Shown here: one piece after another, positions 1 to 64,000 of the stretch
Layout: each line of letters starts with the position of its first letter
How positions within the stretch are numbered: position 1 is the first letter of the stretch
From: Thermodesulfobacteriota bacterium
GTDB lineage: Bacteria > Desulfobacterota > Desulfarculia > JACQYL01
Reading direction: 5' to 3'
Length of the DNA stretch: 64,000 nucleotides
NCBI GenBank assembly: GCA_963675595.2
Contig: CAXXLZ010000002.1
Span: 1,600,001 to 1,664,000 of the forward strand
Program-made: the position numbers and the translations under genes
Notes under the pieces: generated by a model
The model's input: the letters and a program-made list of their open reading frames with translations, nothing else
Database searches by the model: none
What the model was told of the DNA's origin: nothing

Positions 1-804
1 ACAAAGGGACTTGGGGGTATTGAAGGCGGACAGTAGTTCACTCGCCGAAAATTTCTTCAAGTAATAAGGAAGCCTGTAACCGGTGAAGGTCTGCAACAGG
101 CCGTTCAGACTCACCAAAGCCGCATAGGCCAGTTGCGGCCAATGCTTTCGCTGCAAAGCGTCGCGAGCGGCCCGTAGAAAATACCCCGGTCCCAAAGTGG
201 TAAGGAACAAACGGCCCCCACGCGCGGAAACGCGGGCCAGCTCTTTTAACGTGCGCCCGTTTTCCACGTAAGGGAGCACCCCCCGGAGAAGCACCACGTG
301 CGCGGACAGCGATTCCAGCGGCAGCGATTCGCATTTTGCCTGAATGAACAGGGCTTCTCTCCCGTTACACAGGGTGCGTCCCAGCCTCAACAGCGGCAGC
401 TGCAGGTCTACGCCGATAGCCATGAGAGCGCCGGAATCGGCCGCGGCATCTACATAGGAGCCCCCACCGCATCCCACGTCCAGGAAGACCTTGTCCTTCA
501 CCAGCCCCGCATCCGGAGCCGGGACGTCCGGCCCTCCATGACGGGGATTTCCCTTCCGTTGCCGAAATTCGTGAAGTTCGAGCACACCGTATCCCACCGC
601 CTTGCCGGTTCCCGTCAATCGCAGACCTCCCGCATGCTTTTCGACCAGGCTGCAGGAACGCATTTCCGAGACCGCCCTTTCAGGAATCCGATCCGGGGGT
701 ATGCAGGCCGAGCGGCTCCGATAAGCGCGGCCGTATTCCAGGAACAGCTCCATCATGAGCGTTCGATTGGCCGGGTCCGTCAGGAATGCGGAGAGTCGTT
801 CCAT
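1..804 (-). CDS. Class I SAM-dependent methyltransferase, 3' end runs off the window
   Basis: Manual translation from ATG 804 (MERLSAFLTDPANR...) is open to position 1 and contains VFLDVGCGGGSY (SAM motif I) and LKELARVSARGGRLFL. Absent from the ORF track because it has no stop in the window. Confidence 0.8.
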   Translation of the reverse strand, partial: MERLSAFLTDPANRTLMMELFLEYGRAYRSRSACIPPDRIPERAVSEMRSCSLVEKHAGGLRLTGTGKAVGYGVLELHEFRQRKGNPRHGGPDVPAPDAGLVKDKVFLDVGCGGGSYVDAAADSGALMAIGVDLQLPLLRLGRTLCNGREALFIQAKCESLPLESLSAHVVLLRGVLPYVENGRTLKELARVSARGGRLFLTTLGPGYFLRAARDALQRKHWPQLAYAALVSLNGLLQTFTGYRLPYYLKKFSASELLSAFNTPKSLC

Positions 805-1607
805 GAATTCCAGATTTCCGCGGCCTGCGACAGGGTGACGAAGCGGGCGTCGGGCAGACTGCGGAAGAGCCTTATGATTTCGGTATAATACGCGAGTACA
901 AATGGATTGGGCCGACCCAGGAGGACGAAGTTGTAGGGATGCACCAATGTAGTGATAAAATAGGGCACTCTGTCCGGTTTCATCCGATTGAAATCGGGAA
1001 AGGGTTCCCACACCGGAAACTCCAGGCAGGTTTCCGACAGGTTCAGGACGGACCGTCCGCCCTGTTGCTTCCCGTCGTCCATGAACCAACGACCCACTCG
1101 GTACCGGCGACCGTACGTGGACGACGAATCGAACCGGAAACCCGACTTATCGACGGCATTCAGTATGGCGGGCGTATGCAGCAGGCGGCCGGATCGAAAC
1201 CCCTGTGTTCTTTTCCCGAGCACATCCTCCAACCATTCTTTGTCGGCGGCAATTTCACGCCCGACCAGCGCCTCGGAATCCGCATCGAAGGATTCCAGGT
1301 GACAGTGAAGGCCCACTTCGTATCCCATTTCGCACAAGTGAACCGGCAGGTCCGGAGAACGCCGGACCATAGGCTCCCGACAATTCACAAACCAAGTGAC
1401 TTTGCCGGCAAGGCCCCGGCAATCATACAGTCGGAGAAGCTGAGGAATGCCCCATTCGAAGGCGTTTCGGCGGCCGTGGGCGTCCAGATCCACGGTCAGG
1501 CAAATGTAGATCGGCTTGCCAAGCTCCCACAACCGATGCCGCGATCCAAGGAACCTACCAAATCCCGCCGCATGGCGCAGGATTCGGACAAGCAGGCCCG
1601 CAATCAC
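780..1607 (-). CDS. Polysaccharide deacetylase (NodB/CE4-like)
   Basis: CLTVDLD, KVTWFV, YEVGLHCH, GFRSG and FDSS motifs; lies in the glycan operon. Confidence 0.8.
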   Translation of the reverse strand: MIAGLLVRILRHAAGFGRFLGSRHRLWELGKPIYICLTVDLDAHGRRNAFEWGIPQLLRLYDCRGLAGKVTWFVNCREPMVRRSPDLPVHLCEMGYEVGLHCHLESFDADSEALVGREIAADKEWLEDVLGKRTQGFRSGRLLHTPAILNAVDKSGFRFDSSSTYGRRYRVGRWFMDDGKQQGGRSVLNLSETCLEFPVWEPFPDFNRMKPDRVPYFITTLVHPYNFVLLGRPNPFVLAYYTEIIRLFRSLPDARFVTLSQAAEIWNSWNDSPHS

Positions 1608-2920
1608 CTGGAGACTCCGACGCTCCCATCGATTCGGTTCGTAGGAGGCTCCACTGGAGGAGAAGCGGACAAGTAGGTTTCTTCCACGGAGCCGGCGGAC
1701 GCGGGTGATCCTTCCGAGGATTGTTCGGAGAACAGCCGCTCGTAAATGTCGGCATAACGTGAGGCTATGGACGGCCAGGAATAATCCCCGCCGGCGGCGA
1801 GGGCATATCGACTCATACGGGCCAAGTTGTCGGACTCGTAGAGTTCTTCCATGGCCATAGCGAGGTGTTCCGGATTCGAATGAGGAAACAAAAGGCCGTT
1901 TCGTCCATGTTCGACGATTTCGCCGATTCCCCCCACGTTGGAGGCCAATACGGGCTTGCCCGCGGCCATGGCCTCCAGAATGACCACCGGCGTCCCCTCG
2001 GTTTCACCCCGTTTGGTAATGATGGACGGAACGACCACGGCATCCGCGTCCTTCATGTACGGCGGAATATCGCCGTTCTTGACCCGGCCCGAGAATGCAA
2101 CGACTTCCGCAATTAGATTCAGCTCCCGTGCCGACGCCTCCAGGCGCTCCCGTTCAGGGCCGTCTCCAATGACGGTCAACCGAAGGTTCGGTCGCCGCCT
2201 GCGTGCGAGGGCCATGGCTTTGATCAGGACGTTCACGCCCTTGACTTCGATGAGTTTGCCCACAAACAACAGCTGTTCTTTTATGGCGCCCGCCTCTCGC
2301 GTCGATGCGTCATAGAAACGGTCGGAAACCCCCATGGGAAAGACGGACGTCTTGCGGGCATTCTCGGGCGCCATTTGCAGCAACATGGATTTCAGATATT
2401 GATTCACCAAGACCACGTGATCCGCTCGCCGCGTAATATAGCGGGTGAGGGCCGCCCCTCCGGTGAACCGCCTCAAGGTATGAAGATCGGATGAATGAAT
2501 GGTGAGTACTTGAGGCGTTCCATTCCTCAAAGCCCACCCGGCGCACAACCCCTGAGGAATCGCCCAATGGGAATGCACAAGGTCCGGCCGCTCCTCCCGT
2601 AGAAGCCTCTTCACGAATCGCGCTTCCGCGAGAAAGAGAAAAGGGACCTGAATCTTCGCCAAGAAACTCTTCCGGATGTTGGGCAGAATGCCCACACCGT
2701 CGCACAGTCGCTGGGCTTTCAGAGGAAGGAAATAAGGAAAGCGCCGTACCCGAATCGGACCCAACCGCTCTTCGAAGTTGGCCGTGTGGTCATGGGGCGC
2801 CCCCACCACGATCTCGTACCTTTGGGCGAGCTCCCTGCACAATTCATAAATGAACCCCGCCGGGAGAGTATCTCCCGGAAACCTGGGAAACGTCGATGTG
2901 AGGACCAGAATCTTCTTCAT
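1604..2920 (-). CDS. Glycosyltransferase family 4
   Basis: DLVHSHWAIPQG, LLFVGKLIEVKG and TEGTPVVILEAMAAGKPVLASNVGG motifs. Confidence 0.93.
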   Translation of the reverse strand: MKKILVLTSTFPRFPGDTLPAGFIYELCRELAQRYEIVVGAPHDHTANFEERLGPIRVRRFPYFLPLKAQRLCDGVGILPNIRKSFLAKIQVPFLFLAEARFVKRLLREERPDLVHSHWAIPQGLCAGWALRNGTPQVLTIHSSDLHTLRRFTGGAALTRYITRRADHVVLVNQYLKSMLLQMAPENARKTSVFPMGVSDRFYDASTREAGAIKEQLLFVGKLIEVKGVNVLIKAMALARRRRPNLRLTVIGDGPERERLEASARELNLIAEVVAFSGRVKNGDIPPYMKDADAVVVPSIITKRGETEGTPVVILEAMAAGKPVLASNVGGIGEIVEHGRNGLLFPHSNPEHLAMAMEELYESDNLARMSRYALAAGGDYSWPSIASRYADIYERLFSEQSSEGSPASAGSVEETYLSASPPVEPPTNRIDGSVGVSR

Positions 2921-2987
2921 GTCGGATTAACGCCAGGGAGCGGAACGTCGGAAACCTTAGGGATTTACTCGTTGATGCAACGGGAAA

Positions 2988-4535
2988 TCAAAGATTCTTT
3001 TCCGTCCTTCGCCGGTCCGTGCTCTTGCGGACCTGACGTCTCCTCAGCCCTTGCCAAATCAACAGGCCGGGCCGAGAAAGCAGCATGCGCAAAACCCGCA
3101 CGCTGTAAAGGCGCCACAACAACGGCGTCAGCACCGCACCGAAATATTTCCGGAAAAAGGCTTCCATGACCAGTTGCTCGCCCATCCGAAATGCTCGTTT
3201 GCGCAGTTCCTTGGGGAATTCCGGCGTATCGAATACGGGCTCTTCGTCCCAGCGGTCCAGACGGTTGAGGTAGTCTTCCGGGGTGTGGAAAAACCGGCCG
3301 TGTTCGTGCACCCAATCGAAAAACTCGGTACCGGGATAGGGAAGCGCATTGTAGAAGCGAACTTCCTGAACTCCGCTTCGGCGAGCGAATCGATAGGAGT
3401 CCAGAAATCGCTCGAAGGTGTCCCCCGGCGTGCCGATCATGAAGAAGAGACAGTTATCGATGCCTACCCGGCGCATGATGGAAATGGCCTCTTGGGCCTG
3501 TTCCAGAGTAATGCCCTTCTTCATGGCGCGGAGGTTTTCCCGGTTGGCGGATTCCAGGCCGAATGCGACGAAGCAGCATCCCGATTGTTTCATCTTCCGA
3601 GCCAGGTTCAAGGTCAGACGATCCATGCGGATGCCGTTCCGGCATTCCCAGGAGATGTCCAAACCTCTTTCCACGATGAGGTCACAAATGCGTTCGGCTC
3701 GGGGAATGTCCGCTGAAAAACAGTCGTCGTTGAAAATGAAGTAACGGATGCCGCGTGCCGCCCAAGAAGCGATCTCATCGACCACGTTTTCCGGACTGCG
3801 GGGCCGGAACCGACGCCCGAACAGGGTCTTGACCGCACAATACACGCAGTTGCCGGGACAACCCCGCGACGTGAGAATGGGAATCTTCCGGTCGATGTAT
3901 CGGCCCAGTGGAAACAGATCGTATCGGGGAAAGGGCAAATCGTCCAAAGCCCTTAAAGGAGGCCTGAGAGCATGTTCCACAATGGCTCCGTTCCTGCGGC
4001 TGATCAATCCCTCAATGCGCCCGAAGTCGCGGGCCCCCTTTTCCACGGCGTCGAGAATCTCACACAGTGCGTGTTCGCCTTCGCCCACGACCGCCAAGTC
4101 CGCTGGTGTATCCTCCAGCAACCGTTTTCCGAAAGTGCCCACGTGTGGTCCGCCCACAACCAGCAACGGTCCGGGGTATCGACTTTTTACGTATTCCACC
4201 AGGGCATAGGACTTCTTGTACTGAAGCGTCGTGATGGTAATACCCACCACATCGGGATCATATCGGGACATTTCTCGATCCAGTAATGACAGACGATCAT
4301 TCAGCCTAAGGTCCAATACTCGGACCGAGCTGCGACCGCCTTGCGACACGGCGGCGGCCAGATAGGCGGTTCCCACGTGAGGTTGGCCGGGCTTGAAGTA
4401 CTTGCCCTGAACATTCGGAACAACAAGAAGTGTTTTCAATTCGGAAGATTCCCGCAGGCTTGAGGCCCCGCTTCTGTCAGCGGGCGGACTGGACCTTTGC
4501 GTCTTTTTCGGCGTTCGAAGTCCAGTAGGTTCCAT
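2988..4535 (-). CDS. B12-binding radical SAM protein (class B methyltransferase-like)
   Basis: N-terminal cobalamin-binding domain (PDVVGIT, VVGGPH, GEGE) followed by TSRGCPGNCVYC (CxxxCxxC). Exact start uncertain. Confidence 0.9.
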   Translation of the reverse strand: MEPTGLRTPKKTQRSSPPADRSGASSLRESSELKTLLVVPNVQGKYFKPGQPHVGTAYLAAAVSQGGRSSVRVLDLRLNDRLSLLDREMSRYDPDVVGITITTLQYKKSYALVEYVKSRYPGPLLVVGGPHVGTFGKRLLEDTPADLAVVGEGEHALCEILDAVEKGARDFGRIEGLISRRNGAIVEHALRPPLRALDDLPFPRYDLFPLGRYIDRKIPILTSRGCPGNCVYCAVKTLFGRRFRPRSPENVVDEIASWAARGIRYFIFNDDCFSADIPRAERICDLIVERGLDISWECRNGIRMDRLTLNLARKMKQSGCCFVAFGLESANRENLRAMKKGITLEQAQEAISIMRRVGIDNCLFFMIGTPGDTFERFLDSYRFARRSGVQEVRFYNALPYPGTEFFDWVHEHGRFFHTPEDYLNRLDRWDEEPVFDTPEFPKELRKRAFRMGEQLVMEAFFRKYFGAVLTPLLWRLYSVRVLRMLLSRPGLLIWQGLRRRQVRKSTDRRRTEKNL

Positions 4536-5559
4536 TGTTGCGTTTCTTCTTGGGCTGCAGGCGAGAAGGCGCCCTTTTTCCGTTCAGCCTCCTTAAGGAT
4601 GAATACTCTTTCGGTTCGGAAGGGCGGGTTTCGAGCTGCCTGACCCGCCGGAGAGTTTCTTCCATGACTCGTTTGTTGGAGGCGTTCATGTCGGCAAGGA
4701 CTCCGACGACAAAAGTGATGACTGCGAGGAAGAAGCATCCCAAACCCGGTATCGTGGTGAGCCGTCCTCCCGTGTCGAACAGAGAAGGCCAGCTCAGCAG
4801 TGCCAACCCCAACGCCATGATAAAGGCGCTCAGATAGGCAAAGGTCTTGAGGGGTTCGTAGAAAAGATAGAGTCTCAGCATGGTGGCGGCGGATTGTTTG
4901 AGGTAATCGAAATTACTCGAAAACAGCCTGGATTCCCGGGTCTTGCCGTTGACGCGGATATTGACGTACGCCACGTTCATGCTCTTCTTGCCGGCGTGGA
5001 TCAGGGTTTCCAGCGTGTGGGAGAACTGGGTGTAGATAAACAGGTTGCCGGCCGCATGTCTGCTGAATGCCCGGAATCCGCTGGTGGCGTCGGGGACCTC
5101 CGTGTTCGAGATGTAACGCACCACGGCCGAACCCACACGCTGGAGTTTCTTTTTCAAGGCTGAAAAGTGTTCGATGGATTCAATGGGACGACATCCGACC
5201 ACGATGTCCGCGTCTTCATGCAGGATGGGATGAATGAGACGCTCGATGTCCGGCGCGAAGTATTGGTTGTCCGCATCAGTGTTGACGATGATGTCCGCCC
5301 CCATGGCCGTTGCGGTTTCCAATCCGGCGGCGAACGCCGCGGCCAACCCTCGATGCGAATTGAATCGGACGATCCGGTCCACGCCCGCCGCCGAAGCCAC
5401 CTCGCTTGTACGATCCGTGCTGCCGTCGTCGATGACAAGTAGTTCCACCTCGTCAATACCCTCAAATGAGCGGGGTATGGCAGCTAGGGATTCGGGCAGG
5501 TGGTGCTCCTCATTGTAACAGGGAATCTGAATGACCAGTTTCATTGGCATTTCCTTCAA
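4477..5559 (-). CDS. Glycosyltransferase family 2 (DPM1-like) with two C-terminal TM helices
   Basis: IQIPCYNEE, VIDDGSTD, TDADNQY and PDATSGFRAF motifs. Confidence 0.92.
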   Translation of the reverse strand: MKEMPMKLVIQIPCYNEEHHLPESLAAIPRSFEGIDEVELLVIDDGSTDRTSEVASAAGVDRIVRFNSHRGLAAAFAAGLETATAMGADIIVNTDADNQYFAPDIERLIHPILHEDADIVVGCRPIESIEHFSALKKKLQRVGSAVVRYISNTEVPDATSGFRAFSRHAAGNLFIYTQFSHTLETLIHAGKKSMNVAYVNIRVNGKTRESRLFSSNFDYLKQSAATMLRLYLFYEPLKTFAYLSAFIMALGLALLSWPSLFDTGGRLTTIPGLGCFFLAVITFVVGVLADMNASNKRVMEETLRRVRQLETRPSEPKEYSSLRRLNGKRAPSRLQPKKKRNNGTYWTSNAEKDAKVQSAR

Positions 5560-6304
5560 AGCGTTGCGGACGATCCTGTCCGTTTGCCGACGCCAGGTAG
5601 AACTCGGCCAGCCGAACGTCTTCTTCCGTGTGAATGTCCAAAGATTCTCGGCGGTCGATTTCGCAAATGGTGAACCGTAAGGCTGTCCCTTTTTTTAACC
5701 GGTCGATCAGAGTGAAGCTCACGTCGGGCAGAGCGCGGTACAGCGGGGGATATTCTCGGCGGTCCATGCCTTGTTGATGCCAAATGGGGAAAGGCACTCC
5801 GGTTTCAGGATTGATGATGAACAAATGGGGCTCCACTCGAACGCCCAAACAGATTCGGGACATGGATTCGTCGTTCACCAACTGTCGGACCATGCGCTGG
5901 ATCGAGCTAGGGCGAATCAACACATAGTTGCAGTTCAAGTGAAACAGACCTTTGACCCAAGGCGTGATCTTGGCCTCCTCGACCGCCGCCTCGGGAGCTC
6001 CCAAGTCTCGAAGAATACACTGGTTCTGGTGACGTGAAATCTCGTCGGAGTTGAAGTTGGGGTGGGAGTATTCCACCATGTGTTCGAAACGTGGAATCAC
6101 CTGCCACCCGGCGCCGCGGGTAACGGCAGCCACTTCCTCGTCTTCGGTGAACACGTAAAGGCGATCGATTACCCCGCTCTTTCGCGCGGCGTCCAGAATG
6201 TAATCGATCAACGGTCTCCCGAGGATGGGATAGACGCTTTTCCTGTGCAGAGAACTCCCGTTGCCTCGGGCCCAGATTAAAGCAATGTTCTTTCGTGTAT
6301 CCAT
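5510..6304 (-). CDS. Acylneuraminate cytidylyltransferase-family (NeuA/KdsB-like) protein
   Basis: Likely start ATG 6304 (MDTRKNIALIWARGNGSSLHRKSVYPILGRPLI). C-terminal SLDIHTEED resembles the family DID motif; catalytic motifs are diverged. Confidence 0.75.
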   Translation of the reverse strand: MDTRKNIALIWARGNGSSLHRKSVYPILGRPLIDYILDAARKSGVIDRLYVFTEDEEVAAVTRGAGWQVIPRFEHMVEYSHPNFNSDEISRHQNQCILRDLGAPEAAVEEAKITPWVKGLFHLNCNYVLIRPSSIQRMVRQLVNDESMSRICLGVRVEPHLFIINPETGVPFPIWHQQGMDRREYPPLYRALPDVSFTLIDRLKKGTALRFTICEIDRRESLDIHTEEDVRLAEFYLASANGQDRPQRFEGNANETGHSDSLLQ

Positions 6305-6335
6305 GTTCGACCTTTGAGTTATGCCGTTGTTGAAA

Positions 6336-7502
6336 TCATCCGATCCATCCGTCGACACCCAACCCCGCCTCGGCGGCTTTCCCTCCCGAGTCCACGGCGT
6401 GACCGTCGGATCGTTGTGCTCTTGAACGGTAATGCTCGTAGAACCCGGGAAGTCCGGCCTCCAGAGGAATCCCGTCCTTCCATCCAAAGCCGTGTAAACG
6501 ACTCACATCAAGAAGCTTGAGCAACGTGCCGTCGGGTTTGGACGAGTCCCATACGATCTCGCCTTGAAAACCCACCACTTGTTTCACCAGTTCGGCGATT
6601 TCCAGAATGCTCCTGTCCCGTCCCGTTCCGATGTTGACGTGTGTGTTCCGCACCTCTCGCATGCCGGCGGTCAGGTCGGGAAAGTCTACGGTTTCCATCA
6701 GAAAAACGCAGGCGTCGGCCAAGTCGTCGCTGTGCATCAAATCCCGTCGAGGCGTGCCCGTGCCCCAAAGGGTGACGGTGTCCCCGGACACGCCCAGCCT
6801 CTCCAACATTCCCACGGCCTCATCCCTGTTTTCGGCGCCCAGGTCGTCCTCCACACCCTCCATGTTTCCTTCCGACAGCAGTCTCGCCAGGTGCATCTTG
6901 CGCATGAGGGCCGGGAGGAGGTGCGACGTTTCGAGATGGAAGCTCTCGTTGGGGCCGTAGAGGTTGGTGGGCATGACTGAAATGAAGTTGGTCCCGTACT
7001 GCAGGTTGTAGCTCTCGCACATCTTCATGCCGGCGATTTTCGCCACGGCGTAGGGCTCGTTGGTATATTCGAGAGGCGAGGTCAGCAAGTATTCTTCCTT
7101 GATGGGTTGCGGGCATTCCTTGGGATAGATGCAGCTTGTGCCCAGAAACAGGAGCTTTTTCACTCCTCCGAGATAGCTCTGATGGATCACGTTGTTTTGG
7201 ATCGCCAAATTTTCGTAGATGAATTCCGCTCTGTAGGTGTGGTTGGCGAGAATACCGCCCACCCTGGCGGCGGCCAGGAAAACATACTCGGGCCTGCACT
7301 CCCGGAAAAGACTTGTCACCGACGCGGGATTCGTGAGATCCGCGCGCACCAGGCGCACCTTGGACGAAGCCTCATCTTTCGGGGGTCTCCGATGATGGTT
7401 GCAGAAGATGTTTTGGTAGCCTTTTCCGAGCAGGCGTCGTACCAGGGCGCTTCCCACCAGGCCGGTGCCGCCCGTGACCAGGATTGCGGCGTCTTTTCTC
7501 AT
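6336..7502 (-). CDS. fcl: GDP-L-fucose synthase
   Basis: VTGGTGLVG, LAAARVGGI, LGTSCIYPK, EPYAVAKIAG, PTNLYGPN and KPDG motifs. Confidence 0.95.
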   Translation of the reverse strand: MRKDAAILVTGGTGLVGSALVRRLLGKGYQNIFCNHHRRPPKDEASSKVRLVRADLTNPASVTSLFRECRPEYVFLAAARVGGILANHTYRAEFIYENLAIQNNVIHQSYLGGVKKLLFLGTSCIYPKECPQPIKEEYLLTSPLEYTNEPYAVAKIAGMKMCESYNLQYGTNFISVMPTNLYGPNESFHLETSHLLPALMRKMHLARLLSEGNMEGVEDDLGAENRDEAVGMLERLGVSGDTVTLWGTGTPRRDLMHSDDLADACVFLMETVDFPDLTAGMREVRNTHVNIGTGRDRSILEIAELVKQVVGFQGEIVWDSSKPDGTLLKLLDVSRLHGFGWKDGIPLEAGLPGFYEHYRSRAQRSDGHAVDSGGKAAEAGLGVDGWIG

Positions 7503-7589
7503 GCTTGGAATCTCTAACCGCCCGTTGAAAAAGTCCGGATTATCACGGACCGTTGAAAGACGCGATCTGCGAGGTTGCTGCAGCCGTGT

Positions 7590-8423
7590 TCAAAGGTTCG
7601 GCGGGGCCCCGCCCCGGGTTTCCTTCAGCCATGCTCGGGCGCGCCGCGCGCACTGCTTCGATTCATCCAGCAACCGTTCATACCGAGGACCGGTATGCTG
7701 ACCCGTTTTCCGATCCGCTCCGTGATGTCGTATGGAGTACAGGGTCCTCGGCACATGATGGAGCCGCGCCCCGGCCATGGCGAACCGCAAATAATGATCA
7801 TAGTCGTTGGCGCATTCGTAGGCTTCATCCATCAATCCCACAAGGTCGTGAAGATCGGTCCTGTAAAGACGGCTCACACCCAAATGAAACCATCGGGCCA
7901 GGCAGTTCTCAAAATCGTAATCAGGCATCTTCATGTGCCTGACCACGTGGCCTTCATCGTTGACCAACAGCATATCCGAGTAAACGAAATCCGCTTCACC
8001 CCGTTCGAGTTCGGCAACCAGTTCCTCGATCATATGGGGATGAGGAATATCATCGCCCACAATATAGGTGCAGTACTTTCCGGAAACCCTGGAAAGACCC
8101 TCATTGTAGGTCCTGGTCGCTCCGATGTCCGACGGGAAGGTCACGATTCGGACGGCTCGATCCTTGGGATAAACGGCAACTTCCCGCCGCACGATCTGTC
8201 CTTCGTTGTCCATGCTTTCCACGGGCAGGAATGTATCCCCTTCAATGCGACCCGGCAGACTCTCCAAATAGGATTTGGTTCCGTCCGTGCTTCCCCCGTC
8301 CACAATGATGAGCTCAATGCGGGGATATGTCTGGAAAAGACAATGATCCACGCAGGCCGGCAGGTACTGCGCCTGATTGAACGTGGGAACCACGATGCTC
8401 ACAAGAGGAAGGTCGCGACTCAT
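7590..8423 (-). CDS. Glycosyltransferase family 2
   Basis: VSIVVPTFN, IVDGGSTDG and ANDYD motifs. Confidence 0.9.
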   Translation of the reverse strand: MSRDLPLVSIVVPTFNQAQYLPACVDHCLFQTYPRIELIIVDGGSTDGTKSYLESLPGRIEGDTFLPVESMDNEGQIVRREVAVYPKDRAVRIVTFPSDIGATRTYNEGLSRVSGKYCTYIVGDDIPHPHMIEELVAELERGEADFVYSDMLLVNDEGHVVRHMKMPDYDFENCLARWFHLGVSRLYRTDLHDLVGLMDEAYECANDYDHYLRFAMAGARLHHVPRTLYSIRHHGADRKTGQHTGPRYERLLDESKQCARRARAWLKETRGGAPPNL

Positions 8424-9130
8424 TCTTTTTCCAACGAAAAGCCCAGGGTGATGTACGGACCGTGAAATCGGCTGATGAAGGTTTCCGGGTCTTCAAAAGC
8501 GCGCTTGCGATCAAAACGGGCTTCTTCCCCCAAGGGGAACCCCTCCGCTTCCAGGTCGGCGAAGATATCCCATTGCTCGAACCAGGGTGACCAAAAAGGC
8601 CCTCCGTAGAGGTCCACCGTTAGGACCAACCGCCCTCCGGGTTTGAGACACCTTTTCAATTCCCTGAGCGCGGGCCTTGCCCCCAGTGGGTCGAACAGGT
8701 CCGGCAACCGCTCGTCCGTCGGGTCTTGAGTGGGACAGACCACATGTTCGAGAACGCTGATGCAGAAAATACGGTCAAAGACGTTGTCCTCAAAGACCAT
8801 ATTCCGGACGTCCATGATCCGGCACTTCTCCGACAGGTCCCCGGGATCCATCCCCCATTGGGTGCCGGAGTCCCACTGTCTTTTTTCGAGATCGATATAG
8901 ACCATACGATGTCCCCGAGCTTCCAGGAACCGGGTGAACGGAAAGGTGAAATCGGGTGCCACGTCCAGGATGTCCAATCCTCTTTCTTCCAGAATACCGC
9001 TTGCTTCCACGGCCCATGGGTATTCCCAGTGTCTGGAACCGAATGGCTTTTCACCGCACAAGGCCTTGCCCGGTTCCGAATCCCGATAGGCTTCAATCGC
9101 GCTTTTTGTGGCCAGGGCCCGGAAGTTCAT
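8420..9130 (-). CDS. Class I SAM-dependent methyltransferase (Methyltransf_11-like)
   Basis: RHWEYPW, ILDVAP, FDRIFCISVLEHV and LKPGGRLVLT motifs. Confidence 0.85.
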   Translation of the reverse strand: MNFRALATKSAIEAYRDSEPGKALCGEKPFGSRHWEYPWAVEASGILEERGLDILDVAPDFTFPFTRFLEARGHRMVYIDLEKRQWDSGTQWGMDPGDLSEKCRIMDVRNMVFEDNVFDRIFCISVLEHVVCPTQDPTDERLPDLFDPLGARPALRELKRCLKPGGRLVLTVDLYGGPFWSPWFEQWDIFADLEAEGFPLGEEARFDRKRAFEDPETFISRFHGPYITLGFSLEKE

Positions 9131-9169
9131 CCATCCGTCTCCGCGCCCCGCTTCTCATCCCATGGGCGT

Positions 9170-10126
9170 TCAAAGAGATTCATAAACCCTCATCAGCACA
9201 TCCAACGCATGCCGTTCCGTCCACGCTTCCTCCATGAACCTGCGGCTCTCCTCGCCGATGCGTTGCCTGAGGTCGGAGTCCACCGCGAGTTCCTCCAGAC
9301 GCAGCGCCAATTCCTCCCCATTGCCCGCGATGACCCAAGGGAGTCGGTCCCTGCCCGTGAATTCCCGGATGCGGCTCACGTTCCAATCGTCCAGGCCTGC
9401 GATGACCGGCTTGCCCTGGCTCAAGGACTCGAGAGACGAAATCCCGAACCAGCCTCGCATGTGATCGAAAACCAGATGGCATTGCTTCTTCAATTCGAGG
9501 CATTCCCGGTAGAGGGTATGTTCGATGATCACGGGCACCACCTGCGGATGCCGTTGCGTCAGGTCCCGAAGCGCGTGCCTGAACACGTCGGTATGCTTGT
9601 GGTACTTGCGCGTGGGGGCTTGGCACACGCGAATCTCGTCCTGAGGCAGGGTTGCGTCGAAGCGGGGCAGAAAGGCGACATCATTGATAGGTACCAGGTT
9701 GGGAACCCACACGGCGTTTTCCGCGAGCTTGAGCAGGTCCGGAGTGCTGACGATCACCTTACGGTTCAAACGACGATATTTATCGTTGTAGGCGTCGATG
9801 TTCAGCATATAGTCCGGATGGCCGTGTTGATGGTGGATTGTGCCTTTCCCCCGGACGTAGTCGCGAATGACCAGAGGTCCCAGATGGGCGTTTTCGTCCT
9901 GCAGCATGTGGAAGTGGAACACGTCCGCGTTTTTGAGCAGGAATTCCACTTCACCGAAATCGTCGTCAAGAATATCCGGAAGATGAACGTCCTTTTCGAA
10001 GGCGAAATTGTACCGTTCCGCCGACGTGATGAGGCGGCAGCGGTGCGGCGTGTATCGGTTGATCGCGTTGGTGAAGGCGATGCCCATACCCGCCGGGTCG
10101 TTGGCCGTGATCATGAGGATGTTCAT
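9170..10126 (-). CDS. Glycosyltransferase (GT-B/GT4-like)
   Basis: QAPTRKYHKHT and GISSLESLSQGKPVI motifs; first gene of the glycan operon. Confidence 0.8.
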   Translation of the reverse strand: MNILMITANDPAGMGIAFTNAINRYTPHRCRLITSAERYNFAFEKDVHLPDILDDDFGEVEFLLKNADVFHFHMLQDENAHLGPLVIRDYVRGKGTIHHQHGHPDYMLNIDAYNDKYRRLNRKVIVSTPDLLKLAENAVWVPNLVPINDVAFLPRFDATLPQDEIRVCQAPTRKYHKHTDVFRHALRDLTQRHPQVVPVIIEHTLYRECLELKKQCHLVFDHMRGWFGISSLESLSQGKPVIAGLDDWNVSRIREFTGRDRLPWVIAGNGEELALRLEELAVDSDLRQRIGEESRRFMEEAWTERHALDVLMRVYESL

Positions 10127-10337
10127 ATCGAATGTCCGGATGGAAAGGGGGGTTGCGGGCGGGCTCCGCCCGTTCGGGTGAAGGTTCGGGCTCCCCGAGG
10201 GACCGAAACACCGTGATTCAATTCGGCGGGTTCATCAAACCCGCGCGCGGTCGCGGGGGTTCGCATGCTCCGGAAGAAGCCGGGAGCGACGGTCCGCCCG
10301 GCCGAGGGGAATCCACGCAATCCCGTCGGCCTTTTCG

Positions 10338-10883
10338 TCAGAGTTTTTCCAGATCGCATCCCTGCAACGTCACCCGCGTGTACTGTTGCAGGACGTTCAA
10401 CAAAACCGACACCCTGGCCTTGTCGGAGTGCCATCGTTCGAAGATGCCCTGGAGGTCCCTGAACGGGCCTTCCAGGATCCGAACCGGGTCTCCGGCCTGA
10501 AGACGGTCCCGTTTGCGCACCACGCCGTCCGTGTCTTCCAGGCTGTGCACCGCCTCAAGGATGTCCGGCCTTACGGGCACGGCTTCTCCCGTTTCCGGCA
10601 GGAGCCCCGCCACTCCGGGGCACCAGCGCACCGTGTCGAACAACCGTTCCGCGTCGCACTGCACGAACAGGTAAGAAGGGAACAGCGCCTTTTGAACCTT
10701 CTTGGTGTACCGCGCATGACGCACCGTGACCTCGGCCCGGGGCAGGTACACCCGGACTCCTCGCTCTTCCAGGTGGACCCGCACCCGAAACTCATGCCCC
10801 GTCTTGGTGCGCGCCACGAACCAGGGGTCCGAAGCAGTGAACACTGTGCCGTCTATCCTTGGCGTTTGTTGTGTGAGAATCAT
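10338..10883 (-). CDS. NusG-family antitermination factor (RfaH/UpxY-like)
   Basis: NGN domain (WFVARTK, LFPSYLFV) plus KOW motif (GDPVRILEGPFRDLQGIF); heads a polysaccharide operon. Confidence 0.9.
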   Translation of the reverse strand: MILTQQTPRIDGTVFTASDPWFVARTKTGHEFRVRVHLEERGVRVYLPRAEVTVRHARYTKKVQKALFPSYLFVQCDAERLFDTVRWCPGVAGLLPETGEAVPVRPDILEAVHSLEDTDGVVRKRDRLQAGDPVRILEGPFRDLQGIFERWHSDKARVSVLLNVLQQYTRVTLQGCDLEKL

Positions 10884-11008
10884 ACCAACCTTTTCGTTCG
10901 AGTCCGGCCGAGCAGTAAATTAGATCGGTTAGTGACCGATCAATTCTTGAATCGGCTGTCAAGAGCGACGACTTTAGTCATGTGACCGAAATTAAATAAA
11001 AAAAGCCG

Positions 11009-11680
11009 CTATCGGAAATATTGTTCTTCTGTTGTCCCCCAAAGGTCGAACAACTTCTGCACATGGATTCCGACATCCGTAAGATGCATAACCTGTGCGA
11101 AGATTTCGTCCTGCTTGGCATAAGACGTTATCAAGATGCAGTCAGGTTGAATCTTATCAATGACAGTAGGAGGCTCTACAAGTATTCCAAAGAATCTCTG
11201 GCCTTGCTTGGATATGTCGTTATCAACGATGCTGATGATATTTATCGGAAGCGTTTCCAAAGCGGCGTAAACGAGCTGCGCTGTTTCTCCGGCGCCGAAT
11301 AAGACGACTCGCCTATAACCGGAATCGGTCATGAACTTAAGTTGCTTTCGGAGTTCATTCTTGAAAGCCGAGTATATATGAACGATATCGAGAGAATAAG
11401 ACGACAGAAGTCCATTGAGACGTTGTTGTCCACTTTCGGAAAGCCGATATGTCATATTTCGATTGTTCTTACCTTCCTTTATGATCAAACCCTTGCCTGT
11501 TAGAGCCCTTATGTAGGTATTGGCCTGGGTTGCACACATACCTGCCGCCGTGGCCAGCCTGTACTGAGATATGTCGGGATCGCCGTGAACGGAGATAAGA
11601 ACCAGAAGTTCCCTGTGGAGTTTTGTCGGCAAGAAAAAATCAGTATCCTGAGGATGAAAAATCCCGCTTGGCTCTATCAT
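11009..11680 (-). CDS. EPS-associated MarR-type wHTH regulator with C-terminal Rossmann/CoA-binding-like domain
   Basis: ISQYRLA HTH, YRLSESG, then VVLFGAGETA and IVDND. Visibly AT-richer than the operon. Confidence 0.8.
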   Translation of the reverse strand: MIEPSGIFHPQDTDFFLPTKLHRELLVLISVHGDPDISQYRLATAAGMCATQANTYIRALTGKGLIIKEGKNNRNMTYRLSESGQQRLNGLLSSYSLDIVHIYSAFKNELRKQLKFMTDSGYRRVVLFGAGETAQLVYAALETLPINIISIVDNDISKQGQRFFGILVEPPTVIDKIQPDCILITSYAKQDEIFAQVMHLTDVGIHVQKLFDLWGTTEEQYFR

Positions 11681-12374
11681 ATTGCACCATCCGTCCGGTG
11701 ATCAGACAATTCTGAATTCTTGGGTTTCAAGACTTTGGAGGCATGGCCTTTTTCAGGAGCGTTCCAATGTCATCGACGAAAAATATTTCTTTTTTCTCGA
11801 CCTTTGCCATCACTATGTCACAGGCAATGCATAGCCACGGGGCGGGTCTCAGCGGTGAGACCTTCGAATCGAGCATTTGCAGTAAAACAAGCGAGGCGGA
11901 CACTTTGTTTAGGATTTCAGGCTGTTATACTGAAAACACATTCAGTTAATCGAGAACGATCGAGCTGTATGTTCACTTTCTTTTATACAGGCTGTGAATG
12001 ATTAAAACAACCCGTCTGACCCTCCATAGGAAGATTCTGCCGATGGCGTCACCTATTTGACGGACGGTCAAAAGCCGATGGTAGCTTCAGATGTCTTCAA
12101 TACCCTTGCTTTACGGAGGAATCCGTGAAGCGCGATGCATATTACGGCCCACAACCATGCAATAAATGGGCCATCATTTTAATATGCAGAAATATGGTAG
12201 GCGAAGCCTCCAGGCCCTTTCGAGGCAGTTGTATTTTTTGGAATGGTAGATAGAACCGTGTTCGAAGACTGATCGTGTACTCGAGCGGACAATTCAAGTC
12301 AAACTCTGGTACTGAGCGAAATTGCCTATGCTTGTGCGCGCCGTCGGTACCCGCAGAAGCAGAAGGATCGCGCC

Positions 12375-12716
12375 GTGAAAGTCTATCTTGCAGGACCACT
12401 CTTAACTGAGGCAGAGCAGGAATGGCTTCGGCGCTTGAGAGATCGGATAGAGAAGTTTGGTCAAGCATTGGGCAGGACAGCACAAGCTATCTGGCCCTAC
12501 GAATTGACCGATCAGGAAGAAATAGAAAGGCTCGGCGAGATGGCCAAACAGAAAGTGTTTGAACGGTGTAAGTCGAACCTTGGCTGAACAGATTTGCTCG
12601 TCGCGCTTCTGGACAGCCCGAAGCTTGACGACGGAACAGCCTTGGAGATCGGGTACTTCTTTTCGATCAGGGAGCGGTCAAAAATTATCGGGATCAGGAC
12701 TGATTTCCGAAACGCC
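12375..12716 (+). pseudogene. Nucleoside 2-deoxyribosyltransferase, 5' fragment with internal stop
   Basis: MKVYLAGPL start, TGA at 12585-12587, then in-frame DLLVALLDSPKLDDGTALEIGY..IGIRTDFRN. Similarity ends about 12716. Confidence 0.8.
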
Positions 12717-12964
12717 ATACGATCCTATTCTTTGCCCGCCAACGGCCCTCCGAGTGGTGGGTCAGGCTCCGTCTTGAGTGATGGAATCCTTCGTTTCAAC
12801 GGCGTCGCCGACCAACGGGTAGAAGATGTCGGCATTGAGAGCGTCTTTGAGCGCTTGGGCCGACGTCTTTCCTTGGTCAAGCGCTCTGTTGAGACCGTTG
12901 AATGCTGACGTGGTCCGGGAATGGGCCCATATCCCATTGGATTTCCCACAGTCCTTTGTACTAG

Positions 12965-14080
12965 TGCTTAGTTGCATAAGTTAATTATTCATGATATGTT
13001 CCGCCTATGAGTGATCGGGTAAGGCGAATCGAATTGAAAGAGGAAGACCGGAAGACGCTTGAGCGCTGGATTCGGTCTTCGACTACGGAACAACGTCTGG
13101 TTTTCCGTGCGAGGATCATCCTTGAAGCGGGTGCGGGAAGTAAGAGCCTCGACATTGCGGGAAAGCTGGGCACGAGCGTTATCACGGTGAACAAATGGAG
13201 GCGGCGTTTTGGGAAGGGAGGACTGACCGGGCTTCAAGATGCGCCTCGTTCGGGTAAGACGACGGTCTACGACGAGGAAACGGAAAAGCGGATTCTGAGT
13301 CTTTTGGACGAACCTGCCCCCATGGGCTACTCCGGGTGGAATGGGAGGCTGTTGGCCGAGGCTTTGGGCAATGTCTCCAAACATCAAGTTTGGCGTGTGC
13401 TCAGAAACCACGGCATTCAACTTCAACGGCGACGTTCGTGGTGCATCAGCACGGACCCCGAATTTGTTCCCAAGGCGGCCGATGTTGTGGGGTTGTACCT
13501 GGAGCCTCCGGAAAACGCCGTCGTTCTCTGCGTAGACGAAAAGCCGGCCATCCAGGCGTTGGAGCGTGCACAAGGCTACATCAGACTGCCCAACGGGGGA
13601 GCCATGTTGGGGGTCGGTCACGAGTACAAGCGACATGGTACCACGACGCTGTTTGCAGCCCTGGACGTGGTTACGGGACAAGTCAAAGAAGGGCACTACA
13701 AAAGGAGAAGAAGACGTGAGTTTCTCCAGTTCATGAATGAGGTGCTAACCGATTATGGACACCGGGAAATTCACGTGATTCTCGACAATCTCAACACCCA
13801 TAAGCCCAAAAAGGATCGATGGTTGGCCAAACACGAAAACGTGCATTTTCACTTCACTCCGACTCATGCTTCTTGGCTTAATCAAGTGGAAACTTGGTTC
13901 AGTATCTTGAGTCGACAGGCCATAAAGGGCGCCAACTTCACCTCTCCACAGGACGTGCGCAACGCCATCGATCGCTTCGTTGCCGTATACAACCGAGACG
14001 CCGCTCCCTTCGAGTGGCGGAAGCGTTCCGTTCACCCGGTCGGCCTGAAAAAGAAATATAGGGATTTATGCAACTAAGCA
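12965..14080 (+). mobile_element. IS630-family insertion sequence
   Basis: Inverted repeats TGCTTAGTTGCATAA at both ends, flanked by CTAG at 12961-12964 and 14081-14084. Confidence 0.93.
13007..14077 (+). CDS. IS630-family transposase
   Basis: N-terminal HTH, VDEKP, YKRHGT, ILDNL and TPTHASWLNQVE motifs. Confidence 0.95.
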   Translation: MSDRVRRIELKEEDRKTLERWIRSSTTEQRLVFRARIILEAGAGSKSLDIAGKLGTSVITVNKWRRRFGKGGLTGLQDAPRSGKTTVYDEETEKRILSLLDEPAPMGYSGWNGRLLAEALGNVSKHQVWRVLRNHGIQLQRRRSWCISTDPEFVPKAADVVGLYLEPPENAVVLCVDEKPAIQALERAQGYIRLPNGGAMLGVGHEYKRHGTTTLFAALDVVTGQVKEGHYKRRRRREFLQFMNEVLTDYGHREIHVILDNLNTHKPKKDRWLAKHENVHFHFTPTHASWLNQVETWFSILSRQAIKGANFTSPQDVRNAIDRFVAVYNRDAAPFEWRKRSVHPVGLKKKYRDLCN

Positions 14081-14390
14081 CTAGATCTCGAGGAACCGCT
14101 CGAAGGTGTGGTGACTGTCGTGTTTGGGCGTCCGGGCGTTCTTTGCGCGGAAGGCGAGCCCCTCGTCGAAGACTCGCTGCATGGCGTTCTGAGTCCCCGA
14201 GCTTCCGGGTACCGCCAGCGTGGGACAGCCGAAGATTTCCCGAAGGCTCTTCTTGAGGGCCAGAAGCAGGGCGTCAAAGCCTTTGGGCCGCTTGAACTTG
14301 AGCCGGTATCCGAGGCACTCTCTGCCGCCCGACACCCCTCGAAGCCGCGGAAGAGCGCTCTCGTACTCGTCGCAGTAGAAGAGGCCGCTC

Positions 14391-14722
14391 TCAGCCCGCT
14401 TGAACGAGAACAACATGGACCCTCTTTCCCAGTTCTTCCGCCGTGCGCACGGTGTGCATGGTGCCCCGGCTCGTTCCTTCCCAAAACGCCACGACAACGT
14501 CTCCCGATTCCGCTTGAGTGCCGCCCCTCGACCATAACGTCGCCAGTCCGGCTTGAGAACCCGGGGCTCGATCCCCCGGGCCCTGGCCCAGGTCTCGGCA
14601 ATGCGGTCCACGCCCCGAGCGCCGCCGGAGATCACCATGTACGGATCGATCCTCAACCGACTCAAGGCCCCGTCCATGTCCACCGCCCCGATACTCCTGC
14701 TGCCGACAATCACCGCCTTCAC
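14391..14722 (-). pseudogene. SLOG-family (DUF2493/YspA-like) protein, frameshifted
   Basis: GTG 14722 after AGGAGG. VIVGSR..VISGGARGVD..PDWRRYGRGAALKRN continues in another frame as DVVVAFWEGTSRGTMHT; shift near 14500. Confidence 0.75.
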
Positions 14723-15014
14723 GTCCGCCTCCTGATCCCGCCCGAACCTGATCGACCACCTCCGCAGTTTCACCGGCATGCCGGTAGTTTTCGCACCCAA
14801 AATCGAAAAATTACCGCGCCGTTGAAAAATCCGAAGGCGATCTGAACCAACCATCACCAATTTATCCATCAAGGCGTCTTCTCCGTTGCCGCCTAATTTT
14901 TTATCCGTCAAAAAACTTGCCATTTCTCATCCAAACATTCATTTTTGACCCAGTTTGCTCCGTTGACCCCCTGTCTTAATTTCGCGACCGCAAAAATTCG
15001 ATGGCCGCTCCGGC

Positions 15015-15314
15015 TTATTTCCCGCCGTTTTCCAGAGATTTACTCCCCCCTATCCGCCCCCATTTCCTTTCTCCCGACAAAACGAACGGTCCACCTCCCT
15101 CACACCAATATTCCCAGGCAAGGTTCATGAATAACTTCCTCTTTTCGGCATTACGGGATGCCATGGCCGCCTCACGCCGATGGAGCGCCGTTGCGAGGTT
15201 GAAATACCCCATGGAATCGATGCTGTGACCGTTGGTAACGATAAGGAGATGGTCCTCTTCCTCAGGAGCAAGTCCGTCAGGCAAAAGTTCCCTCGCTTCG
15301 GTCAAGTCGGTCAT
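15015..15314 (-). CDS. Hypothetical protein (satellite-like element)
   Basis: 99-aa ORF with SD-like GAAAGGA, co-oriented with the primase gene. Confidence 0.5.
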   Translation of the reverse strand: MTDLTEARELLPDGLAPEEEDHLLIVTNGHSIDSMGYFNLATALHRREAAMASRNAEKRKLFMNLAWEYWCEGGGPFVLSGERKWGRIGGSKSLENGGK

Positions 15315-15370
15315 GAGCTTCCTTTCCTCGAGGAAGGCCGCATTTCATCCGCCCTCCACCCGGTGGTGGG

Positions 15371-15685
15371 AACGTGTGCAACGTTCCCCGCCACCCTATA
15401 GGGTGCACACGTTACACACGTCGTAACCGGTTGATTTAACACATTAAAAACGTGCGCAAAAGGCCATTGCACACGTTCCCTCCTGCACACGTGCAACCTA
15501 TTGACATTGCTAAAAGAAACGTGTGCAAAGGGGGTTTTGCGCGCATTGCACACGTTCGCCCGATTGCACTTGTTTGATTTGTGAAACGGGCCGATTGCAC
15601 ACGTTGCCTCGAAGAACAGCCGAAACGGCTGCGGCGCAAGCGTTTCCACGTGTGCAACGCACCGTTTGCACACGTTGCACATGTC
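15371..15685. repeat. Iteron array / putative replication origin
   Basis: Nine exact TGCACACGT 9-mers in both orientations (near 15371, 15404, 15468, 15484, 15518, 15547, 15596, 15647, 15667) plus degenerate copies. IHF-consensus AATCAACCGGTTA on the minus strand at 15424-15436. Confidence 0.8.
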
Positions 15686-15695
15686 CTTCTTCGGA

Positions 15696-17597
15696 TCATG
15701 CGGCTTCATCTTCAATCACCCTGAACAACGTGTTCTTCCCCGATTTCTCGGAGGCGATGTAGCCGTTATTGCACGCGAACGACACTGCGTTATCCGCAGT
15801 CCTTCTGGAGCAACCGGTCGTCTCCCTCAACTCCTTGACCAACACCTGCCTCGAAGGGAGCTCTCCCGTTTGATTCGTGAGGTTGCTGATGGCCTCGATG
15901 ACGTGACGTTCGCCGCAGACGCGCGTCGCTTCAGGGGGATCGGTCCGGACAAAGACCAGGTTCCGGGTTCGCTCCAGGTAAAAGGGTTTTCGCAGCTCAA
16001 AGTTTCTGGACTTGGCATGTCTGACCAGGATCGTGCTGGACGGTGCGCCGGCTTGGTCATCCACCGGGTACAAGCCGATGATGTTCGCCGCCCAATCACC
16101 GATCGCGGTTCCACCCCGCCCGATGAAGTTGGCTTTCTCCTTGAATCCTTCGCCCATGTGATGAACGACGATCACCGCGCACGAAGTCTCGTCCTGCACC
16201 CGGGTCAGACAATCCAGCGACCTTCGCTGTCCTTTGTTGTCGTTTTCATCCCTGGCGCCGGAAAACGAAACCAACGGATCGACAACCACCACTTCCGCCC
16301 GGGCTTCCTTGATGCAGGCGATCAGCCGCTCCTGGAACTCGGGTTCATCCAGAATGCCCGTCAGACGAATGTCCCCTCTCACCATGGGGAAGCACAGCGA
16401 ATCCAGAGCCGGGGTCCACTCGGGATGGCCTTCGAGTATCTTGTGCAGCCGGACATGTGTGGCCTTCGCCGTGTTTTCGGATTGAACATAGAGGGTTCGC
16501 CTGGGCCTCGGAACACGAAACAGGTTCCAGAGTCCGCTCAAGGGCGGTAGGGCCAGCACAAACCCGAGGTTCTTGGTCATGAGGGATTTGCCCACACCCG
16601 ACAAGGAGCAGATGAGCAGACTTTCCTTTTCGTCGAGCAGGCCGTCGATCACCGGATTGTCCGGGAACGTGCGCTCGTAGAGATGGCGAGCGGTGACGAT
16701 CCGAACCCGTGACGGATCGCTTTCCCATGGGACCTGGTCCGCCAGGTCCATGAGCTGCTGAGCGGTTCCGCCAGCCGCAAGCCAGTCCGCGGCGTCGCCT
16801 TTTTCCGGGAGTCCGGGGAGGTCTACGACCTTGAGGCTCCGCACATGGGGTAGAAGGCTTTTCCGGACCTGCTCGGCGTGCTGGCGACCCGGTTCGTCGT
16901 TGTCCGGAAGGATGATTACAAGTTTGTCTTTAAAGTGAACCGAGTACTCGTCTTTCCACTTTATCGCGCCCATGGGATTGCAGCTTGCGCAGAAACCGGC
17001 CATGCGCAGGGCCTCCACCGTCTTTTCTCCCTCGGCGACAGCGATCTGCTCGGCTTTCACAACTTCCGGCAAACGGTAGGGGACCAATCGGACACCGTCC
17101 AGATTGAATATGTCTTTCCCTTCCACACACCGACCCTGCCGGAACGTCTTGTCCGCGCCGATTTCTTCGTAGCGGTTCACGAAGAACAGCTCCTCGCCGT
17201 TCTCATCGTGATATACGAAGCGATCCTTCAGGGTTCCAGGCACCGCCCTCGCCTTGGGTCGCTTCCGTTCGTTGCCCTTTGGCCGTTCTTCTTTTGCGCC
17301 CCCGCCGTTGCCGTCCATCCCGCCCAGCTTCGCCAGGTCCCCCAGGGCCTGCTGAAAGGACACACCGTGTCGTTTCATGTGAAAGCCGAACAGGTCTCCC
17401 TTCGCCTTGCATCCGTGACAATACCATTTGCCGGTGGCCAAGTTCACGGAGAGGGAAGGGTTCGTGTCCTCATGGAAGGGACACAACGCTTGATGTTCGT
17501 CGCCGTTCAAATGCCGAAGCTCACCGAGTTCGGACCCGAAATAGGCGGCGAAGTCGATTTCTCCAGCTATCCGCGCCTTGTCGAATCGCTCTGTCAT
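15696..17597 (-). CDS. Primase-helicase (CHC2 Zn finger + TOPRIM + AAA_25/RepA-like)
   Basis: CPFHED..CHGC, AEGEKT, LPDNDEPG, CSLSGVGKS, VVVDPL and VVHH motifs. Confidence 0.9.
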   Translation of the reverse strand: MTERFDKARIAGEIDFAAYFGSELGELRHLNGDEHQALCPFHEDTNPSLSVNLATGKWYCHGCKAKGDLFGFHMKRHGVSFQQALGDLAKLGGMDGNGGGAKEERPKGNERKRPKARAVPGTLKDRFVYHDENGEELFFVNRYEEIGADKTFRQGRCVEGKDIFNLDGVRLVPYRLPEVVKAEQIAVAEGEKTVEALRMAGFCASCNPMGAIKWKDEYSVHFKDKLVIILPDNDEPGRQHAEQVRKSLLPHVRSLKVVDLPGLPEKGDAADWLAAGGTAQQLMDLADQVPWESDPSRVRIVTARHLYERTFPDNPVIDGLLDEKESLLICSLSGVGKSLMTKNLGFVLALPPLSGLWNLFRVPRPRRTLYVQSENTAKATHVRLHKILEGHPEWTPALDSLCFPMVRGDIRLTGILDEPEFQERLIACIKEARAEVVVVDPLVSFSGARDENDNKGQRRSLDCLTRVQDETSCAVIVVHHMGEGFKEKANFIGRGGTAIGDWAANIIGLYPVDDQAGAPSSTILVRHAKSRNFELRKPFYLERTRNLVFVRTDPPEATRVCGERHVIEAISNLTNQTGELPSRQVLVKELRETTGCSRRTADNAVSFACNNGYIASEKSGKNTLFRVIEDEAA

Positions 17598-17703
17598 AGG
17601 CGTCTAAAGACTCCCGCGCTTTTTGGGCCCGACGACCATTGCACCCAGTGTTCGGGCATCTCCATTTTCTTTGCTGGGTGTCGGTCTGTGCGGCCCTTGC
17701 GCT

Positions 17704-17925
17704 TCATGCGCAGGCCCGCTTTTCAAGCCATTCAATCAACGCCTCCACGGTGTAGGCGACTTTGCGCCCAACGACGATTCGGTCCCTGGGGCCTTCTCCC
17801 AAGGAGTCCTTGTTGGCCAACGTGCGAGGGTGAATCAGTCCACCGGAAAACTTGCCCACTTCGTGCCTGGCAACAATGGCGCTCGGCCATCTTTCCGCCA
17901 GCATCTTAAAACTGTTCTTGTTCAT
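17704..17925 (-). CDS. AlpA/excisionase-like DNA-binding protein
   Basis: PRTLANKDSLGEGP..GRKVAYTVEALIEWLE pattern; SD AGGGAGG upstream. Confidence 0.75.
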   Translation of the reverse strand: MNKNSFKMLAERWPSAIVARHEVGKFSGGLIHPRTLANKDSLGEGPRDRIVVGRKVAYTVEALIEWLEKRACA

Positions 17926-18599
17926 TTTTGCTTCCTCCCTTTGCTTTTTTTGGATTTTCAGAAGCCTTTTACGAAACCGGCTTCCAACTTTCGCCGCAAG
18001 GATGAAATCATTTTCGTTGGTGAACTCATTGGCTTCATTTTTCCATCTGAAAAATCAGAAATGAAGAGGGTTGTTACCATGTGTGGTAATAGGTACGGTA
18101 TCGAACGTCTTTTTCGACTTCGCGGAGTACGTCTTTTTGGGCACCAAAAAACCAAGCACAGATTCCGATCATTTCTTTGTTAAACGGTTTTCCGATATCG
18201 TGTTTCGATACGGTCCGCCGTGTGTAAATAAAAAGGCATGATATTTCTCCACCCCAAAATTCCCTTTTGCACCTCAAGCATATTTCGCCGTGTCAAGAAA
18301 AAAAAGGGGGTTGTTTCTCCCTGGAGAAACAAGTTGTCCCATTTTTTCACTTGGGCACTCAAAAAAGAAAGGGGGTTAGTACCCCGTGGGGTAATAGGTA
18401 TGCTGTCGAACGATTTTTTTCGGTTGACACCGGACTGGTAATCAAAGGCGAGAGAAGTTGGGGAGTCTCGGCGTAACTGAGTCACTCCGTAAAAGAATGC
18501 TATGTGGTTTTACAGCAGGCCTGGGGCGACCAGGGTTGGAAACAGGGGCATGAAAAGGACTTAAAAGTGTGGAGGCTAATCGCAGCTGATGCAGAAAAA

Positions 18600-18620
18600 G
18601 TGGGAGAGATGTGGGAGAGA
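18600..18620. repeat. Direct repeat GTGGGAGAGA x2, candidate integrase arm-type sites
   Basis: Tandem 10-mers about 55 bp from the att fragment. Confidence 0.5.
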
Positions 18621-18675
18621 AAACTGGCTAAACTCGTGGGCGAATGTCCGTTGAACCGTAAGCGATTGAATTCAT

Positions 18676-18720
18676 TGGCGCGCCCGGCATGATTCGAACA
18701 TGCGACCTACGGATTCGTAG
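18676..18720 (-). other. att site: displaced 3' fragment of tRNA-Arg(ACG)
   Basis: Minus strand reads CTACGAATCCGTAGGTCGCATGTTCGAATCATGCCGGGCGCGCCA: anticodon loop (ACG), T-arm, acceptor 3' strand and CCA. The 5' half is absent. Confidence 0.88.
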
Positions 18721-18836
18721 AACTGAACTCTCAAGTTTCCAACTTCCTCAATTGAGAGTAACTTTTTGATTTTACAAGAATAGTCGATTCTCAATTTCGG
18801 GCATCTAATTCCGATTTTTGCCGATTTTCCAAAAAG

Positions 18837-18860
18837 TGACACACCAAATGACACACCAAA
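18837..18860. repeat. Direct repeat TGACACACCAAA x2, candidate integrase arm-type sites
   Basis: Perfect tandem 12-mers about 115 bp from the att fragment. Confidence 0.6.
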
Positions 18861-18891
18861 AAGCGCCCGGCGGGAGGTATCACCGGGCGCT
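18858..18891 (-). terminator. Intrinsic terminator
   Basis: AGCGCCCGG/CCGGGCGCT stem followed by a U-tract on the minus strand, downstream of ORF 18926-19297. Confidence 0.6.
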
Positions 18892-18925
18892 GTCAGAACT
18901 CGATCAGGGAGTACTTTCTTCAAGG

Positions 18926-19297
18926 CTAATTCATCTTCGCCTTGGCGTCTGAGTCAAGGTCGAGCTGAAGCTCTTTTTCAACCTCTGACTTGAGCCATTC
19001 AACCCCGGCTTTCCACTTCTCGAACCGTTCTTTTTCTGCTCGAATATTCGCCACCTGGAAAGGCTTCCCAAGTTTCTCGGACAGTTCAAGGTATCTTGAG
19101 AGAAAAGCTTCAACGTCCGAATCCGAGAGATGCCCTGCAATCTGTTTCAGGTGCTTACCGATTTCCATTTGCTGGGTAACGATAATATACCTGAGCACGT
19201 GCGCCAGAGTGGATCCGTCGATTTCCTCGTACTCACGGCTCCAAACATCTGTTTTGCCGATCTCTTGGAGTTTGGGTCGGTCTTTTGTCTCGGTCAT
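18926..19297 (-). CDS. Hypothetical protein
   Basis: 123-aa helical ORF with SD AAGGAG and a downstream terminator. Confidence 0.6.
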   Translation of the reverse strand: MTETKDRPKLQEIGKTDVWSREYEEIDGSTLAHVLRYIIVTQQMEIGKHLKQIAGHLSDSDVEAFLSRYLELSEKLGKPFQVANIRAEKERFEKWKAGVEWLKSEVEKELQLDLDSDAKAKMN

Positions 19298-19334
19298 GAT
19301 GATTCTCCTTTCAAAGTCACGAAGTTTAATTGGA

Positions 19335-19535
19335 TCAGGGCATCAAATTCATGAGCCTATTGATGTATCTGGAGAACACTGTAGAATATCCTACGTTTCC
19401 GTGCTCTTTTCGGCATTTCTCCGCTAACGCCATAGCCTCTGCTAAATGCCGGGCCGCGAGTTCCTGTGCTTGCTTCTCTGCAAGCACGAAGAGATTCGTT
19501 TCTTTCAGAAGGGTTCCGGGCTTCACTTCGTTCAC
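19335..19535 (-). CDS. Hypothetical protein
   Basis: 66 aa, GTG start after AAGGAGGTG. Confidence 0.55.
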   Translation of the reverse strand: MNEVKPGTLLKETNLFVLAEKQAQELAARHLAEAMALAEKCRKEHGNVGYSTVFSRYINRLMNLMP

Positions 19536-19716
19536 CTCCTTTCACGGTTGAATGGCCGGTTCTTTTCCTACCCGCGCACAAAGAATATCTGTGTTGGGGA
19601 AACGAAGTGTCGTTGGGATTTGGAAAAGGACGGAGCTTCGATCTACGAGTTGCTGTGTAACCCCTCTCCCCTCTGGTCCTGAGGAGAGGGGCAATAAAGC
19701 CGCTCACTCGGAGGAA

Positions 19717-20121
19717 ATGAAAATGGAAGCTGTAGTTAGAATGGCAAGCCCAAAGCAGGTCGAGTTTTTGGCTGACTTGATCGATCGGACCGAGACCCAG
19801 TTCGATCGGCCGCTGGAAAGCCTGACCTTGGAACAAGCATCGGAGATGATCGACGAACTGCTGGAAAAGGAAGACCCAGGTTCACCACAAAATGTGAAGC
19901 CTGTCGTGCGACGGAAATGGAAGGATGATCGCACCATGCAGGCTCGGCTCGGTATGGCCTTCAAGCTGGTCTACCAGGCGAGCATTGTGAGGAGTGATGG
20001 CTGCGTTCAAAGGCCTTCGATTGAGAACAACGAATTTTTCGCCAAGGAAGTGATCAGGGTATTCGAAGCAATGAACGGGATCGCGGAGCAGGTTGGAGTG
20101 GATGGGGGCGCCTCGGGGTGA
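19717..20121 (+). CDS. Hypothetical protein with ASPKQ..LTLEQASEMID motif
   Basis: SD GGAGG just before the ATGs near 19717-19723. Confidence 0.6.
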   Translation: MKMEAVVRMASPKQVEFLADLIDRTETQFDRPLESLTLEQASEMIDELLEKEDPGSPQNVKPVVRRKWKDDRTMQARLGMAFKLVYQASIVRSDGCVQRPSIENNEFFAKEVIRVFEAMNGIAEQVGVDGGASG

Positions 20122-20160
20122 GGCGCTTAGAATCATGACAAATTTCAAGCAACATCGAAA

Positions 20161-22044
20161 TATTGATGCCGTCGTAAGAACCCCCCTTTACGAACAGGGC
20201 TGTTTTTTGGAGCATTGGAAGTTCAAGCGGCCATTGCAACACTGCCAAGGTTACTGTCATCGTGACATAGGCTACAAAGACGACGGAAATTATCGTTGCT
20301 GCCTCCCTCTATCGAGTTGGAAAGGGCCTTCTTGGCCTTATCAAGGCGGCTCTGGACGAACCTCTTGATGTTGATGGCCAGGGCCTTCATGAAAACAGAT
20401 AAGGTGACCCGTTTTTTGCCTCGGGTCCACGATCGTTTCAATCCCGTGACCCGATCCGCTTCGGAGATGGTGGCCTCGATGCCGGACCGGATTTTGTAGC
20501 GTTCTTTGAAATCATGGCTTTCCTGCTGTAGTCTGCGCTTGGAGGTCGCCATGTCCTTGCGCTTGTACTTCAGTCGATAATTTCCGCCCTTGATCCGTTT
20601 TACCGGACAGATGGGGAGAAATTCGCATAGGAGACAGTGCTCGCGGGAAAACACGGCTTCCACCGCTTTGCCGCGGTCAACGATCTTGCATTCAAGTGGC
20701 GCGTGCCCCCGGATACAGTAAACGACCTGGGTGCAGTCCTCGTTCGTTTCAAAGTCACTCAACTGCATCTTATTGAGATCCGGCGCTTTTCCGCAAGTCA
20801 CCGGAGCGGTAAGCTCGACTCCGTGCTCGTGAGCTTGAAGGATGTTCTCGCCGCTGCCGTAGCCTGCGTCGGCGAACAACTCTTCGGGTTTGCGGCCCGT
20901 TTCCTCCAGGCGTTCGATAACGGGCATCACGTCTTTCTGGTCGCTGTCATAGGAAGGGGCCACGTCCACATCGGTGATCACCTGGAAGGGATTTTCCTTC
21001 ACGCAGGTCTCCGTGAGGGAAGCCTTATATCCTTTGCCCTTGCGCCCATAGGTGGCGTCGGGATCCGAAGGATTCTGCAGGGAGTCCGCAGGGATTTCCT
21101 TGGGCTTCTCGAGTTCTGTTTTGTCGGGATCTCCCTCGGTGAAACGGCATTGCTCCGACAGTAGTCGGGCCATCAGCCGGTATTCTTTCATTCGGCTGAT
21201 TTCCGGATGACCTCGGAAGCGGTCCACCAGGTCGGCGAGATGGCGGGCGGACTTGTCCAGACGACGCTTGGCCCGCGATGATTTTGCATCGGCAAAATAG
21301 CCTGCGCGCTTCAAGTAGGCCTTGTCGTAAAGTCGGGGCAGTTTCTCATACAACTTGGGATGTTTCTTATGGAGCCGTTTCAAGAACGCCTCGATGGTGC
21401 GCGTAAAGAGCCCCAGACGGCTCAGATGAGCCATGTTGGAAGTGATCTGTGTGGAGTCCAACCGCTGTTTGTCCGTGCTAAGGGCCGCCGTCTCGATGAT
21501 GGCGTCCGTGATTCCGGTAAAGAGGCTCCGCGCTTGCTTGTTGTCGGTAATCAAGGTCCGGAAATTGTGCAGGGTCTTCTGGCAGACGTGAGATTCAAAG
21601 GCGTTGATGTTGAAGGCATATTGCCAACGCAGATCGAAGTCCAGAGCGCCCAAGACTTCCGCATCGGTCAGGCTGTTCATTTCCTTCAAAACACACGCTC
21701 CGACAAGGATGGCCACGGGTCTGTTGGGCCTGCCGTTGTCCTCACAGTAGAAAGGCCGGAAAGACTCCTCATCGATCATGGGAAGCACCAGGCGCCGGAA
21801 CGGACCGGCCCACGTCTTCTCCAACGCCTCGATCCTGTCTGCGGGAAGGCAAATATCGTGGTCGAAAATGGTCTTTTGCGTTCTCTTAGGCCGAAACAAA
21901 ACAACCCCCCTAAGGACCATATTATTAATCAAGTCAGATACTTATCATACAGGACCCAAAAGAAAGGTCAACCCATAAATGCCATTTTTATTCATATTTT
22001 CAACTAGATACCTTTACGGAGAGGTTTTTACGAACTCATCAATA
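20161..22044 (-). mobile_element. Insertion sequence (IS1182/IS5-like)
   Basis: Imperfect terminal IRs TATTGATGccgTCGTAAgAACC / TATTGATGagtTCGTAAaAACC. Confidence 0.8.
20223..21932 (-). CDS. DDE transposase (DUF772 N-terminus)
   Basis: NGRPN, RLDST, DPDATY, ADAGY and YKIRSGIEAT motifs. True start is probably slightly downstream of the track start. Confidence 0.9.
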   Translation of the reverse strand: MINNMVLRGVVLFRPKRTQKTIFDHDICLPADRIEALEKTWAGPFRRLVLPMIDEESFRPFYCEDNGRPNRPVAILVGACVLKEMNSLTDAEVLGALDFDLRWQYAFNINAFESHVCQKTLHNFRTLITDNKQARSLFTGITDAIIETAALSTDKQRLDSTQITSNMAHLSRLGLFTRTIEAFLKRLHKKHPKLYEKLPRLYDKAYLKRAGYFADAKSSRAKRRLDKSARHLADLVDRFRGHPEISRMKEYRLMARLLSEQCRFTEGDPDKTELEKPKEIPADSLQNPSDPDATYGRKGKGYKASLTETCVKENPFQVITDVDVAPSYDSDQKDVMPVIERLEETGRKPEELFADAGYGSGENILQAHEHGVELTAPVTCGKAPDLNKMQLSDFETNEDCTQVVYCIRGHAPLECKIVDRGKAVEAVFSREHCLLCEFLPICPVKRIKGGNYRLKYKRKDMATSKRRLQQESHDFKERYKIRSGIEATISEADRVTGLKRSWTRGKKRVTLSVFMKALAINIKRFVQSRLDKAKKALSNSIEGGSNDNFRRLCSLCHDDSNLGSVAMAA

Positions 22045-22051
22045 TTGTAAA

Positions 22052-23600
22052 CTAGAGTTTAGAGTCTGGCGACCCTTGGTATAGGAAAAGTGCGAATAAA
22101 GACAACAAAGTACTTGACATTGCCGCGCGGATGCGCGGCCGCCTTTGGTGGCCCTTTAAGGAAAGAAACCTTTCCTTGGGGGTCAACCAATGGATTCGAC
22201 GGCTCAAGCACTTATGCTCCTATCGCAGTGGATTTCCTTTCTATTTCAGGCCGTTCCGTGCAGAATCGCTCCGACTCTTCTGGAACTCCTGATGGGATGT
22301 ATGGTCTGCCGCGGCGGCCATATTTCTTCCGCGCTTCTGGCCGTTCGGCCCCAGTTGTCCTGGACCGCCTATTACAAGGCCATCGAAAAGGGCCGATTCC
22401 AATGGCTTGCGCTAGCCCGGCAATGGATGCGCCTGATCCTGAAACGGATTCCAAACCGATCCATCGAGTTCGCCATAGACGACTTCCCTTTGCCCAGATC
22501 GTCCAAGAAAGCTCCCTGCGCCGGTTGGCATTACGATCACGCGCACCGGCCCAACCGCCCCAAATTCCTGTGGGGACAGCTTCGGGTTTCTCTGGCTGTC
22601 ATCTGCCGCCACAAGGGCCGGGTAGCCGCGTTTCCCCTCTTGTTTCGGCTCATCCGCAAGAAAGGGACACCACCAAACTGGACGCAGCGCGGCTCTTGAT
22701 GTCCGTTCTCATGACTTGGCTGCCGGATCGCTTTCTCATTATTCTGCTGCTCGATGCCTGGTATATGAAAGGCTCCCTGGTGCTTCACCTGATTCGCAAA
22801 GGTGTGACGGTCATCGGCCAAGTCCGCAAAGATACGGCCCTGTTCTTGCCTCCGGACAATCCGCCTCCGAAGAAACGGGGCAGACCCAGAAAGTATGGGG
22901 AAAAACTCACGTTGGAAAACATCGGACGATTCTGTCGTCCGGTGGAGAAAACCCTCTTTGCCTACGGCTCGGAACGAGTTTTCCAGTTCTACCAAACCAA
23001 AGCCAAAGTCCGCTTCCTGGACGGCCGGTTGTGCAAGATCGTGTGGTGCCGGTTTATGTCCGACAACCCCTCTTGGTCCGATTGGCATCTTCTGATCAGT
23101 ACCGATCCCGACATGGACGGCGCGGAAGTGATTACACGCTATGCACGACGATGGTGGACCGAGCCCATGTTCAACGAGATCAAGCACCTGTTCGGACTGA
23201 AAAATGCTTGGCAGCAGACACGGCAGACATTGGCTCGATGGAGCATGATCTTGTGCCTGGCCTACGGCTTGCCACGGCTCTTGGCGCTCTGCCTGGGTCC
23301 CAACGCGGCCTATACGATGTTTCCAATCCCTTGGAGAAAGAACAGGCCCGCCACCGCCGGCGGGATGGCCGCAGCCATCGGTCGTCTTTTCGGCAACTTA
23401 AACGTGCGAGCCATGTGGAACCGGAAATCCAAAAAATTCCAACCGGAATTCACCGATTCTCCGGAAAACTTGGGGCGAGCTGCGTGATATCCGTGTTCAG
23501 TCAATCATCTCAAAGCCTTACGTCAACGGTATTCAACCCGTCTTGGAGAACTATGCTCTTCTATACAAACTTGGCTGCCCCGCATGGCTCTAGACTCTAG
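22052..23600 (+). mobile_element. IS4/IS701-like element, copy 1
   Basis: Ends CTAGAGTTTAGAG...CTCTAGACTCTAG; near-identical to 53245-54794; flanks show no target duplication. Confidence 0.88.
22190..23487 (+). pseudogene. IS4/IS701-like transposase, frameshifted
   Basis: One-base deletion at about 22667 (GGG-AC-ACC versus GGG-AAC-ACC in the intact copy). Confidence 0.85.
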
Positions 23601-24040
23601 TTTCGGGGCCAAAAATAGCGGAAACCACCAATTGCCAGACCCCTCTAATTCCTGTATTTTAACAAGATCAAGCGAGTGGTAGTTCTCCGATCGAGGCATA
23701 ATTTCATAAGAAATTGTCAACAATGCCTCACTTTTTTCAGATAATATGAACAATGGCAATGGCAAAGAGTGCCACGATAGCTGCGGTGACCAAGGCCTTG
23801 GTCTTGGTATGTATTTGATGAGAAACGATTGAGTTTGGAGGTCGAGAATCAGGGAGAATGCTGGTCGTTAAGTATGCAAATGAGAAAGGGATTTTGGTGG
23901 GCGAGCGATTGCATAGGGGCGGTCCTTAAATTCAAGATTTACACATGAGCGCCTGTGAAGAGTGCGTAAACCTGCAAAGCTTTTAGAAGGACAGACAAAG
24001 AGAGTTGGCTTTATCATTAAACAAGCGAGGAGTCTTACAA

Positions 24041-25006
24041 ATGAAGAAGTCAGTAGGTTTGTTTATAGGTATCGCGATGATATTGGCTGCTTCTAGTATA
24101 GCTATATCGGCTGATTACTCAGGCAAGAAAGTGTTGTTCATTGACTCTTACCATGAAGGATATGCCTGGAGTGATGGAATAACTCAAGGCATAAAGAGAG
24201 GTATTAATGGTACGGGCGTGGTGTTTAATATCATTAGAATGGACACCAAAAAGAACACTTCGGAAGAGTTTAAAAAAGAATCTGCTAAGAAGGCCAAGGA
24301 GTTCATTGATACCTTCAAACCCGATGTTGTTATTGCCGCCGACGACAATGCTTCTAAGTACCTTGTCATGCCTTATTATAAAGATGCCGCTTTACCTTTT
24401 GTATTCTGTGGTGTGAACTGGGATGCCGGAGTTTACGGCTATCCTTACAAGAATGTGACTGGAATGGTGGAGGTCACTCCGATCCCACAGATTCTTGAAC
24501 AATTGCAGCCCTATGCCAAAGGCAAACGAATAGGCTTTATTGGACCGGACATCCTCACCGCGCACAAGGAAGCCGAAAACTACCGTAAGGTCTTTAACTA
24601 CGAAATCACGGAATTCTATGCAAAGGATTTCGAAGATTGGAAGAAGGGGTTTAAAGAGCTTCAAGGCAAGGTGGATATGCTGATCATCGACAGCGACGGC
24701 GGCCTCTACAAAGATTACTTGGACGAGATGAAGGCCTTTGTGGAAGCGAACACCAAGGTGCCTACGGGTTCGGCTTACGACTTCATGTCGCCCCTGGCAT
24801 TGCTGACCTACGGCAAGGTCGCAGAAGAACAGGGGGAATGGAGCGCTTCGGCGGCTCTTAAGATTCTGGACGGGACGTCACCTTCTGATATTGCCATCGC
24901 CAAGAACGAAAAGGGAACCTTGATAATCAACACCCGGATCGCCAATAAACTGGGAGTAGAGATTCCTTTCTCCATCCTTGAGTCCGCAGACCAGGTGATC
25001 GAGTAG
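24041..25006 (+). CDS. ABC-type substrate-binding protein (sensor-associated)
   Basis: Signal peptide; IDSYHEGYAWS, DDNA, PFVFCGVN and EQGEWSA motifs. Confidence 0.85.
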   Translation: MKKSVGLFIGIAMILAASSIAISADYSGKKVLFIDSYHEGYAWSDGITQGIKRGINGTGVVFNIIRMDTKKNTSEEFKKESAKKAKEFIDTFKPDVVIAADDNASKYLVMPYYKDAALPFVFCGVNWDAGVYGYPYKNVTGMVEVTPIPQILEQLQPYAKGKRIGFIGPDILTAHKEAENYRKVFNYEITEFYAKDFEDWKKGFKELQGKVDMLIIDSDGGLYKDYLDEMKAFVEANTKVPTGSAYDFMSPLALLTYGKVAEEQGEWSASAALKILDGTSPSDIAIAKNEKGTLIINTRIANKLGVEIPFSILESADQVIE

Positions 25007-25133
25007 CCTTGGTCGTTGAATGTGTGCCTGGGATACGACCTATCTTGAGGTTCTTTCCCAGGCTTTCTTTCATTGGAACGTAAGAGACATCCCTGATTCG
25101 ATCCAAAGCTTTATGGTCCAAAAGGAATCAGAT

Positions 25134-27035
25134 ATGAAGTTCGGTCTCAAAACAAAATTTCTTGTACCCGTAATTTCACTAATTATCATTGGGATGGGAA
25201 TTTCGGCATCGATTTCCTATTTCAGAGCTAGGACCGCCCTTCAAGAGGCTTTTAACGGTCAAATGAATCAACTCGTCGACTCAACCCTCAAGTTCGCCGA
25301 ATCCTGGGCGAAAGACAGAAAATCCGACATCAACCTCTTGAGCCAACAAAACATATTCAATACGGCGCTGAAAGATTCATTTGTAGGCAAAGCGGCGAGG
25401 AAGTCGGCGGGCATTTGGCTGAGACAATACAAGGAGGGGTATCAATACTACGAAAATATCTACCTAGCCGATGCCACGGGTGAGATCATTGCTGCTTCGG
25501 CCGAAGATTCAATGACTAATATGAATGTCAAGGATCAGTTGTATTTCCAGAAAGCAATGAAAGGAGATTTCGTAACTTCAGAAGTGTTTGAAAGCCCACA
25601 AACCGGAAACCCGATCCTTGTGATTGCGGCTCCAGTGAAAGAAGGCGAATTGGTTTCCGGCACAGTATTCGGTTTTCTGGACGTCAACTATTTCAGCAAA
25701 CTGTTCGTGGATCCCATTAAAGTGGGAACCACGGGTTACGCATATATTTGTCGAAAAGATGGAATGATCATCGCTCATCCGGACAAAGGTCATATTCTGG
25801 AATTAAACTTAACAGATTTTAATTTCGGTCGTGACATGATGAAATCTGGAAGCGGTCTTATGGTGTACAATTTTGAAGAAGTCGAACAGATTGTAGCTTT
25901 CACAGAATTAGAATCATTGGGATGGATCATTGCTGTTGGTGCGGTCGCGGACGAACTATTCTCTCCGGTAAAATCCCTAAGCTACACGAATGCACTGGTT
26001 GCCCTTTCCGTAGTAGCGCTGGCGGTTTTTTCGATCCTCCTGATCGTTCAATCTATCGTTAAACCTATTAACGGGATGGTATCGGACTTAAATGAGGCGT
26101 CCGAGCAAGTATCCTCCGGCGCGGCCCAAGTATCGAGATCAAGTCATGAACTCGCTGAGGGAGCATCTGATCAGGCGGCGTCCATAGAGGAGACCTCTTC
26201 GTCTCTTGAAGAAATGTCGTCCATGACCAGGCAAAACGCTGAGAACTCGAAACAGGCTGATAACCTTATGACGGAAGTAAAGCAGATTGTCGGTGAAGCG
26301 AATGAATCCATGGGCAGACTGACCGCCTCTATGGATGAGATATTCAGAGCCAGCGAAGAAACATCCAGGATCATAAGAAGTATTGATGAAATCGCCTTTC
26401 AGACCAACTTGTTGGCGTTGAACGCGGCGGTGGAGGCTGCGAGAGCGGGTGAGGCCGGGGCTGGTTTCGCAGTGGTTGCCGATGAGGTAAGAAACCTTGC
26501 CATGAGGTCCACGGAAGCGGCAAAAAACACCGCTGCCCTAATCGAGGGTACAAGGAAGAAAGTAAAAGAAGGTTCGGCATTGGTGAACAGCACCAACGAA
26601 GCTTTTTCCAGGGTGGCTGACGGCTCCGGACGAGTGGCGGCATTGGTGGGCGAAATTGCAGCCGCATCCAATGAACAGGCTCAAGGGATAGAGCAAATCA
26701 ATAAGGCGGTAACCGAAATGGACAGAATCGTTCAAAGAACGGCCGCCAATGCGGAAGAGTCCGCTTCAGCATCCGAACAAATGAATGCTCAAGCAAGGCA
26801 GATGACAACCGTTGTGGATGAACTCGTGATTTTAGTCGGTACGAAGGAAAATCATAAGAAGCCGGATAGAAAAGAAAAGCTTGGTCATGAACATACTCAG
26901 AAGATGGACAAGGTATATCGAGTCGTTTCCCCGGTTGAAGGACGAAAGAAGATAGACGAGGTTGTAGCTCCGAAGCCCAAAAAAGTGTCGTCTGAAAAGC
27001 TGATCTCTCTGAACGAGGATTCCCAAAGAAAATAG
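25134..27035 (+). CDS. Methyl-accepting chemotaxis protein with Cache domain
   Basis: TM-Cache (GYAYI..IIAHPD)-TM architecture plus [34 protein letters not shown]. Confidence 0.95.
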
Positions 27036-27042
27036 ACTTCAG

Positions 27043-27299
27043 GGTGCAAGTTGAACCTTGACCAAGCGGATGTGCTTATCGCTCTTCTGGACGGCCCGCA
27101 GGTTGACGACGGAACAGCCTGGGAGATCGGCTACTTCTTTTCGATCAGGGAGCGGTCAAGAATTATCGGGATCAGGACTGATGTCCGGAACGCCGGAGAG
27201 TCCAGTAACTCCGTTGTCAATGCGATGATCGAAATGTCCTGTGGGCGGGTTGTCCGGTCGGTGGAGGAGCTTCTGGAGACGCTGTCGGCAATGATCTGA
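27043..27299 (+). pseudogene. Nucleoside 2-deoxyribosyltransferase, 3' fragment
   Basis: ADVLIALLDGPQVDDGTAWEIGY..RTDVRNAGE..VNAMI; the YLAGP N-terminus is missing. Confidence 0.8.
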
Positions 27300-27787
27300 T
27301 AAGATGTTTTTTTTCCGAATAAGCCCGGAATCCGCTTCCAGCATTCACCCTTTTTCTCCTCCTCCGGGCTCCTGCCAACAGGATTTCGCCATATATGGAC
27401 AGATTCAGAGCTCTCCCCTGGGATAATCCTTTAACCCTGTCAGCCGCAGCGCCCGAATGAATTCACTGGTGCACTCTCCCCTTCTGACTTCAGCCTTCTT
27501 TGTCTCAGCATCCCTGGATGCTCGGCCATTGTCTGTTGGCGGTTTTAGTCTTGCATACACGGCGACAGTTGAGAAAAACCGGCAGGAGGGGTATTGTCGA
27601 AAGCCATGTGAAAAGGATTCTAAACAGGTTCGGCCCCACCGTTTTGGAGATATTGAGCGGCTCGAGTCCTTTCAATTCCTCATGCCTGCGCAAGAACCTC
27701 GAAGAGATCGGCAAGAAAGCGTTGCTTTGCCTCTGTTTGAGAAAGGTGCCACATAAATTAGGGTTAGACCGTTAAGGATCAAGGAAG

Positions 27788-28459
27788 ATGGAATTATTCT
27801 CACTTGATGATGACTTCAAGCGATACCAACGATTACGCCAAGTCGGCTTTGCAATAAATGCTACCCTGACCAAACAAATTCCCAAGCCTGCCGTCCTCAA
27901 GTACGCCAAAAAACTTGGCATGATCAATAGAAAGACGATCGTTTTTCAGAACGAAACGGAACTTGATATCCTCACTGACTACATCCTTTACAATCATCGC
28001 CCCAAGGGAAAGAATTTGGTCGAACGGTACCTTGAATCTATTGATCTGCCACCATTTTCCGATGAGATGACCGTCCTCCAGGGAATGGTCAATTCTCGTT
28101 ACTCAGTTTTCTTCGCTGAAAGGGTCCTGAAAGGTAAGGGATTGGAACTTACCGACGTCTTGAAGCGGGACACCTTAGCTCTTATGGACAAGAACCTGGG
28201 GATGAGCCATGTAGAAGGTGCTATTTTTGCAGGCAGGGTTATTCCGTTGAGGAATTTCTACATGACTTCAGGGGCATTTCTTCCAGTTGATTCAGATATT
28301 TTTGAACACCATATTGTCCCGGATTTAATTGCAATCGCGGGGAAAGCAGACAATCAGGTTGAAGTGTCGTTGACCAAAGGACAGGTAGCTTCCTTCTCAG
28401 CAAAGATTATCCGATTGATTCTTAAATCGGACTTAATGGAACGAACGGTTTTTCAATGA
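27788..28459 (+). CDS. Hypothetical protein
   Basis: 223-aa ORF with SD AAGGA and natural composition. Confidence 0.7.
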   Translation: MELFSLDDDFKRYQRLRQVGFAINATLTKQIPKPAVLKYAKKLGMINRKTIVFQNETELDILTDYILYNHRPKGKNLVERYLESIDLPPFSDEMTVLQGMVNSRYSVFFAERVLKGKGLELTDVLKRDTLALMDKNLGMSHVEGAIFAGRVIPLRNFYMTSGAFLPVDSDIFEHHIVPDLIAIAGKADNQVEVSLTKGQVASFSAKIIRLILKSDLMERTVFQ

Positions 28460-28661
28460 TCCACACAAAGCCTTTGTTCCAAAGGGATGTCAAGGATGGG
28501 ATCAAGCAGGAGGAAGAATACTCCTCTCTGGGACAAGATCGGCTTTCATCGGTTTGAGGCCACCTGTAAAGTGGAAAGTGAAATGGGGACCACCCGTGGC
28601 AAAGCTTCTGATAGAGGTCATCGCATACAACTTTGCCCACATGGCCAGGCATTGCAAGTGA

Positions 28662-28868
28662 TTATCCTGCGAACAACTTTTCGACCAAAGCTTCGGCCTC
28701 TGCCTCGATCTTCAGATCATTCAAATGCTCCAGCGGTACCACCGAGATAACTTCCTCGTACTTTTCTCTGGAGAGACCAGTGCCTTTCCAGGGCTTACTG
28801 GTGAGGTATTGCTTCTTTGTGATGCCGAGGCGTTGCCATGGCTTGAGGCGCTGTCTGGTATAGTCCAT
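28662..28868 (-). CDS. Small hypothetical protein with internal KPW repeat
   Basis: KPWQRLGITKKQY / KPWKGTGLSREKY duplication. Confidence 0.55.
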   Translation of the reverse strand: MDYTRQRLKPWQRLGITKKQYLTSKPWKGTGLSREKYEEVISVVPLEHLNDLKIEAEAEALVEKLFAG

Positions 28869-29196
28869 GCTGCTGATTTTAGCATATTACCTTTCGGGAT
28901 CAAATCATAGAAGCTCTGGCGAAGGATAGGATTGGCCTATCGACATGGCGTCAGCGACGAGTAACTACCGTTTTCTTCACGGCTAAAGGCATAAATGGGA
29001 TTCGGCTCCATCGCCGAAAGCCCTATTTAAGCCTTTCCCCTCTTCAAGGGTCGCCTGAAAACAACTTCCATCCGTTTGTCGGATCGGTTTAGCAGGTTTG
29101 GTCTTGCCGCCTTCCTTGAGGCAGACCTCCACTCTCTCGGTGAATCCACAGCCGAGAGAGTCCGGTCAATGAATCGGACCCCGGGAGGAAGGCATC

Positions 29197-29751
29197 ATGA
29201 AACAAGAACAAGTTGTTGTTGAATATGGCGTACTCGACGCGCCGGTACCCGCAGGACTGAAGATTTTACGAAACAGCGATCCTTGGCTTAGATACAGCGA
29301 CGACGAAAAGGATGAGGCGCTGGAATTCATCGCCTGGTATGTGCAATCCGAGCACGCGCCCCTCATGAGAATACCCGAGGCCTCATACGAGAGTGCATGG
29401 TTCGACTGGTCCGATCCGGAGAGCGCGTTCAATACCTGGGACTTCGAGCGAGTCTGCGGAAAATTCGAGGTAGACAAACGGCGATACAGGATCGGCAAAG
29501 TGCTCGAGCACATCCGGGACCTGGCGATCATGCACAGCTGCCTTTCGAATGATGACGGCAGGCGAAACACGCTCGCACGAGCCAGTATCCTTATCGAGGA
29601 CGAGTTCATGGGCCCGGCAGTGGAGCACATGAGACGCTCCCAAGTAAGTCGTGATCGAGAGCAGGCTTTCGAGCATCGCCGCAAGGCAAGGGAGCTTGTC
29701 GGGCTGGTCGAGAAAGCGTCGGAGATTTGGCAGGGGCTACAAGGCCCCTGA
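29197..29751 (+). CDS. Hypothetical protein
   Basis: 184 aa, strong SD GGGAGG. Confidence 0.7.
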   Translation: MKQEQVVVEYGVLDAPVPAGLKILRNSDPWLRYSDDEKDEALEFIAWYVQSEHAPLMRIPEASYESAWFDWSDPESAFNTWDFERVCGKFEVDKRRYRIGKVLEHIRDLAIMHSCLSNDDGRRNTLARASILIEDEFMGPAVEHMRRSQVSRDREQAFEHRRKARELVGLVEKASEIWQGLQGP

Positions 29752-29925
29752 TTCGCTTCAGAACGTCGTTTCATTGCAGAGCGGCCATGGAGTCGTTCGA
29801 TGGTTGCTCTCCCCTATGCGCTCTGCGTATGGAGGGTTAAGGACGGCTCCTTAATAAGCTTTGCGGCTGGATGTCCTGTGCGTGGGTCAATGTGGGTGCT
29901 TCTTTGATGGCCGTGCTTTTGGTAA

Positions 29926-30321
29926 TTGTCGTCTGCAATTTGGTCGAGGAGCAGGAATTGCGTCGAGCGTTTTCGAAAAGTGCGATCATCTGACATTCAG
30001 CTACGGCAATGGCTGAGTAATGCGGCCATATACGGATCGTATCTGTACGAGCCGGGCATGGCGCTCCTCAATGTGCCTGGAAGGTTTGATGTGAAGCTGA
30101 GGCCGGGGTCGGTAGTATTTCTTCATCCGATGAAGAAAACTTTGCTTGAGCATGCGATCTATCCGGCGGATCATTGCACGCCTTTTTGGAAGTTGCCGGT
30201 GGATGGGACCTGCTATTTCCACATGGAGTGTCCGGCGGCCGAGAAGTATGTCCTCTTTCTTACATTGAAACGATTCGAGGAAGTGATCGGTTTTGGACTT
30301 CCGGATGAGCCGGATTCATAG
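29926..30321 (+). CDS. Hypothetical protein
   Basis: 131-aa ORF; start uncertain. Confidence 0.45.
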   Translation: MSSAIWSRSRNCVERFRKVRSSDIQLRQWLSNAAIYGSYLYEPGMALLNVPGRFDVKLRPGSVVFLHPMKKTLLEHAIYPADHCTPFWKLPVDGTCYFHMECPAAEKYVLFLTLKRFEEVIGFGLPDEPDS

Positions 30322-30496
30322 GATTACGAGATCGTAACTCTGTGGGTCGGAGGGGACAGCCGATGGAACGTTCCGGGCTTCGAGATCAGGGAGGTTTGAG
30401 CAGTGGTTTGAACCCTGTCGGGTTCTGGTGAGTCGGGTTCTAACGAACCCAACGCTCCTTAGCCTTTCGGGCGGGGCCCGCCTTCGGCGGGTGGCT

Positions 30497-30560
30497 GATG
30501 TTGATGGTGATGGTGATGGTGGTCGTGGAAGGTGTGGTTTGGTGTGGTTTGGTGTGGTTC
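30497..30560 (+). repeat. Simple repeats (GATGGT)n and (GGTGTGGTTT)x3
   Basis: Read directly from the sequence. Confidence 0.85.
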
Positions 30561-30789
30561 ATGGTTTAGGGGGCGCGTTGGTGAGGGCTTCGAGTCAAGA
30601 ATTCTGATGTGATGGTTTTTTGTTGATTTGGATCGAAAGACGGTGGTTTTGAAAGAAGTCGAGTTTATTTGCCGAGAGATGGTTTCAGAAAAGTTTATCC
30701 TTGTTTGGAAGAGTTTATTCCCTGGTTTGGTATGGAGTAAAACCCTCCGATTTCTCCTTTCATCCCGACGTTTCAGAGGGCTCACGTTG

Positions 30790-30828
30790 GAAAAAAGAGA
30801 GACCGCAAAACGGTCTCTCTCTCGTTTG
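30790..30828 (-). terminator. Intrinsic terminator of the radical SAM operon
   Basis: GAGAGACCG/CGGTCTCTC stem plus U-tract on the minus strand. Confidence 0.7.
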
Positions 30829-30848
30829 GGGTTCCGGGTAAATCAGGA

Positions 30849-31949
30849 TCAGCCGTTGGACCAGAAGTCGAAATTATCGACTCCGACATCCCTGAGGCCC
30901 AGTTTTGAGGCCAGGGTTTTGACTTCGTTGATTTCCGATGCCGTCGGCCGCCTTCGAAGATCCGGATCGCGGTGGGCTTCGTGTTCCGGAACGTATTGTT
31001 CCAGCACGCTCAACCGGATATTGGCCTTGTACTCGGCCAGGAGCTTGAGCGCCGGTTTGAGGCAGCACTCCACGTGACCGGGCAGGACCAGAGTCCGGAC
31101 AATAGTCCGGACATCGGATCCGCACATGGCATCAAGGCCGATTCTTGCGTACTTCATGTAATCTGCGACTTTGCTCAACCGCCGGGCGCAGTCGTCGTTG
31201 CCGTATCGGAGGTCCGACAACCAGACGTCGGTTATTTCGTTGGCCAAACGATAGAACATCTCGGTTCCGTACAAATGCGAGTTCATGACCACCGGGAGAT
31301 TGAAGTCCTGCGGTGCCTTGAATAGCAGCGCCAGGATGCCGTGGATGGACTCGGTGGGATTGGTAAACTCCAGAGAGTTGGCTTTGACTCCGAGAGTGCG
31401 AAGTTCGGCCACCTTTGGCCAAAAGGCTGCGGGATCGATTTCAGGGTGAGATTGAGGCTGAAGGAGTTCAGGATTGATGCAGTAGCAGCAGCGCATGGCG
31501 CAGCCTGCCAAGTTGACCACGATGGCTGAGTTGATCACCGTTTCTTCGGCGATGTGGACAAAGGGTTCCGTCTGATGGACCTTTGCTCCCAGACCGCACA
31601 GGCCCTGCTTGCGGTACCGGTTGACGCCGCAGTCATGACCGCACAAGCGGCAGTCGCTCAAGAGTCGAAGGCCGGTCGCATGAAGCACGTCAAGTCGGGA
31701 GTACATTGTTCCATTTTCCGTGTTGTGGTCAGCATCAAGATCGAGATCGCTCAAATCCAGCTCCAGGAAAGACTTTTCGCTTCTGATGAAGGGCTTCCGC
31801 TGTTTCTGGAATCTGGGGATGAAGTCGTTTTTCGGTGGCACGGATTCCACACGGAAACCGGGGTCCATGGAGGAAAGGAAAGGGATCATTCCCGGTCCCG
31901 GGTCGTGAAAGATGAGTTGACCGTCGGCGGTCTGGTAGATTCGATTCAT
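30849..31949 (-). CDS. PflX-like radical SAM protein
   Basis: CRLCGHDCGVNR..GLC, GCAMRCCYCIN, SDLRYGND and RTLVLPGHVECC motifs. Confidence 0.85.
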   Translation of the reverse strand: MNRIYQTADGQLIFHDPGPGMIPFLSSMDPGFRVESVPPKNDFIPRFQKQRKPFIRSEKSFLELDLSDLDLDADHNTENGTMYSRLDVLHATGLRLLSDCRLCGHDCGVNRYRKQGLCGLGAKVHQTEPFVHIAEETVINSAIVVNLAGCAMRCCYCINPELLQPQSHPEIDPAAFWPKVAELRTLGVKANSLEFTNPTESIHGILALLFKAPQDFNLPVVMNSHLYGTEMFYRLANEITDVWLSDLRYGNDDCARRLSKVADYMKYARIGLDAMCGSDVRTIVRTLVLPGHVECCLKPALKLLAEYKANIRLSVLEQYVPEHEAHRDPDLRRRPTASEINEVKTLASKLGLRDVGVDNFDFWSNG

Positions 31950-31951
31950 CT

Positions 31952-32566
31952 CTACCTCCTTACATAGACGAGTTCAGGTTCCCGCAGTTTTGCCGCTGTG
32001 ATGAGATCATCCACAGTGATTCGAACCGTTTCGGTTTCTTCGGGCAGCTGTTTGACCTCGGTGACCTTGAGGCCTGCGTATTCCACCAGGTCTTCCAGGG
32101 TCTTCACTTCCCGGCTCGGGAGCTGCGGGCTCTGAACAGGCACCGGGACTTCCTTCTTGGGCGGTTCGGGCAGTGCCGGAATCCGAGTATCGGGGAGATC
32201 AGGCTGTTTGACTTGCCAGTCATAGGAGATGTCCGGAAGAGGCGGAAGAGGATCCTGAAGACCGCCGAATTCCACCGGAGCCGGCAGTTCGGCCTGCGGC
32301 GAAATACTTTCCGCCATATCCAAATAAGGAACCTCTTTGTTCTCCATCCGAGCTTCAACGTTCTGTAGCAGCCAGTCCGCTGATGCGCCGAAGCGCATCA
32401 TGGCTCTGTCTTCAGGACTGAGTTTGGATAGAAATTCATTCTTTTTTCTGTTGATTTCTTTGGCGGCTGCGACTGTAGCGCTCGACACCGCGCTTGCCGC
32501 CTTTTTGACCTGCACTGCGATGTCGTTGAACGACACCGGGCTTTTCATGACCACTGCTCTGCTCAT
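31952..32566 (-). CDS. Hypothetical protein with Pro-rich linker
   Basis: ATGA-coupled to the upstream gene. Confidence 0.7.
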   Translation of the reverse strand: MSRAVVMKSPVSFNDIAVQVKKAASAVSSATVAAAKEINRKKNEFLSKLSPEDRAMMRFGASADWLLQNVEARMENKEVPYLDMAESISPQAELPAPVEFGGLQDPLPPLPDISYDWQVKQPDLPDTRIPALPEPPKKEVPVPVQSPQLPSREVKTLEDLVEYAGLKVTEVKQLPEETETVRITVDDLITAAKLREPELVYVRR

Positions 32567-34200
32567 GGTTCAATCCTCCTGTCGGCGGAAAACGAGATCA
32601 GAGTTGCCTTGCTTTCCTTGAAGAACGCAGCCCAGAAGTCTCTCAGGCTTCTCCAGTAGGCTGCGTCCTTGTCGGCCGTGTGTACGCCGAGGCACCGAAC
32701 ACTCACCCCCGGAAGTGACGGAACAAGCCCTAACTGGTGTAATCGTTCCAGCCAGTATTCGGTCTTGATGAGGGGCGGTTTCTCGAAATTGTCGCCCTGG
32801 GCGCATTGGCGCATATCGCTGAAGATGATCAGGCGCTTGGGTTCTTTGCTCTGAGAGAAGTAGAGTTCCGCCAGGTTCACTGCGCCGAGGATGTCCGTGG
32901 AATCCTCTGTGGGTTCCAAATGAAGCTCTTCTATGCGATGGATCACCTCCAATCTTTTCTTGTTGATGACTTCTCCGAAGTACCCGGTGCGGCTCGGCAT
33001 CAGAGCTTCGAGGAGCACGTAGGGCCTGCTGAAGGAATCGCCGGTTATCGCGATGATTCGGAGGAAGTCACCAGGTTGGGTTTGGGTTTTCACGTAATCC
33101 CTCATTCCCTCCAGGTTCTTCTGAAACTCGGTGTCTACACCGCGGTAGCCGGTAGCGATCTGGCTTTTGGAAAGGTCCAAAAGGACGATGTGTTCGTCGG
33201 CAAAAGCGTTGCTTTTCAGGAACAGGAAGACGAGGATTGCTGCGAGGATGATGATCAGAGGCAAGAGAGGGATCAGCTTATCTCCGAAGGATTTGAAGCC
33301 GGAACCTTCGGTAATTCCCGAGAATCCTCCCATGTCCGTCTGCCGGGATTTTCTTGATTCCTCTGCGAGGAGCCCTTCCTCGAAATCCGCGTCAAAGGAG
33401 AACTCTTCACCATTTTGATCGATGACTTGATTTTGATAGCTTTCCTGTCGTCGTCTCTCCTTTTCGATTTTCGAGTGAATTCGCCAAACAGACAGGGCCT
33501 GGGGAATCCTGTGTTTGATGTCGTGATAGGTGCAGCCTGCGATGAGCATAAAGGCCATGGTGAGGGATCCCATGAGGAGCATGAAGGACTGGTTGTTGCC
33601 TGAGAAGAATTGCTGCGCGGCTTCAATGGAGGCGCTTAGGGAATCCGCATCCTGAATCTGGGAAAGGGCGGGCATCAGGTCAGCTCGGATGTTTCCGCCG
33701 ACCACGATCATGAAACACACGCAGAAGAGCGTGAAACAGAAAATGCCCAGGAGGGTTTTGTTGGTGTGTTGAGGGTAGCTCGCCCGATGCCATTTAAGGA
33801 ATCGATCCACGGTCTCCGTTGAAACGATCATCATGGCCAGAGCCACCCCCCACTCCGCCCAATCGCTTCCGATCCCAAACTGTTCGATCATCCATTTCAT
33901 GAAGACCAGTTCGCCGACCCCGCACAGAGCGAGGGCGCAAGCCTCAAGAAGGGCAATCACCAGAAGAACGATCGCCCCGCGAACTGAAAGATTTCCCATG
34001 GATGTTAGTTCCGCCATCAGCCTGCCCTCCTTTTCGTTTGAAACGTCGTAACCGGCTTGAAGCCGTTGGAGGTTTGCGTGTCTACGGGCTTCATGCTTTG
34101 CTTTGTGAAGGTTCTTGTAGTTTTCCCGTTCCTCGGGCGGTAATTGCGCCGCCATCCTTCCCTGCTCGAATGCGTTTACTTCGCGTTTCGTCCCTCGCAT
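32563..34200 (-). CDS. Multi-TM membrane protein with coiled coil and C-terminal vWA-like domain
   Basis: About five hydrophobic helices; MIDAS-like LLDLSKS..STDILGA..LIIFSDM. Confidence 0.75.
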   Translation of the reverse strand: MRGTKREVNAFEQGRMAAQLPPEERENYKNLHKAKHEARRHANLQRLQAGYDVSNEKEGRLMAELTSMGNLSVRGAIVLLVIALLEACALALCGVGELVFMKWMIEQFGIGSDWAEWGVALAMMIVSTETVDRFLKWHRASYPQHTNKTLLGIFCFTLFCVCFMIVVGGNIRADLMPALSQIQDADSLSASIEAAQQFFSGNNQSFMLLMGSLTMAFMLIAGCTYHDIKHRIPQALSVWRIHSKIEKERRRQESYQNQVIDQNGEEFSFDADFEEGLLAEESRKSRQTDMGGFSGITEGSGFKSFGDKLIPLLPLIIILAAILVFLFLKSNAFADEHIVLLDLSKSQIATGYRGVDTEFQKNLEGMRDYVKTQTQPGDFLRIIAITGDSFSRPYVLLEALMPSRTGYFGEVINKKRLEVIHRIEELHLEPTEDSTDILGAVNLAELYFSQSKEPKRLIIFSDMRQCAQGDNFEKPPLIKTEYWLERLHQLGLVPSLPGVSVRCLGVHTADKDAAYWRSLRDFWAAFFKESKATLISFSADRRIEP

Positions 34201-34351
34201 AAGTCCTCCTCCTTTACCCCTACCGTCCCAAACTTCCGAGGTGTCGGTCAGGGTTCTTCGCCTCTTTTCTTCGTCTCTGAAAGGAACTATCCGGATTCGA
34301 GTGACTGCGTGTCGGCGGCTCCGCTTTTTTTCACTCCCAAGTGGCGAAAGA

Positions 34352-34367
34352 CCGAAAGCTTTAAATA
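34352..34367 (+). promoter_or_regulatory. Archaeal-style BRE-TATA motif
   Basis: CCGAAAGC-TTTAAATA; first T lies 30 nt before ATG 34390, which has no SD. Confidence 0.5.
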
Positions 34368-34389
34368 GCCGGGCGCATTCCCACTACTC

Positions 34390-34875
34390 ATGAATGGCGA
34401 CATTTCAAACCGGATGTATTCGTACGGTCCGATTGCCGGATCGAACTACTTACTCAATGAATCCTATCTGGGAACAGTCGGGGTCATGCGCACCGAACGG
34501 GATGTTTCTTCTACAGAGAATTCCACCGTCGCGCTGATGCTCGATTCCAAGGTCGACCGGTCGGATCGAAGGATCGAGGCGGTCATCGAGGCCATGGAAA
34601 AGCGAAGGCTGATCAAAGAGGAAAACCTCTCCGGCATCGAGCAGGATATTTGCACCTGCCGGAACCTCATTTTCGAGATGGGCTACAAGGTCTATCGAAG
34701 GGACAGGGACTGGATCGCGTTGGAGACCCGACAGATCGATCTTGAACGGGACCGGAGAATGGAACTTGCCGCCTATTTCAGGGACATTCTGCTTTTAGGA
34801 AAGGAACTCAGGGATACCGTGGAGTACCGGAGGTCGATAGAGGACAAGACCAAGCTGCTGGGGGGGATAAGCTGA
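34390..34875 (+). CDS. Hypothetical coiled-coil protein
   Basis: 161 aa; first gene of the nuclease/HerA operon. Confidence 0.7.
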   Translation: MNGDISNRMYSYGPIAGSNYLLNESYLGTVGVMRTERDVSSTENSTVALMLDSKVDRSDRRIEAVIEAMEKRRLIKEENLSGIEQDICTCRNLIFEMGYKVYRRDRDWIALETRQIDLERDRRMELAAYFRDILLLGKELRDTVEYRRSIEDKTKLLGGIS

Positions 34876-34877
34876 AA

Positions 34878-35039
34878 ATGAAATACCACTACAAAGACAT
34901 CACCATGACGGACGTGGAGAAGCTCTACGAGGTGCCGGGGGCTTTTGCTCTCGCCATGGAAAAACATCAACTGGAAAAAGTGATCGTGTATTTTGTTCGG
35001 GAAATGCAGGTGCGGAGCCGTTTTGACCGATCAAAATGA
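34878..35039 (+). CDS. Small hypothetical protein (53 aa)
   Basis: MKYHYKDITMTDVEKLYE...; its stop overlaps the next start (ATGA); below the ORF-track size cutoff. Confidence 0.6.
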   Translation: MKYHYKDITMTDVEKLYEVPGAFALAMEKHQLEKVIVYFVREMQVRSRFDRSK

Positions 35040-35806
35040 CCTTCAAACGAATGCTGAGCCCGTCGGCCATTCTGGCCTACAAACGGGATGAGAAATTCCG
35101 GTGGGGATGCCCGAGAAAATTCTATCTGAGATACATCAGGAAACTGAAGACCAAACCCAAGATGTGCTTCATCGTGGGGCAGGTGGTTCACCAGGCAGCG
35201 GAAGCCTTTGTACGGGATTACAAAGCCGAACATTTGGAGCAGCCTTATGCGGATGCGCGAAAGCGCATATTGGACAGGGTGGATTTCCTATGGAACTCGA
35301 GAATTCTCGAGATTCGGAAGCTCTCCGGCGGTCGGGACGAAGCAGAGACCCAACTTGTTGAGGCTCGAAAGATGGCTTTGAACTGGCTTCACCAGTTTAT
35401 CCGAGAAGTAAGCAGAGGAAGAAGCCCGCCTGAGCCGGAAAAACGGCTATTGAGTCAACTTCATGGTGCCCAAGGTATCGTGGATGCCCGCTATTCTCGA
35501 GAATTCATCGAGATCAGGGATTATAAGACTTCGAAATATCAAGACATTACCCCCGACATCAAACTCCAGCTTGCGATCTATGCCCTCCTCGAGCAGGAAG
35601 TGCACGGAAAACTTCCCGATCGAGTCTCAGTCCATTTCCTGAAATTCCCATCCTCCAAAGACAATCCCAAAATTTTCAAGCCTACCCAAGAACTCGTGGA
35701 TTGGGCTGCGGAAGAAATCCGCCGAATGCACGAGCTGACCGAGTCGGAGCATGAAGAGGACTACCCCTGTCTATGCGGTGGATGGTGTGAGAGGGAATTT
35801 CAATGA
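35036..35806 (+). CDS. PD-(D/E)XK nuclease (RecB/Cas4-like)
   Basis: LSPS, GCPRKFYLRY, GQVVH, GIVD, DYKTS, QLAIYA and a C-terminal CLCGGWC. Confidence 0.88.
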   Translation: MTFKRMLSPSAILAYKRDEKFRWGCPRKFYLRYIRKLKTKPKMCFIVGQVVHQAAEAFVRDYKAEHLEQPYADARKRILDRVDFLWNSRILEIRKLSGGRDEAETQLVEARKMALNWLHQFIREVSRGRSPPEPEKRLLSQLHGAQGIVDARYSREFIEIRDYKTSKYQDITPDIKLQLAIYALLEQEVHGKLPDRVSVHFLKFPSSKDNPKIFKPTQELVDWAAEEIRRMHELTESEHEEDYPCLCGGWCEREFQ

Positions 35807-37749
35807 TCGTAACTGTTGCCGAAAAACTGAGACGGCTCGAGCCCTTCGTCTCTTCAGGAGAACTTCGGGCTCTGTGGTCGCTTTATCAGATAGAGGAGAA
35901 TCCGAGAGCCAAGAGGGAGATCGAATCCATGGTCGATTACATGCTCCTGCAGCATACGGGAGTGGCGTTCGAGAACGCCGTTATGCTGCCGCCGCCTGGG
36001 GAAGATGAAGCGGCCGGGGAATTGCAGCTCGGACACGTCTCCTATTGCGGCAAGAAGCTCTATCCTTTCGGTCTCAGAAAGGACGAGTTGATTCGCCATG
36101 TGGGACTTTTCGGGCAGACCGGTTCCGGAAAAACTACCGCTTGCATGAATCTTCTGGGAGAGTTCGTCAAGGCGAAGATTCCGTTTCTGATCTTCGACTG
36201 GAAACGAAACTACCGGGACCTTTTGACACATCCCGACTTCCGAAACGAGGACATCCTGATCTTTACCGTGGGAAGGGAGGTCAGCCCTTTCCGTTTCAAT
36301 CCAAAGATTCCTCCGCCCGGAGTGGAGTCTCCCATCTGGTCGAAGAAGCTGATGGAGATCATCGAGAAGGCTTATCTCTTAGGGCCCGGTGCGTCGGACG
36401 TTTTGATGGACGCCATGAGCCTGCCCGACTTCGCGGAAATGAAGCGCTATATCGACAAGCAAAACCGCCGAGGCAGAGAAATGCTTTGGCTGAGTTCGGC
36501 CAAGCGAACCCTGAACAGTCTCACCTTCCCGGGCTTGAATGAAGTCCTAAATTCTCATTCCCAAATTCCCATCGAAGAGTTGCTCCGAAAAAACGTGATC
36601 CTGGAATTGGACGGTCTTTCGGATTCGGACAAGACCTTCATCATCGGAAGCCTGCTCCTATGGATCTACTTCTACCGAATGCAGGAGCCGGAAAGGGAGA
36701 TTCTGAAGCACATGATCGTCATCGAGGAAGCGCATCATCTGCTTCTTCGAACGAGCAAGGAAGAGGATATCACGGACGTCATGATGAGGGAGATCAGGGA
36801 ACTCGGGGAAGGCATCGTGATCCTCGATCAGCATCCCCACAAAGTCTCAGTCTCAGCCCTTGGGAATGTCTACACCCGGATCGGCTTTCAAACCTCTCTG
36901 TCTCAAGATTTCTCGAGTTTGAGCCGTTCCCAGCTCATTCCCATTGGGAATGAGGCCTACTACGGCATGCTCAAGGTGGGAGAGGCCATTGTGAAGACCG
37001 GAAGGGTCCCGTTTCCGTTCCTGATAACGGTGCCGGAATTCAAAATCGACAAGGGAATGGTACGGGATAAACTCATCCAAGACAGGATAAACTCTCTTAC
37101 AGTTAATGAATATCATGATCATGGTTTTCCGCAAGAAAACACGTCGTTTAGGATGATTTCAAACTCGGAAACACTCTCCCCCGTGGAGCGGATTTTGTTG
37201 GAAGACATCGCGCTTCATCCTTTTGACGGAGTTCAGAAACGTTACAAGAAGCTCGGAATGAACCCTCGGGAGGGAACTCTCTGCCTGGAAGATCTCATCA
37301 CGAAAGGCCTGCTCAAAGAAGTCCTTGTGGATCGAAACCGGCTCTTTGAATTGACGCCGCAGGCTGTGGAGCACCTCCACAGAGAAGGCCTGAAACTCGA
37401 GAATTCTCGAGTTCGGGGCGGTTTGGAGCACAACTTCTGGGTCGAAAGAATAAGAGTGGCGCTCGCCGGTCAATGCCGAGTGTTGCTGGAAAAGGACAAC
37501 CTGGACCTCGTGGCGGACTGGAACGGTGGTTTGGCGGTTCAGGTCGAGACCGGCAAATCGGACATCAGGAAGAACATCGAGACCCTCTCGAACCACGCCT
37601 CCATTCAGAAGTTCATGATCGCGACAAACCCCGAAGCCCTCACCAAGATCCAATCACTCCTAGCGGTCGAAGGCATTCAAGCCTACCTCGCCAAAGATTT
37701 CATCGAAAAGATCATCCCCATCCTACTCACCGAAAAAGCGGAGCGTTAA
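35803..37749 (+). CDS. HerA/DUF87 (FtsK-HerA superfamily) ATPase with C-terminal wHTH and nuclease-like domain
   Basis: RHVGLFGQTGSGKT, IFDWK, VIEEAHH, RELG and LDQHP; C-terminal EH..DLV..AVQVETGKS. Confidence 0.85.
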   Translation: MIVTVAEKLRRLEPFVSSGELRALWSLYQIEENPRAKREIESMVDYMLLQHTGVAFENAVMLPPPGEDEAAGELQLGHVSYCGKKLYPFGLRKDELIRHVGLFGQTGSGKTTACMNLLGEFVKAKIPFLIFDWKRNYRDLLTHPDFRNEDILIFTVGREVSPFRFNPKIPPPGVESPIWSKKLMEIIEKAYLLGPGASDVLMDAMSLPDFAEMKRYIDKQNRRGREMLWLSSAKRTLNSLTFPGLNEVLNSHSQIPIEELLRKNVILELDGLSDSDKTFIIGSLLLWIYFYRMQEPEREILKHMIVIEEAHHLLLRTSKEEDITDVMMREIRELGEGIVILDQHPHKVSVSALGNVYTRIGFQTSLSQDFSSLSRSQLIPIGNEAYYGMLKVGEAIVKTGRVPFPFLITVPEFKIDKGMVRDKLIQDRINSLTVNEYHDHGFPQENTSFRMISNSETLSPVERILLEDIALHPFDGVQKRYKKLGMNPREGTLCLEDLITKGLLKEVLVDRNRLFELTPQAVEHLHREGLKLENSRVRGGLEHNFWVERIRVALAGQCRVLLEKDNLDLVADWNGGLAVQVETGKSDIRKNIETLSNHASIQKFMIATNPEALTKIQSLLAVEGIQAYLAKDFIEKIIPILLTEKAER

Positions 37750-37958
37750 GCGGATATCCCACGCAGCATCAGGCGCTTAACAAACCGTATCACCAATGCG
37801 GGTTTCCCCGGACCACCAATAGCGACTTTGTCGGGTGAAGCCTGTACCCACCGTTTTGCAGCGTGTCGTCCTTGAGGACGGCCCGCGTTCTTTCTTTAGC
37901 GAAAGCTCCGACACGCGAAATCAACAACCCGGATATTGATAAACAAAGGAGGTGACCA

Positions 37959-38258
37959 ATGGAAGCGTCCCCCCGCCTTCGGTCCGTTCTTACGGGGCTG
38001 AGGGAGGATTGGCGGGAAGCGGTGCAGACGGTCCAGCCGTGCCATCAATTCGGAGCGGAGCTGTTACTCGGCCTGATCGGCCTGCATCTCGAAGCAAAGG
38101 AAATCTTCAAAACCAATGAGTTACTCAAGAGAAAGGAGCTGTTGGATGAATTCTATGATCACCAAAAAACCGTCAGGAACGCAATCGGTTACCTCGGAAG
38201 TGAAGGAGCCGAGGAAACCGCCCCCGATCAGGATCGAGCGATGTCCGGACTGTGGTGA
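37959..38258 (+). CDS. Hypothetical protein
   Basis: SD AAGGAGGTGA. Confidence 0.6.
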   Translation: MEASPRLRSVLTGLREDWREAVQTVQPCHQFGAELLLGLIGLHLEAKEIFKTNELLKRKELLDEFYDHQKTVRNAIGYLGSEGAEETAPDQDRAMSGLW

Positions 38259-38319
38259 AATTCTTTACCGCGACGGAGGATGTCCGCTGTGCATCCGCTG
38301 CGGATGGAGCGGCTGTTAG
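38200..38319 (+). CDS. Zn-ribbon microprotein resembling the class II RNR C-terminal ribbon
   Basis: CPDCGEILYRDGGCPLCIRCGWSGC; start uncertain. Confidence 0.5.
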   Translation: MKEPRKPPPIRIERCPDCGEILYRDGGCPLCIRCGWSGC

Positions 38320-38351
38320 AGCATCATATCAACGAAAGAGGAGGAACGATC

Positions 38352-38609
38352 ATGAGTGAGAGCAACAAACCGGTGAGGAAGTATCGGGCAAACGGAGTCG
38401 TCGTCAGTGTTTGGGAAAACGACGGCGCAAAAGGAAACTACCATACCTTCAGTCTGCAACGCGTGTTCAAGGACGCCGACGGCAACTGGAAGACCTCGCC
38501 CAATCTTCGGGCGGGTGATCTCCCTACCGCCGCGGAATTGTTTCGGCAGGCATTCCTGGACTTCGGCATCAAGTCGATGGGCCAGGCAGGAGAAGACATT
38601 CCGTTTTAG
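38352..38609 (+). CDS. Putative ssDNA-binding protein (PC4-like) with acidic DIPF tail
   Basis: VSVWEN..SLQRVFKDADGNWK pattern; ends EDIPF like the SSB C-terminal tip. Confidence 0.6.
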   Translation: MSESNKPVRKYRANGVVVSVWENDGAKGNYHTFSLQRVFKDADGNWKTSPNLRAGDLPTAAELFRQAFLDFGIKSMGQAGEDIPF

Positions 38610-38681
38610 GGAAACATCAAGTTCACGGGCTGTCCGAGCATTGTGGACAGCCCCAATCAAGGGTTTTCCAGGGAGGTTTCT

Positions 38682-39137
38682 ATGATGAAGGAAAGAATCG
38701 ATATCGTGAGTGTCAAAATGGTCAGGGACGGCTCGATCCCCTATGGGAAGAAGCCCATAAGAGGGCCGCAGGACTTGGCTGAACTCGGCATGAAGTTCAT
38801 GGGAAACGCGGACCGGGAGATGTTTCTTCTGGTCTGCCTGAACGTCAAGAACTACGTGAACTGTATCCATCTGGTAAGCGTGGGAACCTTGAGCCAGACC
38901 ATTCTGTCCGTACGGGAAATCTTCAAGACCGTTTTCCTGAGCAATTCCGCTAAAGTGGCGTTCATCCATAATCATCCCAGCGGATGTCCGGAACCCAGCG
39001 CCGAAGATATCGCGATCACTGAGAAACTCACCCGGTGTGCCGAGCTCTTCGATGTCGGGGTGGTGGATCATGTGGTCGTGGGCGATGAAGGCCGCTTTGA
39101 AAGTCTGTCCGAGCGGGGCGTCATCAAGACTCATTGA
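38682..39137 (+). CDS. radC: RadC-family JAB-domain protein (short form)
   Basis: DRE.FL, VGTL, REIFK, HNHPSG.PEPS.ED and DHVVVG motifs. Confidence 0.92.
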   Translation: MMKERIDIVSVKMVRDGSIPYGKKPIRGPQDLAELGMKFMGNADREMFLLVCLNVKNYVNCIHLVSVGTLSQTILSVREIFKTVFLSNSAKVAFIHNHPSGCPEPSAEDIAITEKLTRCAELFDVGVVDHVVVGDEGRFESLSERGVIKTH

Positions 39138-39218
39138 TCATACATACTGGAATTAGTGTCGACCTAACGAGGCGGGAACCATGGAGTTCCAGGCCTTTTT
39201 TTGTTTCAGGAGGAAGAA

Positions 39219-39500
39219 ATGGATCATGCGCTTTACGTGAATGTTGAAGAGAAGCAGTGCCCGGAGTGCAACGGAATCCTCCAGGTGTTCGATGAATGGG
39301 AAATCTGTGAGAGCTGCGGCCGCAGTTGTTTCAACCGGAAGAAGATGATCCTGAAGCCCTGCAGGGATCGGCCCGAGCCGGCAACGTGCGGACGCTGCGG
39401 AAACATCTACCGAATCGAGTGGCTCTTTTTGGGGCTCGATTACAACGACTTCGGCGACAGATTTTGCCCCTACTGCGGACATCACACGAGCTTGTTTTAG
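39219..39500 (+). CDS. Double Zn-ribbon protein
   Basis: CPEC, CESC, CGRC and CPYCG; SD AGGAGG. Confidence 0.7.
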   Translation: MDHALYVNVEEKQCPECNGILQVFDEWEICESCGRSCFNRKKMILKPCRDRPEPATCGRCGNIYRIEWLFLGLDYNDFGDRFCPYCGHHTSLF

Positions 39501-39510
39501 GAGGAGGGTC

Positions 39511-39699
39511 ATGCGGATTCAGTGCCGGTTTTGCGGCAGTGAGTACTTCCTTCAAGTTTTCATCGAAGGAAGGGAGTTTCCCTATCTCGATCAGTGCCGC
39601 TGCGTATTCTGTGGCGGAGAATTGGAAAAGCGGGAGGTGATTTACCATGTGGAACATACCGACGAAAGAGGAATTGGACAGGCTTCCGAGGCTCTATGA
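39511..39699 (+). CDS. Zn-ribbon microprotein
   Basis: CRFCG..CVFCGG; SD GGAGG. Confidence 0.6.
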   Translation: MRIQCRFCGSEYFLQVFIEGREFPYLDQCRCVFCGGELEKREVIYHVEHTDERGIGQASEAL

Positions 39700-39958
39700 G
39701 ACCGAGGGAACGCCCATTGAAGAGAAGTTGGTCAGGCTGCATTTTTTCCTTGGAGCCTTTGACTGGTACATCGTGGAATACGACGGAGAAGACCTGTTCT
39801 GGGGCTATGCGATCCTGGGTGACCCGGAAATGGCTGAGTGGGGCTATATCTCCTTCAGCGAACTTCGAAAGTTGAAGGTGAGGCCGGGATTCGAAGTGGA
39901 TCGCGACCTCTATTGGGAGCCCAGGAAGGTCAAGCTGATCTTTGACAGTTCAAAATAA
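39647..39958 (+). CDS. DUF2958-like protein, 3' end displaced by IS1634
   Basis: LPRLYETE..WYIVEYD..AEWGY..EVDRDLYW; the native tail DVNKIRLRK* resumes at 41771. Confidence 0.8.
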   Translation: MWNIPTKEELDRLPRLYETEGTPIEEKLVRLHFFLGAFDWYIVEYDGEDLFWGYAILGDPEMAEWGYISFSELRKLKVRPGFEVDRDLYWEPRKVKLIFDSSK

Positions 39959-41765
39959 CTAATGCAGTAATTTCAGCTGCTTATACGAAAAAGAAAGGTT
40001 TATGGCACTACGTTTTGGTGCTCCTGGAGAGTCTGTAAAGTGGGCGGCGGTTTGAGGCCAACGGCTTGGAAGATGCGGTAGGCGTCGCCTTGGAATTCCG
40101 TTCTGAGGAGGTAGGATTTTTCTGCGACCTGTAGATGGATGGCTTTGAAGGCGTCGAGGTCGAGCAGAACCTGGTCCCAAGGGATGTCGATTTCTTTGGT
40201 TTTGAGCTGTTTCTGCAGCGCGATCTTCAGGTATAGGGCCAGGAAGTTGCAGAAAATGTGACCTTGAACGCGTTGACACCGTTGATGGAACACGGGCCTG
40301 ACTTCCAGGGCGGATTTGAGGTCCCGGAAGGCTCTTTCCACCTGCCACAGTCGCTTGTAGGTGACCGCGACTTCATCGGCGGGAATGTCGGTACTGGTGA
40401 GGAGAACATACTTGCCGTCGAAGCGGGCGTCGTCCTTGACCTTGGCGGGATCGATGCGCACGGTTTCCCGGTCGAGTTTGATGAATTTCCTGAAGCCCTT
40501 GTTTCCCACCAGAGACTGGGGCCCCTGTTTTTTCAGGGTGGTTTTCAACTTTTCCACAAGGGCCGATCGGGTGGCCTCGTCTTTGGCTGCTTGGTCTTGG
40601 TTGTAGCAGAGGACGTAACGGCATCCGTTCAGATGAATCTCCTTGAACCACAAGGTGGGAGTGAGCGCTTGGTAGTAGCCCGGAGTGTCCACCACTTGGC
40701 CTCGGACATCCTGGTAACGGCGCATGGGGATGCCCACGATGTAGTCGATACCGGCACGCTCCAGTTCCACCAGATTGTCGACGCCGACCATACCGCGGTC
40801 GGAGACCAGGACCACGTTGTTCAGGGAGAACCGACGCTTGACCAGGGCGATGATGCGCTTGATGGTGGTAACGTCCGCCGTGTTGCCCTCCCAAAATTGA
40901 CAGGAAAGGGGATATCCCTTTCGGGACATGACGACGCCCACCAACACCTGTTTCCGATCGGGACGATGGTCCTTGGAGAACCCGTATCGAGCCAACTCGG
41001 CCGGCCCCCGGCCCTCGAAGTAGACCGAGGTGGTGTCGAAGAAAACGAGATCCACCCCGTAATCGAAGAGGTCGCGGCCCCGACGGAAAAGTTCCTTTTC
41101 GATTTCGGGCTGATACTCGGCCAGGAAGTCCATGGATCGATAAAGGTGCTGAAGCTCCAGGTCGTCGAAGCCTTCACCGTGGACGTTCTGAATCCAACGG
41201 CTCGCGGCGAGATCGGATCCCGGACGGACCAAGCGTTGGCAGACGCAGGCAAAGACCGCGCGCTCTAGATCGAAGCGATAATCGGAGCGAGAAGCGAGAG
41301 ATCGGAGTACCACATCGAGCCCCAAGGTCTTCCAGAGTTTCTCGATCACCAAAACGGTTCCCCAGGACTTGGCCCAGTCCGCCTTGACACTACCTTCCTT
41401 ATAGAGACTGATGACCTGATTCTGGGTGGAGAACTTGGCGAGACTGGTAAGAACTCCGTCCAAGGCACCCGATTCACGGAGCCTGTCGAGACGGCCCAGC
41501 GTGCATATAACTTTCTGTTTTACCTTCTTATCCTGGCGATAGTTCTCCACGATCTGAAGATATTCATGCTCGGATCCGCCGCTTTTGACCTTTTTGACGC
41601 GTGCAAACATGAAACAAATTGTACGGAATACAGGTCGGCGGAGTCAAGGAAAAAATCGGACATATTGGCACTACGTTTGGAGCCTCGGAAAAAGGCCAGC
41701 CTAATCATTTCGGTAAGTTAGGCGGGAGAGGCCCACTTTTTCACCCTCCAACTGTCAAAGATGAG
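39935..41765 (-). mobile_element. IS1634-family insertion sequence
   Basis: IRs CT(G/C)ATCTTTGACAGTT; target duplication TCAAG at 39930-39934 and 41766-41770. Confidence 0.92.
40000..41610 (-). CDS. IS1634-family transposase
   Basis: YLQIVENYR, FDTTSVYFEG, GFSKDHRPD, VSDRG and YKRLWQVERAFRDLK motifs. Confidence 0.95.
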   Translation of the reverse strand: MFARVKKVKSGGSEHEYLQIVENYRQDKKVKQKVICTLGRLDRLRESGALDGVLTSLAKFSTQNQVISLYKEGSVKADWAKSWGTVLVIEKLWKTLGLDVVLRSLASRSDYRFDLERAVFACVCQRLVRPGSDLAASRWIQNVHGEGFDDLELQHLYRSMDFLAEYQPEIEKELFRRGRDLFDYGVDLVFFDTTSVYFEGRGPAELARYGFSKDHRPDRKQVLVGVVMSRKGYPLSCQFWEGNTADVTTIKRIIALVKRRFSLNNVVLVSDRGMVGVDNLVELERAGIDYIVGIPMRRYQDVRGQVVDTPGYYQALTPTLWFKEIHLNGCRYVLCYNQDQAAKDEATRSALVEKLKTTLKKQGPQSLVGNKGFRKFIKLDRETVRIDPAKVKDDARFDGKYVLLTSTDIPADEVAVTYKRLWQVERAFRDLKSALEVRPVFHQRCQRVQGHIFCNFLALYLKIALQKQLKTKEIDIPWDQVLLDLDAFKAIHLQVAEKSYLLRTEFQGDAYRIFQAVGLKPPPTLQTLQEHQNVVP

Positions 41766-41850
41766 TCAAGGACGTGAACAAGATTCGACTCCGGAAATGA
41801 GGCAACCGTCGTCAGACGGTTTTTTTGTCTCTTACGAAAGGAGAACGGTT

Positions 41851-42144
41851 ATGTGGTCAGTCGGGATCAACGAGAACGAGGCTCCGGTCTACGTCATCAT
41901 CAATCCCCGTCATCCGCTGGGGCCCATGGTGGTGGGTCAGGATGACCCGGTTGGATTCCGAGATCCGATTGAGGCGGTTTCAGAAGTCGGGGTCTTGCGA
42001 CAAAGGTTCGGCGGACATTTGATCCTTTGCATGGCTGTTCCGGTGGAGGAGCCGGTGGCCGGCAGAGGCAGGCTTGAGCAGTTCAACGAAGAAGCGGAAG
42101 CGGAGGGATTTCCCTACGAACTCGTGGAGGAGTATCTCTTCTAA
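41851..42144 (+). CDS. Hypothetical protein
   Basis: SD AAGGAG, 97 aa. Confidence 0.6.
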   Translation: MWSVGINENEAPVYVIINPRHPLGPMVVGQDDPVGFRDPIEAVSEVGVLRQRFGGHLILCMAVPVEEPVAGRGRLEQFNEEAEAEGFPYELVEEYLF

Positions 42145-42264
42145 ACAAAGAAGAAAGGAATCAAAGAGCATGGATGGCGGCGGCTTCGGCCGCTTTTTTT
42201 GTGGGCTGTTTCCGGCCGTGAGCTGGAAGCGGCCTTTTCTATTTCTGAATGGTAGGAGAACGAC

Positions 42265-43188
42265 ATGGACATTTCGAGTTATCTCAAAGCCGGATATCCG
42301 GCGCTTTACATCATCACCCTGGAACCCGATCGAGCGGTCCGCTCCATTCGACCCGAAGGCTGGAGGACATTTTCCTGGGACTGCCAACGCGGCATCGTGG
42401 ATTTGCAGTCGGGCATGCGAACCGACGATTCCAGTGATCCATTGAGCAGTCTCAAGTGGCTCTCGGTAAAGGAGGACACGGTGCTCTTCGTCCACAACTT
42501 CCACCACTTCCTGGGTTCCGTGGAAATCATCCAGGAAATCCAGAACAGCCTGCCCTCATGGAAAGGCCAAGGGTGTTGTCTGGTCTTGGTGGGGCCTCAG
42601 GTGAGCCTGCCGGCGGAGCTGGAAAAGTACTTCACCATGTTGGACTTCGAACTTCCCGGGGCTTTGGAACTTCGACGGATTCAGGAAGAGCTCGGAGAAA
42701 GCGTCGGGATCGAAGCCGACGTGGAGGCTGTGGAGGCCGCCCTGGGGCTTACGGAGTTCGAGGCTGAGACTGCATTTGCCCGGTCTTTGGTGGAACGAAA
42801 ACGGTTCTGCAAGGAGATCGTTACCGAGCAGAAAAAGCAGATGATCAAACGTACGGGACTCATGGAGTTCTGGCCGCCGGTGTCCATCGAGGAAGTCGGA
42901 GGCCTCGATCTCTTGAAGGAGTACATCAACAACCGAAAGAAAGCCTTCGAGCCCGGCAATGATCATCTGCCAAGACCTAAAGCCTTGCTTTTGGTCGGGG
43001 TGCCGGGCTGCGGGAAATCGCTCTCCTGCAAGGCAGCGGCCTCGATCCTCGGATGGCCGCTCATCCGGTTGGATTTGTCCGCTTTGAAAGGTTCTCTCGT
43101 CGGCGAAAGCGAACGAAAAATGAGGCAAGCTACTGCAACGATTGATGCTTTCGGTAAAGCGGTGATCTGGTGCGATGAACTCGAAAAG
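42265..43188 (+). CDS. Ycf46-like AAA ATPase, exon 1
   Basis: GVPGCGKS Walker A; Walker B WCDELEK ends exactly at the intron start. Confidence 0.9.
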
Positions 43189-45749
43189 GTGCGCCGTATT
43201 GGCGCCAGATAGGAGTGTGACGGAAGTCACCAAGATTACGGAAATATCCTGTACGCACCCAACTTATCTCTGACCAGCAATGGTCCTTGTCCCGAAAGGG
43301 AGGGGGGAGTGCAGCATGTTGGGAAAAGGCATCAAAGAAGGTAGCTACGACCAACGATGATGTCAGCGTAAGCCGTGTATGGTCAAGGCTAAACTGCTTG
43401 AACCCCAGTCCTCATGGCCGTAGCTCGGGCACTGGTGAAAGTAGCTGAAACGCCAGTCCGGACTGTATGTAGGCCCACTTTTCGACCTGCATATTCCGTC
43501 TGTCCGGCATGCCTTCGACGAGAAGGATAAAAGGGACGAACGGGAGACCTAACCACGGCGAATCTTTGATCTGGCGTAAATGCGGGATCGCCTAAGCTGG
43601 TCACGAGCACACGGCTCGGACCTGTATGGCGACGGAGTCTTCATAGTACCCAAGGTGGGCCTGTAATGGGTTCTGCAGATCTCGCAATTGCGGGATACGG
43701 ATATGGCTATAAGTCGGTGGCGACATCGACGAAGGGTCCTCTATCCGGGGGAAGGAAGACAGCTTATGCAACGTGTTCAACACTCTGAAAGGAGGATGTG
43801 CTGATGCTGTCCGCTACGACCATCAAGAGGTTGAACGCTCTTGGAAAACTCTCCAAGCAGGGGAAACGTGTTAACGGCCTATTTCGGCTCATGGAAAACC
43901 CGACTTTATGGGAAGACGCCTACGCCAATATCTATTCAAACAAAGGTGCTATGACGAAGGGCGTGGACGGCGTGACCCTGGACGGCTTTTCCGATGAGCG
44001 GGCAAAGAACATTATTAAGCTGCTCAAAGACGGTCGTTACAAGTTCAAACCATCAAAACGCGTTTACATCCCCAAGGCCAACGGTAAGTTGCGACCCTTG
44101 GGCATACCTTCCGGAGATGACAAGCTGATCCAGGAAGTGACACGAGCGATTCTGGAACGAATCTACGAGCCGATCTTTTCTGATCGCTCGCATGGATTTC
44201 GTCCGGAAAGATCGTGTCATACCGCTTTGCGGTATCTTCAGAAATACTGGACCGGCGTTAAGTGGATCATCGACATGGATATCCGGGGTTTCTTCGACAA
44301 TATCGACCATAAGGTGTTGATAAGACTGTTGGAGAAACGGATTGACGACAGGCGTTTCATCAATCTCATCAAGGCCATGCTTAAGGCCGGCTATATTGAT
44401 GATTGGAAATACCATGCCACGTATAGTGGAACTCCTCAAGGTGGAATTATTTCCCCGATCCTAGCCAATATTTACCTTCATGAGCTCGACGAGTTCATGG
44501 AAAGTCTGGTTCAGGAATTCAACAAGGGAAAGCGAAGACGCCGGAACGAAGAGTATCTCCGCTATCAGTATCTGGTCCGTCGTCAAAGGATAAGGTTCGC
44601 CCGGGCTCAGCAGGCTGGGGAGACCGAAAAGCTCAAAGAAATAGAAGCCGAACTTCGGGAACATTGCAGGATGCGACGTTTAGTCCCTTCCTTGGATTTC
44701 CATGACGAAGGTTACAAGAGACTGATGTATATCCGGTACGCCGATGATTTTCTCATCGGCATGATCGGCTCCAAGGAGGATTGCAGGCAGGTCATGCAGA
44801 CTGTTCGTGGTTTTGTCCAAGAACATTTGCGCCTGCAGATCTCCGAAGAGAAATCAGGCCTCCGTCATTGTACTGAGGAAACGCGCTTCCTCGGGTATGA
44901 CATCACAACCTACCCGGTGGGAAAATCGGTCAAGGTAAAACTTGGCGGGACCTACACGACCAGGAGGCTTGGGGCTGGTCGAATCCAGCTTAAAGTCCCA
45001 AGCGATAAGATGGCGGCGTTCTGCAAGAAGAACGGATATGGCAACTATGAGAACTTTGAAGTCATGCCCCGACTTAACTTGGTCAACCTAATGGATACAC
45101 AAATCCTCACGATTTACAACGCGGAGTTGAGGGGCTTTGCCAATTACTATGTTCTCGCTCAAGGGGCAGTTCGGGCATTGCAGAAACTGCAGTCCGTCTG
45201 GTTCCGAAGTTTGACGAGAACATTCGCCCGAAAACACCGCTGCAGCAAGAGAACAGTGAGGAGGCGTCTGAAGGTTGAACCGGGGGAATACGCTATTACC
45301 GAATGGTACCATGGGAAATTACGCACCACTCGGCTCTTCAGGTTGAAGGACCTCAAATTTTACCGCTCTTCCCTGTTGCAGAATCTCGACAGTGTACCCA
45401 ATACAAAGAAGTATCGGGCCACGTACTCTGATATCCTTTCTCGTTTGAGGGCTCAGAAATGCGAGTTCTGCGGGCGTGCAGGCGGCTACTTTGAGGTGCA
45501 CCACGCCGGGAGTATGAGTGCCGTTGCTGATGGCAACGAACCATGGAAAGAGCTGATGCGTGAACGCAATCGGAAAACCCTGGTCTTGTGCGTTCACTGC
45601 CATCGGCAACTCCATGACGGGACTCTGCCTGACCTGAGATTTCCAGGTAAGTGTAAGTAGAGAGCCGTATGCGGTGAAAGCCGCACGTACGGTTCGGAGG
45701 GGGGTGGCGGCTTAGCCTGCTTCTGCAGGAGGGCCGCTGCCTACCCTAC
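43189..45749 (+). mobile_element. Complete group II intron
   Basis: 5' GTGCG; domain V GAGCCGTATGCGGTGAAAGCCGCACGTACGGTTC at about 45662; domain VI ending CCCTAC. Splicing restores the frame ELEK|VLSG. Confidence 0.95.
43798..45660 (+). CDS. ltrA: Group II intron RT/maturase with HNH endonuclease
   Basis: LRPLGIP, GTPQGG, RYADD; C-terminal CEFC..EVHH..CVHCH. Confidence 0.95.
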   Translation: MLMLSATTIKRLNALGKLSKQGKRVNGLFRLMENPTLWEDAYANIYSNKGAMTKGVDGVTLDGFSDERAKNIIKLLKDGRYKFKPSKRVYIPKANGKLRPLGIPSGDDKLIQEVTRAILERIYEPIFSDRSHGFRPERSCHTALRYLQKYWTGVKWIIDMDIRGFFDNIDHKVLIRLLEKRIDDRRFINLIKAMLKAGYIDDWKYHATYSGTPQGGIISPILANIYLHELDEFMESLVQEFNKGKRRRRNEEYLRYQYLVRRQRIRFARAQQAGETEKLKEIEAELREHCRMRRLVPSLDFHDEGYKRLMYIRYADDFLIGMIGSKEDCRQVMQTVRGFVQEHLRLQISEEKSGLRHCTEETRFLGYDITTYPVGKSVKVKLGGTYTTRRLGAGRIQLKVPSDKMAAFCKKNGYGNYENFEVMPRLNLVNLMDTQILTIYNAELRGFANYYVLAQGAVRALQKLQSVWFRSLTRTFARKHRCSKRTVRRRLKVEPGEYAITEWYHGKLRTTRLFRLKDLKFYRSSLLQNLDSVPNTKKYRATYSDILSRLRAQKCEFCGRAGGYFEVHHAGSMSAVADGNEPWKELMRERNRKTLVLCVHCHRQLHDGTLPDLRFPGKCK

Positions 45750-46232
45750 GTGCTGTCCGGAGTCAAAAGTTCGGGAATCTCGGACGGTGGGACCACCTCG
45801 TCCATGTTCGGGCATCTGCTCTTGTGGCTTCAAGAGACTACCAGTCCGATTCTGGTCATGGCAACCGCTAATGCTATCTCGGGGCTGCCGCCTGAGTTTA
45901 TGCGATCGGGAAGGTTTGATGCCCTCTTTTTCGTGGATATCCCGAACAAAAGCGAGCGCGAAGCCATCATCGAAATCATGAATAAACGATACGGTTCGGA
46001 AATACCTTCCGAGTATGCAGCTGAACTCACTGAATGGACAGGCGCTGAGATCGAGCAATTGGCGAAAGATTCGCTCTTTGACGGCCTGGAAAACGCCCGT
46101 GATGCCATTGTTCCGCTTTCGAAAACCATGAAGGAGCAGCTCTCAGCGCTCCGGGATTGGGCTGAGACTCGGGCGAGGAGAGCGAGCCGAAGCGACGAAG
46201 AACCCGTGAAAACGATTCGGAGGATACGATGA
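45750..46232 (+). CDS. Ycf46-like AAA ATPase, exon 2
   Basis: SDGGTTS, ATAN, LPPEFMRSGRFD and WTGAEIEQ motifs. Confidence 0.9.
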   Translation: MLSGVKSSGISDGGTTSSMFGHLLLWLQETTSPILVMATANAISGLPPEFMRSGRFDALFFVDIPNKSEREAIIEIMNKRYGSEIPSEYAAELTEWTGAEIEQLAKDSLFDGLENARDAIVPLSKTMKEQLSALRDWAETRARRASRSDEEPVKTIRRIR

Positions 46233-46600
46233 GTCATATCGTTAAAATCGAACTCGAAGTAAAGGACCTCGCTGTCCTGAAGTCTGCGTGTAATCGGCTG
46301 GGTCTGATGTTCCTCGAAGGCAGGAAAGAGTTCCGGTGGTACGGAAACAACGCAGCGTGCGAGCATGCCATTCGATTGCCCGGTGCGGATTATGAAATCG
46401 GCGTTCAGAGGATGGATGACAGGTATGAACTTCAGTGCGACTTCTACGACCCTAACGTGGAAAAAGCAATCGGCGTAAACGGAGGACTGTTGAAGCAGGC
46501 CTACGCAGTGGAGAAGACCCGGACCGAAGCTCGGCGTAAAGGCTACACGGTGATCGAAAAGAAAACCGAAAATGCAATCCGGCTCCACGTCCGGATGTAG
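46229..46600 (+). CDS. DUF1257/Ycf35-like protein
   Basis: MSHIVKI..DL..LK.AC..LG and LKQAYA patterns; ATGA-coupled. Confidence 0.8.
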   Translation: MSHIVKIELEVKDLAVLKSACNRLGLMFLEGRKEFRWYGNNAACEHAIRLPGADYEIGVQRMDDRYELQCDFYDPNVEKAIGVNGGLLKQAYAVEKTRTEARRKGYTVIEKKTENAIRLHVRM

Positions 46601-46609
46601 GAGGCTGTG

Positions 46610-46807
46610 ATGAAGGAAATCATTGTTGAAGTGTCCATGGATGGCGAGATCAAGCTCGAAACCCGAGGGTTCAAGGGCAAGGCTTGTATCGAGGAATCGA
46701 AATTCCTGAAGGATTTGCTTGGAAGAGAAACCGCCCAAAGCCTGACTCCAGCGTACTACGAGGAGGAGAAAGAAGCGGTGAAGAAGTATCTGCCGCTTTG
46801 CGGCTGA
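46610..46807 (+). CDS. DUF2997-like protein
   Basis: DGEIKLETRGFKGKAC..TPAYY pattern. Confidence 0.8.
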   Translation: MKEIIVEVSMDGEIKLETRGFKGKACIEESKFLKDLLGRETAQSLTPAYYEEEKEAVKKYLPLCG

Positions 46808-46899
46808 CGTTTGGCAGACACTGTAATCACAAATCAACACATGCCCCGGTTTCCGTTACTCGGAGATCGGGGTTTTCTTTTTTCTGAAAGGAGACGGCG

Positions 46900-47772
46900 A
46901 TGGAAAACATCTTCGAAAAAGGATGCCTGGTGCAACTCTCCATCAGCATGTGGGGAGCGAGAAGAAAGATCGATCAGGGAAAACTCGCTCAAATGACCAC
47001 GAACCACGAGTGGCTTCATGCAACGAAAAAGCTCGTGGACCCGGAAAGCCTGAAACCCATTGCAAAGTTGGCCGGTAATTCCCGGCTCTACCTCACATCG
47101 GTCAGTCTGCCCTTCCCCATCCACGGCATGATGTTCGTGCCGAAAGACTTGATCTCCGAAGTGGACGAGAAGTTGCGGGAGCTTCAATCTGAGTTCGGTT
47201 ACCTCGTGAACGATTTTGCCTCACGGTATCCGGTGCTCAGGGACTCGGCCATTGCGTACCTCGGTGACCTGTTCAATGAGCAGGATTATCCGATGGACAT
47301 CCGAAGGCGGTTTTCCTTCGAGTGGCGGTTTGTGGCCCTTGATGTCCCGAACGGCAGGTTCGGTCTCCTGGCGCCGGAAGTGTATGAGCGCGAAAAGCGA
47401 AAGTTCATCCAAACCATGGAAGAGGCCAGGGAGCTTGCCGTGCAGAGCCTTCGAGAGGAGTTCGCCGACCTTGTGGGGCACATCTGCGAGCGGTTCAGTA
47501 TCGGGCCGGACGGCGAAGCCAAGAAGTTCAAGGGATCGACGGTGACGAACTTCTACGAGTTCTTCGAACACTTCAAGCAACGAAACGTCTTCGACGACAA
47601 TGGCTTGGCGGAACTCGTGCAGCAGGCGGAGTCGGTGCTCGACGGAAGGTCGCCTGAGTCCATTCGCGAAAGCGGTTACCTCAAGAACCGGATTCGGGAA
47701 GCGATGGCTTCCGTGCATGACCAAGTGCGGGAACTGGTGAACCAGCCGCGGCGAAAGATCGTCCTGGATTAG
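46900..47772 (+). CDS. DUF3150-like protein
   Basis: ISMWGARRK, KKLVDP and YP..IRRRFSF patterns; follows the AAA/DUF1257/DUF2997 cluster. Confidence 0.7.
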   Translation: MENIFEKGCLVQLSISMWGARRKIDQGKLAQMTTNHEWLHATKKLVDPESLKPIAKLAGNSRLYLTSVSLPFPIHGMMFVPKDLISEVDEKLRELQSEFGYLVNDFASRYPVLRDSAIAYLGDLFNEQDYPMDIRRRFSFEWRFVALDVPNGRFGLLAPEVYEREKRKFIQTMEEARELAVQSLREEFADLVGHICERFSIGPDGEAKKFKGSTVTNFYEFFEHFKQRNVFDDNGLAELVQQAESVLDGRSPESIRESGYLKNRIREAMASVHDQVRELVNQPRRKIVLD

Positions 47773-48215
47773 GACCTGAAACCGAGGCTTCGGGGACCTC
47801 GTTCCCCGGAGCCGCAAGGCAAGTCCTTGTTTTCCAGACGGTCGATGGTTCTCGCTTGTGCTTCGCATCAAGACATCAAGGGAGATTTTTGATTCCGGGC
47901 AACACGCTCGTCTGTTTGGACGGATTATACCAGTAGGGACGGTGATGGCGCGCTCTTGTCCGCAGGAAATATCGATGACCAACGCATGGCCCGGATCGTT
48001 GCCTCAACTGGGCAAGTCCGCTCGACAGGTTTAAATACAGGAAGCGCGTAATATGCAGCATGGAAAGGTATTCATTGGATCCCGAGCCTTCGCCCACGAT
48101 ATCGGACTGGTGGCGGGCCAGGGAGAGAAGCAAGGACGGGTTTGTAATGTTTTTCTAAAACACGGAAGCCGGCATTGGGAACTGCAAAATCAGTCATCGT
48201 CATAGAAACACAACT

Positions 48216-48491
48216 ATGGAGAATTCAAAACAACAGGAGGAAGTCATGGGAAGGAATCGTGGGACAGAGTGCGAAGAGCAACTCGAAACAATGGACGATG
48301 AATTGTTGGAGGATAGCGAAGCCCAATACGAACGAAAGTCCGATCCTTTCTTCTGGTTGGCCGCAAATATCGAGAAAGTCTTCAGTCGACCCTCGGAGAC
48401 GGAATCGGTCACCGAAGACCAGTCCGATTCTGCGGTCGAGACTACCGGAAAGCCGGGGTCCAAGAAGAAGAAAAAGAAGAAGAGGATTTGA
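48216..48491 (+). CDS. Acidic hypothetical protein with poly-Lys tail
   Basis: Probable start ATG 48246 after AGGAGG. Confidence 0.45.
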   Translation: MENSKQQEEVMGRNRGTECEEQLETMDDELLEDSEAQYERKSDPFFWLAANIEKVFSRPSETESVTEDQSDSAVETTGKPGSKKKKKKKRI

Positions 48492-48699
48492 CTCGAAGAG
48501 ATGGGGATTGCCTTTTGGGGCTATGCGAGCCCCTCCTCATTGTGAGATCGCCGGAGTGAAATCAGCGTGGGACCTTGGCTTCAAGAGTCCTCGTCTGGGG
48601 ATAGTTGTATTGACAAGACCCACTTTAACGGACAGCGGCTCCTGATTCTCGAACTTCTGTCTTCGTTCGCTCCGGAAAATTAAATAAGTTGCTGAAACC

Positions 48700-49914
48700 T
48701 CAGGCATTGAGATTATCCGGGGTTAATGTGAATCTCTTTATCAGCTCCTGAATGCGGGATTGGTATTTGGCAACGTGCTGGCGTATCGTGGGCGTCCGCA
48801 GGAGTTGTTCTATGGTATCACGGGTGCAAGCATCGTATTTGGACATGATGCGTACGAACTCGACTGTGTAATCGACGCTCATTTTGAGTAGAGACCGACG
48901 GGCATCGTTGATTTGTTGGGGCTCAGTGGGCATCCACTTGGCACCGTGTTTGGCCAGAATGTCAATCATTCTAAGCGCTTCACGCGAACTATCTGAATCG
49001 ATATCTCTGTTATTGCGCTCGCGATCGAACCTATCATAGTCAAAGGACCATTGCATGGACTCTATGCAGTTCTGGATCAAGGACGATCCATGATCCTTTT
49101 GATCAATCGGGGTGAATCCCTGATCAAGTAATTCAACCAGGAAATCTGCTTTGTCCGCCCTGCAGGCAGTTCGCAGCAAGTCAATGGCAATTGGATGATC
49201 AGGGGATATCCTGATTTTTCTCAGTTTGAAAACCTCAAAATGCTGGTACAGTGCAGCGTACTCCAAGGCGCATAAATCTTCGTCCGGGTCTGGATCCAAG
49301 TCAGGTGAGTCCGGCCCCTTGGCAAACGGATCCGCACCGGCCCATAACAGCAATGACACCCATTTTAGGTTCCTTTCCTTGCAGTGATGACGTAATGCCA
49401 TGTTCACCTGATCCTGAAAGCTGGGGAAGCGGTCTTTGTGTCGTTTGAACACTCCCAAGGCAGTCCGGATTCTCCAGCACAGCGCCCTTGCCAGCGGATA
49501 ACCGGTTTCGACATCGGCGCCCTGATCAATGAAATATTCCATGATTGCTGGTTCCCATGAGTCAAACACCCGAGTCATTTTCACCGACCGGACGTCAGCG
49601 CCGTTTTCCACCAAAAGCTCGATCAAATCCAAGCGGCGCTTGCCCACTCCCTGCTCAAGGGCATTGTAGGACCCATCCTGAACGATCGCTCCCCCTTCGA
49701 GCAGCACCTGCACAAGGCTGTGAAAACCTTTTTCGATGGAGACCTGCAGTGGGCAATTCTTTCGAGCGTTTATTGGAGACGGAGGCGGCAGATTGATTGG
49801 TTTTCCGTCCATGATCCAGGCTTGCACATCAAACAGCCGGCCAGCCTTGCACAGATCGATTAGCGGTTTGACTTCATCGTAATCTTTGGCTCTTTTCCCC
49901 AAGCAAATTACCAT
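48700..49914 (-). CDS. Ankyrin-repeat protein
   Basis: Repeated PL..A/S....LL..GA(D) units. Confidence 0.8.
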   Translation of the reverse strand: MVICLGKRAKDYDEVKPLIDLCKAGRLFDVQAWIMDGKPINLPPPSPINARKNCPLQVSIEKGFHSLVQVLLEGGAIVQDGSYNALEQGVGKRRLDLIELLVENGADVRSVKMTRVFDSWEPAIMEYFIDQGADVETGYPLARALCWRIRTALGVFKRHKDRFPSFQDQVNMALRHHCKERNLKWVSLLLWAGADPFAKGPDSPDLDPDPDEDLCALEYAALYQHFEVFKLRKIRISPDHPIAIDLLRTACRADKADFLVELLDQGFTPIDQKDHGSSLIQNCIESMQWSFDYDRFDRERNNRDIDSDSSREALRMIDILAKHGAKWMPTEPQQINDARRSLLKMSVDYTVEFVRIMSKYDACTRDTIEQLLRTPTIRQHVAKYQSRIQELIKRFTLTPDNLNA

Positions 49915-49937
49915 CTGTTCAGACTATGGAATGATCT

Positions 49938-51797
49938 TTATTGCCTTGGCCGGGTTGTACATCGTCCGTCTCGGTCCCTCTTCGTCAGCAGCTTTTCAGC
50001 AAGAATTAGGGCGTCCACCGGCCAGAAACATTCCGGGCGGGGCTGATGCACGTCGGGAAGCCCCTCAATCGGACGGCATGCGAGGATCCGGTCTGTCCAT
50101 CTGGCAGGAACCGCTTCCCGGCCGTACACCGCACCGAGAAGAGCGCCGCATATGGCTGCGTTGGTATCCGTGTCCCCTCCTCGCATCACTGTGTCTACAA
50201 CGCCTTCCTCAAAGTTCGGAGCATGGAGGAGCTGCCAAAGGGCGTTCCAGAAAGCTATTAATACCCATCCTTGTTTGTGCACATAGCCTGGAGGCGGATC
50301 CGATGCCGCTCTTGTGATGGCGTCCATGAGCGAGTCGTCCACATCCGTATCCCTGGCTCGGTCGAGCACAAAGTTATAGACCTCTTTGGGTTTGGAGCCG
50401 GTACGGATTGTATGGGCAATGGCCACGGTGAATAAGCCATTGGCTTGCAGGCAAACCAGATGAGGATGGGTCAGTGCCGCATCCCGCCACGCCCACTCCC
50501 ACACCTGACTCAGATCAAAATTTGTCCCGAAAATACCCAACGGGCTCACGCGCATCAAGGCGCCATTGGCCTGACTATCCGGATTTGGTAGGCCGCGAAG
50601 ACCTCCGGCAACGGTCATGCCGCAGTCGAAAGGCCCCGAGTGAAGCCAGAACACATAGGCTTTACGGGCTTCCTCGGCATCGTATGTAACCTGTGTAATG
50701 AGGGTCCGAGCCAGCAGCGGCGCCATCTCGGAATCGTCCGTGGGCTGTCCGGCAATGGTGTTAAAGGTTCCTCCGTCTGCCAATTCCCTTAGCCCTTTGG
50801 GATATCTAACCTTTATCCATTCAGGGCGTTTGAACTCCACCAGACTGCCCAGCGCGTCCCCTGCCAGTTGGCCCAACAGGCACCCTTGTGCCCGGGAAAG
50901 CAGGCCGGCATCCGGGGATTCGCCGCTCGATTTCGGCCAAGTAAGCGAATAGGGACTGCGCGTTTCAGGACGATTGAAAACCTCGCTCCAATCTTGTTTC
51001 TCCAGATGATCCACGAGGGCCTTGCAGCCTCCAAACACACGGAAGCTGAAACTGAAGCTCAAATCCGCCGAATATCGAACCGGCCGTCCCCTCTCATCGT
51101 ACAAATCCCCTCCTGCCCCCATCAGAATCGCGTGTCCGCCGGCCAAGTCCCAAAACTCCGGACTATTGAGCGACACCGCCGCGTCGCCTTCACCCGCCGC
51201 CACGAGCGCCAGACGGTAGGCAATACTTGGCATTGCCCTATAACGCATGGGATAAACCAGTCGCGCATTCGCCTCCGCATTGTGGTCCGCATGGTGCGAC
51301 AAGAGAACCGTGCAGTTCGAGCTCGGTTCATCCGGCCAGGTTCTTACCACCATCCGGCCGTTTCGCAAGACCGGCCCGCCTTTTGTCCAGGCAATAAGAT
51401 CGCCGTTATCATCTGGAAAATTGTACGCATACACCACGCCCAACACAGGCTTGCTCTTTTCCAACAGAGCTATGGAGACCGCGGCACCCCTAAAACCCGA
51501 CATAAAAGCGCTTGTGCCATCGTTGGGGTCCACCACCCAATATCGTTCCTCTCCACTGCTACATATCCGCGCACGCCCCAATTCTTCTCCGAAAAAACCG
51601 TCTTCCGGAAACGTCCTATCTATCCGCCTTAGGATGAGCTCTTCCGCGATTTGATCCAGTTCCGCATGATGACTCGTCCCACGTGGACCGCCTTGGCGAT
51701 TGAATTCATCACGGAGGACAGAACCTGCAGAAAGTGCGGCTTCAGTGGCAGTGGTGAGTTCGGGGTCGTAAGACGCGTGGGAAGTCATAGTGTTCAC
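49938..51797 (-). CDS. Inositol monophosphatase - ADP-ribosylglycohydrolase fusion
   Basis: N-terminal GEE, WVVDPNDGT, WDLAGG; C-terminal GDALG, TDDSE, NGALMR, TH, GGDTDT. Confidence 0.92.
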   Translation of the reverse strand: MNTMTSHASYDPELTTATEAALSAGSVLRDEFNRQGGPRGTSHHAELDQIAEELILRRIDRTFPEDGFFGEELGRARICSSGEERYWVVDPNDGTSAFMSGFRGAAVSIALLEKSKPVLGVVYAYNFPDDNGDLIAWTKGGPVLRNGRMVVRTWPDEPSSNCTVLLSHHADHNAEANARLVYPMRYRAMPSIAYRLALVAAGEGDAAVSLNSPEFWDLAGGHAILMGAGGDLYDERGRPVRYSADLSFSFSFRVFGGCKALVDHLEKQDWSEVFNRPETRSPYSLTWPKSSGESPDAGLLSRAQGCLLGQLAGDALGSLVEFKRPEWIKVRYPKGLRELADGGTFNTIAGQPTDDSEMAPLLARTLITQVTYDAEEARKAYVFWLHSGPFDCGMTVAGGLRGLPNPDSQANGALMRVSPLGIFGTNFDLSQVWEWAWRDAALTHPHLVCLQANGLFTVAIAHTIRTGSKPKEVYNFVLDRARDTDVDDSLMDAITRAASDPPPGYVHKQGWVLIAFWNALWQLLHAPNFEEGVVDTVMRGGDTDTNAAICGALLGAVYGREAVPARWTDRILACRPIEGLPDVHQPRPECFWPVDALILAEKLLTKRDRDGRCTTRPRQ

Positions 51798-52529
51798 TTT
51801 GACAGTGTGGAAATGCTACTCGATTCTAACCTATCACAGAGGTCCGACCTACTTGGAAGTAGCAAGATGGATGGTTGGCGACGAGACATGGTAGGCCCTC
51901 GGTCACATAATCTTCCCGGCCATCTGCCGGAGTCGGCCGTCCCGGTCCATCAGAAAGATTCCGTTCGACATACATTGCCCCAATGGAAAGTCAGTTCGTT
52001 TTCCATTCGCTTGGAAGTCATGTTATATGTTGCGCCCTTTCCGATCAGGCGGGCGGCGCCCCAGTAAGACTGTCAAGAATGACGCCATCGATCCAACCAA
52101 CTGAAAACAAGACAGTTTCTTTCACACTCTGTCTCGGATTGCTTAGAAAAAAGCTGGCAATTCGTATGCTACACCGCTTGCTGCATTGCTAAAAAACTGA
52201 GCATCCTTTTTCTGACTGTTCCAAAGATGCATATTAGAATGGGATGTTTTCTTCAAGTTCCGCAATCCTGATTATTTAGTTGAATTGCTGTATTCATCAA
52301 AATAATTTCCAGTTAACAGCCAAATTGTACAGATTATGGATCCATGTCAAGATTCTTGAGTTTTTTATTGTATTCTCGAAAGCAGACTTGGGGGGTCCAG
52401 TTTCGTATCACGCCTCCAACGGCTAAATCCGCAAGTCTCCTTCACAACCTGAAAAAAAGGGCACCAATGCCTCACTCTGGGATGAAAAAAGGTTTGTTCT
52501 CCTGGATAAGAATAGGAAAAAGAGATCGT

Positions 52530-52973
52530 TCAAGCCGTTAACTCTTCTACTTCTACCGAGTCATTTGTCGGGAGACGAGCCTCTGAGACTTCGTAGCGCT
52601 CACTTCCCTTGTACTTCGGACGCATGCGCCGGAATTCCGCTGTCACAGGGACAAGTCGTATCAGGACGGTCTTGTTCTTGAGCGGTGAATGTTTCTTTAG
52701 CTCAGAGAGAAGGCTCACCTGACTGATCGTCCAGGTCATTTCTTTTCCCTCGTATGAAACGTCAAACCAGAGATCGTGGGCGTTACTGTCGAAATTGTTC
52801 TCGGTCTCTTTCCGAGGACCGTCGCTCAAGAAAGTCACTTCGAAACCTTCACGTTTCATTTGTTCTGTCGGTTTGAAAAACGGTGGCAGATCGCCACTGT
52901 TTCCCATATTATCCCAGCTTGGGCAGCCGGTATGGTGTGTGCCTGATGTGGCATATTTTTGTCCATTTGCCAT
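52530..52973 (-). CDS. Hypothetical protein, possibly OB-fold/SSB-like with acidic tail
   Basis: SD GGAGGTG; beta-rich pattern; divergent from cdc6. The fold call is a guess. Confidence 0.55.
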   Translation of the reverse strand: MANGQKYATSGTHHTGCPSWDNMGNSGDLPPFFKPTEQMKREGFEVTFLSDGPRKETENNFDSNAHDLWFDVSYEGKEMTWTISQVSLLSELKKHSPLKNKTVLIRLVPVTAEFRRMRPKYKGSERYEVSEARLPTNDSVEVEELTA

Positions 52974-52989
52974 GGTTTGCACCTCCGAA

Positions 52990-53244
52990 TCGGGTTTTTT
53001 CGATTCAAAGATTGAGAATAGTAGCTTTTATTTATAATTCTTTCTATTATTGTTCAAATTTACCAAAAGGCCATAGAGTGTGGGAAGATTTCTTGTGGAA
53101 ATCAAAAAATATTTTCGCAGGCATGCTCTACTTACACTTTGTCGCTACTGCAAAGTGGTTTAGTTTATAAAGTTTTCTTGAAATATTAATCTTTTATATT
53201 ATATTATATAATTTCTATATAGAAATAAATAATAATAAGGAAAA
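52990..53244. other. AT-rich segment, left half of a putative origin
   Basis: Almost pure A/T at 53180-53244; ORB-like TTCCACAAGAAAT on the minus strand at 53088-53100. Confidence 0.55.
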
Positions 53245-54794
53245 CTAGAGTTTAGAGCCATGCGGGGCAGCCAAGTTTGTATAGAAGAGCATAGTTCTCC
53301 AAGACGGGTTGAATACCGTTGACGTAAGGCTTTGAGATGATTGACTGAACACGGATATCAGGCAGCGCGCCCCAAGTCTTCCGGAGAATCGGTGAATTCC
53401 GGTTGGAATTTTTTGGATTTCCGGTTCCACATGGCTCGCACGTTTAAGTTGCCGAAAAGACGACCGATGGCTGCGGCCATCCAGCCGGCGGTGGCGGGCC
53501 TGTTCTTTCTCCAAGGGATTGGAAACATCGTATAGGCCGCGTTGGGACCCAGGCAGAGCGCCAAGAGCCGTGGCAAGCCGTAGGCCAGGCACAAGATCAT
53601 GCTCCATCGAGCCAATGTCTGCCGTGTCTGCTGCCAAGCATTTTTCAGTCCGAACAGGTGCTTGATCTCGTTGAACATGGGCTCGGTCCACCATCGTCGT
53701 GCATAGCGTGTAATCACTTCCGCGCCGTCCATGTCGGGATCGGTACTGATCAGAAGATGCCAATCGGACCAAGAGGGGTTGTCGGACATAAACCGGCACC
53801 ACACGATCTTGCACAACCGGCCGTCCAGGAAGCGGACTTTGGCTTTGGTTTGGTAGAACTGGAAAACTCGTTCCGAGCCGTAGGCAAAGAGGGTTTTCTC
53901 CACCGGACGACAGAATCGTCCGATGTTTTCCAACGTGAGTTTTTCCCCATACTTTCTGGGTCTGCCCCGTTTCTTCCGAGGCGGATTGTCCGGAGGCAAA
54001 AACAGGGCGGTATCTTTGCGGACTTGGCCGATGACCGTCACACCATCGCGAATCAGGGGAACCACCAGGGAGCTTTTCATATACCAGGCATCGAGCAGCA
54101 GAATAATGAGAAAGCGATCCGGCAGCCAAGTCATGAGAACGGACATCAAGAGCCGCGCCGCGTCCAGTTTGGTGGTGTTCCCTTTTTTGCGGATGAGCCG
54201 AAACAAGAGGGGAAACGCGGCTACCCGGCCCTTGTGGCGGCAGATGACAGCCAGAGAAACCCGAAGCTGTCCCCACAGGAATTTGGGGCGGTTGGGCCGG
54301 TGCGCGTGATCGTAATGCCAACCGGCGCAGGGAGCTTTCTTGGACGATCTGGGCAAAGGGAAGTCGTCTATGGCGAACTCGATGGATCGGTTTGGAATCC
54401 GTTTCAGGATCAGGCGCATCCATTGCCGGGCTAGCGCAAGCCATTGGAATCGGCCCTTTTCGATGGCCTTGTAATAGGCGGTCCAGGACAACTGGGGCCG
54501 AACGGCCAGAAGCGCGGAAGAAATATGGCCGCCGCGGCAGACCATACATCCCATCAGGAGTTCCAGAAGAGTCGGAGCTATTCTGCACGGAACGGCCTGA
54601 AATAGAAAGGAAATCCACTGCGATAGGAGCATAAGTGCTTGAGCCGTCGAATCCATTGGTTGACCCCCAAGGAAAGGTTTCTTTCCTTAAAGGGCAGCCA
54701 AAGGCGGCCGCGCATCCGCGCGGCAATGTCAAGTACTTTGTTGTCTTTATTCGCATTTTTCCTATACCAAGGGTCGCCAGACTCTAAACTCTAG
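53245..54794 (-). mobile_element. IS4/IS701-like element, copy 2 (intact)
   Basis: IRs CTAGAGTTTAGAG; 9-bp target duplication TAAGGAAAA at 53236-53244 and 54795-54803. Confidence 0.93.
53358..54656 (-). CDS. IS4/IS701-like DDE transposase
   Basis: AIDD, LLDAWY, RGRPRKYG and YARRWWTEPMFNEIK (YREK) motifs. Confidence 0.92.
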   Translation of the reverse strand: MDSTAQALMLLSQWISFLFQAVPCRIAPTLLELLMGCMVCRGGHISSALLAVRPQLSWTAYYKAIEKGRFQWLALARQWMRLILKRIPNRSIEFAIDDFPLPRSSKKAPCAGWHYDHAHRPNRPKFLWGQLRVSLAVICRHKGRVAAFPLLFRLIRKKGNTTKLDAARLLMSVLMTWLPDRFLIILLLDAWYMKSSLVVPLIRDGVTVIGQVRKDTALFLPPDNPPRKKRGRPRKYGEKLTLENIGRFCRPVEKTLFAYGSERVFQFYQTKAKVRFLDGRLCKIVWCRFMSDNPSWSDWHLLISTDPDMDGAEVITRYARRWWTEPMFNEIKHLFGLKNAWQQTRQTLARWSMILCLAYGLPRLLALCLGPNAAYTMFPIPWRKNRPATAGWMAAAIGRLFGNLNVRAMWNRKSKKFQPEFTDSPEDLGRAA

Positions 54795-54832
54795 TAAGGA
54801 AAAGAAAACATCACCAAAAACTGAAACTGAAA

Positions 54833-54915
54833 GTTCCACCGGAAACTTTCCCTCTCTCAAAATCCGGTTCACTTTCAAGTGACAACAGGAATTTGCACCG
54901 AAAACTATTTATAGA
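54833..54915 (+). promoter_or_regulatory. ORB-like boxes and BRE-TATA-like motif upstream of cdc6
   Basis: GTTCCACCGGAAAC at 54833-54846; GTCACTTGAAA on the minus strand at about 54873-54883; CCGAAAAC-TATTTATAG at 54898-54914. Confidence 0.5.
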
Positions 54916-54934
54916 TGTCCTGTAGAAGAATCGC

Positions 54935-56209
54935 TTGAAAATGTCCGGTGGAGATCATTCAGAAGCTTCCCTGCAATTCATTCGCACATTGCATGACTCA
55001 CAGAAGAATCATCGCCTTATTTTGAACCCCAACTATTTGGACGACGAGAAGTTGCCTGAGGAAGAGCGGACTTCGGTTCTGAAGGAGATTTTTGATCGGA
55101 ATATCCGGGAAGAGCAGCTGAAACGCATCGTCTGTCATCTGACTCCGATCCTGGACGGCGATCATCCGAGTTCATTACTGGTCTTCGGTCCTACGGGTTC
55201 AGGGAAAACGGTTTCCCTCATTCACGTCCTTTCGACGTTTCAGGAATATTGCCGAACTCAGTCCGTCGGGTTCCAGTATAGATACGTGGACTTGACCTCC
55301 CCCAGGTCTTCTTTCGGAGCGTTGAACGAGCTTGCGAGAGCCCTCAATGAATCGATTCGCACCTACAGGAAAGGCATTCCCATCGATCAGATGCAGGAAC
55401 GGATCATCGAAGAGCTGAACCGATTCCAGGGGTTCTTGTGCCTCTTGATTGATGAGGCGGATAATATCAAGCCCAATGCGGATGAATTTATCACCTTCCT
55501 TGGAAAGACCCTTCCAAGAAAGATTCCCTGCCGGTTGGTTCTCATCATGGTCACGAACAAACTGAACTGGGACAAGATGCTGGACCCGCGGATTCTGAGT
55601 GTTCTCAAGAAGACGGACATGCTCTTTGAACCCTATAACGCCTTGGATTTGATCGAAATCCTGAATCTTCGAGTGGAAAAGGCTTTGGATAAGTCAAAGG
55701 TGGACGAGGCCGCTGTCCGAAAGATCGCGGCGTTGGCGTCGCGAGAAACCGGTGATGCGAGAAAGGCGGTTGAACTTCTCTCAAAGTCGGCCAAAGTCGC
55801 ACAGGAAACCGGCGGCAGGCTGTCCGAAGAAATCGTGGATCTGGCTGAGCACAGATTGGAAATGGACAAAACAGAGGAAATGGTTCGGGCTCTCGCTCCG
55901 CAGCAGAAACTTGCGCTTCTTTCCTGCTACGATCTTCTGGCCAAGACTTCGAAACGGGTCACTACGGGCGAGGCCTATGATCGATACGCCAATTTCTGCG
56001 AGTTGGAACGGGTCAGGCCGCTCACACAACGAAGGTTCTCGGACATTATCGGTTCCCTTGACCTCTACGGACTGATCAACGCCCGGCTGATATCACGCGG
56101 CAGGTATGGCCAGACAAGAGAAATCTCAAGGTCGCTTCCCAAGGAAACCCTCAGCCGGTTCTTATCAAGAGAAGGATTCGGTTCCGGGTCGTTCGGCGGT
56201 CTTCATTGA
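54935..56209 (+). CDS. cdc6: Orc1/Cdc6-family replication initiator (AAA+ with winged helix)
   Basis: REEQL, VFGPTGSGKT, LIDEAD, DPRILS, FEPYNA, GDARKA, TTGEAY and PLTQRR..LDLYGLI..SRGRYGQT motifs. Confidence 0.92.
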   Translation: MKMSGGDHSEASLQFIRTLHDSQKNHRLILNPNYLDDEKLPEEERTSVLKEIFDRNIREEQLKRIVCHLTPILDGDHPSSLLVFGPTGSGKTVSLIHVLSTFQEYCRTQSVGFQYRYVDLTSPRSSFGALNELARALNESIRTYRKGIPIDQMQERIIEELNRFQGFLCLLIDEADNIKPNADEFITFLGKTLPRKIPCRLVLIMVTNKLNWDKMLDPRILSVLKKTDMLFEPYNALDLIEILNLRVEKALDKSKVDEAAVRKIAALASRETGDARKAVELLSKSAKVAQETGGRLSEEIVDLAEHRLEMDKTEEMVRALAPQQKLALLSCYDLLAKTSKRVTTGEAYDRYANFCELERVRPLTQRRFSDIIGSLDLYGLINARLISRGRYGQTREISRSLPKETLSRFLSREGFGSGSFGGLH

Positions 56210-56224
56210 CGGACCGTTGGGCTG

Positions 56225-56371
56225 CTATCCGCCTATCTTCACCCGTGTTGTGAACTTCCGGTGGCACTTGGTGCACATCCGGAGTCTGACTTTTCCCTGG
56301 GCAAGGGGCCTGTATCCTTTCCAGTGGCTTTGGGTTGCGCCGCAGTACGGGCATTTGTAGGGTCTTGGCAT
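56225..56371 (-). CDS. CPxCG Zn-ribbon microprotein (48 aa)
   Basis: MPRPYKCPYCG..CTKCHRKFT; SD GAGGTGA. Confidence 0.7.
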   Translation of the reverse strand: MPRPYKCPYCGATQSHWKGYRPLAQGKVRLRMCTKCHRKFTTRVKIGG

Positions 56372-56405
56372 CGGTATCACCTCGGGACTTGGTAAGGCCC
56401 TGGTG

Positions 56406-56454
56406 TATATAAACTTTTCTTTCCTCTGCGGTCTTTGAGCGAAAGGTTTATATG
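56406..56454. promoter_or_regulatory. Back-to-back BRE-TATA-like motifs
   Basis: Minus strand AGAAAAG-TTTATATA (56420-56406); plus strand CGAAAGG-TTTATATG (56440-56454), first T 30 nt before ATG 56477. Confidence 0.55.
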
Positions 56455-56476
56455 AAGGCTTTGCTTCCCAACAAAG

Positions 56477-57292
56477 ATGGAATGCGGAATACCGGAACCG
56501 GCTCACTCTGGCCAACACTCAGCAATAGTCTTGGACTTGGAAGAGCCGGAGGCGGCCGTCGGCCGGATTATCTGGGAGTTTGTCTTCGGCGTTGCTCAAT
56601 ACAAGGCGTCGGCCCGAGACTACTACTATGACGTTATGCTGGCGGATCATCCGTGTCCTGTTTGCGGCGAAAATCTGCGGATGCTTGAACCCGGTTCGGC
56701 GGCCTGTGCAAGCGGTCATGAACTCGACCCCACAGTGGTGTTTCAAAAGAGCGGCTGCTGCGGAGCAAAGCTGGTCAGGCGGTGTCTTCATTATGCGTGC
56801 GCTTCTTGTGGGAAGACCGTGCCGTCCCGGTTCTTGTTCGATGAACGGGTCTTCGACAAGGTCTATTTCCGGCAACGGATGGCGGAGTCCAGGGCCAAGA
56901 CGATAAAACGAAAAGAAATGATAAGGCTCGCCCGTCGAGAAGAGCGGTCGCGCGGGTTGACGTTACTGGAGGAACCGCAGCTTGATCGTTTGCCTGGTTT
57001 TACTGAAGCGTTGGCAGGCTTCATCGGCTTTGATGTGGGAGTTTGGGACGAGGAGTTCTCCCTGACTGGGAATCTTCCTGGGCTGTCCCGGTACAGACGC
57101 CATATCCTGGATTCAGTGAACAGGTATCGACAAATCATGTTTTCCAGGATCGATCTCCTGATCGATGATGCCCGAAGAGATCGGGCGATGCGCTTTGTCG
57201 CTCTGATCTTTCTGCTTCAGGATGGGGAAGTGCGGGTCACACAATACAGTTCGGATATTGAAATCGAGCCGCCCTACAATGAAATTGACTGA
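56477..57292 (+). CDS. Multi-Zn-ribbon protein with ScpA/kleisin-like C-terminal motif
   Basis: CPVCG, CASGH, SGCCG and CASCG; C-terminal RFVALIFLLQDGEVRVTQ..DIEI. Confidence 0.65.
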   Translation: MECGIPEPAHSGQHSAIVLDLEEPEAAVGRIIWEFVFGVAQYKASARDYYYDVMLADHPCPVCGENLRMLEPGSAACASGHELDPTVVFQKSGCCGAKLVRRCLHYACASCGKTVPSRFLFDERVFDKVYFRQRMAESRAKTIKRKEMIRLARREERSRGLTLLEEPQLDRLPGFTEALAGFIGFDVGVWDEEFSLTGNLPGLSRYRRHILDSVNRYRQIMFSRIDLLIDDARRDRAMRFVALIFLLQDGEVRVTQYSSDIEIEPPYNEID

Positions 57293-57647
57293 AAAGGACA
57301 AGGAGTTCATTGAAAAACTGAAAATGCTGATCGACGATAGTGATCTCAAGATTGAGCTGACGGAAAACGGCCTGAAGCGGTTCGTGTTGCGCAGAAATTA
57401 CGGCGACAAAATCGAACGGATTTTTGGATTAACGCGCCAGGGAATCAGGTGGCGGTTCCAGCGGCTGCTGGGAGATATCTACGTTTCTGCGTACACCACG
57501 ATCTATTGGGTTGAGAGCCTGTTAGGGACAGAACTCAGAACGATGGCGCTCGAGATCGCAAAGCAAAGGGTCGAACTTCGAAAGAAAGCCCTGAAAAGGA
57601 CTGGATGCAATAAGTTGGCCTTCGTCCAGCGCCGGCACAAGAGGTGA
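57279..57647 (+). CDS. Hypothetical HTH-like protein
   Basis: IERIFGLTRQGIRWRFQRL; overlaps the upstream stop. Confidence 0.65.
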   Translation: MKLTEKDKEFIEKLKMLIDDSDLKIELTENGLKRFVLRRNYGDKIERIFGLTRQGIRWRFQRLLGDIYVSAYTTIYWVESLLGTELRTMALEIAKQRVELRKKALKRTGCNKLAFVQRRHKR

Positions 57648-57650
57648 TGC

Positions 57651-58067
57651 CTGATCGTCAGCACAAAAATCGAACTCAGTCATAACAAGATCGCGAGAAT
57701 CCGGGACCTGGATGAACTCGCTGCTATCCTATTCCCCGGCAACAAGAATCATCAGAGAGTTTTTCTCGCAATCTTCATCGAACTCAAGTACGCTGAGCAT
57801 GAATTTCTAGACACTCTTCAGCCGTTGTGCGACAAATACGGTTTTTCACCGAGAATCCTCGAAACCGTCCGAAGCAAGATGCGGCGTATGGGGCTCATCG
57901 ATCACGTTTCCCGATTCAACAAGCGGCACGGCTATCGGGAAGGATGGGTTTTTTCCAGCAGGTTTGGGAAGTCATTGGAACAGCTTGCCGGCATCGCGGC
58001 GTCGGCCAGAGAGCGTAAAGGCGTGATGCAGGAGAAGAAGGACCGGGGGTTGTTTCGCCTCATGTAA
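57651..58067 (+). CDS. Hypothetical wHTH-like protein (non-ATG start)
   Basis: Frame is open from CTG 57651 after GAGGTG; SPRILETVRSKMRRMGLI..GWVFS. Confidence 0.6.
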   Translation: MIVSTKIELSHNKIARIRDLDELAAILFPGNKNHQRVFLAIFIELKYAEHEFLDTLQPLCDKYGFSPRILETVRSKMRRMGLIDHVSRFNKRHGYREGWVFSSRFGKSLEQLAGIAASARERKGVMQEKKDRGLFRLM

Positions 58068-58204
58068 TTGATACTTTTGGGAAAAACTTCCGCATAGGGG
58101 GTCTTATCAGATGTCTTATGAGGCATGAGCCGCTGAATGGATTTCATAGGTTGGAGTATCCTGCCTTCGAATAGACCATTACCCTCTAATTCCAGAAAAG
58201 CGAT

Positions 58205-60778
58205 ATGAGAATCACCTTCGACCCTGCTTTTGATCAAGGTTCCTGGCCCGGCCCAATCGCACAAGGCCACGCCGCATCCGGTGAAATCTGGTTAGGGCCC
58301 TCCGGCCTTTTGAGCATCCTTGAGACCATGACCGGTCTGGCCGGCCCCACCCTGCCTCCCGCAGTCAGGGCTGCCGAATTGGTTTCGGAAGTCCGAAGCA
58401 TCAAGGGCTTCTGGAAAGACTCCGCTCAGGTGGACCCTTTCGGGACCGCAAGGAGGCTCTTGGAGTGGCGCGATTTTCTTTGGACACAAGGTTGGCGCGG
58501 CCAACCGGTCAGCCTGCGGCTGGAGCAATTGGCGGAGGTTACCTACAAGGCCTCGCCCGGTTTTCCCGATCGGTTTCTTGAGGTAGCAGGAACCATGCAG
58601 GGTGCCGCCAATGTGATTGAGGCACTCACACTTCTCGTTCCGGTTGGTCGTCTGAATCCCGCATTGCGGACAGCAGTGCAGGCTCTTGAGCGGACGGGAA
58701 CCAAAGTCATCGAGAAGACCTTGGAACCGGCCTCACCAAAGGGCGACTTGGGCGCATGCAGAACAGTGCCCTTCAGACCCATAGGGGATGGATCCCTTCA
58801 ATTGCTGCGGCCCGCCACTCACAGCATGGCCGCCCACGAACTGGCCGCTTGGCTCTCCAATCTTGAGTCACTGGAACGTACAGTCATTATCGGTCCCGAC
58901 AGCGTGCTTGACGAGGCACTCCATCGATTTGATCTGCCCACGACGGGCGCAGGCATACCAGCCTCCGATCATGCCTTGCTTCAGATTCTGCCCCTGACTC
59001 TGGCCATGGCCTGGGATCCGCCTGATCCTCAGAGGGCTCTCGAACTCCTGATGTTGCCCAACAGCCCCGTTCCCAAAGGGATCGGTCGCAGGTTGGCTCA
59101 TGCGCTGCAGGATTATCCCGCGGTGGGATCGGATGCCTGGAATGAAGCACTGGAAGAAGGTCTGAACCAGTTCTCAGACAAGAAAGATCGGAAGCGCTTG
59201 AAAGACCGAATGGATGCCATCTTTGCGAGGCGCATCCAAAGCCGGAATTATCCGGTGACCGAGATCAAGGCTCGGATCGATCTTCTCCGATCCTGGGCCA
59301 AAGGCAGGATGGGGGAGGATGCGTCGGAACGTGCATGGCAGGCTCTGATCGCTCAGTTGGAGAACTGCATGCGCATTGCCGAGCTATCGGGCCTTTCTCA
59401 CTTCACTGCTCCACAGATACGCCGAATGCTTTATGAGATCAACGAGGCGGCGGGCTCTTTTCCTCTTTACGAGGCCCAAGCAGGTTTGGAAACCGTTGGG
59501 GCGCCGGAGTGCATCGCTGAACAAGCGCAGAATGTGATTTGGTGGTCGTTCAATCGGGGCGCCGCGCCGGTCATAGCTTCCGACATGCTTACCGCCAAGG
59601 AACGTTCAGGGCTTGAGCAAGTAGGCGTTGTACTCCCTCGCCCGGGTGATGAAGCCGTGTGGGCCGCGGAGAGATGGCAACGGCCTCTCATGCTGGCGGG
59701 TTCAAATCTGATTCTCGTCTGTGCTCGGCGAGGCCCCGACGGTGAAGAGCAATATCCGCACCCATTGTGGGACGAGCTTGCCGGTCGGGTCGAGGAATCC
59801 ACGGGTTTGAAGGAATTGGAGCGTGAATTCCTGATTTCCCATAACGGGCTTACCAGGACCATTCGGCCGATCAGGAGCCTTCCCGAGCCCGTATGGGAAT
59901 GGGGCGTTATTGCGGGTGCCGTGGCCAAAAGACCGAAGGAGTCACCCAACAGTCTGTCGAGTTTGATTTCCTGCCCGTTCAGTTGGGTCGTTCGCTATTT
60001 GGGCAACCTATATGGCGGGGCTACGGCCACTTTGGATTCGCCCGAAAAACTGCAAGGCCGGCTCATACACGAGATACTCACCCGCGTCCTTTCCAATCCC
60101 GGCCAAACCCCCGAAGAAGCTGCCGATGATGCAACCCTGCGTTTTGGTTCGGAAGGACCGCTCATGGCCGCTCAACTCTTCTTGCCCGGCTACGAAGATA
60201 TTCGAGCGGAGGTGAAAATGGCTCTCCGCACAGCGGCTCATCGAGTATTTCGTTTGATCAAGGAAGGAAGATTCACGGTACGAGCCGTCGAACAGACCTA
60301 TGCTACGAAATCCCGTTCCCTGGGAATAGAGATTGAAGGCCGACCCGACTTGGTACTGAAGAACCCGGACGCAATCGTCGATTTCAAGCGCGGCGGAGTC
60401 AATTATCGTAAGGAAGAGCTGGCCGGCGGCACAAGCCTCCAATTAGCCGTATACGGTCATTTGATTCGGAAGAATGAAAAGACGACCTTTCCTCCTGTTG
60501 CCTATTTGATGCTCAAATCCGGTCAGGTGATCACGGTGGACCCCAAGGCCTTTCCGGACGCACGGATCATTGGAGGTCCTTCACCCGAAGAGACTTGGAA
60601 GGGGACTCAGGAGTCCTTTAAGCGGATTTGGGATGAAATGAAGGCTGGCAAAGTACGGGCATCGGGAAACGATCCCGACGGCCCTCCAAAGAGTCAACTC
60701 GACGATGGACGACTTTTTCTGAAGCCCTGCGAATTCTGCGACTTCGCCGTTCTTTGTGGTCGGGCCTTCAGCGAATAG
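58205..60778 (+). CDS. AddB-like inactive helicase + PD-(D/E)XK nuclease
   Basis: SPNS..SCPF, GRLIH, GRPD, VDFK, LQLAVY and CEFCDFAVLC (Fe-S staple pattern). Confidence 0.85.
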   Translation: MRITFDPAFDQGSWPGPIAQGHAASGEIWLGPSGLLSILETMTGLAGPTLPPAVRAAELVSEVRSIKGFWKDSAQVDPFGTARRLLEWRDFLWTQGWRGQPVSLRLEQLAEVTYKASPGFPDRFLEVAGTMQGAANVIEALTLLVPVGRLNPALRTAVQALERTGTKVIEKTLEPASPKGDLGACRTVPFRPIGDGSLQLLRPATHSMAAHELAAWLSNLESLERTVIIGPDSVLDEALHRFDLPTTGAGIPASDHALLQILPLTLAMAWDPPDPQRALELLMLPNSPVPKGIGRRLAHALQDYPAVGSDAWNEALEEGLNQFSDKKDRKRLKDRMDAIFARRIQSRNYPVTEIKARIDLLRSWAKGRMGEDASERAWQALIAQLENCMRIAELSGLSHFTAPQIRRMLYEINEAAGSFPLYEAQAGLETVGAPECIAEQAQNVIWWSFNRGAAPVIASDMLTAKERSGLEQVGVVLPRPGDEAVWAAERWQRPLMLAGSNLILVCARRGPDGEEQYPHPLWDELAGRVEESTGLKELEREFLISHNGLTRTIRPIRSLPEPVWEWGVIAGAVAKRPKESPNSLSSLISCPFSWVVRYLGNLYGGATATLDSPEKLQGRLIHEILTRVLSNPGQTPEEAADDATLRFGSEGPLMAAQLFLPGYEDIRAEVKMALRTAAHRVFRLIKEGRFTVRAVEQTYATKSRSLGIEIEGRPDLVLKNPDAIVDFKRGGVNYRKEELAGGTSLQLAVYGHLIRKNEKTTFPPVAYLMLKSGQVITVDPKAFPDARIIGGPSPEETWKGTQESFKRIWDEMKAGKVRASGNDPDGPPKSQLDDGRLFLKPCEFCDFAVLCGRAFSE

Positions 60779-60848
60779 GGGCGGTGAAAATTTCTTCCTT
60801 TCCCGGCTAAGCTTCAAAGAGCGAGCCCTTTATAAGGTACTGATGATC

Positions 60849-63800
60849 ATGACCAACATCCATATCATCACCGCCAGTGCGGGCAGCGGCAAGACCTATC
60901 GCCTGGCAACGCTTCTTCATCAAAGCATTGCTTCCGGGAGTGTGCGGCCGGAAGCGGTGATTGCCACGACCTTTACGAAGAAGGCGGCAGCCGAACTACA
61001 GGAACGCGTGCGCCGTAGGCTTATCCGAGAAGGGCTCACAGTGGAGGCCAACCGATTGGGGGCCGCGCGCATGGGAACGGTCAACGCCGTCTGCAGCAGG
61101 CTCGTGATGGATTTCGTCTTTGAGAAAGGGCTCTTTGCCGAGACCGTTGTCTTGGACGAAAACGCGGCAGGCAGGGAGCTCAGGCGTGCTCTTTCCTCTG
61201 TTGTATCGGGCAGTGTTTCGGCCCGCATGGCGGAACTCTCCAGCAGACTTGAAGCCTTTGAGTGGACCGGCGTTGTGGAGTCCCTGATTCAATCCGCTAG
61301 GTTTAACGGACTGAAGGAAGCCGACTTAAAAGCATCCAAGCAAAAAAGCATCAAAAGCATAAGCCAATTGATCGGAAAGCCCTTGGGTCCCGACCGAGAT
61401 TTCGACGGCGAACTCCAGACCGCTCTTTCTGATTTCATCCGCAGTGTTGACTTGGAGGAAGACCAGACCGGTGGTACCGCAGGAGCGGTTCAGAAGGCTG
61501 AGGCCTGCTTGAGCAGGCTTCGCGAGGGACGGCCTCTCCCCTGGAGCGATTGGTTGCGATTGGATCGCATTAAGGTAGGCAAGAAATCAGCGGTTCATGC
61601 GGAGCAACTTCGACAGGTGGCGGCACTTCACGACAATCACCCAAATCTCAGGAAGGATCTGACCGAAGCCGTCGAGCTCGTTTTCGACACGGCCATCAAC
61701 GCACTCAAATCCTATCAGGAGCATAAACGACTTTGGGGTGTCATGGATTTCTCCGATCAGGAAGTTCTGGCACTTGAGCTTCTCCAAGAAAAGGAAGTCG
61801 TGGACCGGTTGAGTGACGCCATAGATATCCTTCTCGTGGATGAGTTTCAGGATACAAGTCCAATCCAGTTGGCTATCCTTCTACGTTTGGCGTCACTGGC
61901 CAAGAAGACGATCTGGGTCGGAGACCAGAAGCAGTCGGTCTATGGTTTTCGCGGGACGGATCCGGCCCTGATGGATTCGTGTATTCAGCACATCTTTCAG
62001 GATCATGCTCCGGAAACCTTGAACAAGTCATGGCGAAGCCGACCGCCCCTTGTACACGTCAGTTCGGCGGTTTTTGCCCGTGCCTTTGCATCACACGGCA
62101 TCCCTGAAGAACGGGTAATGTTGGAGCCCGCCTTGGAATCGGATGATCCTGAATTGGGGCCTTGTATCGAATGGTGGGAAACCGCCTCAAAGAACCAGTC
62201 AGAGGACGCATCGGCCGTTGCAGGCGGAGTTCGTGATCTTCTCCGCGACGATGAAGTGAAGGTCAGAGACAAAAAAGAAGGGAAAACAAGGCGGATAAGG
62301 CCCGGAGATATCGGCATCCTCTGCCGAACAAACGACGCTTGCGCAAAAATGGCCGAAGCGCTGGAATCCATTAATATCCGGGCGGTGCTTCCCAAAGCGG
62401 GACTCATGAAAACGCTGGAAGCGATGACCGTGCAAGCGGGTCTACGGTTGTGGGTCGATCCGAAGGATACCCTTGCAGCCGCCGAACTGGCGCGGATCAT
62501 TCACTACCCGGACAAATCCGATGAGTGGTTGAAGCAGTTGCTCGAAAAGCCGGGAGCAGAGGCATTTGGGCAGCTGCCCGAAGCCGCCGATATTGTGAAT
62601 TCCGCTCGGGAGAAACCCGGTAGCGGCGTTCTTCAGGTACTCGATGCCGTCTACAGGATCATCGATATTCGTGAACTATGTCTCGCTTGGGGTGATGCGC
62701 CCAAAAGGCTGGCAAATCTGGATGCGCTATCGGCCCATGCCCGGAGTTACATCGCCTATTCGGCCGCCGAAGGGATCGGTTGCACGCCTGCGGGACTGCT
62801 CGGGTATTTCAATGAACTGGCTGCCAACGAGGAAGATTCGCAGGCACAGCTGGCCGTTGAGGACGCGGTTAACGTGGTGACCCTGCACAGCGCCAAGGGC
62901 CTGGAATGGCCGGTTACAATTCTGACCCAGATCGGAAAGAAATTCGAGCCGAACCCTCTCGGAGTAAAGGTCATAAGCGACTGGACGAATTTCGACATCA
63001 ACAATCCATTGGCCGATCGTTGGCTTCGTTACTGGTTGTTTCCTTACCATCCAAAAAACAAGGAGACGCCCTTTAACTGCCGAATGGAAGAAGATGCTTC
63101 AATGCCGGGAATCAAAGACAGTCACCAGAGGCAGGAACTTCGGCTCCTTTATGTGGCGTGGACCCGTGCAAGGGATCGTTTGATCTTGGCGGGACGAAAA
63201 GACGATTTTAGGGAAGGTATCCTTGGGCTGTTGAACGACGAAAAGGGCGCATGGCTGCTTTCAGAGCCCCAACACGGCAAGGCCGTATGGGCCGGACAGG
63301 AGCTGGAAATACATACCCGCGCGCTCGATCCTGTTGAACCTGAAACCCGATCGTTTGCTCAAGGACAAGATTACCCGATCGTCACCGGAAGTCGGACTCA
63401 TTTTCCCTCAAGGCTCAGCCCATCATCCATGGACGCGCAAGGCAAGGCGGGTCAACTGATTCAGATCGGTCCTAGAATTCCCATTTCAGGAAATCCGGAC
63501 ATGGAATCGGTCGGGAACGCCTTTCACTACTTCTTTGCCGCCGATCGTCCACAATATGAATTAAAGCAGCGAATGGCCCTGGCTGAGGGAATCATAAAGC
63601 GTCTGCAAATCACCGGTGCTGTAATCGGCTCGGATATTGTCGAATCCGCAGACAACCTGGCTATCTGGGCCAATCAGGAATACCCCGAGGCTGTATGGCG
63701 CAGGGAGTGGCCCCTTATCCAACGTCTGCCTGAAGGCACTGTTGTATCGGGATTCTGCGATCTCCTGCTCAACGCCGGAAACAGGATAGCCGTGATCGAT

Positions 63801-63968
63801 CACAAAGCGTTTGCCGGCAACAAGAATGACGCTGCAATCAAAGCTGCCGAATTCTTCGGCCAGCTTAAGGCTTATCGGGACATTCTACAAAGCCTGAACG
63901 GTAACGCCGACATTGCCTGTTACATTCATTATCCGATTTCAGGTCTTCTGGTCGAAGTAGGTCCCTAG
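60849..63968 (+). CDS. AddA/RecB-like UvrD helicase-nuclease
   Basis: ASAGSGKT, TFTKKAA, VDEFQD, VGDQKQSVYGFRG, TLHSAKGLEW, LYVAWTRAR; C-terminal GFCDLL..IDHK. Confidence 0.92.
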   Translation: MTNIHIITASAGSGKTYRLATLLHQSIASGSVRPEAVIATTFTKKAAAELQERVRRRLIREGLTVEANRLGAARMGTVNAVCSRLVMDFVFEKGLFAETVVLDENAAGRELRRALSSVVSGSVSARMAELSSRLEAFEWTGVVESLIQSARFNGLKEADLKASKQKSIKSISQLIGKPLGPDRDFDGELQTALSDFIRSVDLEEDQTGGTAGAVQKAEACLSRLREGRPLPWSDWLRLDRIKVGKKSAVHAEQLRQVAALHDNHPNLRKDLTEAVELVFDTAINALKSYQEHKRLWGVMDFSDQEVLALELLQEKEVVDRLSDAIDILLVDEFQDTSPIQLAILLRLASLAKKTIWVGDQKQSVYGFRGTDPALMDSCIQHIFQDHAPETLNKSWRSRPPLVHVSSAVFARAFASHGIPEERVMLEPALESDDPELGPCIEWWETASKNQSEDASAVAGGVRDLLRDDEVKVRDKKEGKTRRIRPGDIGILCRTNDACAKMAEALESINIRAVLPKAGLMKTLEAMTVQAGLRLWVDPKDTLAAAELARIIHYPDKSDEWLKQLLEKPGAEAFGQLPEAADIVNSAREKPGSGVLQVLDAVYRIIDIRELCLAWGDAPKRLANLDALSAHARSYIAYSAAEGIGCTPAGLLGYFNELAANEEDSQAQLAVEDAVNVVTLHSAKGLEWPVTILTQIGKKFEPNPLGVKVISDWTNFDINNPLADRWLRYWLFPYHPKNKETPFNCRMEEDASMPGIKDSHQRQELRLLYVAWTRARDRLILAGRKDDFREGILGLLNDEKGAWLLSEPQHGKAVWAGQELEIHTRALDPVEPETRSFAQGQDYPIVTGSRTHFPSRLSPSSMDAQGKAGQLIQIGPRIPISGNPDMESVGNAFHYFFAADRPQYELKQRMALAEGIIKRLQITGAVIGSDIVESADNLAIWANQEYPEAVWRREWPLIQRLPEGTVVSGFCDLLLNAGNRIAVIDHKAFAGNKNDAAIKAAEFFGQLKAYRDILQSLNGNADIACYIHYPISGLLVEVGP

Positions 63969-64000
63969 CTCAAGGGCATCCTGAATTCAACCATGACCCT

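Follow-up and report, generated by a model that had tools for sequence, protein, structure and literature searches.

An archaeal-style orc1/cdc6 gene and an adjoining origin-like region belong to the conserved core of a family of integrative elements in a bacterial genome, which is very unusual for a bacterium. One of these elements extends into the window, the whole stretch of 64,000 nucleotides analysed here. Window positions 18721-64000 are the tRNA-distal half of element A, a single 93.4-kb integrative element (C2:1618721-1712092, C2 being the contig that holds the window) between 45-bp direct repeats of the 3' end of tRNA-Arg(ACG). Four such elements, diverged paralogues of one another, occur in the genome, each at a different tRNA gene. 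We consider it rather probable that excised circles of this tRNA-borne family would replicate as plasmids from the Cdc6/ORB-like origin.

The sequence-only reading had proposed an element anchored at tRNA-Arg, with an att fragment at 18676-18720 whose orientation placed the intact tRNA at higher coordinates. Its advice to look downstream for a matching att, the tRNA and an integrase proved sound, and all three were found at C2:1710910-1712168. The fragment, on the minus strand, is the 3' 45 nt of tRNA-Arg(ACG), from the anticodon loop to CCA. The exact 45-mer occurs three times in the 6.79-Mb genome, at C2:1571114, C2:1618676 (window 18676) and C2:1712093. The last copy is the 3' end of an intact tRNA-Arg(ACG), c[1712093..1712168], located 93.4 kb to the right of window 18676 and 48 kb past the window end. 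ARAGORN found no whole tRNA in the window. A tyrosine integrase of 386 aa (C2:1710910-1712070; Phage_integrase, 2.4e-22) lies 22 bp from the intact tRNA. The att copies, the intact tRNA and the integrase to the right together define the DNA from 18721 onward as one integrative element. Contigs from public runs X1-X4 end at the att repeat, and synteny around the insertion site is lost in relatives.

Three further relatives of element A are integrated in the same genome at tRNA-Val, tRNA-Phe and tRNA-Arg(TCG) (elements V, F and R), each flanked by tRNA repeats of 45-48 bp. The four elements total about 390 kb. The integrase of element A is 76% identical to that of V and 52-53% identical to that of R. 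About 28 backbone genes are common to all four, including cdc6, the nuclease-HerA pair, RadC, DUF2958 and AAA-DUF1257-DUF2997-DUF3150. Pfam annotation covered 40 window proteins and bore out the Cdc6, HerA, Zn-ribbon proteins, RadC, DUF2958, AAA cluster and AddAB-like pair listed earlier. The features of the window, apart from the origin-like region, are as follows (strand given where assigned).

1-18675: right part of island B, outside element A (from att copies and Pfam)
18676-18720, minus strand: att copy at the junction of island B and element A, exact 45-mer match, three per genome
19723-20121, plus strand: 132-aa gene at the tRNA-distal end of all four elements, 91-92% amino acid identity
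20159-23602: two IS copies, IS5/IS1182-like (20159-22042) and degenerate DDE_5, IS701-like (22051-23602), by Pfam, with many genomic copies
24041-27299, plus strand: cargo, namely an ABC substrate-binding protein, a dCache methyl-accepting chemotaxis protein (MCP) and a deoxyribosyltransferase fragment (Pfam)
28662-29751: backbone genes of 68 aa and 184 aa, common to the four elements
30849-34200, minus strand: copy-specific cargo with no counterpart in V, F and R, namely radical-SAM-like (366 aa), 204-aa and vWA (545 aa) proteins
34414-37749, plus strand: backbone genes of 153 aa and 53 aa, PD-(D/E)XK (Cas4-like) nuclease (35036-35806) and HerA/DUF87 ATPase (35803-37749)
37959-39958, plus strand: backbone genes of 99 aa and 106 aa, RadC (38682-39137), 93-aa Zn-ribbon protein (39219-39500), 62-aa gene and DUF2958 (39647-39958)
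39935-41766, minus strand: IS4-like insertion sequence
41851-43188, plus strand: backbone 97-aa gene and AAA ATPase exon 1 (from 42265; AAA profile positions 1-69 of 131)
43189-45753, plus strand: group II intron within the AAA gene, with RT/maturase ORF (43804-45660) and domain V (45660-45749)
45754-47772, plus strand: AAA exon 2 (profile positions 77-130 of 131), DUF1257, DUF2997 and DUF3150 (Pfam)
48700-51797, minus strand: cargo, namely an ankyrin-repeat protein and an inositol-monophosphatase + ADP-ribosylglycohydrolase fusion
52530-52859, minus strand: backbone 109-aa gene
54941-56209, plus strand: orc1/cdc6, 422 aa (AAA+, lid, C-terminal winged helix)
56477-58067, plus strand: genes after cdc6, namely a 271-aa protein (a pair of Zn ribbons, and a winged helix at the C terminus), a 122-aa protein and an ORF of 59 aa
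58205-63968, plus strand: cargo, namely AddB-like (PD-(D/E)XK, 857 aa) and AddA-like (UvrD helicase, weak C-terminal nuclease match, 1041 aa) proteins

No Pfam or PHROG family matched the 68-aa and 184-aa backbone genes. AAA, DUF1257 and DUF2997 span 42265-46807 (Pfam). The group II intron, whose limits were taken from a tandem copy in element F, sits at an identical site in all four elements, and its RT is 100% identical. The trio after cdc6 (271-aa gene at 56477-57292) is kept across orders. The cargo at 48700-51797 stands in place of four backbone genes retained in V, F and R. The vWA/PflX, AddAB-like, MCP and Ank genes are not supported as core and are cargo found in element A alone. WYL regulators and a restriction-modification cluster also belong to this copy-specific cargo, with the MCP, the vWA trio and the AddAB-like pair. 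Element A further contains eight IS copies and one group II intron. The domain content of the AddAB-like pair fits AddAB (Pfam and PADLOC domains), and the pair lies within a 17-kb segment with a 96% identical copy at C2:4705694-4723314.

Judged by its domains and structural matches, the Cdc6 of the element is a true, full-length Orc1/Cdc6. Pfam detected Cdc6_C (1.6e-24), Cdc6_lid and AAA_22. Full-length matches, winged helix included, were obtained to 2qby_A (4e-52, Sulfolobus Orc1-1) and 2v1u_A (3e-51). The best PDB matches are the initiators Orc1-1 and ORC1 and not Orc1-3. The Walker A and B columns of the alignment are invariant. Among the four copies, dN/dS of cdc6 is 0.03 at dS 0.275, the lowest of the 23 computable backbone genes, which indicates that cdc6 is kept functional under strong purifying selection.

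The region upstream of cdc6 has a regular layout. An ORB-like box is followed by about 100-130 bp at 80-95% AT, an inverted ORB-like box, about 90 bp and a third box at the cdc6 start codon. In element A, the following features are found.

53082-53103, plus strand: distal ORB-like box, 25.3 bits
53160-53243: left part of the AT-rich stretch (candidate duplex-unwinding element), with the family-wide motif ttctatatagaaataaataat
53244-54795, minus strand: IS701-like (DDE_5) insertion in the AT-rich stretch, with a 9-bp target duplication (taaggaaaa)
54831-54852, minus strand: proximal ORB-like box, 28.6 bits, opposite in orientation to the distal box
54935-54956, plus strand: third ORB-like box, across the cdc6 start codon
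35277-35298, plus strand: extra ORB-like box, 23.8 bits, within the nuclease gene

The array is present in the genome's own copies and at loci whose Cdc6 is 59-64% identical. The 22-nt box matrix was built only from 26 boxes at nine loci of other genomes. The four best matches to this matrix in the whole own genome all lie upstream of cdc6, and 12 of the 19 matches of at least 19.9 bits fall inside the four origin regions. A metagenome scan relied on just two boxes, the proximal and the start box. In 24 of its 80 loci, the start box coincides with the beginning of a Cdc6 homologue (42-67% identity). The distal box, which was not part of the search, was present together with the AT-rich stretch in 20 of the 22 such loci with at least 300 bp upstream. 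One box overlaps the cdc6 start codon in all 18 usable loci, and the AT maximum over 60 bp is at least 0.82 in 16 of them. The full box pair is missing from loci L017 and L019, and GC skew does not switch at the origin-like site. The box core TTCCKGTGGAA agrees at 10 of 11 positions with the euryarchaeal ORB core given in PMC1868953. A GGG run lies about 5-7 nt 5' of the GTGGAA half, whereas the archaeal consensus in that source has it 3' of the half at about 9 nt; no G-string occurs at this consensus position beside the dyad in the element boxes. The TATA-like motifs of the sequence-only reading are real as AT-rich motifs, but they belong to this region and not to an archaeal expression core. 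The AT-rich stretch could be just the cdc6 promoter. Together, Orc1/Cdc6, the ORB-like boxes and the AT-rich stretch resemble an archaeal-type origin module, with a putative origin function.

In the mechanism that we favour, the integrase would excise the element as a circle, which would replicate as a plasmid from the origin upstream of cdc6. Cdc6 would bind the boxes, open or mark the AT-rich stretch and recruit a helicase. Since host and element both lack MCM, this helicase would be either the DnaB of the host or an ATPase encoded by the element, for example HerA. The best match to the MCM profile PF00493 reached 35.6 bits over a partial profile, with none inside the elements. Such matches are read as weak AAA cross-matches; each of the 14 control genomes, among them E. 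coli, has partial matches of this kind too. The host has DnaA and DnaB. By Pfam, the backbone has no primase, polymerase or replicative helicase. The earlier observation that relaxase, T4SS and capsid genes are missing extends to the whole genome for four Pfam families, with zero matches to the VirB4, coupling protein and relaxase profiles (PF03135, PF02534 and PF03432) and to the HK97-type capsid profile PF05065. Among 10 backbone proteins searched against PHROGs, the sole match was the HerA P-loop to a terminase family. With an IS splitting its origin-like AT-rich stretch, element A is by now probably no more than a passively inherited copy. The more specific proposal, that bacterial elements replicate from a true archaeal-type origin (Orc1/Cdc6, ORB and DUE) in hosts with DnaA/DnaB and without MCM, is advanced tentatively.

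An alternative that we judge unlikely is that the Cdc6-like protein is a DNA-binding regulator, either an autorepressor or a switch of excision/maintenance genes. The boxes would then be operators and the AT-rich stretch a promoter. The box over the start codon resembles autoregulation, and neither MCM nor another replicative helicase is available. The extra box within the nuclease gene, upstream of HerA, would also suit a regulator; it is found in the same place in all four paralogous elements and is missing from locus L016. In archaea, one Orc1 paralogue is not an initiator but a regulator (PMC9738581). However, inverted boxes around such an AT-rich stretch beside the initiator gene are the layout of archaeal origins (PMC1868953, PMC4010727), and the structural matches favour initiators over Orc1-3. 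The cdc6 promoter is overlapped by the origin in archaea too, so autoregulation and origin function are mutually compatible.

It is highly improbable that the region is a pile of independent elements or a decayed defence island in which cdc6 with the AddAB-like pair, or nuclease-HerA, are defence systems. Many IS copies and defence-type cargo (a DUF4391-SNF2-methylase-Res cluster and WYL regulators) are present, and PADLOC returned weak HerA and mad8 matches. A second island, B, is also integrated in tandem. It is unrelated to A and occupies 47.5 kb (C2:1571159-1618675), up to the leftmost 45-mer copy 47.5 kb left of window 18676. Island B carries a P4-like primase-helicase (15696-17597) and a NusG paralogue (10338-10844) in the window, as well as glycosyltransferase/radical-SAM polysaccharide genes; the part left of the window holds the island's integrase and a C25 peptidase of 1784 aa. 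The suggestion of several tandem elements is correct only as regards island B on the left of the att copy, whereas 18721 to the tRNA is one element, with neither a further att copy nor a second integrase inside. Its backbone is collinear with V, F and R end to end, one copy of each gene, from the 132-aa end gene through the integrase. Purifying selection acts on the backbone genes, V, F and R lack the AddAB-like pair, and Cdc6 matches no PADLOC system except through P-loop matches.

The family is patchily distributed. The search for the Cdc6 marker was positive in 2 of 40 relatives and in 3 of the 400 genomes that sample the phylum, with 2-4 copies in each close match. By this marker, element A is not core genome of the relatives, as the sequence-only reading had allowed it might be. 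In relative L019, a homologous integrase adjoins tRNA-Arg. The nuclease-HerA block (153 aa, 53 aa, nuclease and HerA) is present in L016 and L042. The conserved linkage proposed earlier stands for cdc6 and HerA, which recur together in distant relatives, but not for vWA/PflX, found only in element A. Among named records, the family is confined to Thermodesulfobacteriota and deltaproteobacterial records, where the close Cdc6 homologues are 59-69% identical. This points to an old bacterial lineage and not to a recent cross-domain shuttle. No close relative of the element Cdc6 was found among PLSDB bacterial plasmids and no relative on IMG/VR contigs; the family has thus never been seen there as a free replicon. 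The proposed mixture of an archaeal-type replication module with bacterial plasmid/ICE accessory genes survives, in the form of RadC, DUF2958 and AAA-DUF1257-DUF2997-DUF3150. Scarcely credible is its extension to an element class that now passes between archaea and bacteria of anaerobic consortia and is built on an archaeal replication/expression core. Initiator and origin layout are of archaeal type, and a weak lead is the mixed bacterial/archaeal cluster that the Atlas lists for the 392-aa membrane protein. But the close named homologues are all bacterial and archaeal proteins only about 27-33% identical, the remaining backbone has bacterial plasmid relatives, G+C (0.45-0.57) is close to that of the host (0.56), and neither an archaeal promoter nor archaeal expression genes turned up.

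Initiation of replication and loading of the helicase in bacteria are generally regarded as separate from, not interchangeable with and not homologous to those of archaea and eukaryotes. If the more specific proposal of a true archaeal-type origin holds, rewiring has enabled an Orc1/Cdc6 initiator to load either a bacterial helicase or a HerA-type motor encoded by the element, a natural hybrid of two otherwise non-homologous initiation systems. An archaeal-style initiator and origin-like module under strong selection in a widespread bacterial mobile-element family makes it testable what Orc1/Cdc6 loads or recruits without MCM. The module is also a compact candidate replicon for genetic tools in sulfate-reducing/syntrophic bacteria, which are hard to handle. 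A full-text literature search found no paper describing this large tRNA-borne family, which standard ICE, prophage and plasmid finders would miss.

Bacterial tRNA-borne islands and integrative mobilisable elements (P4-like, e.g., island B) share with element A the 45-bp tRNA 3' duplication, an integrase at one end, a cargo/IS mosaic, tandem accretion at one tRNA and the lack of an own transfer apparatus. Their replication, if any, relies on a primase-helicase, as in island B, or a Rep protein, and no bacterial tRNA-borne island is known to use Orc1/Cdc6. Archaeal integrated plasmids and elements with orc1/cdc6 (for example those of Thaumarchaeota in PMC6563490, and haloarchaeal plasmids) are similar to element A in their tyrosine integrase, tRNA-gene att sites, large variable cargo and Orc1/Cdc6 as the sole recognisable replication gene. 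Element A differs in its bacterial host with DnaA/DnaB and without MCM, its accessory backbone of bacterial plasmid type and its divergent Cdc6. In archaeal chromosomal origins (PMC1868953, PMC4010727), the initiator gene likewise abuts the origin, and TTCC-N3-GGAA dyad boxes are repeated and inverted around an AT-rich stretch (DUE), with a short G/C run beside each box. The array of element A, with its putative activity, has only three boxes, one of them on the start codon, and its G/C run flanks the dyad on the opposite side and at a shorter distance than in the archaeal consensus. ICEs share site-specific integration and RadC/DUF2958/DUF3150-type accessory genes, whereas the genome of element A lacks VirB4, coupling protein and PF03432 relaxase. 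On the Ca. Manganitrophus plasmid CP114559.1, the module adjoins ParB and PRTRC genes in a segment without cdc6, and its AAA gene is uninterrupted (481 aa), whereas that of element A is split by the group II intron. Nevertheless, this plasmid carries RadC-AAA-DUF1257-DUF2997-DUF3150 in the same order as element A, with a DUF3150 that is 39% identical.

The source genome (6.79 Mb, 56% G+C, three contigs including C1 and C2) is that of a bacterium, because it encodes tmRNA, DnaA, and a canonical DnaB. tRNA-Pyl and tRNA-SeC are also encoded. Read on the minus strand, window 18676-18720 is the 3'-terminal 45 nt of a tRNA (anticodon loop through CCA), and no complete tRNA lies within the 64-kb window. 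This 45-mer has exactly three genomic copies, at C2:1571114, C2:1618676 (window 18676), and C2:1712093, and sequence identity between the copies ends at the repeat limits. The copy at C2:1712093 forms the 3' end of an intact tRNA-Arg(ACG), c[1712093..1712168]. A 386-aa tyrosine integrase is encoded at C2:1710910-1712070, and its gene ends 22 bp from this tRNA. The sequence-only reading had called 18676-18720 an att fragment oriented toward an intact tRNA at higher coordinates. This was correct, and the matching att, tRNA-Arg, and integrase that it proposed to look for downstream are all present (tRNA at C2:1712093-1712168). Two units are delimited by the three att copies:

C2:1571159-1618675, 47.5 kb, island B, taking in window 1-18675
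C2:1618721-1712092, 93.4 kb, element A, beginning at window 18721

The window region under study is the tRNA-distal 45 kb of element A. Island B is unrelated to A and adjoins it in tandem, using the same 45-bp att site. Its integrase, distinct from that of A, has 408 aa and is only 30% identical to the latter over 238 aa. Island B encodes a P4-like CHC2-primase/AAA_25 helicase, a NusG paralogue at the head of a glycosyltransferase/B12-radical-SAM polysaccharide cluster, and a C25 peptidase of 1784 aa with F5/8 type C and He_PIG Ig domains.

The gene on the right flank of A has orthologues in three related genomes (G001, G003, and G004; 53-56% identity), and synteny is lost at such distance. 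In the two relatives inspected, where synteny is lost, no tRNA lies beside this orthologue. Four public runs of one study contain the att junction region; in two of the four, just 14-19% of its words are present. No RNA run was listed as containing it. Contigs from these four runs end inside the att repeat, and the loose ends there come from other tRNA-Arg genes. A joint in these contigs that skips 14478 reflects a paralogous element, V. Other integrase relatives are found in the genome. A C-terminal remnant with 60% identity lies at C2:3101685-3101975 beside tRNA-Gln(CTG), with an IS701-like copy adjoining, and may be the relic of a fifth element. A second relative (34% identity) lies at C1:1346783-1347592 beside tRNA-Asp.

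Genome self-comparison and a search for tRNA 3'-end repeats revealed three paralogues of A, each flanked by a repeat beginning in the anticodon loop:

C2:868070-998372, 130 kb, element V, at tRNA-Val(TAC), 45-bp repeat
C2:4229956-4305482, 75.5 kb, element F, at tRNA-Phe(GAA), 48-bp repeat; its integrase is interrupted by an IS
C1:1402489-1494192, 91.7 kb, element R, at tRNA-Arg(TCG), 48-bp repeat

Genes called with a simple in-house caller were compared by blastp. About 28 genes are common to A, V, F, and R, collinear and in a single copy per element. From the distal att end (window 18676) to the tRNA end, this backbone reads:

132-aa distal-end gene
68 aa, 184 aa
153 aa, 53 aa, PD-(D/E)XK nuclease, HerA
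99 aa, 106 aa, RadC, Zn-ribbon protein, 62 aa, DUF2958
97 aa, AAA ATPase (split by a group II intron), DUF1257, DUF2997, DUF3150
109 aa
Cdc6, then 271 aa, 122 aa, 59 aa
392-aa membrane/coiled-coil protein
80-aa membrane protein, integrase

Mean dS among the four backbones is about 0.16-0.43; therefore, the relationship between the four elements is old, and they do not stem from recent duplication. Purifying selection acts on nearly all backbone genes, and Cdc6, whose four genomic copies share 98-100% amino-acid identity, has the lowest dN/dS (0.03 at dS 0.275). The borders of A, its nature as a single element, and a four-member family with a common backbone are thus established.

The AAA gene of the backbone is split. 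Positions 1-69 of the Pfam profile lie in ORF 42265-43212 and positions 77-130 in ORF 45750-46232, with an RT/maturase/HNH ORF between the two halves and a group II intron domain V at 45660-45749 (Rfam). Both halves are constrained, with dN/dS of 0.06 and 0.13, and an uninterrupted homologue of 481 aa is found on a plasmid. In each of the four elements the intron occupies the identical AAA site, and F has two copies in tandem:

window 43189-45753, copy in A
C2:913177-915033, site in V
C2:4282185-4286602, site in F
C1:1429571-1431427, site in R

The RT is 100% identical despite flanks that differ by 3-8% at the same site, which suggests recent retrohoming between the paralogous elements.

Cargo differs among the elements. 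Between cdc6 and DUF3150, V, F, and R have a PRiA4_ORF3 protein, a LuxR-type response regulator, and two small proteins; in A this set is replaced by ankyrin and ADP-ribosylglycohydrolase cargo. Also specific to A are an ABC-binding protein with an MCP, a radical-SAM-like/204-aa/vWA trio, an AddAB-like pair with two WYL regulators, ARPP-1, GGACT, and a double-AAA ATPase, PLD and helicase fragments, a DUF4391-SNF2-methylase-Res cluster, and a second HerA. The AddAB-like group, together with DUF6693, makes up a 17-kb segment running from window 58200-64000 on to C2:1675516. A second copy at 96% identity lies outside the four elements near the end of contig C2 (C2:4705694-4723314). The DUF4391 cluster, to the right of the window at C2:1688330-1698208, includes an SNF2-family helicase (1090 aa), an N6/N4 methylase (629 aa), a Res-type endonuclease-helicase (1023 aa), and a small SMC_N-like protein. 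This cargo resembles a restriction-modification or defence module. PADLOC assigned no defined defence system to the Cdc6, 271-aa, 122-aa, vWA, or radical-SAM proteins.

Element A holds eight IS copies in a genome rich in them (about 25 near-identical IS3-like and more than 20 IS5/IS1182-like copies). In contigs of all four public runs, base 22044 of the IS5/IS1182-like element at window 20163-22044 is joined to base 20163 with one letter between, which is either a circle junction or a tandem dimer. Head-to-tail copies of this IS type occur at C2:3852917-3856686.

The Cdc6 protein has AAA_22, Cdc6_lid, and Cdc6_C domains. It aligns over its full length, including the winged helix, with Sulfolobus Orc1-1 (2qby_A, 4e-52) and Aeropyrum ORC1 (2v1u_A, 3e-51), and more poorly with Orc1-3 (1.5e-32). 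As judged from domains, alignments, and substitution rates, the gene encodes a genuine and constrained Cdc6. Surveys of AAA+ proteins have recorded isolated Orc/Cdc6 homologues in bacteria. Among 8000 candidates scored from a 5.8-billion-protein collection, at least 787 relatives were found at E <= 0.001. The best 120 of these 787 are 61-93% identical, and where an organism is named it is Thermodesulfobacteriota or 'delta proteobacterium NaphS2'. A contig scan of genomes confirmed at least eight cdc6 loci, with titles of Desulfatiglandales, NaphS2, Desulfopila, Desulfosarcina variabilis, Desulfarculaceae, and unclassified Thermodesulfobacteriota or deltaproteobacterial records. In an all-against-all comparison of representatives, identity declines over the values 55%, 48%, 42%, and 41% to a plateau of about 30-35%. 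The intermediates of 41-55% are all metagenome proteins, and the sole named cluster on the plateau is Acidilobus Orc1/Cdc6. In PLSDB, Cdc6 matches 417 plasmids, all below 32% identity, and every plasmid among the matches listed is archaeal. No contig in IMG/VR encodes a relative. The distribution is patchy and multi-copy: cdc6 is found in two of 40 relatives (two copies each) and in three of 400 other genomes of a phylum sample (two copies, four copies, and one weak match).

Upstream of cdc6, copies R, F, and V and loci of other genomes have a common layout. A forward ORB-like box with the consensus G(G/A)G(A/T)A(A/G)AT(T/G)TCC(G/T)(A/G)TGGAA is followed by about 100-130 bp whose AT content peaks at 82-95% over 60 bp; the genomes themselves have 40-58% G+C. 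This stretch has the common motif ttctatatagaaataaataat. Then come an inverted copy of the box, about 90 bp, and a third forward box that contains the start codon. Copy A has the same array with an insertion:

53082-53103, distal box
about 53160-53243, left part of the AT-rich stretch
53244-54795, IS701-like element with terminal inverted repeats and a 9-bp target duplication (taaggaaaa)
after the IS, the rest of the AT-rich stretch
54831-54852, proximal box
54935-54956, start-codon box

The IS701-like element is a simple insertion into an array that is otherwise intact.

Conservation was assessed in a census with a strict 9-nt core, for which 18 of 20 listed loci were usable (one duplicate, one truncated). 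The start-codon box is present in all 18 and all three boxes in eight. In six more, the distal and start boxes match and the proximal box deviates by one or two mismatches. The AT maximum is at least 0.82 in 16 of the 18, and the distal/proximal pair is missing from two loci (L017 and L019). In a first independent test, both strands of the source genome were scanned with a 22-nt matrix built from 26 boxes in nine loci of other genomes. Sequence upstream of the four cdc6 genes contains the top four matches and five of the top six. Of the 19 matches at 19.9 bits or more, 12 fall in the four origin regions, four in nuclease genes, and three elsewhere; the one of these three that was inspected (C1:940283) lies in ordinary G+C-rich coding sequence. 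The nuclease-gene matches are one conserved site, present once per element. It is an ORB-like box of 23-24 bits across the elements, at 35277-35298 in A, inside the PD-(D/E)XK nuclease gene just upstream of HerA, with the same site in V, F, and R. It is not conserved in a Desulfosarcina relative (L016), and may be lineage-specific or a chance match.

In a second independent test, metagenomes were scanned with the proximal and start boxes as the sole pattern. At least 120 stretches matched, with about 100 chance matches expected by our own estimate, and 80 were fetched. In 24 of the 80, a Cdc6 homologue (42-67% identity) begins at the start box. The distal box and AT-rich stretch were absent from the search pattern; 20 of the 22 Cdc6 loci with at least 300 bp upstream have both, the distal box lying at -193 to -346 and the AT-rich stretch between the boxes. 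Several loci are near-duplicates, which leaves about 13 distinct variants. At the level of sequence, these results show a conserved box-AT-box array.

The array would be an origin used after excision of the element, and Cdc6 would recruit a helicase other than MCM. Across the whole genome, MCM (PF00493) gave only weak partial AAA matches, as in E. coli, and none inside the elements. The backbone is without a primase, polymerase, or replicative helicase, and none of the helicase candidates near cdc6 in relatives is common to the whole family. Elements R and F have a KaiC-like ATPase near cdc6, and the R copy is a weak DnaB_C match. The main rival explanation casts Cdc6 as a regulator of its own promoter. 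The regulator and origin readings are not mutually exclusive.

No match to VirB4, a T4SS coupling protein, a PF03432 relaxase, or an HK97 capsid was found in the whole genome, bearing out for these families the sequence-only impression that relaxase, T4SS, and capsid genes are lacking. Ten backbone proteins searched against PHROGs gave nothing viral except one P-loop match. A different gene set is seen in a Desulfatiglandales relative (L012), whose cdc6 operon lies between these genes:

L012:652-4809, HNH/SIR2_2/HerA (DUF87) trio
L012:14512-15441, Replic_Relax (PF13814) protein

The HerA partner therefore varies within the family, and a relaxase-like gene may sometimes be carried.

The order of cdc6 followed by the 271-aa, 122-aa, and 59-aa genes recurs in five loci elsewhere (L012, L013, L016, L033, and L084). 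In L016 and L042, cdc6 has the 153-aa/nuclease/HerA block nearby, and L042 has DUF2958 as well. Of the cdc6, HerA, vWA, and PflX synteny once proposed, the cdc6-HerA link holds, and the vWA and PflX links do not, the vWA trio being specific to copy A. The 392-aa membrane protein has homologues in L012, L013, L033, L042, and L061. An integrase with 50% identity faces tRNA-Arg(CCG) in L019, with the layout seen in A. The 271-aa protein combines two conserved Zn ribbons with a winged helix at its C-terminus (AF2 pLDDT 79). A likeness to the kleisin (ScpA) C-terminal domain, hinted at by Foldseek and the Atlas, is not specific. In a wide VIA search, many unrelated winged-helix proteins match residues 199-271 equally well (Z 8-9.5), so only 'winged helix' is kept. 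The 122-aa protein has an AF2 model with a mean pLDDT of 54, too low for a structural search. The 392-aa protein matched no family and has a low Atlas recognition score; hydropathy predicts about four membrane helices and a coiled coil.

The accessory backbone is bacterial as judged by its relatives. For HerA, six bacterial plasmids have relatives, all distant (25-29% identity). DUF3150 has its best plasmid relatives (39% identity) on Ca. Manganitrophus plasmids, where JAB/RadC, a hypothetical gene, AAA, DUF1257, DUF2997, and DUF3150 follow in the same order as here; that module adjoins ParB and PRTRC genes. Current exchange between archaea and bacteria had been proposed. The evidence is against recent cross-domain traffic, as the names among the listed close Cdc6 relatives are bacterial only. 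The module resembles the product of an old event in which a bacterial element lineage captured an archaeal initiator and origin. We found no description of such elements in the article texts searched.

The boxes can be compared with archaeal origins. The euryarchaeal ORB consensus, as quoted in PMC1868953, is GTTCCAGTGGAAAC-AAA----GGGGG, and the core of the boxes here, TTCC(G/T)GTGGAA, agrees with that ORB core at 10 of 11 positions. A related genome (G027) has a further box with an exact TTCCAGTGGAA upstream of the start-codon box. Each box is flanked by a G run on the side facing away from the AT-rich stretch. Relative to the central asymmetry of the dyad, this run is on the opposite side from the G-string of that euryarchaeal consensus (PMC1868953), and closer.

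What the first reader, a model, noticed from the sequence alone, without database searches (positions are those of the whole stretch)
34352..56477. Archaeal-style BRE-TATA motifs at leaderless spacing before several island genes
Seen: CCGAAAGC-TTTAAATA (34352-34367) and CGAAAGG-TTTATATG (56440-56454) each have the first TATA T exactly 30 nt before an ATG with no SD (34390, 56477). Similar motifs precede cdc6 (CCGAAAAC-TATTTATAG, 54898-54914) and the divergent Zn-finger gene (AGAAAAG-TTTATATA, 56420-56406 minus). A weaker one lies at 29014-29031. Known: archaeal promoters are a purine-rich BRE abutting TTTAWAWA about 30 nt upstream of the start site, often on leaderless mRNAs; a sigma70 -10 box would sit only about 12 nt upstream. 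Inference: these are relic or functional TBP/TFB-type promoters, or sites for an element-encoded factor. No TBP or TFB was recognised in the window.
Basis: partly seen in the sequence, partly recalled or inferred. Interest (0 to 1): 0.82.

Follow-up and report, generated by a model that had tools for sequence, protein, structure and literature searches.

The report
Archaeal-style promoters on a bacterial element
A mobile element present in four copies in this bacterial genome carries an archaeal-type replication gene, and its core genes sit behind conserved promoter boxes that look and are spaced like archaeal promoters, although the bacterium has none of the archaeal proteins that normally read such boxes.

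Summary
The host is a bacterium: it has nine sigma-70-family genes and one rpoB, and no TBP, TFIIB/TFB or TFE. The "island" is one of four diverged copies (88-97% identical) of an integrated element. Its backbone holds an orc1/cdc6 gene next to ORB-like inverted repeats and an AT-rich stretch.

- **Enrichment:** GAAA-N1-4-TTTAWAT occurs 19 times in the genome, and 13 of these lie in the element copies, which make up 3.8% of the DNA.
- **Consensus:** Instances were picked without regard to the upstream bases. They give sCGAAA-NN-TTTAWATA, followed after 21-24 nt by an ATG without Shine-Dalgarno or by the Shine-Dalgarno sequence itself.
- **Conservation:** The architecture holds in relatives from other bacterial genomes and metagenomes whose proteins are only 23-65% identical.
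- **Selection:** The downstream genes are under purifying selection (cdc6 dN/dS 0.01-0.03).
- **Bacterial elements:** No sigma-70 -35/-10 pair fits these sites, and the box lacks the TANNNT signature.

So these are real, maintained promoters with archaeal geometry, not relics. What reads them is unresolved. My favoured reading is bacterial RNA polymerase guided by an unidentified element-encoded factor, giving leaderless mRNAs. The main rival is sigma-70 using the box as a -10. No RNA data were available to map start sites.

The parts
27396..58056 (.). Conserved backbone of this copy of the multi-copy integrated element. The element continues beyond the window to about C2:1712100, through cargo genes, the 390-aa gene and an integrase-like region.
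   Evidence: blastn of the window and of the reference copy against the genome gives three other copies at C1:~1403500-1444200, C2:~868000-932000 and C2:~4232000-4298100, 88-97% identical.
34352..34367 (+). BRE-like CCGAAAGC plus TATA-like TTTAAATA. 22 nt follow, then the SD-less ATG at 34390.
   Evidence: The other three copies carry a different sequence here (GGGAAAGC-TTTTTATATA) with the same register and spacing.
34390..37749 (+). Operon behind that promoter: a 161-aa protein of unknown function, a 53-aa ORF, a Cas4-like PD-(D/E)XK nuclease (35036-35806) and a HerA-like ATPase (35803-37749). The internal genes overlap or abut one another.
   Evidence: Pfam and PADLOC; ORFs.
54829..54850 (.). 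ORB-like palindrome GAAAGTTCCACCGGAAACTTTC upstream of cdc6. In the reference copy a second, inverted box and a roughly 200-bp stretch of 23-31% GC lie further upstream.
   Evidence: Mini-ORB example TTCCAGTGGAACT and core TTCC..GAA come from passages of PMC1904270.
54898..54914 (+). BRE-like CCGAAAAC plus TATA-like TATTTATA(G) before cdc6. 27 nt lie between the box and the ATG at 54941.
   Evidence: Identical in all 4 copies, while the 8-9 nt just upstream are unrelated between copies. A TATA-like box also stands before cdc6 in relatives.
54941..56209 (+). orc1/cdc6-family initiator gene.
   Evidence: TIGR02928 256.5 bits (cut-off 181.3); Pfam Cdc6_C, Cdc6_lid and AAA_22; dN/dS 0.01-0.03 between copies.
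56225..56371 (-). 48-aa zinc-ribbon protein gene with the Shine-Dalgarno sequence GAGGTGA.
   Evidence: Zn_ribbon_NrdR 29 bits, cut-off 27.2. 9 homologues lie next to cdc6 in relatives. dN/dS 0.02-0.06.
56406..56420 (-). BRE-like AGAAAAG plus TATA-like TTTATATA for the zinc-ribbon gene. GAGGTGA begins 22 nt after the box.
   Evidence: The same 21-23 nt box-to-SD spacing, with unrelated intervening sequence, is seen in L001, L039, L044, L010 and L002.
56440..56454 (+). BRE-like CGAAAGG plus TATA-like TTTATATG. 22 nt follow, then the SD-less ATG at 56477. It is divergent from the zinc-ribbon promoter, with the two boxes 34 bp apart.
   Evidence: The box is conserved amid diverged flanks in the 4 copies. 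Before homologues in relatives, CCGAAA-NN-TTATTATG or TTTATAAA is found, with leaders of different lengths.
56477..57647 (+). Operon of a 271-aa double zinc-ribbon protein (56477-57292) and a ~122-aa protein (57279-57647) with the conserved stretch TRQGVRWRFQRL. Both are of unknown function and are conserved next to cdc6.
   Evidence: Alignments A2 and A3; homologues; no Pfam, NCBIfam or PHROG family; dN/dS 0.25-0.30 and 0.05-0.12.
29014..29031 (+). Weaker box, CCGAAAGCC-CTATTTAAG. It is identical in the three copies aligned. The downstream gene starts at least 70 nt further on, so it is leadered if the box is used.
   Evidence: The whole surrounding region is conserved, so the alignment does not single out the box.

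Best explanation
The boxes are the selectively maintained core promoters of the backbone genes of an integrated element family. Those genes are cdc6, the zinc-ribbon gene, the 271-aa/122-aa operon, the 161-aa/Cas4-like/HerA-like operon and, outside the window, a 390-aa membrane-like gene. The family lives in bacteria but has an archaeal-type replication module (orc1/cdc6 beside ORB-like repeats and an AT-rich stretch).

The promoter is a composite sCGAAA-NN-TTTAWATA. I infer that the message begins 21-24 nt downstream of the box: at the ATG itself (leaderless mRNA) or at the first base of a Shine-Dalgarno sequence. The host has no TBP or TFB and only a bacterial RNA polymerase, so the boxes cannot be read in the archaeal way. 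I propose that an unidentified, probably element-encoded DNA-binding factor recognises CGAAA/TATA and positions the bacterial polymerase. Candidates are the proteins always encoded beside cdc6 under these same promoters (the 48-aa zinc ribbon, the 271-aa double zinc ribbon, the 122-aa protein) or Orc1/Cdc6 itself.

Shown: position, enrichment, consensus, conservation, selection, and the absence of TBP, TFB and a canonical sigma-70 signature.
Inferred: the start site, leaderless translation, and the existence and identity of the factor.

The confidence of 0.45 is for the whole statement. That these are functional, conserved promoter elements I hold at about 0.85.
For: 1. Enrichment and position: quoted under the observation check.

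2. Blind consensus. 35 instances, 30 after removing near-identical ones, were chosen only by TTTAWATA (at most 1 mismatch) plus a downstream SD-less ATG at 29-32 or an SD at about 21-24. Upstream of the box they give A at -5 in 25/30, A at -4 in 22/30, A at -3 in 21/30, G at -6 in 17/30, C at -7 in 15/30 (T in 0/30), and C or G at -8 in 23/30. In 32 relatives' loci, [CG]GAAA lies within 10 nt upstream of 6/18 boxes at distance 27-33 against 20/540 other boxes (Fisher p 7e-5). Several of the 'others' are the leadered zinc-ribbon promoters.

3. Deep conservation of geometry with unrelated intervening sequence.
- Homologues of the 390-aa gene at 23-28% protein identity: L020 CCAAAAGC-TTTATATA, 23 nt, ATG. 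L022/L025 GCGAAAAATA-TTTAAACA, 21 nt, ATG.
- L001 386-aa gene, 21 nt; L005 261-aa gene, 22 nt.
- L046, L052, L053, L054, L007 and L030 at distance 30-32.
- Zinc-ribbon genes: box, 21-23 nt, GAGGTG in the window and 5 relatives.
- The 271-aa gene keeps CCGAAA-NN-T-rich box whether it is leaderless (window, L046) or has a long SD leader (L001, L044, L039, L002, L051).

4. Footprints among the four copies. Conservation before cdc6 starts exactly at ACCGAAAAC. The box before the 271-aa gene is conserved amid diverged flanks. The window's 161-aa promoter differs in sequence from the other three copies but keeps box, register and spacing.

5. Function. dN/dS between copies is 0.01-0.03 for cdc6 (dS about 0.3), 0.02-0.06 for the zinc ribbon, 0.05-0.12 for the 122-aa protein, 0.25-0.30 for the 271-aa protein and 0.24-0.31 for the 390-aa protein.

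6. Not canonical sigma-70. No TTGACA-N16-18-TANNNT site lies at any box, and totals equal the shuffles (7 against 9.8 +/- 3.1; 8 against 8.0 +/- 3.5). Read directly from the sequence, no register of TTTAWATA gives both A at position 2 and T at position 6 of a -10 hexamer. Nothing resembling a -10 is conserved at -12..-7 before the ATGs. Host genes show no TANNNT bump at -12, so there is no bacterial-type leaderless class in the host.

7. Internal operon genes of the element carry strong GGAGG sites while the first genes lack them.

8. Match to the archaeal consensus. For haloarchaea, BRE 'CGAAA' and TATA 'TTWT' have been proposed, and 72% of Haloferax volcanii transcripts are leaderless (passages of PMC4983044).
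Against: - No transcription start site was mapped. No RNA data were available.
- No factor was identified. The element encodes no recognisable sigma factor, and no T7-like polymerase was found, though that search had no positive control. The conserved neighbours gave no family or structure match, and their AlphaFold models are poor (pLDDT 66 and 60.5).
- From recall, no bacterial system is known in which the polymerase starts about 23 nt downstream of a TATA-like box without a -10 element.
- An AT-rich box can act as a weak -10 for sigma-70. A few instances do contain TANNNT, for example TTATTATG before the 271-aa gene in L001, L044 and L039.
- Fixed spacing within one genome's copies is partly inheritance. 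Start codons come from my own longest-ORF gene caller. The N-termini of the 271-aa family are not conserved.
- The instance set contains one known false positive (an IS-internal sequence) and four sites counted in two overlapping registers.
Confidence: 0.45

Rival explanations
1. The host sigma-70 holoenzyme uses the TATA-like box as a -10 element with no -35, starting about 7 nt downstream and giving roughly 15-nt leaders without SD. The adjoining CGAAA is the operator of an element regulator, perhaps Orc1/Cdc6, because the CGAAAC-TTT junction resembles the right half of the ORB-like box (CCGGAAACTTTCCC).
For: - The host has nine sigma-70-family genes and a single bacterial polymerase.
- Hairpin plus T-tract terminator-like sites lie inside the element at 42203-42235 and 46843-46873, which suits transcription by the bacterial polymerase.
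- Some boxes contain a fair -10, for example TATTAT in TTATTATG.
- The cdc6 and 390-aa promoters (ACCGAAAACTATTT) resemble the ORB-like box ACCGGAAACTTTCC.
- This reading needs no unknown machinery.
Against: - The consensus TTTAWATA has no register with both A at position 2 and T at position 6, and most instances lack TANNNT.
- It does not explain why the box-to-ATG or box-to-SD distance stays at 21-24 nt across gene families and distant relatives while the sequence between them changes.
- It does not explain why first genes stay SD-less in an element whose internal genes have strong SDs.
- After long residence in bacteria one would expect drift towards TATAAT and gain of a -35. Neither is seen.
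Confidence: 0.3
2. The element family moves between archaea and bacteria that live together. BRE/TATA promoters are kept by selection in archaeal hosts, and in bacteria the genes are expressed only weakly or fortuitously.
For: - The replication module (orc1/cdc6 with ORB-like repeats) and the promoter consensus are both archaeal in type.
- In the plasmid collection, every record with a cdc6 match among the ten most frequent genera and the 15 listed rows is archaeal (429 records in all, each below 60% identity, 26.8-31.5% in the rows listed).
Against: - Every named close relative of this Cdc6 (57-69% identity) comes from bacterial records: Thermodesulfobacteriota, NaphS2, Desulfosarcina, Desulfarculaceae, Desulfopila and Hydrogenedentes. 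The only archaeal locus found is 36% identical.
- The four copies in one bacterial genome diverged under strong purifying selection and carry bacterial IS elements and a group II intron.
- Internal genes use strong GGAGG sites.
Confidence: 0.07
3. These are genuine TBP/TFB-type promoters, read by very divergent TBP- and TFB-like proteins that profile searches miss.
For: Consensus and geometry match. Zinc-ribbon proteins of unknown function are conserved beside cdc6.
Against: - No TBP, TFIIB/TFB or TFE domain in the genome, and no TBP or TFIIB domain in three other host genomes. The same searches hit all four archaeal controls for TBP and TFIIB.
- Only a bacterial polymerase is present, which by established knowledge lacks the surfaces that TFB uses.
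- The 271-aa model shows no cyclin-like all-helical core, but the model is poor.
Confidence: 0.05
4. The boxes are relics of an archaeal ancestor without present function, or a chance pattern.
For: AT-rich boxes are common in intergenic DNA. The four copies are related by descent.
Against: - About 18-fold enrichment in the elements (13 against 0.71 expected).
- Positional peak absent from host genes.
- Conservation in relatives at 23-65% protein identity with diverged flanks.
- Footprints.
- Purifying selection on the downstream genes.
Confidence: 0.03

Closest known systems
Archaeal core promoters (BRE + TATA box, TBP/TFB-dependent), in particular the haloarchaeal consensus
   Same: Purine-rich CGAAA directly upstream of a T/A box of TTTAWATA type. 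The distance from the box to the presumed message start is 21-24 nt. First genes are leaderless while internal operon genes carry SDs. Passages of PMC4983044 give BRE 'CGAAA', TATA 'TTWT' and 72% leaderless transcripts in Haloferax volcanii.
   Different: The host is a bacterium with no TBP, TFB or TFE and a single bacterial polymerase. Start sites are not mapped. All close relatives of the element are in bacterial records.
Bacterial sigma-70 promoters, including -10-only and extended -10 types
   Same: AT-rich hexamer-like box upstream of genes. The host has the factor.
   Different: No -35 at 16-18 nt and no TANNNT in the consensus. There is a conserved CGAAA where a spacer would be. The spacing to ATG or SD fits a start about 23 nt downstream, not about 7 nt.
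Phage T4 middle promoters (MotA box near -30 with sigma appropriation) and late promoters (TATAAATA at -10 read by gp55), from recall and not checked in a paper here
   Same: They are precedents for a mobile element redirecting the bacterial polymerase to non-canonical boxes through its own small factors. One precedent has an 8-bp TATA-like box and the other an element near -30.
   Different: T4 middle promoters keep a sigma-70 -10, and T4 late boxes sit at -10. No MotA-, AsiA- or gp55-like protein was recognised here (PHROGs; 10 element proteins scanned).
Archaeal replication origins: orc1/cdc6 gene beside inverted ORB or mini-ORB repeats flanking an AT-rich unwinding element
   Same: The cdc6 gene passes TIGR02928. 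TTCCACCGGAA-type boxes in inverted orientation flank a roughly 200-bp stretch of 23-31% GC upstream of cdc6 in the reference copy. Passages of PMC1904270 give the core TTCC..GAA and the example TTCCAGTGGAACT.
   Different: It sits on an integrated element in bacteria. No MCM was looked for, and origin activity is untested. In the window copy an IS separates the box from the AT-rich stretch.

Membership tests
Archaeal TBP/TFB-dependent core promoter | TATA box of TTTAWATA type | tested here: met
   Window boxes. Matrix from 30 instances has T at box position 1 in 28/30, T at 2 in 28/30, T at 3 in 27/30, A at 4 in 26/30, T/A at 5 in 20/10 of 30, A at 6 in 29/30, T at 7 in 28/30 and A at 8 in 25/30. 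These instances were selected by this very pattern with at most 1 mismatch.
Archaeal TBP/TFB-dependent core promoter | Purine-rich BRE directly upstream of the TATA box | tested here: met
   sCGAAA at -8..-3 in instances selected without regard to upstream sequence. 6/18 against 20/540, p 7e-5. The haloarchaeal BRE 'CGAAA' is from passages of PMC4983044.
Archaeal TBP/TFB-dependent core promoter | Transcription starts about 22-27 nt downstream of the box | not testable with these tools
   [quoted passage not shown] No RNA run is listed for this DNA.
Archaeal TBP/TFB-dependent core promoter | TBP and TFB present in the organism or on the element | tested here: not met
   PF00352 and PF00382: 0 matches in the own genome (98% complete), with 4 archaeal controls positive. 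0 of 3 other element-bearing genomes. PF08271 only below cut-off and outside the elements. TFE: 0 matches.
Archaeal TBP/TFB-dependent core promoter | Archaeal-type RNA polymerase | tested here: not met
   One match to the second-largest-subunit domain, in a 1396-aa open frame, and nine sigma-70 region 2 genes.
Bacterial sigma-70 promoter | -10 hexamer TANNNT with a -35 hexamer at 16-18 nt | tested here: not met
   The scan finds no site at any of the boxes. Site numbers in the region equal the shuffles.
Bacterial sigma-70 promoter | -10 hexamer alone (A at position 2, T at position 6) within the box | tested here: inconclusive
   The consensus TTTAWATA has no such register, read directly from the sequence. 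A minority of instances do, namely TTATTATG, TTTATATATT and TTTATATACT.
orc1/cdc6 replication initiator with ORB origin | AAA+ initiator with lid and C-terminal winged helix, above the family cut-off | tested here: met
   TIGR02928 256.5 bits against a cut-off of 181.3. Pfam Cdc6_C 86 bits and Cdc6_lid 47 bits.
orc1/cdc6 replication initiator with ORB origin | ORB-type repeats and an AT-rich stretch beside the gene | tested here: met
   The loose pattern TTCC-N4-6-GAA is common genome-wide (0.55 per kb), so the case rests on the longer conserved palindrome, its inverted partner and the 23-31% GC stretch.
orc1/cdc6 replication initiator with ORB origin | Origin activity | not testable with these tools
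   No replication data.

The most novel reading that the evidence does not exclude
A lineage of bacterial mobile elements has kept a whole archaeal-style information module: an Orc1/Cdc6-ORB origin together with BRE/TATA promoters that give leaderless mRNAs. It expresses this module in bacteria through its own small, so far unrecognised basal factor or factors, which dock the bacterial RNA polymerase onto BRE/TATA-type DNA. That would be a sigma-independent or sigma-appropriating initiation route that mimics TBP/TFB geometry. Alternatively, the promoters work in both domains and allow cross-domain transfer.
Probability: 0.12. Interest if true: 0.92.

Novelty: new variant of a known kind. Interest (0 to 1): 0.72.

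Why it matters
Promoter architecture is one of the sharpest molecular divides between bacteria and archaea. Here a promoter with the archaeal consensus and spacing is kept by selection on an element that lives in bacteria lacking TBP and TFB, and it sits beside an archaeal-type replication initiator and origin.

If the messages really start at the ATG, bacterial RNA polymerase is being directed in a way not described for any sigma factor. The small conserved proteins next to cdc6 would then be candidates for a new kind of initiation factor.

If instead sigma-70 uses the box as a -10, the element is a natural example of how archaeal genes stay expressed after crossing the domain boundary. It would also raise the question of why the BRE-like part and the spacing are still conserved.

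Either way the question can be tested directly, because one relative sits in a complete chromosome record of a named strain, Desulfosarcina variabilis str. Montpellier (L005).

Tried and rejected
- **RNA evidence:** The look-up of sequencing runs listed four runs of one study that hold the DNA, but no RNA holder. Read laying was therefore not used and start sites could not be mapped.
- **Factor hunt:**
  - Pfam, NCBIfam, PHROGs and PADLOC on the unknown backbone proteins gave nothing useful. The exceptions were the NrdR-like zinc ribbon of the 48-aa protein and weak membrane-protein hits for the 390-aa protein.
  - AlphaFold models of the 271-aa and 122-aa proteins were poor (pLDDT 66.0 and 60.5), so I ran no fold search on them.
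  - Profile searches against PDB sequences gave only insignificant hits, E 0.8 or above. The protein atlas gave no usable hit.
  - The 122-aa family is large: 2666 clusters at E <= 0.001 among 8000 candidates scored. Every one of the 120 listed has no name or is called hypothetical, and none has a Pfam domain. My impression that its TRQGVRWRFQRL stretch looks like a sigma region 4 helix-turn-helix was not tested.
- **Alternative promoter classes, considered by eye and rejected for lack of conserved elements at the right spacing (sequences; consensus sequences recalled):**
  - sigma-54 (GG-N10-GC);
  - sigma-28 (only the 390-aa promoter has CCGAT);
  - ECF-type, with -35 CGAAAC and a -10 16 nt later.
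- **Shared GCTTCCC:** this motif, about 10 nt after the box in three promoters of this genome, is not conserved in relatives.
- **RNA-level role:** an AU-rich translational enhancer was rejected, because two boxes face away from each other 34 bp apart in a 105-nt divergent intergenic region.
- **Host spike at distance 30:** in the start-agnostic scan there were 30 hits at distance 30. 13 of them are one repeated IS-internal sequence without a BRE. The remaining 17 are within the range of neighbouring distances (8-17).
- **Other collections:** no relative of the Cdc6 in viral contigs. In plasmids only distant matches, all below 60% identity and 26.8-31.5% in the listed rows, on records that are archaeal as far as listed.
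- **Literature:** searches, and passages read, turned up no description of bacterial orc1/cdc6 elements or of archaeal-type promoters in bacteria. The library is partial and supplements were closed, so this is not proof that none exists.

Full report
**Observation.** The first T of TTTAAATA (34360) and of TTTATATG (56447) lies exactly 30 nt before the ATGs at 34390 and 56477. Each of these ATGs is the most upstream possible start codon of its open frame, and neither is preceded by a Shine-Dalgarno-like tetramer. Two details need refining. The cdc6 ATG (54941) lies 35 nt from the first T of its box. The divergent zinc-ribbon gene is a 48-aa ORF at 56225-56371 on the minus strand, and it does have a Shine-Dalgarno sequence: GAGGTGA begins 22 nt after its TTTATATA box.

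**Host.** The window is C2:1600001-1664000 of a 6.79 Mb, three-contig genome that is 98% complete. Searches of all six frames found no TBP, no TFIIB/TFB cyclin domain and no TFE, while the same TBP and TFIIB searches hit all four archaeal control genomes. Hits to the TFIIB-type zinc ribbon were only below cut-off and outside the elements. The genome has nine sigma-70 region 2 genes, none inside the element copies, and a single gene for the second-largest polymerase subunit in a 1396-aa frame. The host is therefore a bacterium with ordinary bacterial transcription machinery. A search for T7-like polymerase found nothing but had no positive control.

**What the "island" is.**
- blastn of the window against the genome shows that window 27396-58056 is the conserved backbone of an element present in three further copies: C1:~1403500-1444200, C2:~868000-932000 and C2:~4232000-4298100. 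The copies are 88-97% identical. Each has the backbone, a variable cargo segment of 12-41 kb and a conserved 390-aa gene at the far end. Next to the reference copy lies a tyrosine integrase.
- The window copy is interrupted by IS elements (39935-41766 and 53243-54795) and by a group II intron (Rfam hit at 45660-45749; reverse transcriptase/maturase at 43798-45660).
- The backbone encodes:
  - an orc1/cdc6-family protein (TIGR02928 256.5 bits against a cut-off of 181.3; Cdc6_C and Cdc6_lid);
  - the zinc-ribbon protein;
  - a 271-aa double zinc-ribbon protein and a 122-aa protein, both without any family;
  - a 161-aa protein followed by a Cas4-like nuclease and a HerA-like ATPase;
  - RadC, a VWA protein, an AAA ATPase and DUF3150.
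- Upstream of cdc6 lies the palindrome GAAAGTTCCACCGGAAACTTTC (54829-54850). In the uninterrupted reference copy an inverted partner (TTTCCGGTGGAAAG) and a roughly 200-bp stretch of 23-31% GC lie just beyond it. Similar boxes (GTTCCATCGGAAAT) stand before, and overlap the start of, cdc6 in relatives. This resembles archaeal origins, whose ORB and mini-ORB repeats share TTCC and GAA cores, for example TTCCAGTGGAACT (passages of PMC1904270).

**Relatives.**
- The Cdc6 has 787 database relatives at E <= 0.001 among 8000 candidates scored. Of the 120 listed, three are 88-93% identical and one is a shorter 286-residue protein at 99% identity over 63% of the query. Almost all the rest are 61-69% identical. 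The few with names are Thermodesulfobacteriota or 'delta proteobacterium NaphS2'.
- A pattern scan of one genome per species returned 11 loci. Ten of these have Cdc6 at 58-64% identity. Their records are labelled Desulfatiglandales, NaphS2, Desulfopila, Thermodesulfobacteriota, Desulfosarcina variabilis, an uncultured delta proteobacterium, Desulfarculaceae, Hydrogenedentes and 'uncultured bacterium'. The eleventh is an archaeal locus at 36%.
- In an even sample of 400 other genomes of the phylum, close cdc6 relatives (61-64%) were found in 2, and a distant one (29%) in a third. Homologues of the 390-aa gene were found in 3.
- Metagenome contigs added 30 loci, 18 of them with Cdc6 at 56% identity or more.
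- No relative was found in viral contigs. In the plasmid collection there were only distant matches, on records that are archaeal as far as listed (all below 60% identity, 26.8-31.5% in the listed rows).

**Is the motif more than chance?**
- Genome-wide on both strands, CGAAAR-N0-3-TTTAWAT occurs 4 times, 2 of them in the window (0.04 expected per 64 kb). GAAAR-N0-3-TTTAWAT occurs 18 times, 3 in the window (0.17 expected).
- The four element copies make up 255,504 of 6,794,304 bases (3.76%). They hold 13 of 19 hits to GAAA-N1-4-TTTAWAT (0.71 expected; binomial p 7e-15) and 19 of 41 hits to a broader pattern. The copies are related, so a fairer statement is five to six sites per element against 22 broad-pattern hits in the other 6.5 Mb.
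- With my own codon-usage gene caller (5895 genes), TTTAWATA with at most 1 mismatch upstream of 5677 host genes is flat across distances 8-80 (0-7 per position, 4 at distance 30). In 218 element genes, 12 of 21 hits lie at 27-31.
- A start-agnostic scan measured the distance from each box to the next ATG that opens at least 60 codons. In 32 relatives' loci it gave peaks at 29-31 (13 hits) and at 42 (8 hits, nearly all of them cdc6). In the host it gave a spike of 30 at distance 30, of which 13 are one repeated IS-internal sequence without a BRE.

**Consensus.** I collected instances using only the box (at most 1 mismatch) and what follows it: an SD-less ATG at 29-32, or an SD at about 21-24 nt. 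This gave 35 instances, 30 after removing near-identical ones. The set still includes one known false positive and four sites counted in two registers. Upstream of the box the bases are far from random:
- A at -5 in 25/30;
- A at -4 in 22/30;
- A at -3 in 21/30;
- G at -6 in 17/30;
- C at -7 in 15/30, with T in 0/30;
- C or G at -8 in 23/30.

The motif is therefore sCGAAA-NN-TTTAWATA. In the relatives alone, [CG]GAAA precedes 6 of 18 boxes at distance 27-33 against 20 of 540 other boxes (p 7e-5), and several of the 'others' are the leadered zinc-ribbon promoters. For haloarchaea the proposed elements are BRE 'CGAAA' and TATA 'TTWT', and 72% of Haloferax volcanii transcripts are leaderless (passages of PMC4983044).

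**Conservation of geometry.**
- Homologues of the 390-aa gene that share only 23-28% protein identity keep the arrangement with unrelated sequence in between: L020 CCAAAAGC-TTTATATA, 23 nt, ATG; L022/L025 GCGAAAAATA-TTTAAACA, 21 nt, ATG. In L021/L024 the second in-frame ATG lies at 29.
- Other first genes in relatives show the same: the L001 386-aa gene (21 nt), the L005 261-aa gene (22 nt), and L046, L052, L053, L054, L007 and L030.
- Before the zinc-ribbon gene, the box is followed after 21-23 nt by GAGGTG in the window and in L001, L039, L044, L010 and L002. The intervening sequence differs.
- The 271-aa gene keeps CCGAAA-NN-(TTATTATG/TTTATAAA/TTTATATG) whether it is leaderless (window, L046) or has a long leader with an SD (L001, L044, L039, L002, L051). 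The motif therefore acts on DNA and is independent of leader length.
- Within this genome, conservation before cdc6 begins exactly at ACCGAAAAC, while the 8-9 bases upstream are unrelated in the four copies. The box of the 271-aa gene is an island of identity in a diverged spacer. The window's 161-aa promoter has a different sequence from the other three copies yet keeps CGAAAGC, the box and the spacing.

**Function.** Between copies, dN/dS is 0.01-0.03 for cdc6 (dS about 0.3), 0.02-0.06 for the zinc ribbon, 0.05-0.12 for the 122-aa protein, 0.25-0.30 for the 271-aa protein, 0.24-0.31 for the 390-aa protein and 0.16-0.22 for the Cas4-like and HerA-like genes. These genes have been kept working while the copies diverged, so their promoters are not relics.

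**Who reads the boxes?**
- Not TBP/TFB. None was found here or in three other element-bearing genomes.
- A canonical sigma-70 promoter does not fit either. The consensus scan places no -35/-10 pair at any box, and finds no more sites in the region than in shuffles. TTTAWATA has no register with A at position 2 and T at position 6. Nothing resembling a -10 is conserved at -12..-7 before the ATGs. Host genes show no bacterial-type leaderless signal.
- The first genes lack Shine-Dalgarno sites while the element's internal genes have strong ones. The distance from box to ATG or SD stays at 21-24 nt. Both facts are explained if messages start there.
- I therefore favour an unidentified, probably element-encoded factor that positions the bacterial polymerase. 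Candidates are the three small proteins always encoded beside cdc6 under these promoters, or Cdc6 itself, because ACCGAAAACTATTT at two promoters resembles the ORB-like ACCGGAAACTTTCC.
- I could not identify the factor. Family, structure-sequence and atlas searches were blank, and the two AlphaFold models were poor.
- The main rival is that sigma-70 uses the box as a weak -10 with CGAAA as an operator. This needs no new machinery and is helped by strong hairpin plus T-tract terminator-like sites inside the element. It leaves the consensus, the spacing and the missing SDs unexplained.

**Comparison and novelty.** The promoters work like, and look like, archaeal BRE/TATA promoters. They fail membership of that family on the defining requirement for TBP, TFB and an archaeal polymerase. 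They also fail the defining sequence features of sigma-70 promoters. T4 middle and late promoters (from recall) are precedents for elements that redirect the bacterial polymerase to odd boxes, but both keep an element at -10. My literature searches (passages) found no description of such promoters or of this bacterial orc1/cdc6 element family. The library is partial and supplements were closed.

**Verdict.** This is a new variant of a known kind, of high interest. It turns on one experiment that could not be run here: mapping the 5' ends.

Noticed in passing
window 54829-54850; reference copy C2:906920-907290: Archaeal-style origin layout on a bacterial element. Inverted ORB-like boxes (TTCCACCGGAA type) flank a roughly 200-bp stretch of 23-31% GC directly upstream of orc1/cdc6. 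In the window copy an IS (53243-54795) sits between the box and the AT-rich stretch and may have disabled it.
   Followed up: partly
window 43189-45753 (Rfam hit 45660-45749; ORF 43798-45660): A group II intron with a reverse transcriptase/maturase/HNH ORF sits directly after the 315-aa AAA ATPase ORF (42265-43212) and before the next ORF (45750-46232). The same intron is present in the other element copies.
   Followed up: partly
window 20159-22044, 22050-23602, 39935-41766, 53243-54795: Four IS insertions belong to families with roughly 12-22 near-identical full-length copies each in the genome (96-100% identical). The 22050-23602 and 53243-54795 pair are the same family. An internal sequence of that family gives a spurious TATA-at-30 spike in genome-wide scans.
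   Followed up: yes
window 58205-63968: An AddB-like (PD-(D/E)XK) and AddA/UvrD-like helicase pair lies in the element's cargo segment. It is 95.9% identical to a second copy at C2:4717514-4723314.
   Followed up: no
window 57279-57647: The 122-aa protein beside cdc6 belongs to a large family that has no Pfam domain. There are 2666 clusters at E <= 0.001 among 8000 candidates scored. The 120 listed are unnamed or called hypothetical, and the few that carry an organism label are from Deltaproteobacteria/Thermodesulfobacteriota. It has an invariant stretch RQG.RWRF.RL.
   Followed up: partly
window 15696-17597 (minus strand): A 633-aa protein with a DnaG-type CHC2 zinc finger and an AAA_25 domain (primase-helicase-like) lies outside the element backbone, next to IS elements. 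It may belong to another mobile element.
   Followed up: no
reference copy C2:874959-885849 (loci L012): Beside or within the reference copy (C2:874959-885849) lie a 1268-aa TPR-CHAT protein and two caspase-domain proteins fused to formylglycine-generating-enzyme-like domains. These look like conflict or defence genes. They lack the BRE/TATA boxes.
   Followed up: no
window 12376-12716: A 341-bp piece 88.9% identical to the end of the reference element copy (C2:928526-928866) lies 15 kb away from the backbone and in the opposite orientation. This suggests an IS-mediated rearrangement of this copy's end.
   Followed up: no

What the first reader, a model, noticed from the sequence alone, without database searches (positions are those of the whole stretch)
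52530..56209. Archaeal-type Orc1/Cdc6 initiator with a candidate ORB-flanked origin inside a bacterial island
Seen: a full-length Orc1/Cdc6 with both AAA+ and C-terminal winged-helix motifs. Removing the IS at 53245-54794 (9-bp target duplication) rejoins a roughly 0.4-kb intergenic region. That region has a near-pure A/T stretch between oppositely oriented TTCCAC-nn-GAAA boxes (53088-53100 minus, 54834-54845 plus), plus weaker boxes near 54873 and 54892, and sits between cdc6 and a divergent beta-rich gene. Known: archaeal origins are ORB boxes (TTCCAnnnGAAA core) around an AT-rich unwinding element next to orc1/cdc6, whereas bacteria use DnaA. The ACG Arg anticodon and RfaH-like factor argue for a bacterial host. 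Inference: this is an archaeal-style replicon module on a bacterial integrative element. No MCM is in the window and the boxes lack clear G-strings.
Basis: partly seen in the sequence, partly recalled or inferred. Interest (0 to 1): 0.88.

Follow-up and report, generated by a model that had tools for sequence, protein, structure and literature searches.

The report
Archaeal-type Orc1 origin module in bacteria
A Desulfarculia-class bacterium carries four copies of a mobile element that encodes an archaeal-style replication initiator (Orc1/Cdc6) beside DNA that looks like an archaeal replication origin, and related bacterial elements keep the same pairing, so these elements may start their replication the archaeal way.

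Summary
ORF 54941-56209 is a full Orc1/Cdc6: NCBIfam TIGR02928 scores 256.5 bits against a cut-off of 181.3, and the best solved relatives are the origin-bound Sulfolobus Orc1-1 and Aeropyrum ORC1 (E about 1e-52). The IS at 53245-54794 is a true insertion, because three paralogous copies keep the empty site. The host is bacterial, with DnaA and DnaB and no real MCM.

New findings:
- The gene is present four times, on a 25-31 kb repeated element. dN/dS between copies is 0.007-0.04 at dS of about 0.25.
- It belongs to a bacterial (Desulfobacterota) clade that separates from all sampled archaeal Orc1.
- In 29 of 35 loci of that clade (40-65% identity), TTCCAyNGGAAA boxes sit upstream of the gene, 40 times denser than elsewhere in those loci. 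They are the Pyrococcus mini-ORB core.
- The boxes are inverted around a 15-20% GC stretch, with further boxes at the start codon.
- Relatives link the gene to tyrosine integrases and MOBC relaxases.

Best reading (0.55): this is the replication module of an integrative, plasmid-like element. Main rival (0.3): an Orc1-centred regulatory switch, as in the archaeal virus SNJ2. No binding, firing, circular form or helicase partner was shown.

The parts
52530..52982 (-). Divergent 150-aa 'beta-rich' gene, a conserved neighbour of the module; function unknown
   Evidence: ORF. It has no Pfam, NCBIfam, PHROG or PADLOC family. Homologues lie beside all four orc1 copies (72-73% aa identity), in the G014 unit and in L030. 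The Atlas gives only a weak lead to phage SSB-like clusters.
53082..53100 (-). Left ORB-like box (TTCCACAAGAAATCTTCCC); its extension points away from the AT-rich stretch
   Evidence: 1 mismatch to the 19-nt pattern. It has the same class and place as the left boxes found in 27 of 39 related loci.
53141..53244 (.). Left part of the AT-rich stretch (candidate unwinding element), with the conserved palindrome TTTCTATATAGAAA at 53212-53225
   Evidence: GC 0.18. The 23-mer TTTCTATATAGAAATAAATAATA occurs 4 times in 6.79 Mb, once upstream of each orc1 copy. Similar palindromes appear in many related loci.
53236..53244 (.). Target-site duplication, left copy (TAAGGAAAA)
   Evidence: A single copy is present at the empty site in the three paralogues.
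53245..54794 (-). Insertion sequence (DDE transposase 53358-54656) that splits the AT-rich stretch from the right box and orc1
   Evidence: Pfam DDE_5 at E 6e-17. 14 full-length copies at >=98.7% identity, this one included. Empty sites in the paralogues.
54795..54803 (.). Target-site duplication, right copy
54834..54852 (+). Right ORB-like box (TTCCACCGGAAACTTTCCC), 107 nt before the ATG
   Evidence: It sits at the same place (-107) in all four copies, with only the two central bases varying. A right box is present in 30 of 39 related loci.
54870..54881 (.).
   Evidence: Read. Similar CACT-N-AGTG palindromes lie between the right box and the start codon in several related loci.
54914..54953 (-). 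Start-proximal boxes: a degenerate one at 54914-54927 and a clear one at 54935-54953, the latter over the start codon
   Evidence: for 54935-54953; 54914-54927 read. Start-proximal boxes occur in 23 of 39 related loci. In G014 and G027 they lie out of frame, just before the ATG, so the constraint is on the DNA and not on the protein.
54941..56209 (+). orc1/cdc6 (422 aa from the ATG; 424 aa from TTG 54935)
   Evidence: Walker A, Walker B, sensor 1, GDAR, the ISM glycine, the HTH arginine and the RGRYG wing are all kept. dN/dS between the four copies is 0.007-0.042.
56225..56371 (-). Small zinc-ribbon protein (about 48 aa, inside ORF 56225-56518)
   Evidence: Pfam Zn_ribbon_NrdR-like at E 5e-6, just under its cut-off. 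Homologues follow orc1 in many related loci.
56477..57292 (+). p271: conserved partner with two CxxC zinc ribbons and a C-terminal winged-helix-like domain
   Evidence: No family match. Found beside orc1 in 18 of 86 loci examined, many of which are too short to show neighbours. Model pLDDT 76.5; only weak winged-helix matches, best E 5e-3.
57222..57647 (+). p141: small conserved protein (MKLTEKDKEF...RQGVRWRF)
   Evidence: No family match.
57657..58067 (+). p145 homologue. The repeated element ends at 58055/58056, inside its last codons
   Evidence: tblastn match 57657-58055. The frame is open upstream of the listed ORF 57825-58067, but this copy has no ATG, GTG or TTG there. The four copies diverge exactly after ...GGACCGGGGGTTGTTT.

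Best explanation
This is the replication module of an integrated, plasmid-like mobile element of Desulfobacterota, built like an archaeal Orc1-1/ORB origin.

Inferred mechanism:
- Orc1 binds the TTCCAyNGGAAA(yTTACyCAC) boxes, which face each other across a stretch of roughly 100 bp at 15-20% GC.
- It deforms the DNA through its winged helix and initiator-specific motif, and so helps the AT-rich stretch to open.
- Because the host has no MCM, it must hand the open DNA to a bacterial helicase. The host DnaB is the simplest candidate. The clade-specific 55-residue N-terminal extension, or the conserved partners p271, p141 and p145, may act as adaptors.
- The boxes at the start codon give autoregulation.

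In the window copy the IS has cut the left box and most of the AT-rich stretch away from the right box and the gene. This particular origin is therefore probably disabled. Three intact copies exist elsewhere in the genome.

Shown: protein family, motif conservation, architecture, mobility context, purifying selection. Inferred: binding, melting, helicase loading, autonomous replication.
For: 1. Family. TIGR02928 scores 256.5 bits against a cut-off of 181.3. The best solved relatives are the two Orc1 structures bound to origin DNA, 2qby_A (E 4e-52) and 2v1u_A (E 3e-51). That is far better than Orc1-3 (1.5e-32) or 1fnn (1.4e-20).

2. DNA contacts. The residues shown to matter for mini-ORB binding by Sulfolobus Orc1-1 are kept: the ISM Gly-Leu (here Gly-Ile), the HTH Arg and the wing Arg of RGRYG (alignments; mutant data in PMC3089459, passages read).

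3. Boxes. The 12-nt core equals the Pyrococcus ORB/mini-ORB core TTCCA(G/C)TGGAA, with the invariant 'TTCC' and 'GAA' (PMC1904270, passages read). Some loci carry TTCCAGTGGAAA exactly.

4. Conservation. Of 35 clade loci (40-65% identity) with >=350 nt upstream, 25 have a left minus-strand box, 19 a right plus-strand box, 16 both, 13 a start box and 29 any box. Box density is 3.74 per kb upstream against 0.094 per kb in the rest of the same loci. An AT-rich 50-mer (mostly 0.72-0.96 AT) lies between left and right boxes.

5. Specificity in this genome. The extended right-box pattern has 3 hits in 6.79 Mb, all at -107 of the three other orc1 copies; the window's own right box, also at -107, differs by one base in the extension and is missed by it. 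Within the 25-31 kb elements there are 4-5 strict boxes each, and 2-3 of them lie in the orc1 upstream region.

6. Selection. dN/dS is 0.007-0.042 at dS 0.22-0.31 for orc1, against 0.25-0.40 for p271.

7. Context. There are four copies on a repeated element that carries plasmid-type genes: RadC, DUF3150, pRiA4-ORF3 and a HerA/FtsK-like ATPase. In relatives the gene sits with a Replic_Relax protein (PF13814), which PMC5357655 (passages read) equates with MOBC relaxases, and with tyrosine integrases. No other replication initiator is recognisable in the 7-kb unit of G014.

8. Precedent. On archaeal plasmids, Orc1/Cdc6 genes are the rule: 429 PLSDB records match, and all 40 best rows and all 60 evenly sampled rows bear names of archaeal genera, which I recognise from memory.
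Against: - The host has no MCM. The best PF00493 match is 35.6 bits, the kind of weak AAA+ match that all 14 control genomes also give. No helicase gene travels consistently with orc1.
- No bacterial plasmid in PLSDB shows a match among the 100 rows I looked at, and no viral contig does. The element is so far seen only inside chromosomes or on linear contigs.
- An Orc1/Cdc6 homologue of the archaeal provirus SNJ2 acts as a DNA-damage-activated regulator within a three-gene module that includes a winged-helix repressor (PMC10123103, abstract). Sulfolobus Orc1-2 is likewise a regulator (PMC6061795, abstract). The bacterial module also holds small proteins that look like DNA binders.
- Sigma-70-like promoter matches lie inside the AT-rich stretch. 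The right and start boxes therefore sit where operators would sit.
- The boxes lack the G-string of haloarchaeal and Pyrococcus ORBs. The extension is yTTACyCAC instead.
- No integrase or relaxase was found on this genome's element.
Confidence: 0.55

Rival explanations
1. Orc1-centred regulatory switch. The protein is a site-specific, ATP-dependent transcription regulator of the element's life cycle (induction, excision or transfer). It would act with the small DNA-binding partners p141, p145 and p271, as SNJ2 Orf8 or Sulfolobus Orc1-2 do. On this reading the boxes are operators around a shared divergent promoter, not an origin.
For: - SNJ2 Orf8 (Orc1/Cdc6-like) activates a gene that relieves a winged-helix repressor of the integrase, and such modules are common in integrated proviruses (PMC10123103, abstract).
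- Orc1-2 binds promoter motifs (PMC6061795, abstract).
- Here, promoter-like sites lie in the AT-rich stretch and boxes overlap the start codon.
- The conserved neighbours are small proteins, and one has a winged-helix-like domain.
- Integrases lie near relatives.
Against: - The protein is much closer to origin-binding Orc1-1 (E 4e-52) than to SNJ2's protein (23% identity, E 8e-13) or to 1fnn.
- The boxes are the ORB core itself, in the inverted ORB-DUE-ORB order next to the initiator gene, which is the defining layout of archaeal origins (PMC4010727, truncated abstract in the listing and passages).
- Outside the orc1 upstream region boxes are almost absent from the elements, so no second target promoter is visible.
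- The two roles do not exclude each other.
Confidence: 0.3
2. Another AAA+ role unrelated to replication or regulation of the element, for example a defence or conflict ATPase, a partition or centromere-binding protein, or a DNA-transfer accessory factor.
For: - The element carries HerA-like and Cas4-like genes that also occur in defence systems.
- Weak nSTAND/NACHT-type Pfam matches lie under their cut-offs.
- Winged-helix centromere binders appear among the weak fold matches of p271.
Against: - PADLOC gives no meaningful match for Orc1 (best E 7.5e-5, P-loop only) and none for its five conserved neighbours.
- The full Orc1/Cdc6 architecture and DNA-contact residues are kept.
- HerA and Cas4 are not linked to orc1 outside this genome.
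Confidence: 0.1
3. Artefact or relic: archaeal contamination, an assembly chimera, or a decaying gene acquired by chance transfer.
For: The nearest large Atlas clusters are at least 93% archaeal, 10 of 10 listed. The window copy is hit by an IS.
Against: - Four copies lie inside contigs of 1.78 and 4.73 Mb, flanked by bacterial genes.
- Two copies lie in a closed 4.83-Mb Desulfarculia MAG chromosome.
- NCBI records name Thermodesulfobacteriota and strain NaphS2.
- Unitigs of two runs bridge 58027-58229.
- dN/dS of 0.007-0.042 excludes decay.
Confidence: 0.02

Closest known systems
Archaeal Orc1-1 with ORB/mini-ORB origins (Sulfolobus oriC1 and oriC2, Aeropyrum, Pyrococcus oriC)
   Same: - Same protein family and domain order, and the same DNA-contact residues.
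- Same 12-13-nt box core, TTCC-N4-GAAA.
- Boxes inverted around an AT-rich stretch directly beside the initiator gene.
   Different: - The host is a bacterium with DnaA and DnaB and no MCM.
- The boxes have no G-string; the extension is yTTACyCAC.
- The protein has a clade-specific N-terminal extension of about 55 residues.
- It forms a separate clade: 21 rows with SH-like support 99, apart from 99 other rows, of which the only three I could name (20 of all 122 tree rows looked up) are archaeal. The FastTree is unrooted.
- The module sits on a mobile element, not at a chromosomal origin.
Orc1/Cdc6-based replicons of archaeal plasmids, megaplasmids and integrated elements (haloarchaea, methanogens, Thermococcus)
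   Same: The initiator gene is carried by an extrachromosomal or integrated mobile element, and several copies can occur per genome.
   Different: Identity is only 23-32%. All those hosts have MCM (recalled). The partner genes here (p271, p141, p145, MOBC relaxase) are not annotated there and I did not compare them.
SNJ2 Orf8 and Sulfolobus Orc1-2 (Orc1/Cdc6 homologues that act as regulators)
   Same: An Orc1/Cdc6 fold on an integrated element, beside small winged-helix proteins and, in relatives, integrases.
   Different: Sequence similarity is far lower (23% identity, E 8e-13). Here the binding sites have the ORB core and an origin-like layout. No DNA-damage link was tested.
Iteron-type plasmid initiators of bacteria (RepA, RepE, pi family)
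   Same: A plasmid-borne initiator binds repeats next to an AT-rich stretch and autoregulates. Their WH1 domain has been proposed to be related to the Orc1/Cdc6 winged helix (bioRxiv 10.1101/2024.09.03.610885, passage read).
   Different: Those proteins lack the AAA+ module and rely on host DnaA and DnaB (recalled). No match to them was seen in Pfam or NCBIfam for this protein.

Membership tests
Orc1/Cdc6 initiator family (TIGR02928 / PF09079 + PF22703 + AAA+) | Score above the curated family cut-off over the whole length | tested here: met
   TIGR02928 at 256.5 bits against 181.3, profile positions 20-365 of 366. All four genomic copies are over the cut-off.
Orc1/Cdc6 initiator family (TIGR02928 / PF09079 + PF22703 + AAA+) | AAA+ core with Walker A, Walker B, sensor 1, sensor 2 (GDAR) and the initiator-specific motif | tested here: met
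   G83-G86-G88-K89-T90, D171-E172, T205-N206 and G271-D272-A273-R274 are invariant or nearly so in 16 sequences. The ISM Gly aligns with Sso G120.
Orc1/Cdc6 initiator family (TIGR02928 / PF09079 + PF22703 + AAA+) | C-terminal winged helix with the DNA-contacting HTH arginine and the RGRYG wing | tested here: met
   Cdc6_C at E 1.6e-24. TQRR and GRYGxT are invariant or nearly invariant. They align with Sso R341 and R365.
Orc1/Cdc6 initiator family (TIGR02928 / PF09079 + PF22703 + AAA+) | Membership of one of NCBI's archaeal equivalog subfamilies (ORC1-type DNA replication protein) | tested here: not met
   The best is NF001625 at 248.5 bits against a cut-off of 501. The protein forms its own clade.
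Archaeal-type replication origin (ORB-DUE-ORB beside orc1) | Repeats matching the ORB/mini-ORB core | tested here: met
   The consensus TTCCAyNGGAAA against Pyrococcus TTCCA(G/C)TGGAA and Sulfolobus TTTCAGATGAAAC. Enrichment is 40-fold.
Archaeal-type replication origin (ORB-DUE-ORB beside orc1) | Boxes in inverted orientation flanking an AT-rich unwinding element, adjacent to the initiator gene | tested here: met
   16 of 35 loci have both a left minus-strand box and a right plus-strand box under the strict pattern, and 29 of 35 have at least one box. GC is 0.15-0.18 between them.
Archaeal-type replication origin (ORB-DUE-ORB beside orc1) | G-string at the end of long ORBs | tested here: not met
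   The extension consensus is yTTACyCAC with no G run. The G-string is described for haloarchaea in PMC4010727 and is visible in the Pyrococcus ORB1 and ORB2 oligonucleotides.
Archaeal-type replication origin (ORB-DUE-ORB beside orc1) | MCM helicase available for loading | tested here: not met
   PF00493 scores at most 35.6 bits in the own genome, a weak AAA+ match of the kind that also rings in the bacterial controls.
Archaeal-type replication origin (ORB-DUE-ORB beside orc1) | Initiator binding to the boxes and origin firing | not testable with these tools
   This needs EMSA or footprinting, 2D gels, marker frequency or plasmid-maintenance assays.
Integrative mobilizable or plasmid-like element | Several diverged copies with defined borders in one genome | tested here: met
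   Four copies of 25-31 kb share the right border at 58055/58056. dS between copies is 0.22-0.31.
Integrative mobilizable or plasmid-like element | Integrase and relaxase on the element | tested here: inconclusive
   Neither was found on this genome's element among the ORFs scanned. A MOBC-type Replic_Relax lies in the G014 unit and beside 5 metagenomic relatives, and tyrosine integrases lie in L071 and L057.
Integrative mobilizable or plasmid-like element | Attachment-site repeats, or an excised circular form | tested here: not met
   No shared 9-mer at the ends of the G014 unit. 0 of 47 complete short contigs have terminal overlaps.

The most novel reading that the evidence does not exclude
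A whole family of Desulfobacterota mobile elements replicates from an ORB-type origin fired by an Orc1/Cdc6 initiator inside bacterial cells that have no MCM. An archaeal/eukaryotic-type initiator would then have been rewired to load a bacterial helicase: DnaB or an unknown one. The rewiring may run through its clade-specific N-terminal extension or through the conserved p271, p141 and p145 partners. This would be the first Orc1-dependent replicon in Bacteria and a working cross-domain hybrid of the two initiation systems. It may have been acquired from archaeal neighbours in anoxic sediments.
Probability: 0.4. Interest if true: 0.92.

Novelty: new variant of a known kind. Interest (0 to 1): 0.8.

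Why it matters
Textbooks and recent reviews split replication initiation cleanly: DnaA in bacteria, Orc1/Cdc6 in archaea and eukaryotes (for example PMC11880632, passages read).

Here an Orc1/Cdc6 with its matching origin-like DNA is under very strong purifying selection in bacteria. It is spread over many bacterial mobile elements and lacks its normal client, MCM.

If it fires, it shows how an initiator can be re-coupled to a foreign helicase. That bears on how the two initiation systems diverged, and on the old idea that mobile elements shuttle replication proteins between domains. It would also give a new replicon type for genetic tools in Desulfobacterota.

If it is instead a regulator, it extends the SNJ2-type Orc1 switch from archaeal viruses to bacterial elements. 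Either way the family is testable with simple binding and plasmid-maintenance assays.

Seven full-text searches found no paper on Orc1/Cdc6 in bacteria.

Tried and rejected
- DnaA boxes. Some boxes read TTTTCCACA, which fits the relaxed DnaA-box pattern (recalled). The conserved part, however, is the dyad TTCCAyNGGAAA, and many boxes read TTCCATCGG or TTCCAGTGG. I rejected DnaA boxes as the explanation.
- Orc1 with host DnaB (complex prediction): no verdict (score 0.00). This is not evidence either way.
- Sequencing runs. Only Logan contigs were on offer and no RNA holder was listed. No joints or circular junctions were seen, and the loose ends at 58055/58056 are the flanks of the other copies. 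This is uninformative about excision or expression. It shows only that unitigs bridge 58027-58229.
- Circular contigs: 0 of 47 complete short metagenomic contigs have terminal overlaps.
- Viral collections. IMG/VR gave no relative. INPHARED gave 5 records, all haloarchaeal viruses at 23-25% identity.
- Genome-contig scan with the single protein: only the two G014 loci.
- Borders of the G014 7-kb unit: no target duplication or shared 9-mer. The mechanism of mobility is unresolved.
- p271 fold: only weak winged-helix matches, best E 5e-3. Function unresolved.
- Beta-rich protein. The Atlas lead to phage SSB is under 0.9.
- PHROG and PADLOC scans of the module gave nothing specific.
- Taxon labels for the closest non-clade representatives. 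20 proteins were looked up and only 3 clusters carry organism names. The sister group and the root remain unknown.
- The polarity of archaeal ORBs relative to the unwinding element could not be checked in the papers I read. I recall that the dyad bound by the winged helix faces the unwinding element, which would match the layout here.

Full report
**What is at the coordinates.**
- ORF 54935/54941-56209 (+) encodes a complete Orc1/Cdc6. It has an AAA+ core, the Cdc6 lid and the C-terminal winged helix (Pfam Cdc6_C E 1.6e-24, Cdc6_lid 2.5e-12, AAA_22 4.4e-13).
- It passes NCBIfam's curated cut-off for the orc1/cdc6 family (TIGR02928, 256.5 against 181.3 bits). It reaches none of the archaeal equivalog cut-offs; the best is NF001625 at 248.5 against 501.
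- Among solved structures the best matches, over the whole length, are the two Orc1 proteins crystallised on origin DNA: Sulfolobus Orc1-1 (2qby_A, E 4e-52) and Aeropyrum ORC1 (2v1u_A, 3e-51). Orc1-3 (1.5e-32) and Pyrobaculum Cdc6 (1.4e-20) come far behind.
- The residues whose mutation weakens mini-ORB binding by Orc1-1 are conserved: the ISM Gly-Leu, the HTH Arg341 and the wing Arg365 (PMC3089459, passages). Here they read Gly-Ile, TQRR and RGRYG.
- The clade adds a conserved N-terminal stretch of about 55 residues (LILNPDYLDDEKLPEEER...IREKQL) that the archaeal sequence in the alignment lacks.

**The IS and the reconstructed intergenic region.**
- 53245-54794 is an IS with 13-bp inverted ends, a DDE transposase and a 9-bp duplication, TAAGGAAAA.
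- It has 14 full-length copies at >=98.7% identity in the genome, this one included.
- The decisive control is that the genome holds three further orc1 loci, and all three have the uninterrupted site.
- The IS sits inside the AT-rich stretch. In this copy the left box and most of the AT-rich DNA are now 1.55 kb away from the right box and the gene.

**Host and assembly.**
- The window lies in a 4.73-Mb contig of a 6.79-Mb, 98%-complete genome. It is in the same class as a closed Desulfarculia MAG chromosome.
- The genome has two strong DnaA matches (151 and 146 bits) and DnaB (369 bits). It has only weak AAA+ matches to MCM (<=35.6 bits), as the bacterial controls do.
- Unitigs of two runs bridge the right border of the element.

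**A multi-copy mobile element.**
- orc1 occurs four times (98-100% aa identity), on a 25-31 kb repeated unit. In the window the unit runs from about 27-28.6 kb to 58055. All four copies end at the same base, inside the last codons of a small gene.
- The unit carries genes typical of plasmids and integrative elements: a RadC-like JAB protein, DUF3150, a pRiA4-ORF3-like protein (absent from the window copy), a HerA/FtsK-like ATPase with a Cas4-like nuclease, an AAA ATPase split by a group II intron, and variable cargo.
- I found no integrase or relaxase on it.
- The copies are not recent duplicates. For orc1, dS is 0.22-0.31 while dN is 0.002-0.009, so dN/dS is 0.007-0.042. That is much tighter than for the neighbouring p271 (0.25-0.40). 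All four proteins are therefore being kept functional.

**A bacterial clade.**
- A search of 5.8 billion clusters found 787 proteins with E <= 1e-3 among the 8000 candidates scored.
- Below three close relatives (88-93% identity) and one partial sequence (99%), the rest of the 120 best listed are 61-69% identical. The four that carry organism names are Thermodesulfobacteriota (three) and delta proteobacterium NaphS2.
- The gene is patchy. It was found in 3 of 41 relatives and 4 of 401 genomes sampled from the phylum, G000 included in both counts, and usually in 2-4 copies.
- Against 1.84 billion 50%-identity representatives, identity falls stepwise (55, 48, 42, 41%) and then to <=35%.
- In a FastTree of 122 full-length rows the query lies in a 21-row group (SH-like support 99), apart from 99 other rows.
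- Of the 20 tree representatives I looked up, only 3 clusters bear organism names, all three among the other rows: Acidilobus, Micrarchaeota and Thermoplasmata. The tree is unrooted and mostly unlabelled, so no donor can be named.
- PLSDB holds 429 plasmids with a match, all under 60% identity. Every one of the 40 best and 60 evenly sampled rows is from an archaeal genus (my recognition of the names).
- Known phages give only 5 haloarchaeal viruses, and IMG/VR gives nothing.

**The origin-like DNA is conserved.**
- Upstream of homologues in three other genomes (61-64% identity) I saw the same order by eye: a minus-strand box, an AT-rich stretch with a TTTCTATATAGAAA-type palindrome, a plus-strand box, and a further minus-strand box at the start codon.
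- With 80 metagenomic loci added I counted a strict pattern, T[CT]CC[AC]N3GA[AC]A. Of the 39 clade loci (>=40% identity), 35 have >=350 nt upstream. Among those 35, 25 have a left box, 19 a right box, 16 both, 13 a start box, 29 at least one and 6 none.
- Density is 63 boxes in 16.8 kb upstream against 20 in 212 kb elsewhere in the same loci.
- The more distant loci (30-34% identity) show boxes in 5 of 27.
- A looser core finds left boxes in 27, right boxes in 30 and start boxes in 23 of 39 loci. It gives the consensus TTCCAyNGGAAAyTTACyCAC.
- The core is that of the Pyrococcus ORB and mini-ORB, whose 'TTCC' and 'GAA' are invariant and needed for Cdc6 binding (PMC1904270, passages). It aligns with the Sulfolobus mini-ORB used for Orc1-1 binding assays.
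- In G014 and G027 the start-proximal box lies out of frame, just before the ATG, so it is constrained as DNA.
- In this genome the extended right box occurs only at -107 of the orc1 copies, with the two central bases free to vary.
- The stretch between the boxes drops to GC 0.15-0.18.

**Gene neighbourhood in relatives.**
- orc1 is often followed by a small zinc-ribbon gene on the other strand and by p271, p141 and p145. p271 lies beside orc1 in 18 of 86 loci examined, many of which are too short to tell.
- In the Desulfarculia MAG a 7.0-kb unit is present twice at 93% identity. It runs from the origin-like region through orc1 and these genes to a Replic_Relax protein (PF13814, E 3.9e-18). 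PMC5357655 equates that family with MOBC relaxases.
- The 40-44% subgroup has orc1 next to Replic_Relax. It is flanked by tyrosine integrases (three in L071, one in L057), or by ArdC-like and UvrD genes in L060.
- So the family lives on small integrative, mobilizable, plasmid-like elements. In these, Orc1 is the only recognisable candidate for a replication initiator.

**Weighing the readings.**
- For a replication module: the protein type, the kept DNA-contact residues, the ORB core, the ORB-AT-ORB layout beside the gene, the near-absence of boxes elsewhere in the elements, the very strong selection, and the mobile-element context.
- Against a replication module:
  - The host has no MCM, and no helicase is linked to the gene.
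  - No circular form was seen, and no match was found on a bacterial plasmid.
  - A close functional precedent points the other way. The Orc1/Cdc6 homologue of the haloarchaeal provirus SNJ2 is a damage-activated regulator in a module with a winged-helix repressor (abstract), and Orc1-2 is a regulator too.
  - Promoter-like sites lie inside the AT-rich stretch, which makes the right and start boxes plausible operators.
- I therefore put the replicon reading at 0.55 and the regulatory-switch reading at 0.3. The two can coexist, since initiators commonly autoregulate.

**Comparison with what is known.**
- It works like, and by family tests is, an Orc1/Cdc6 with an ORB-type site cluster.
- It is not a member of any curated archaeal equivalog. 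It lacks the G-string and the MCM client. It has its own N-terminal extension and its own partner genes, and it lives in bacteria.
- I rate it a new variant of a known kind.
- Seven full-text searches found nothing on Orc1/Cdc6 in bacteria. A 2025 review still states the DnaA versus Orc1/Cdc6 split. Automatic annotations in NCBI already name such proteins in Thermodesulfobacteriota, so the gene's existence is on record, but I found no analysis of it.

Noticed in passing
window 42265-46232: An AAA ATPase gene of the element is split by a group II intron. The intron has a reverse transcriptase/maturase/HNH ORF at 43798-45660, and Rfam RF00029 matches at 45660-45749. One other element copy carries the intron region twice in tandem.
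   Followed up: partly
window 20159-22046, 22050-23602, 39935-41766: Three more IS copies. One family has about 25 near-identical copies in the genome. The second is the same IS as 53245-54794 in the other orientation. The third has about a dozen copies. The genome is heavily colonised by IS elements.
   Followed up: partly
window 53212-53225 and related loci: A palindrome TTTC-TATATA-GAAA inside the AT-rich stretch is conserved across many loci of the clade, down to 40-43% protein identity. It may be the melting site, a promoter, or a second protein's site.
   Followed up: partly
L026, L035, L037, L041, L043, L047-L049, L057-L059, L066, L070-L072: A second conserved non-coding motif, about GACGACGCTTATAAATC, lies between the left box and the AT-rich stretch in many related loci. 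It is not present in the window copy.
   Followed up: no
window 35277-35295 (-), inside the Cas4-like nuclease gene: A lone ORB-like core (TTCCATAGGAAA here, TTCCACAGGAAA in the others) lies at the equivalent place in all four element copies, 15-20 kb from orc1. It could be coding conservation or a distant Orc1 site.
   Followed up: no
window 54941-55105 (residues 1-55 of Orc1): The bacterial clade has a conserved acidic N-terminal extension (NPDYLDDEKLPEEER...) that the archaeal Orc1 in the alignment lacks. It is a candidate adaptor to bacterial partners.
   Followed up: partly
window 47770-52530: Cargo specific to this copy: an ankyrin-repeat protein (48700-49914) and a fusion of inositol-monophosphatase-like and ADP-ribosylglycohydrolase domains (49938-51797). 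The other three copies carry a LuxR-type regulator and an FkbM-type methyltransferase here. An ADP-ribosylglycohydrolase also flanks the G014 unit.
   Followed up: partly
window 58200-64000: An AddB-like PD-(D/E)XK protein (58205-60778) and an AddA/UvrD-like helicase (60756-63968) lie just outside the element. They are duplicated at 96% identity at G000:C2:4717514-4723314.
   Followed up: no
window 57645-57825: In the window copy the conserved N-terminal part of the p145 homologue is in an open frame but has no ATG, GTG or TTG before 57825. Either an unusual start codon is used or this copy has lost its start.
   Followed up: no
window 12376-12716 and 27043-27289: A repeat of 150-340 bp (87-94% identity) occurs at both places and at the left edge of another element copy (C2:928431-928866). 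It may mark an attachment site or a tandem array of islands.
   Followed up: no
G105 loci L013, L015, L017: Three of the four orc1 matches in genome G105 contain one stop codon within the matched stretch. The ORFs listed still look full-length, so the stops probably lie before the true starts.
   Followed up: no
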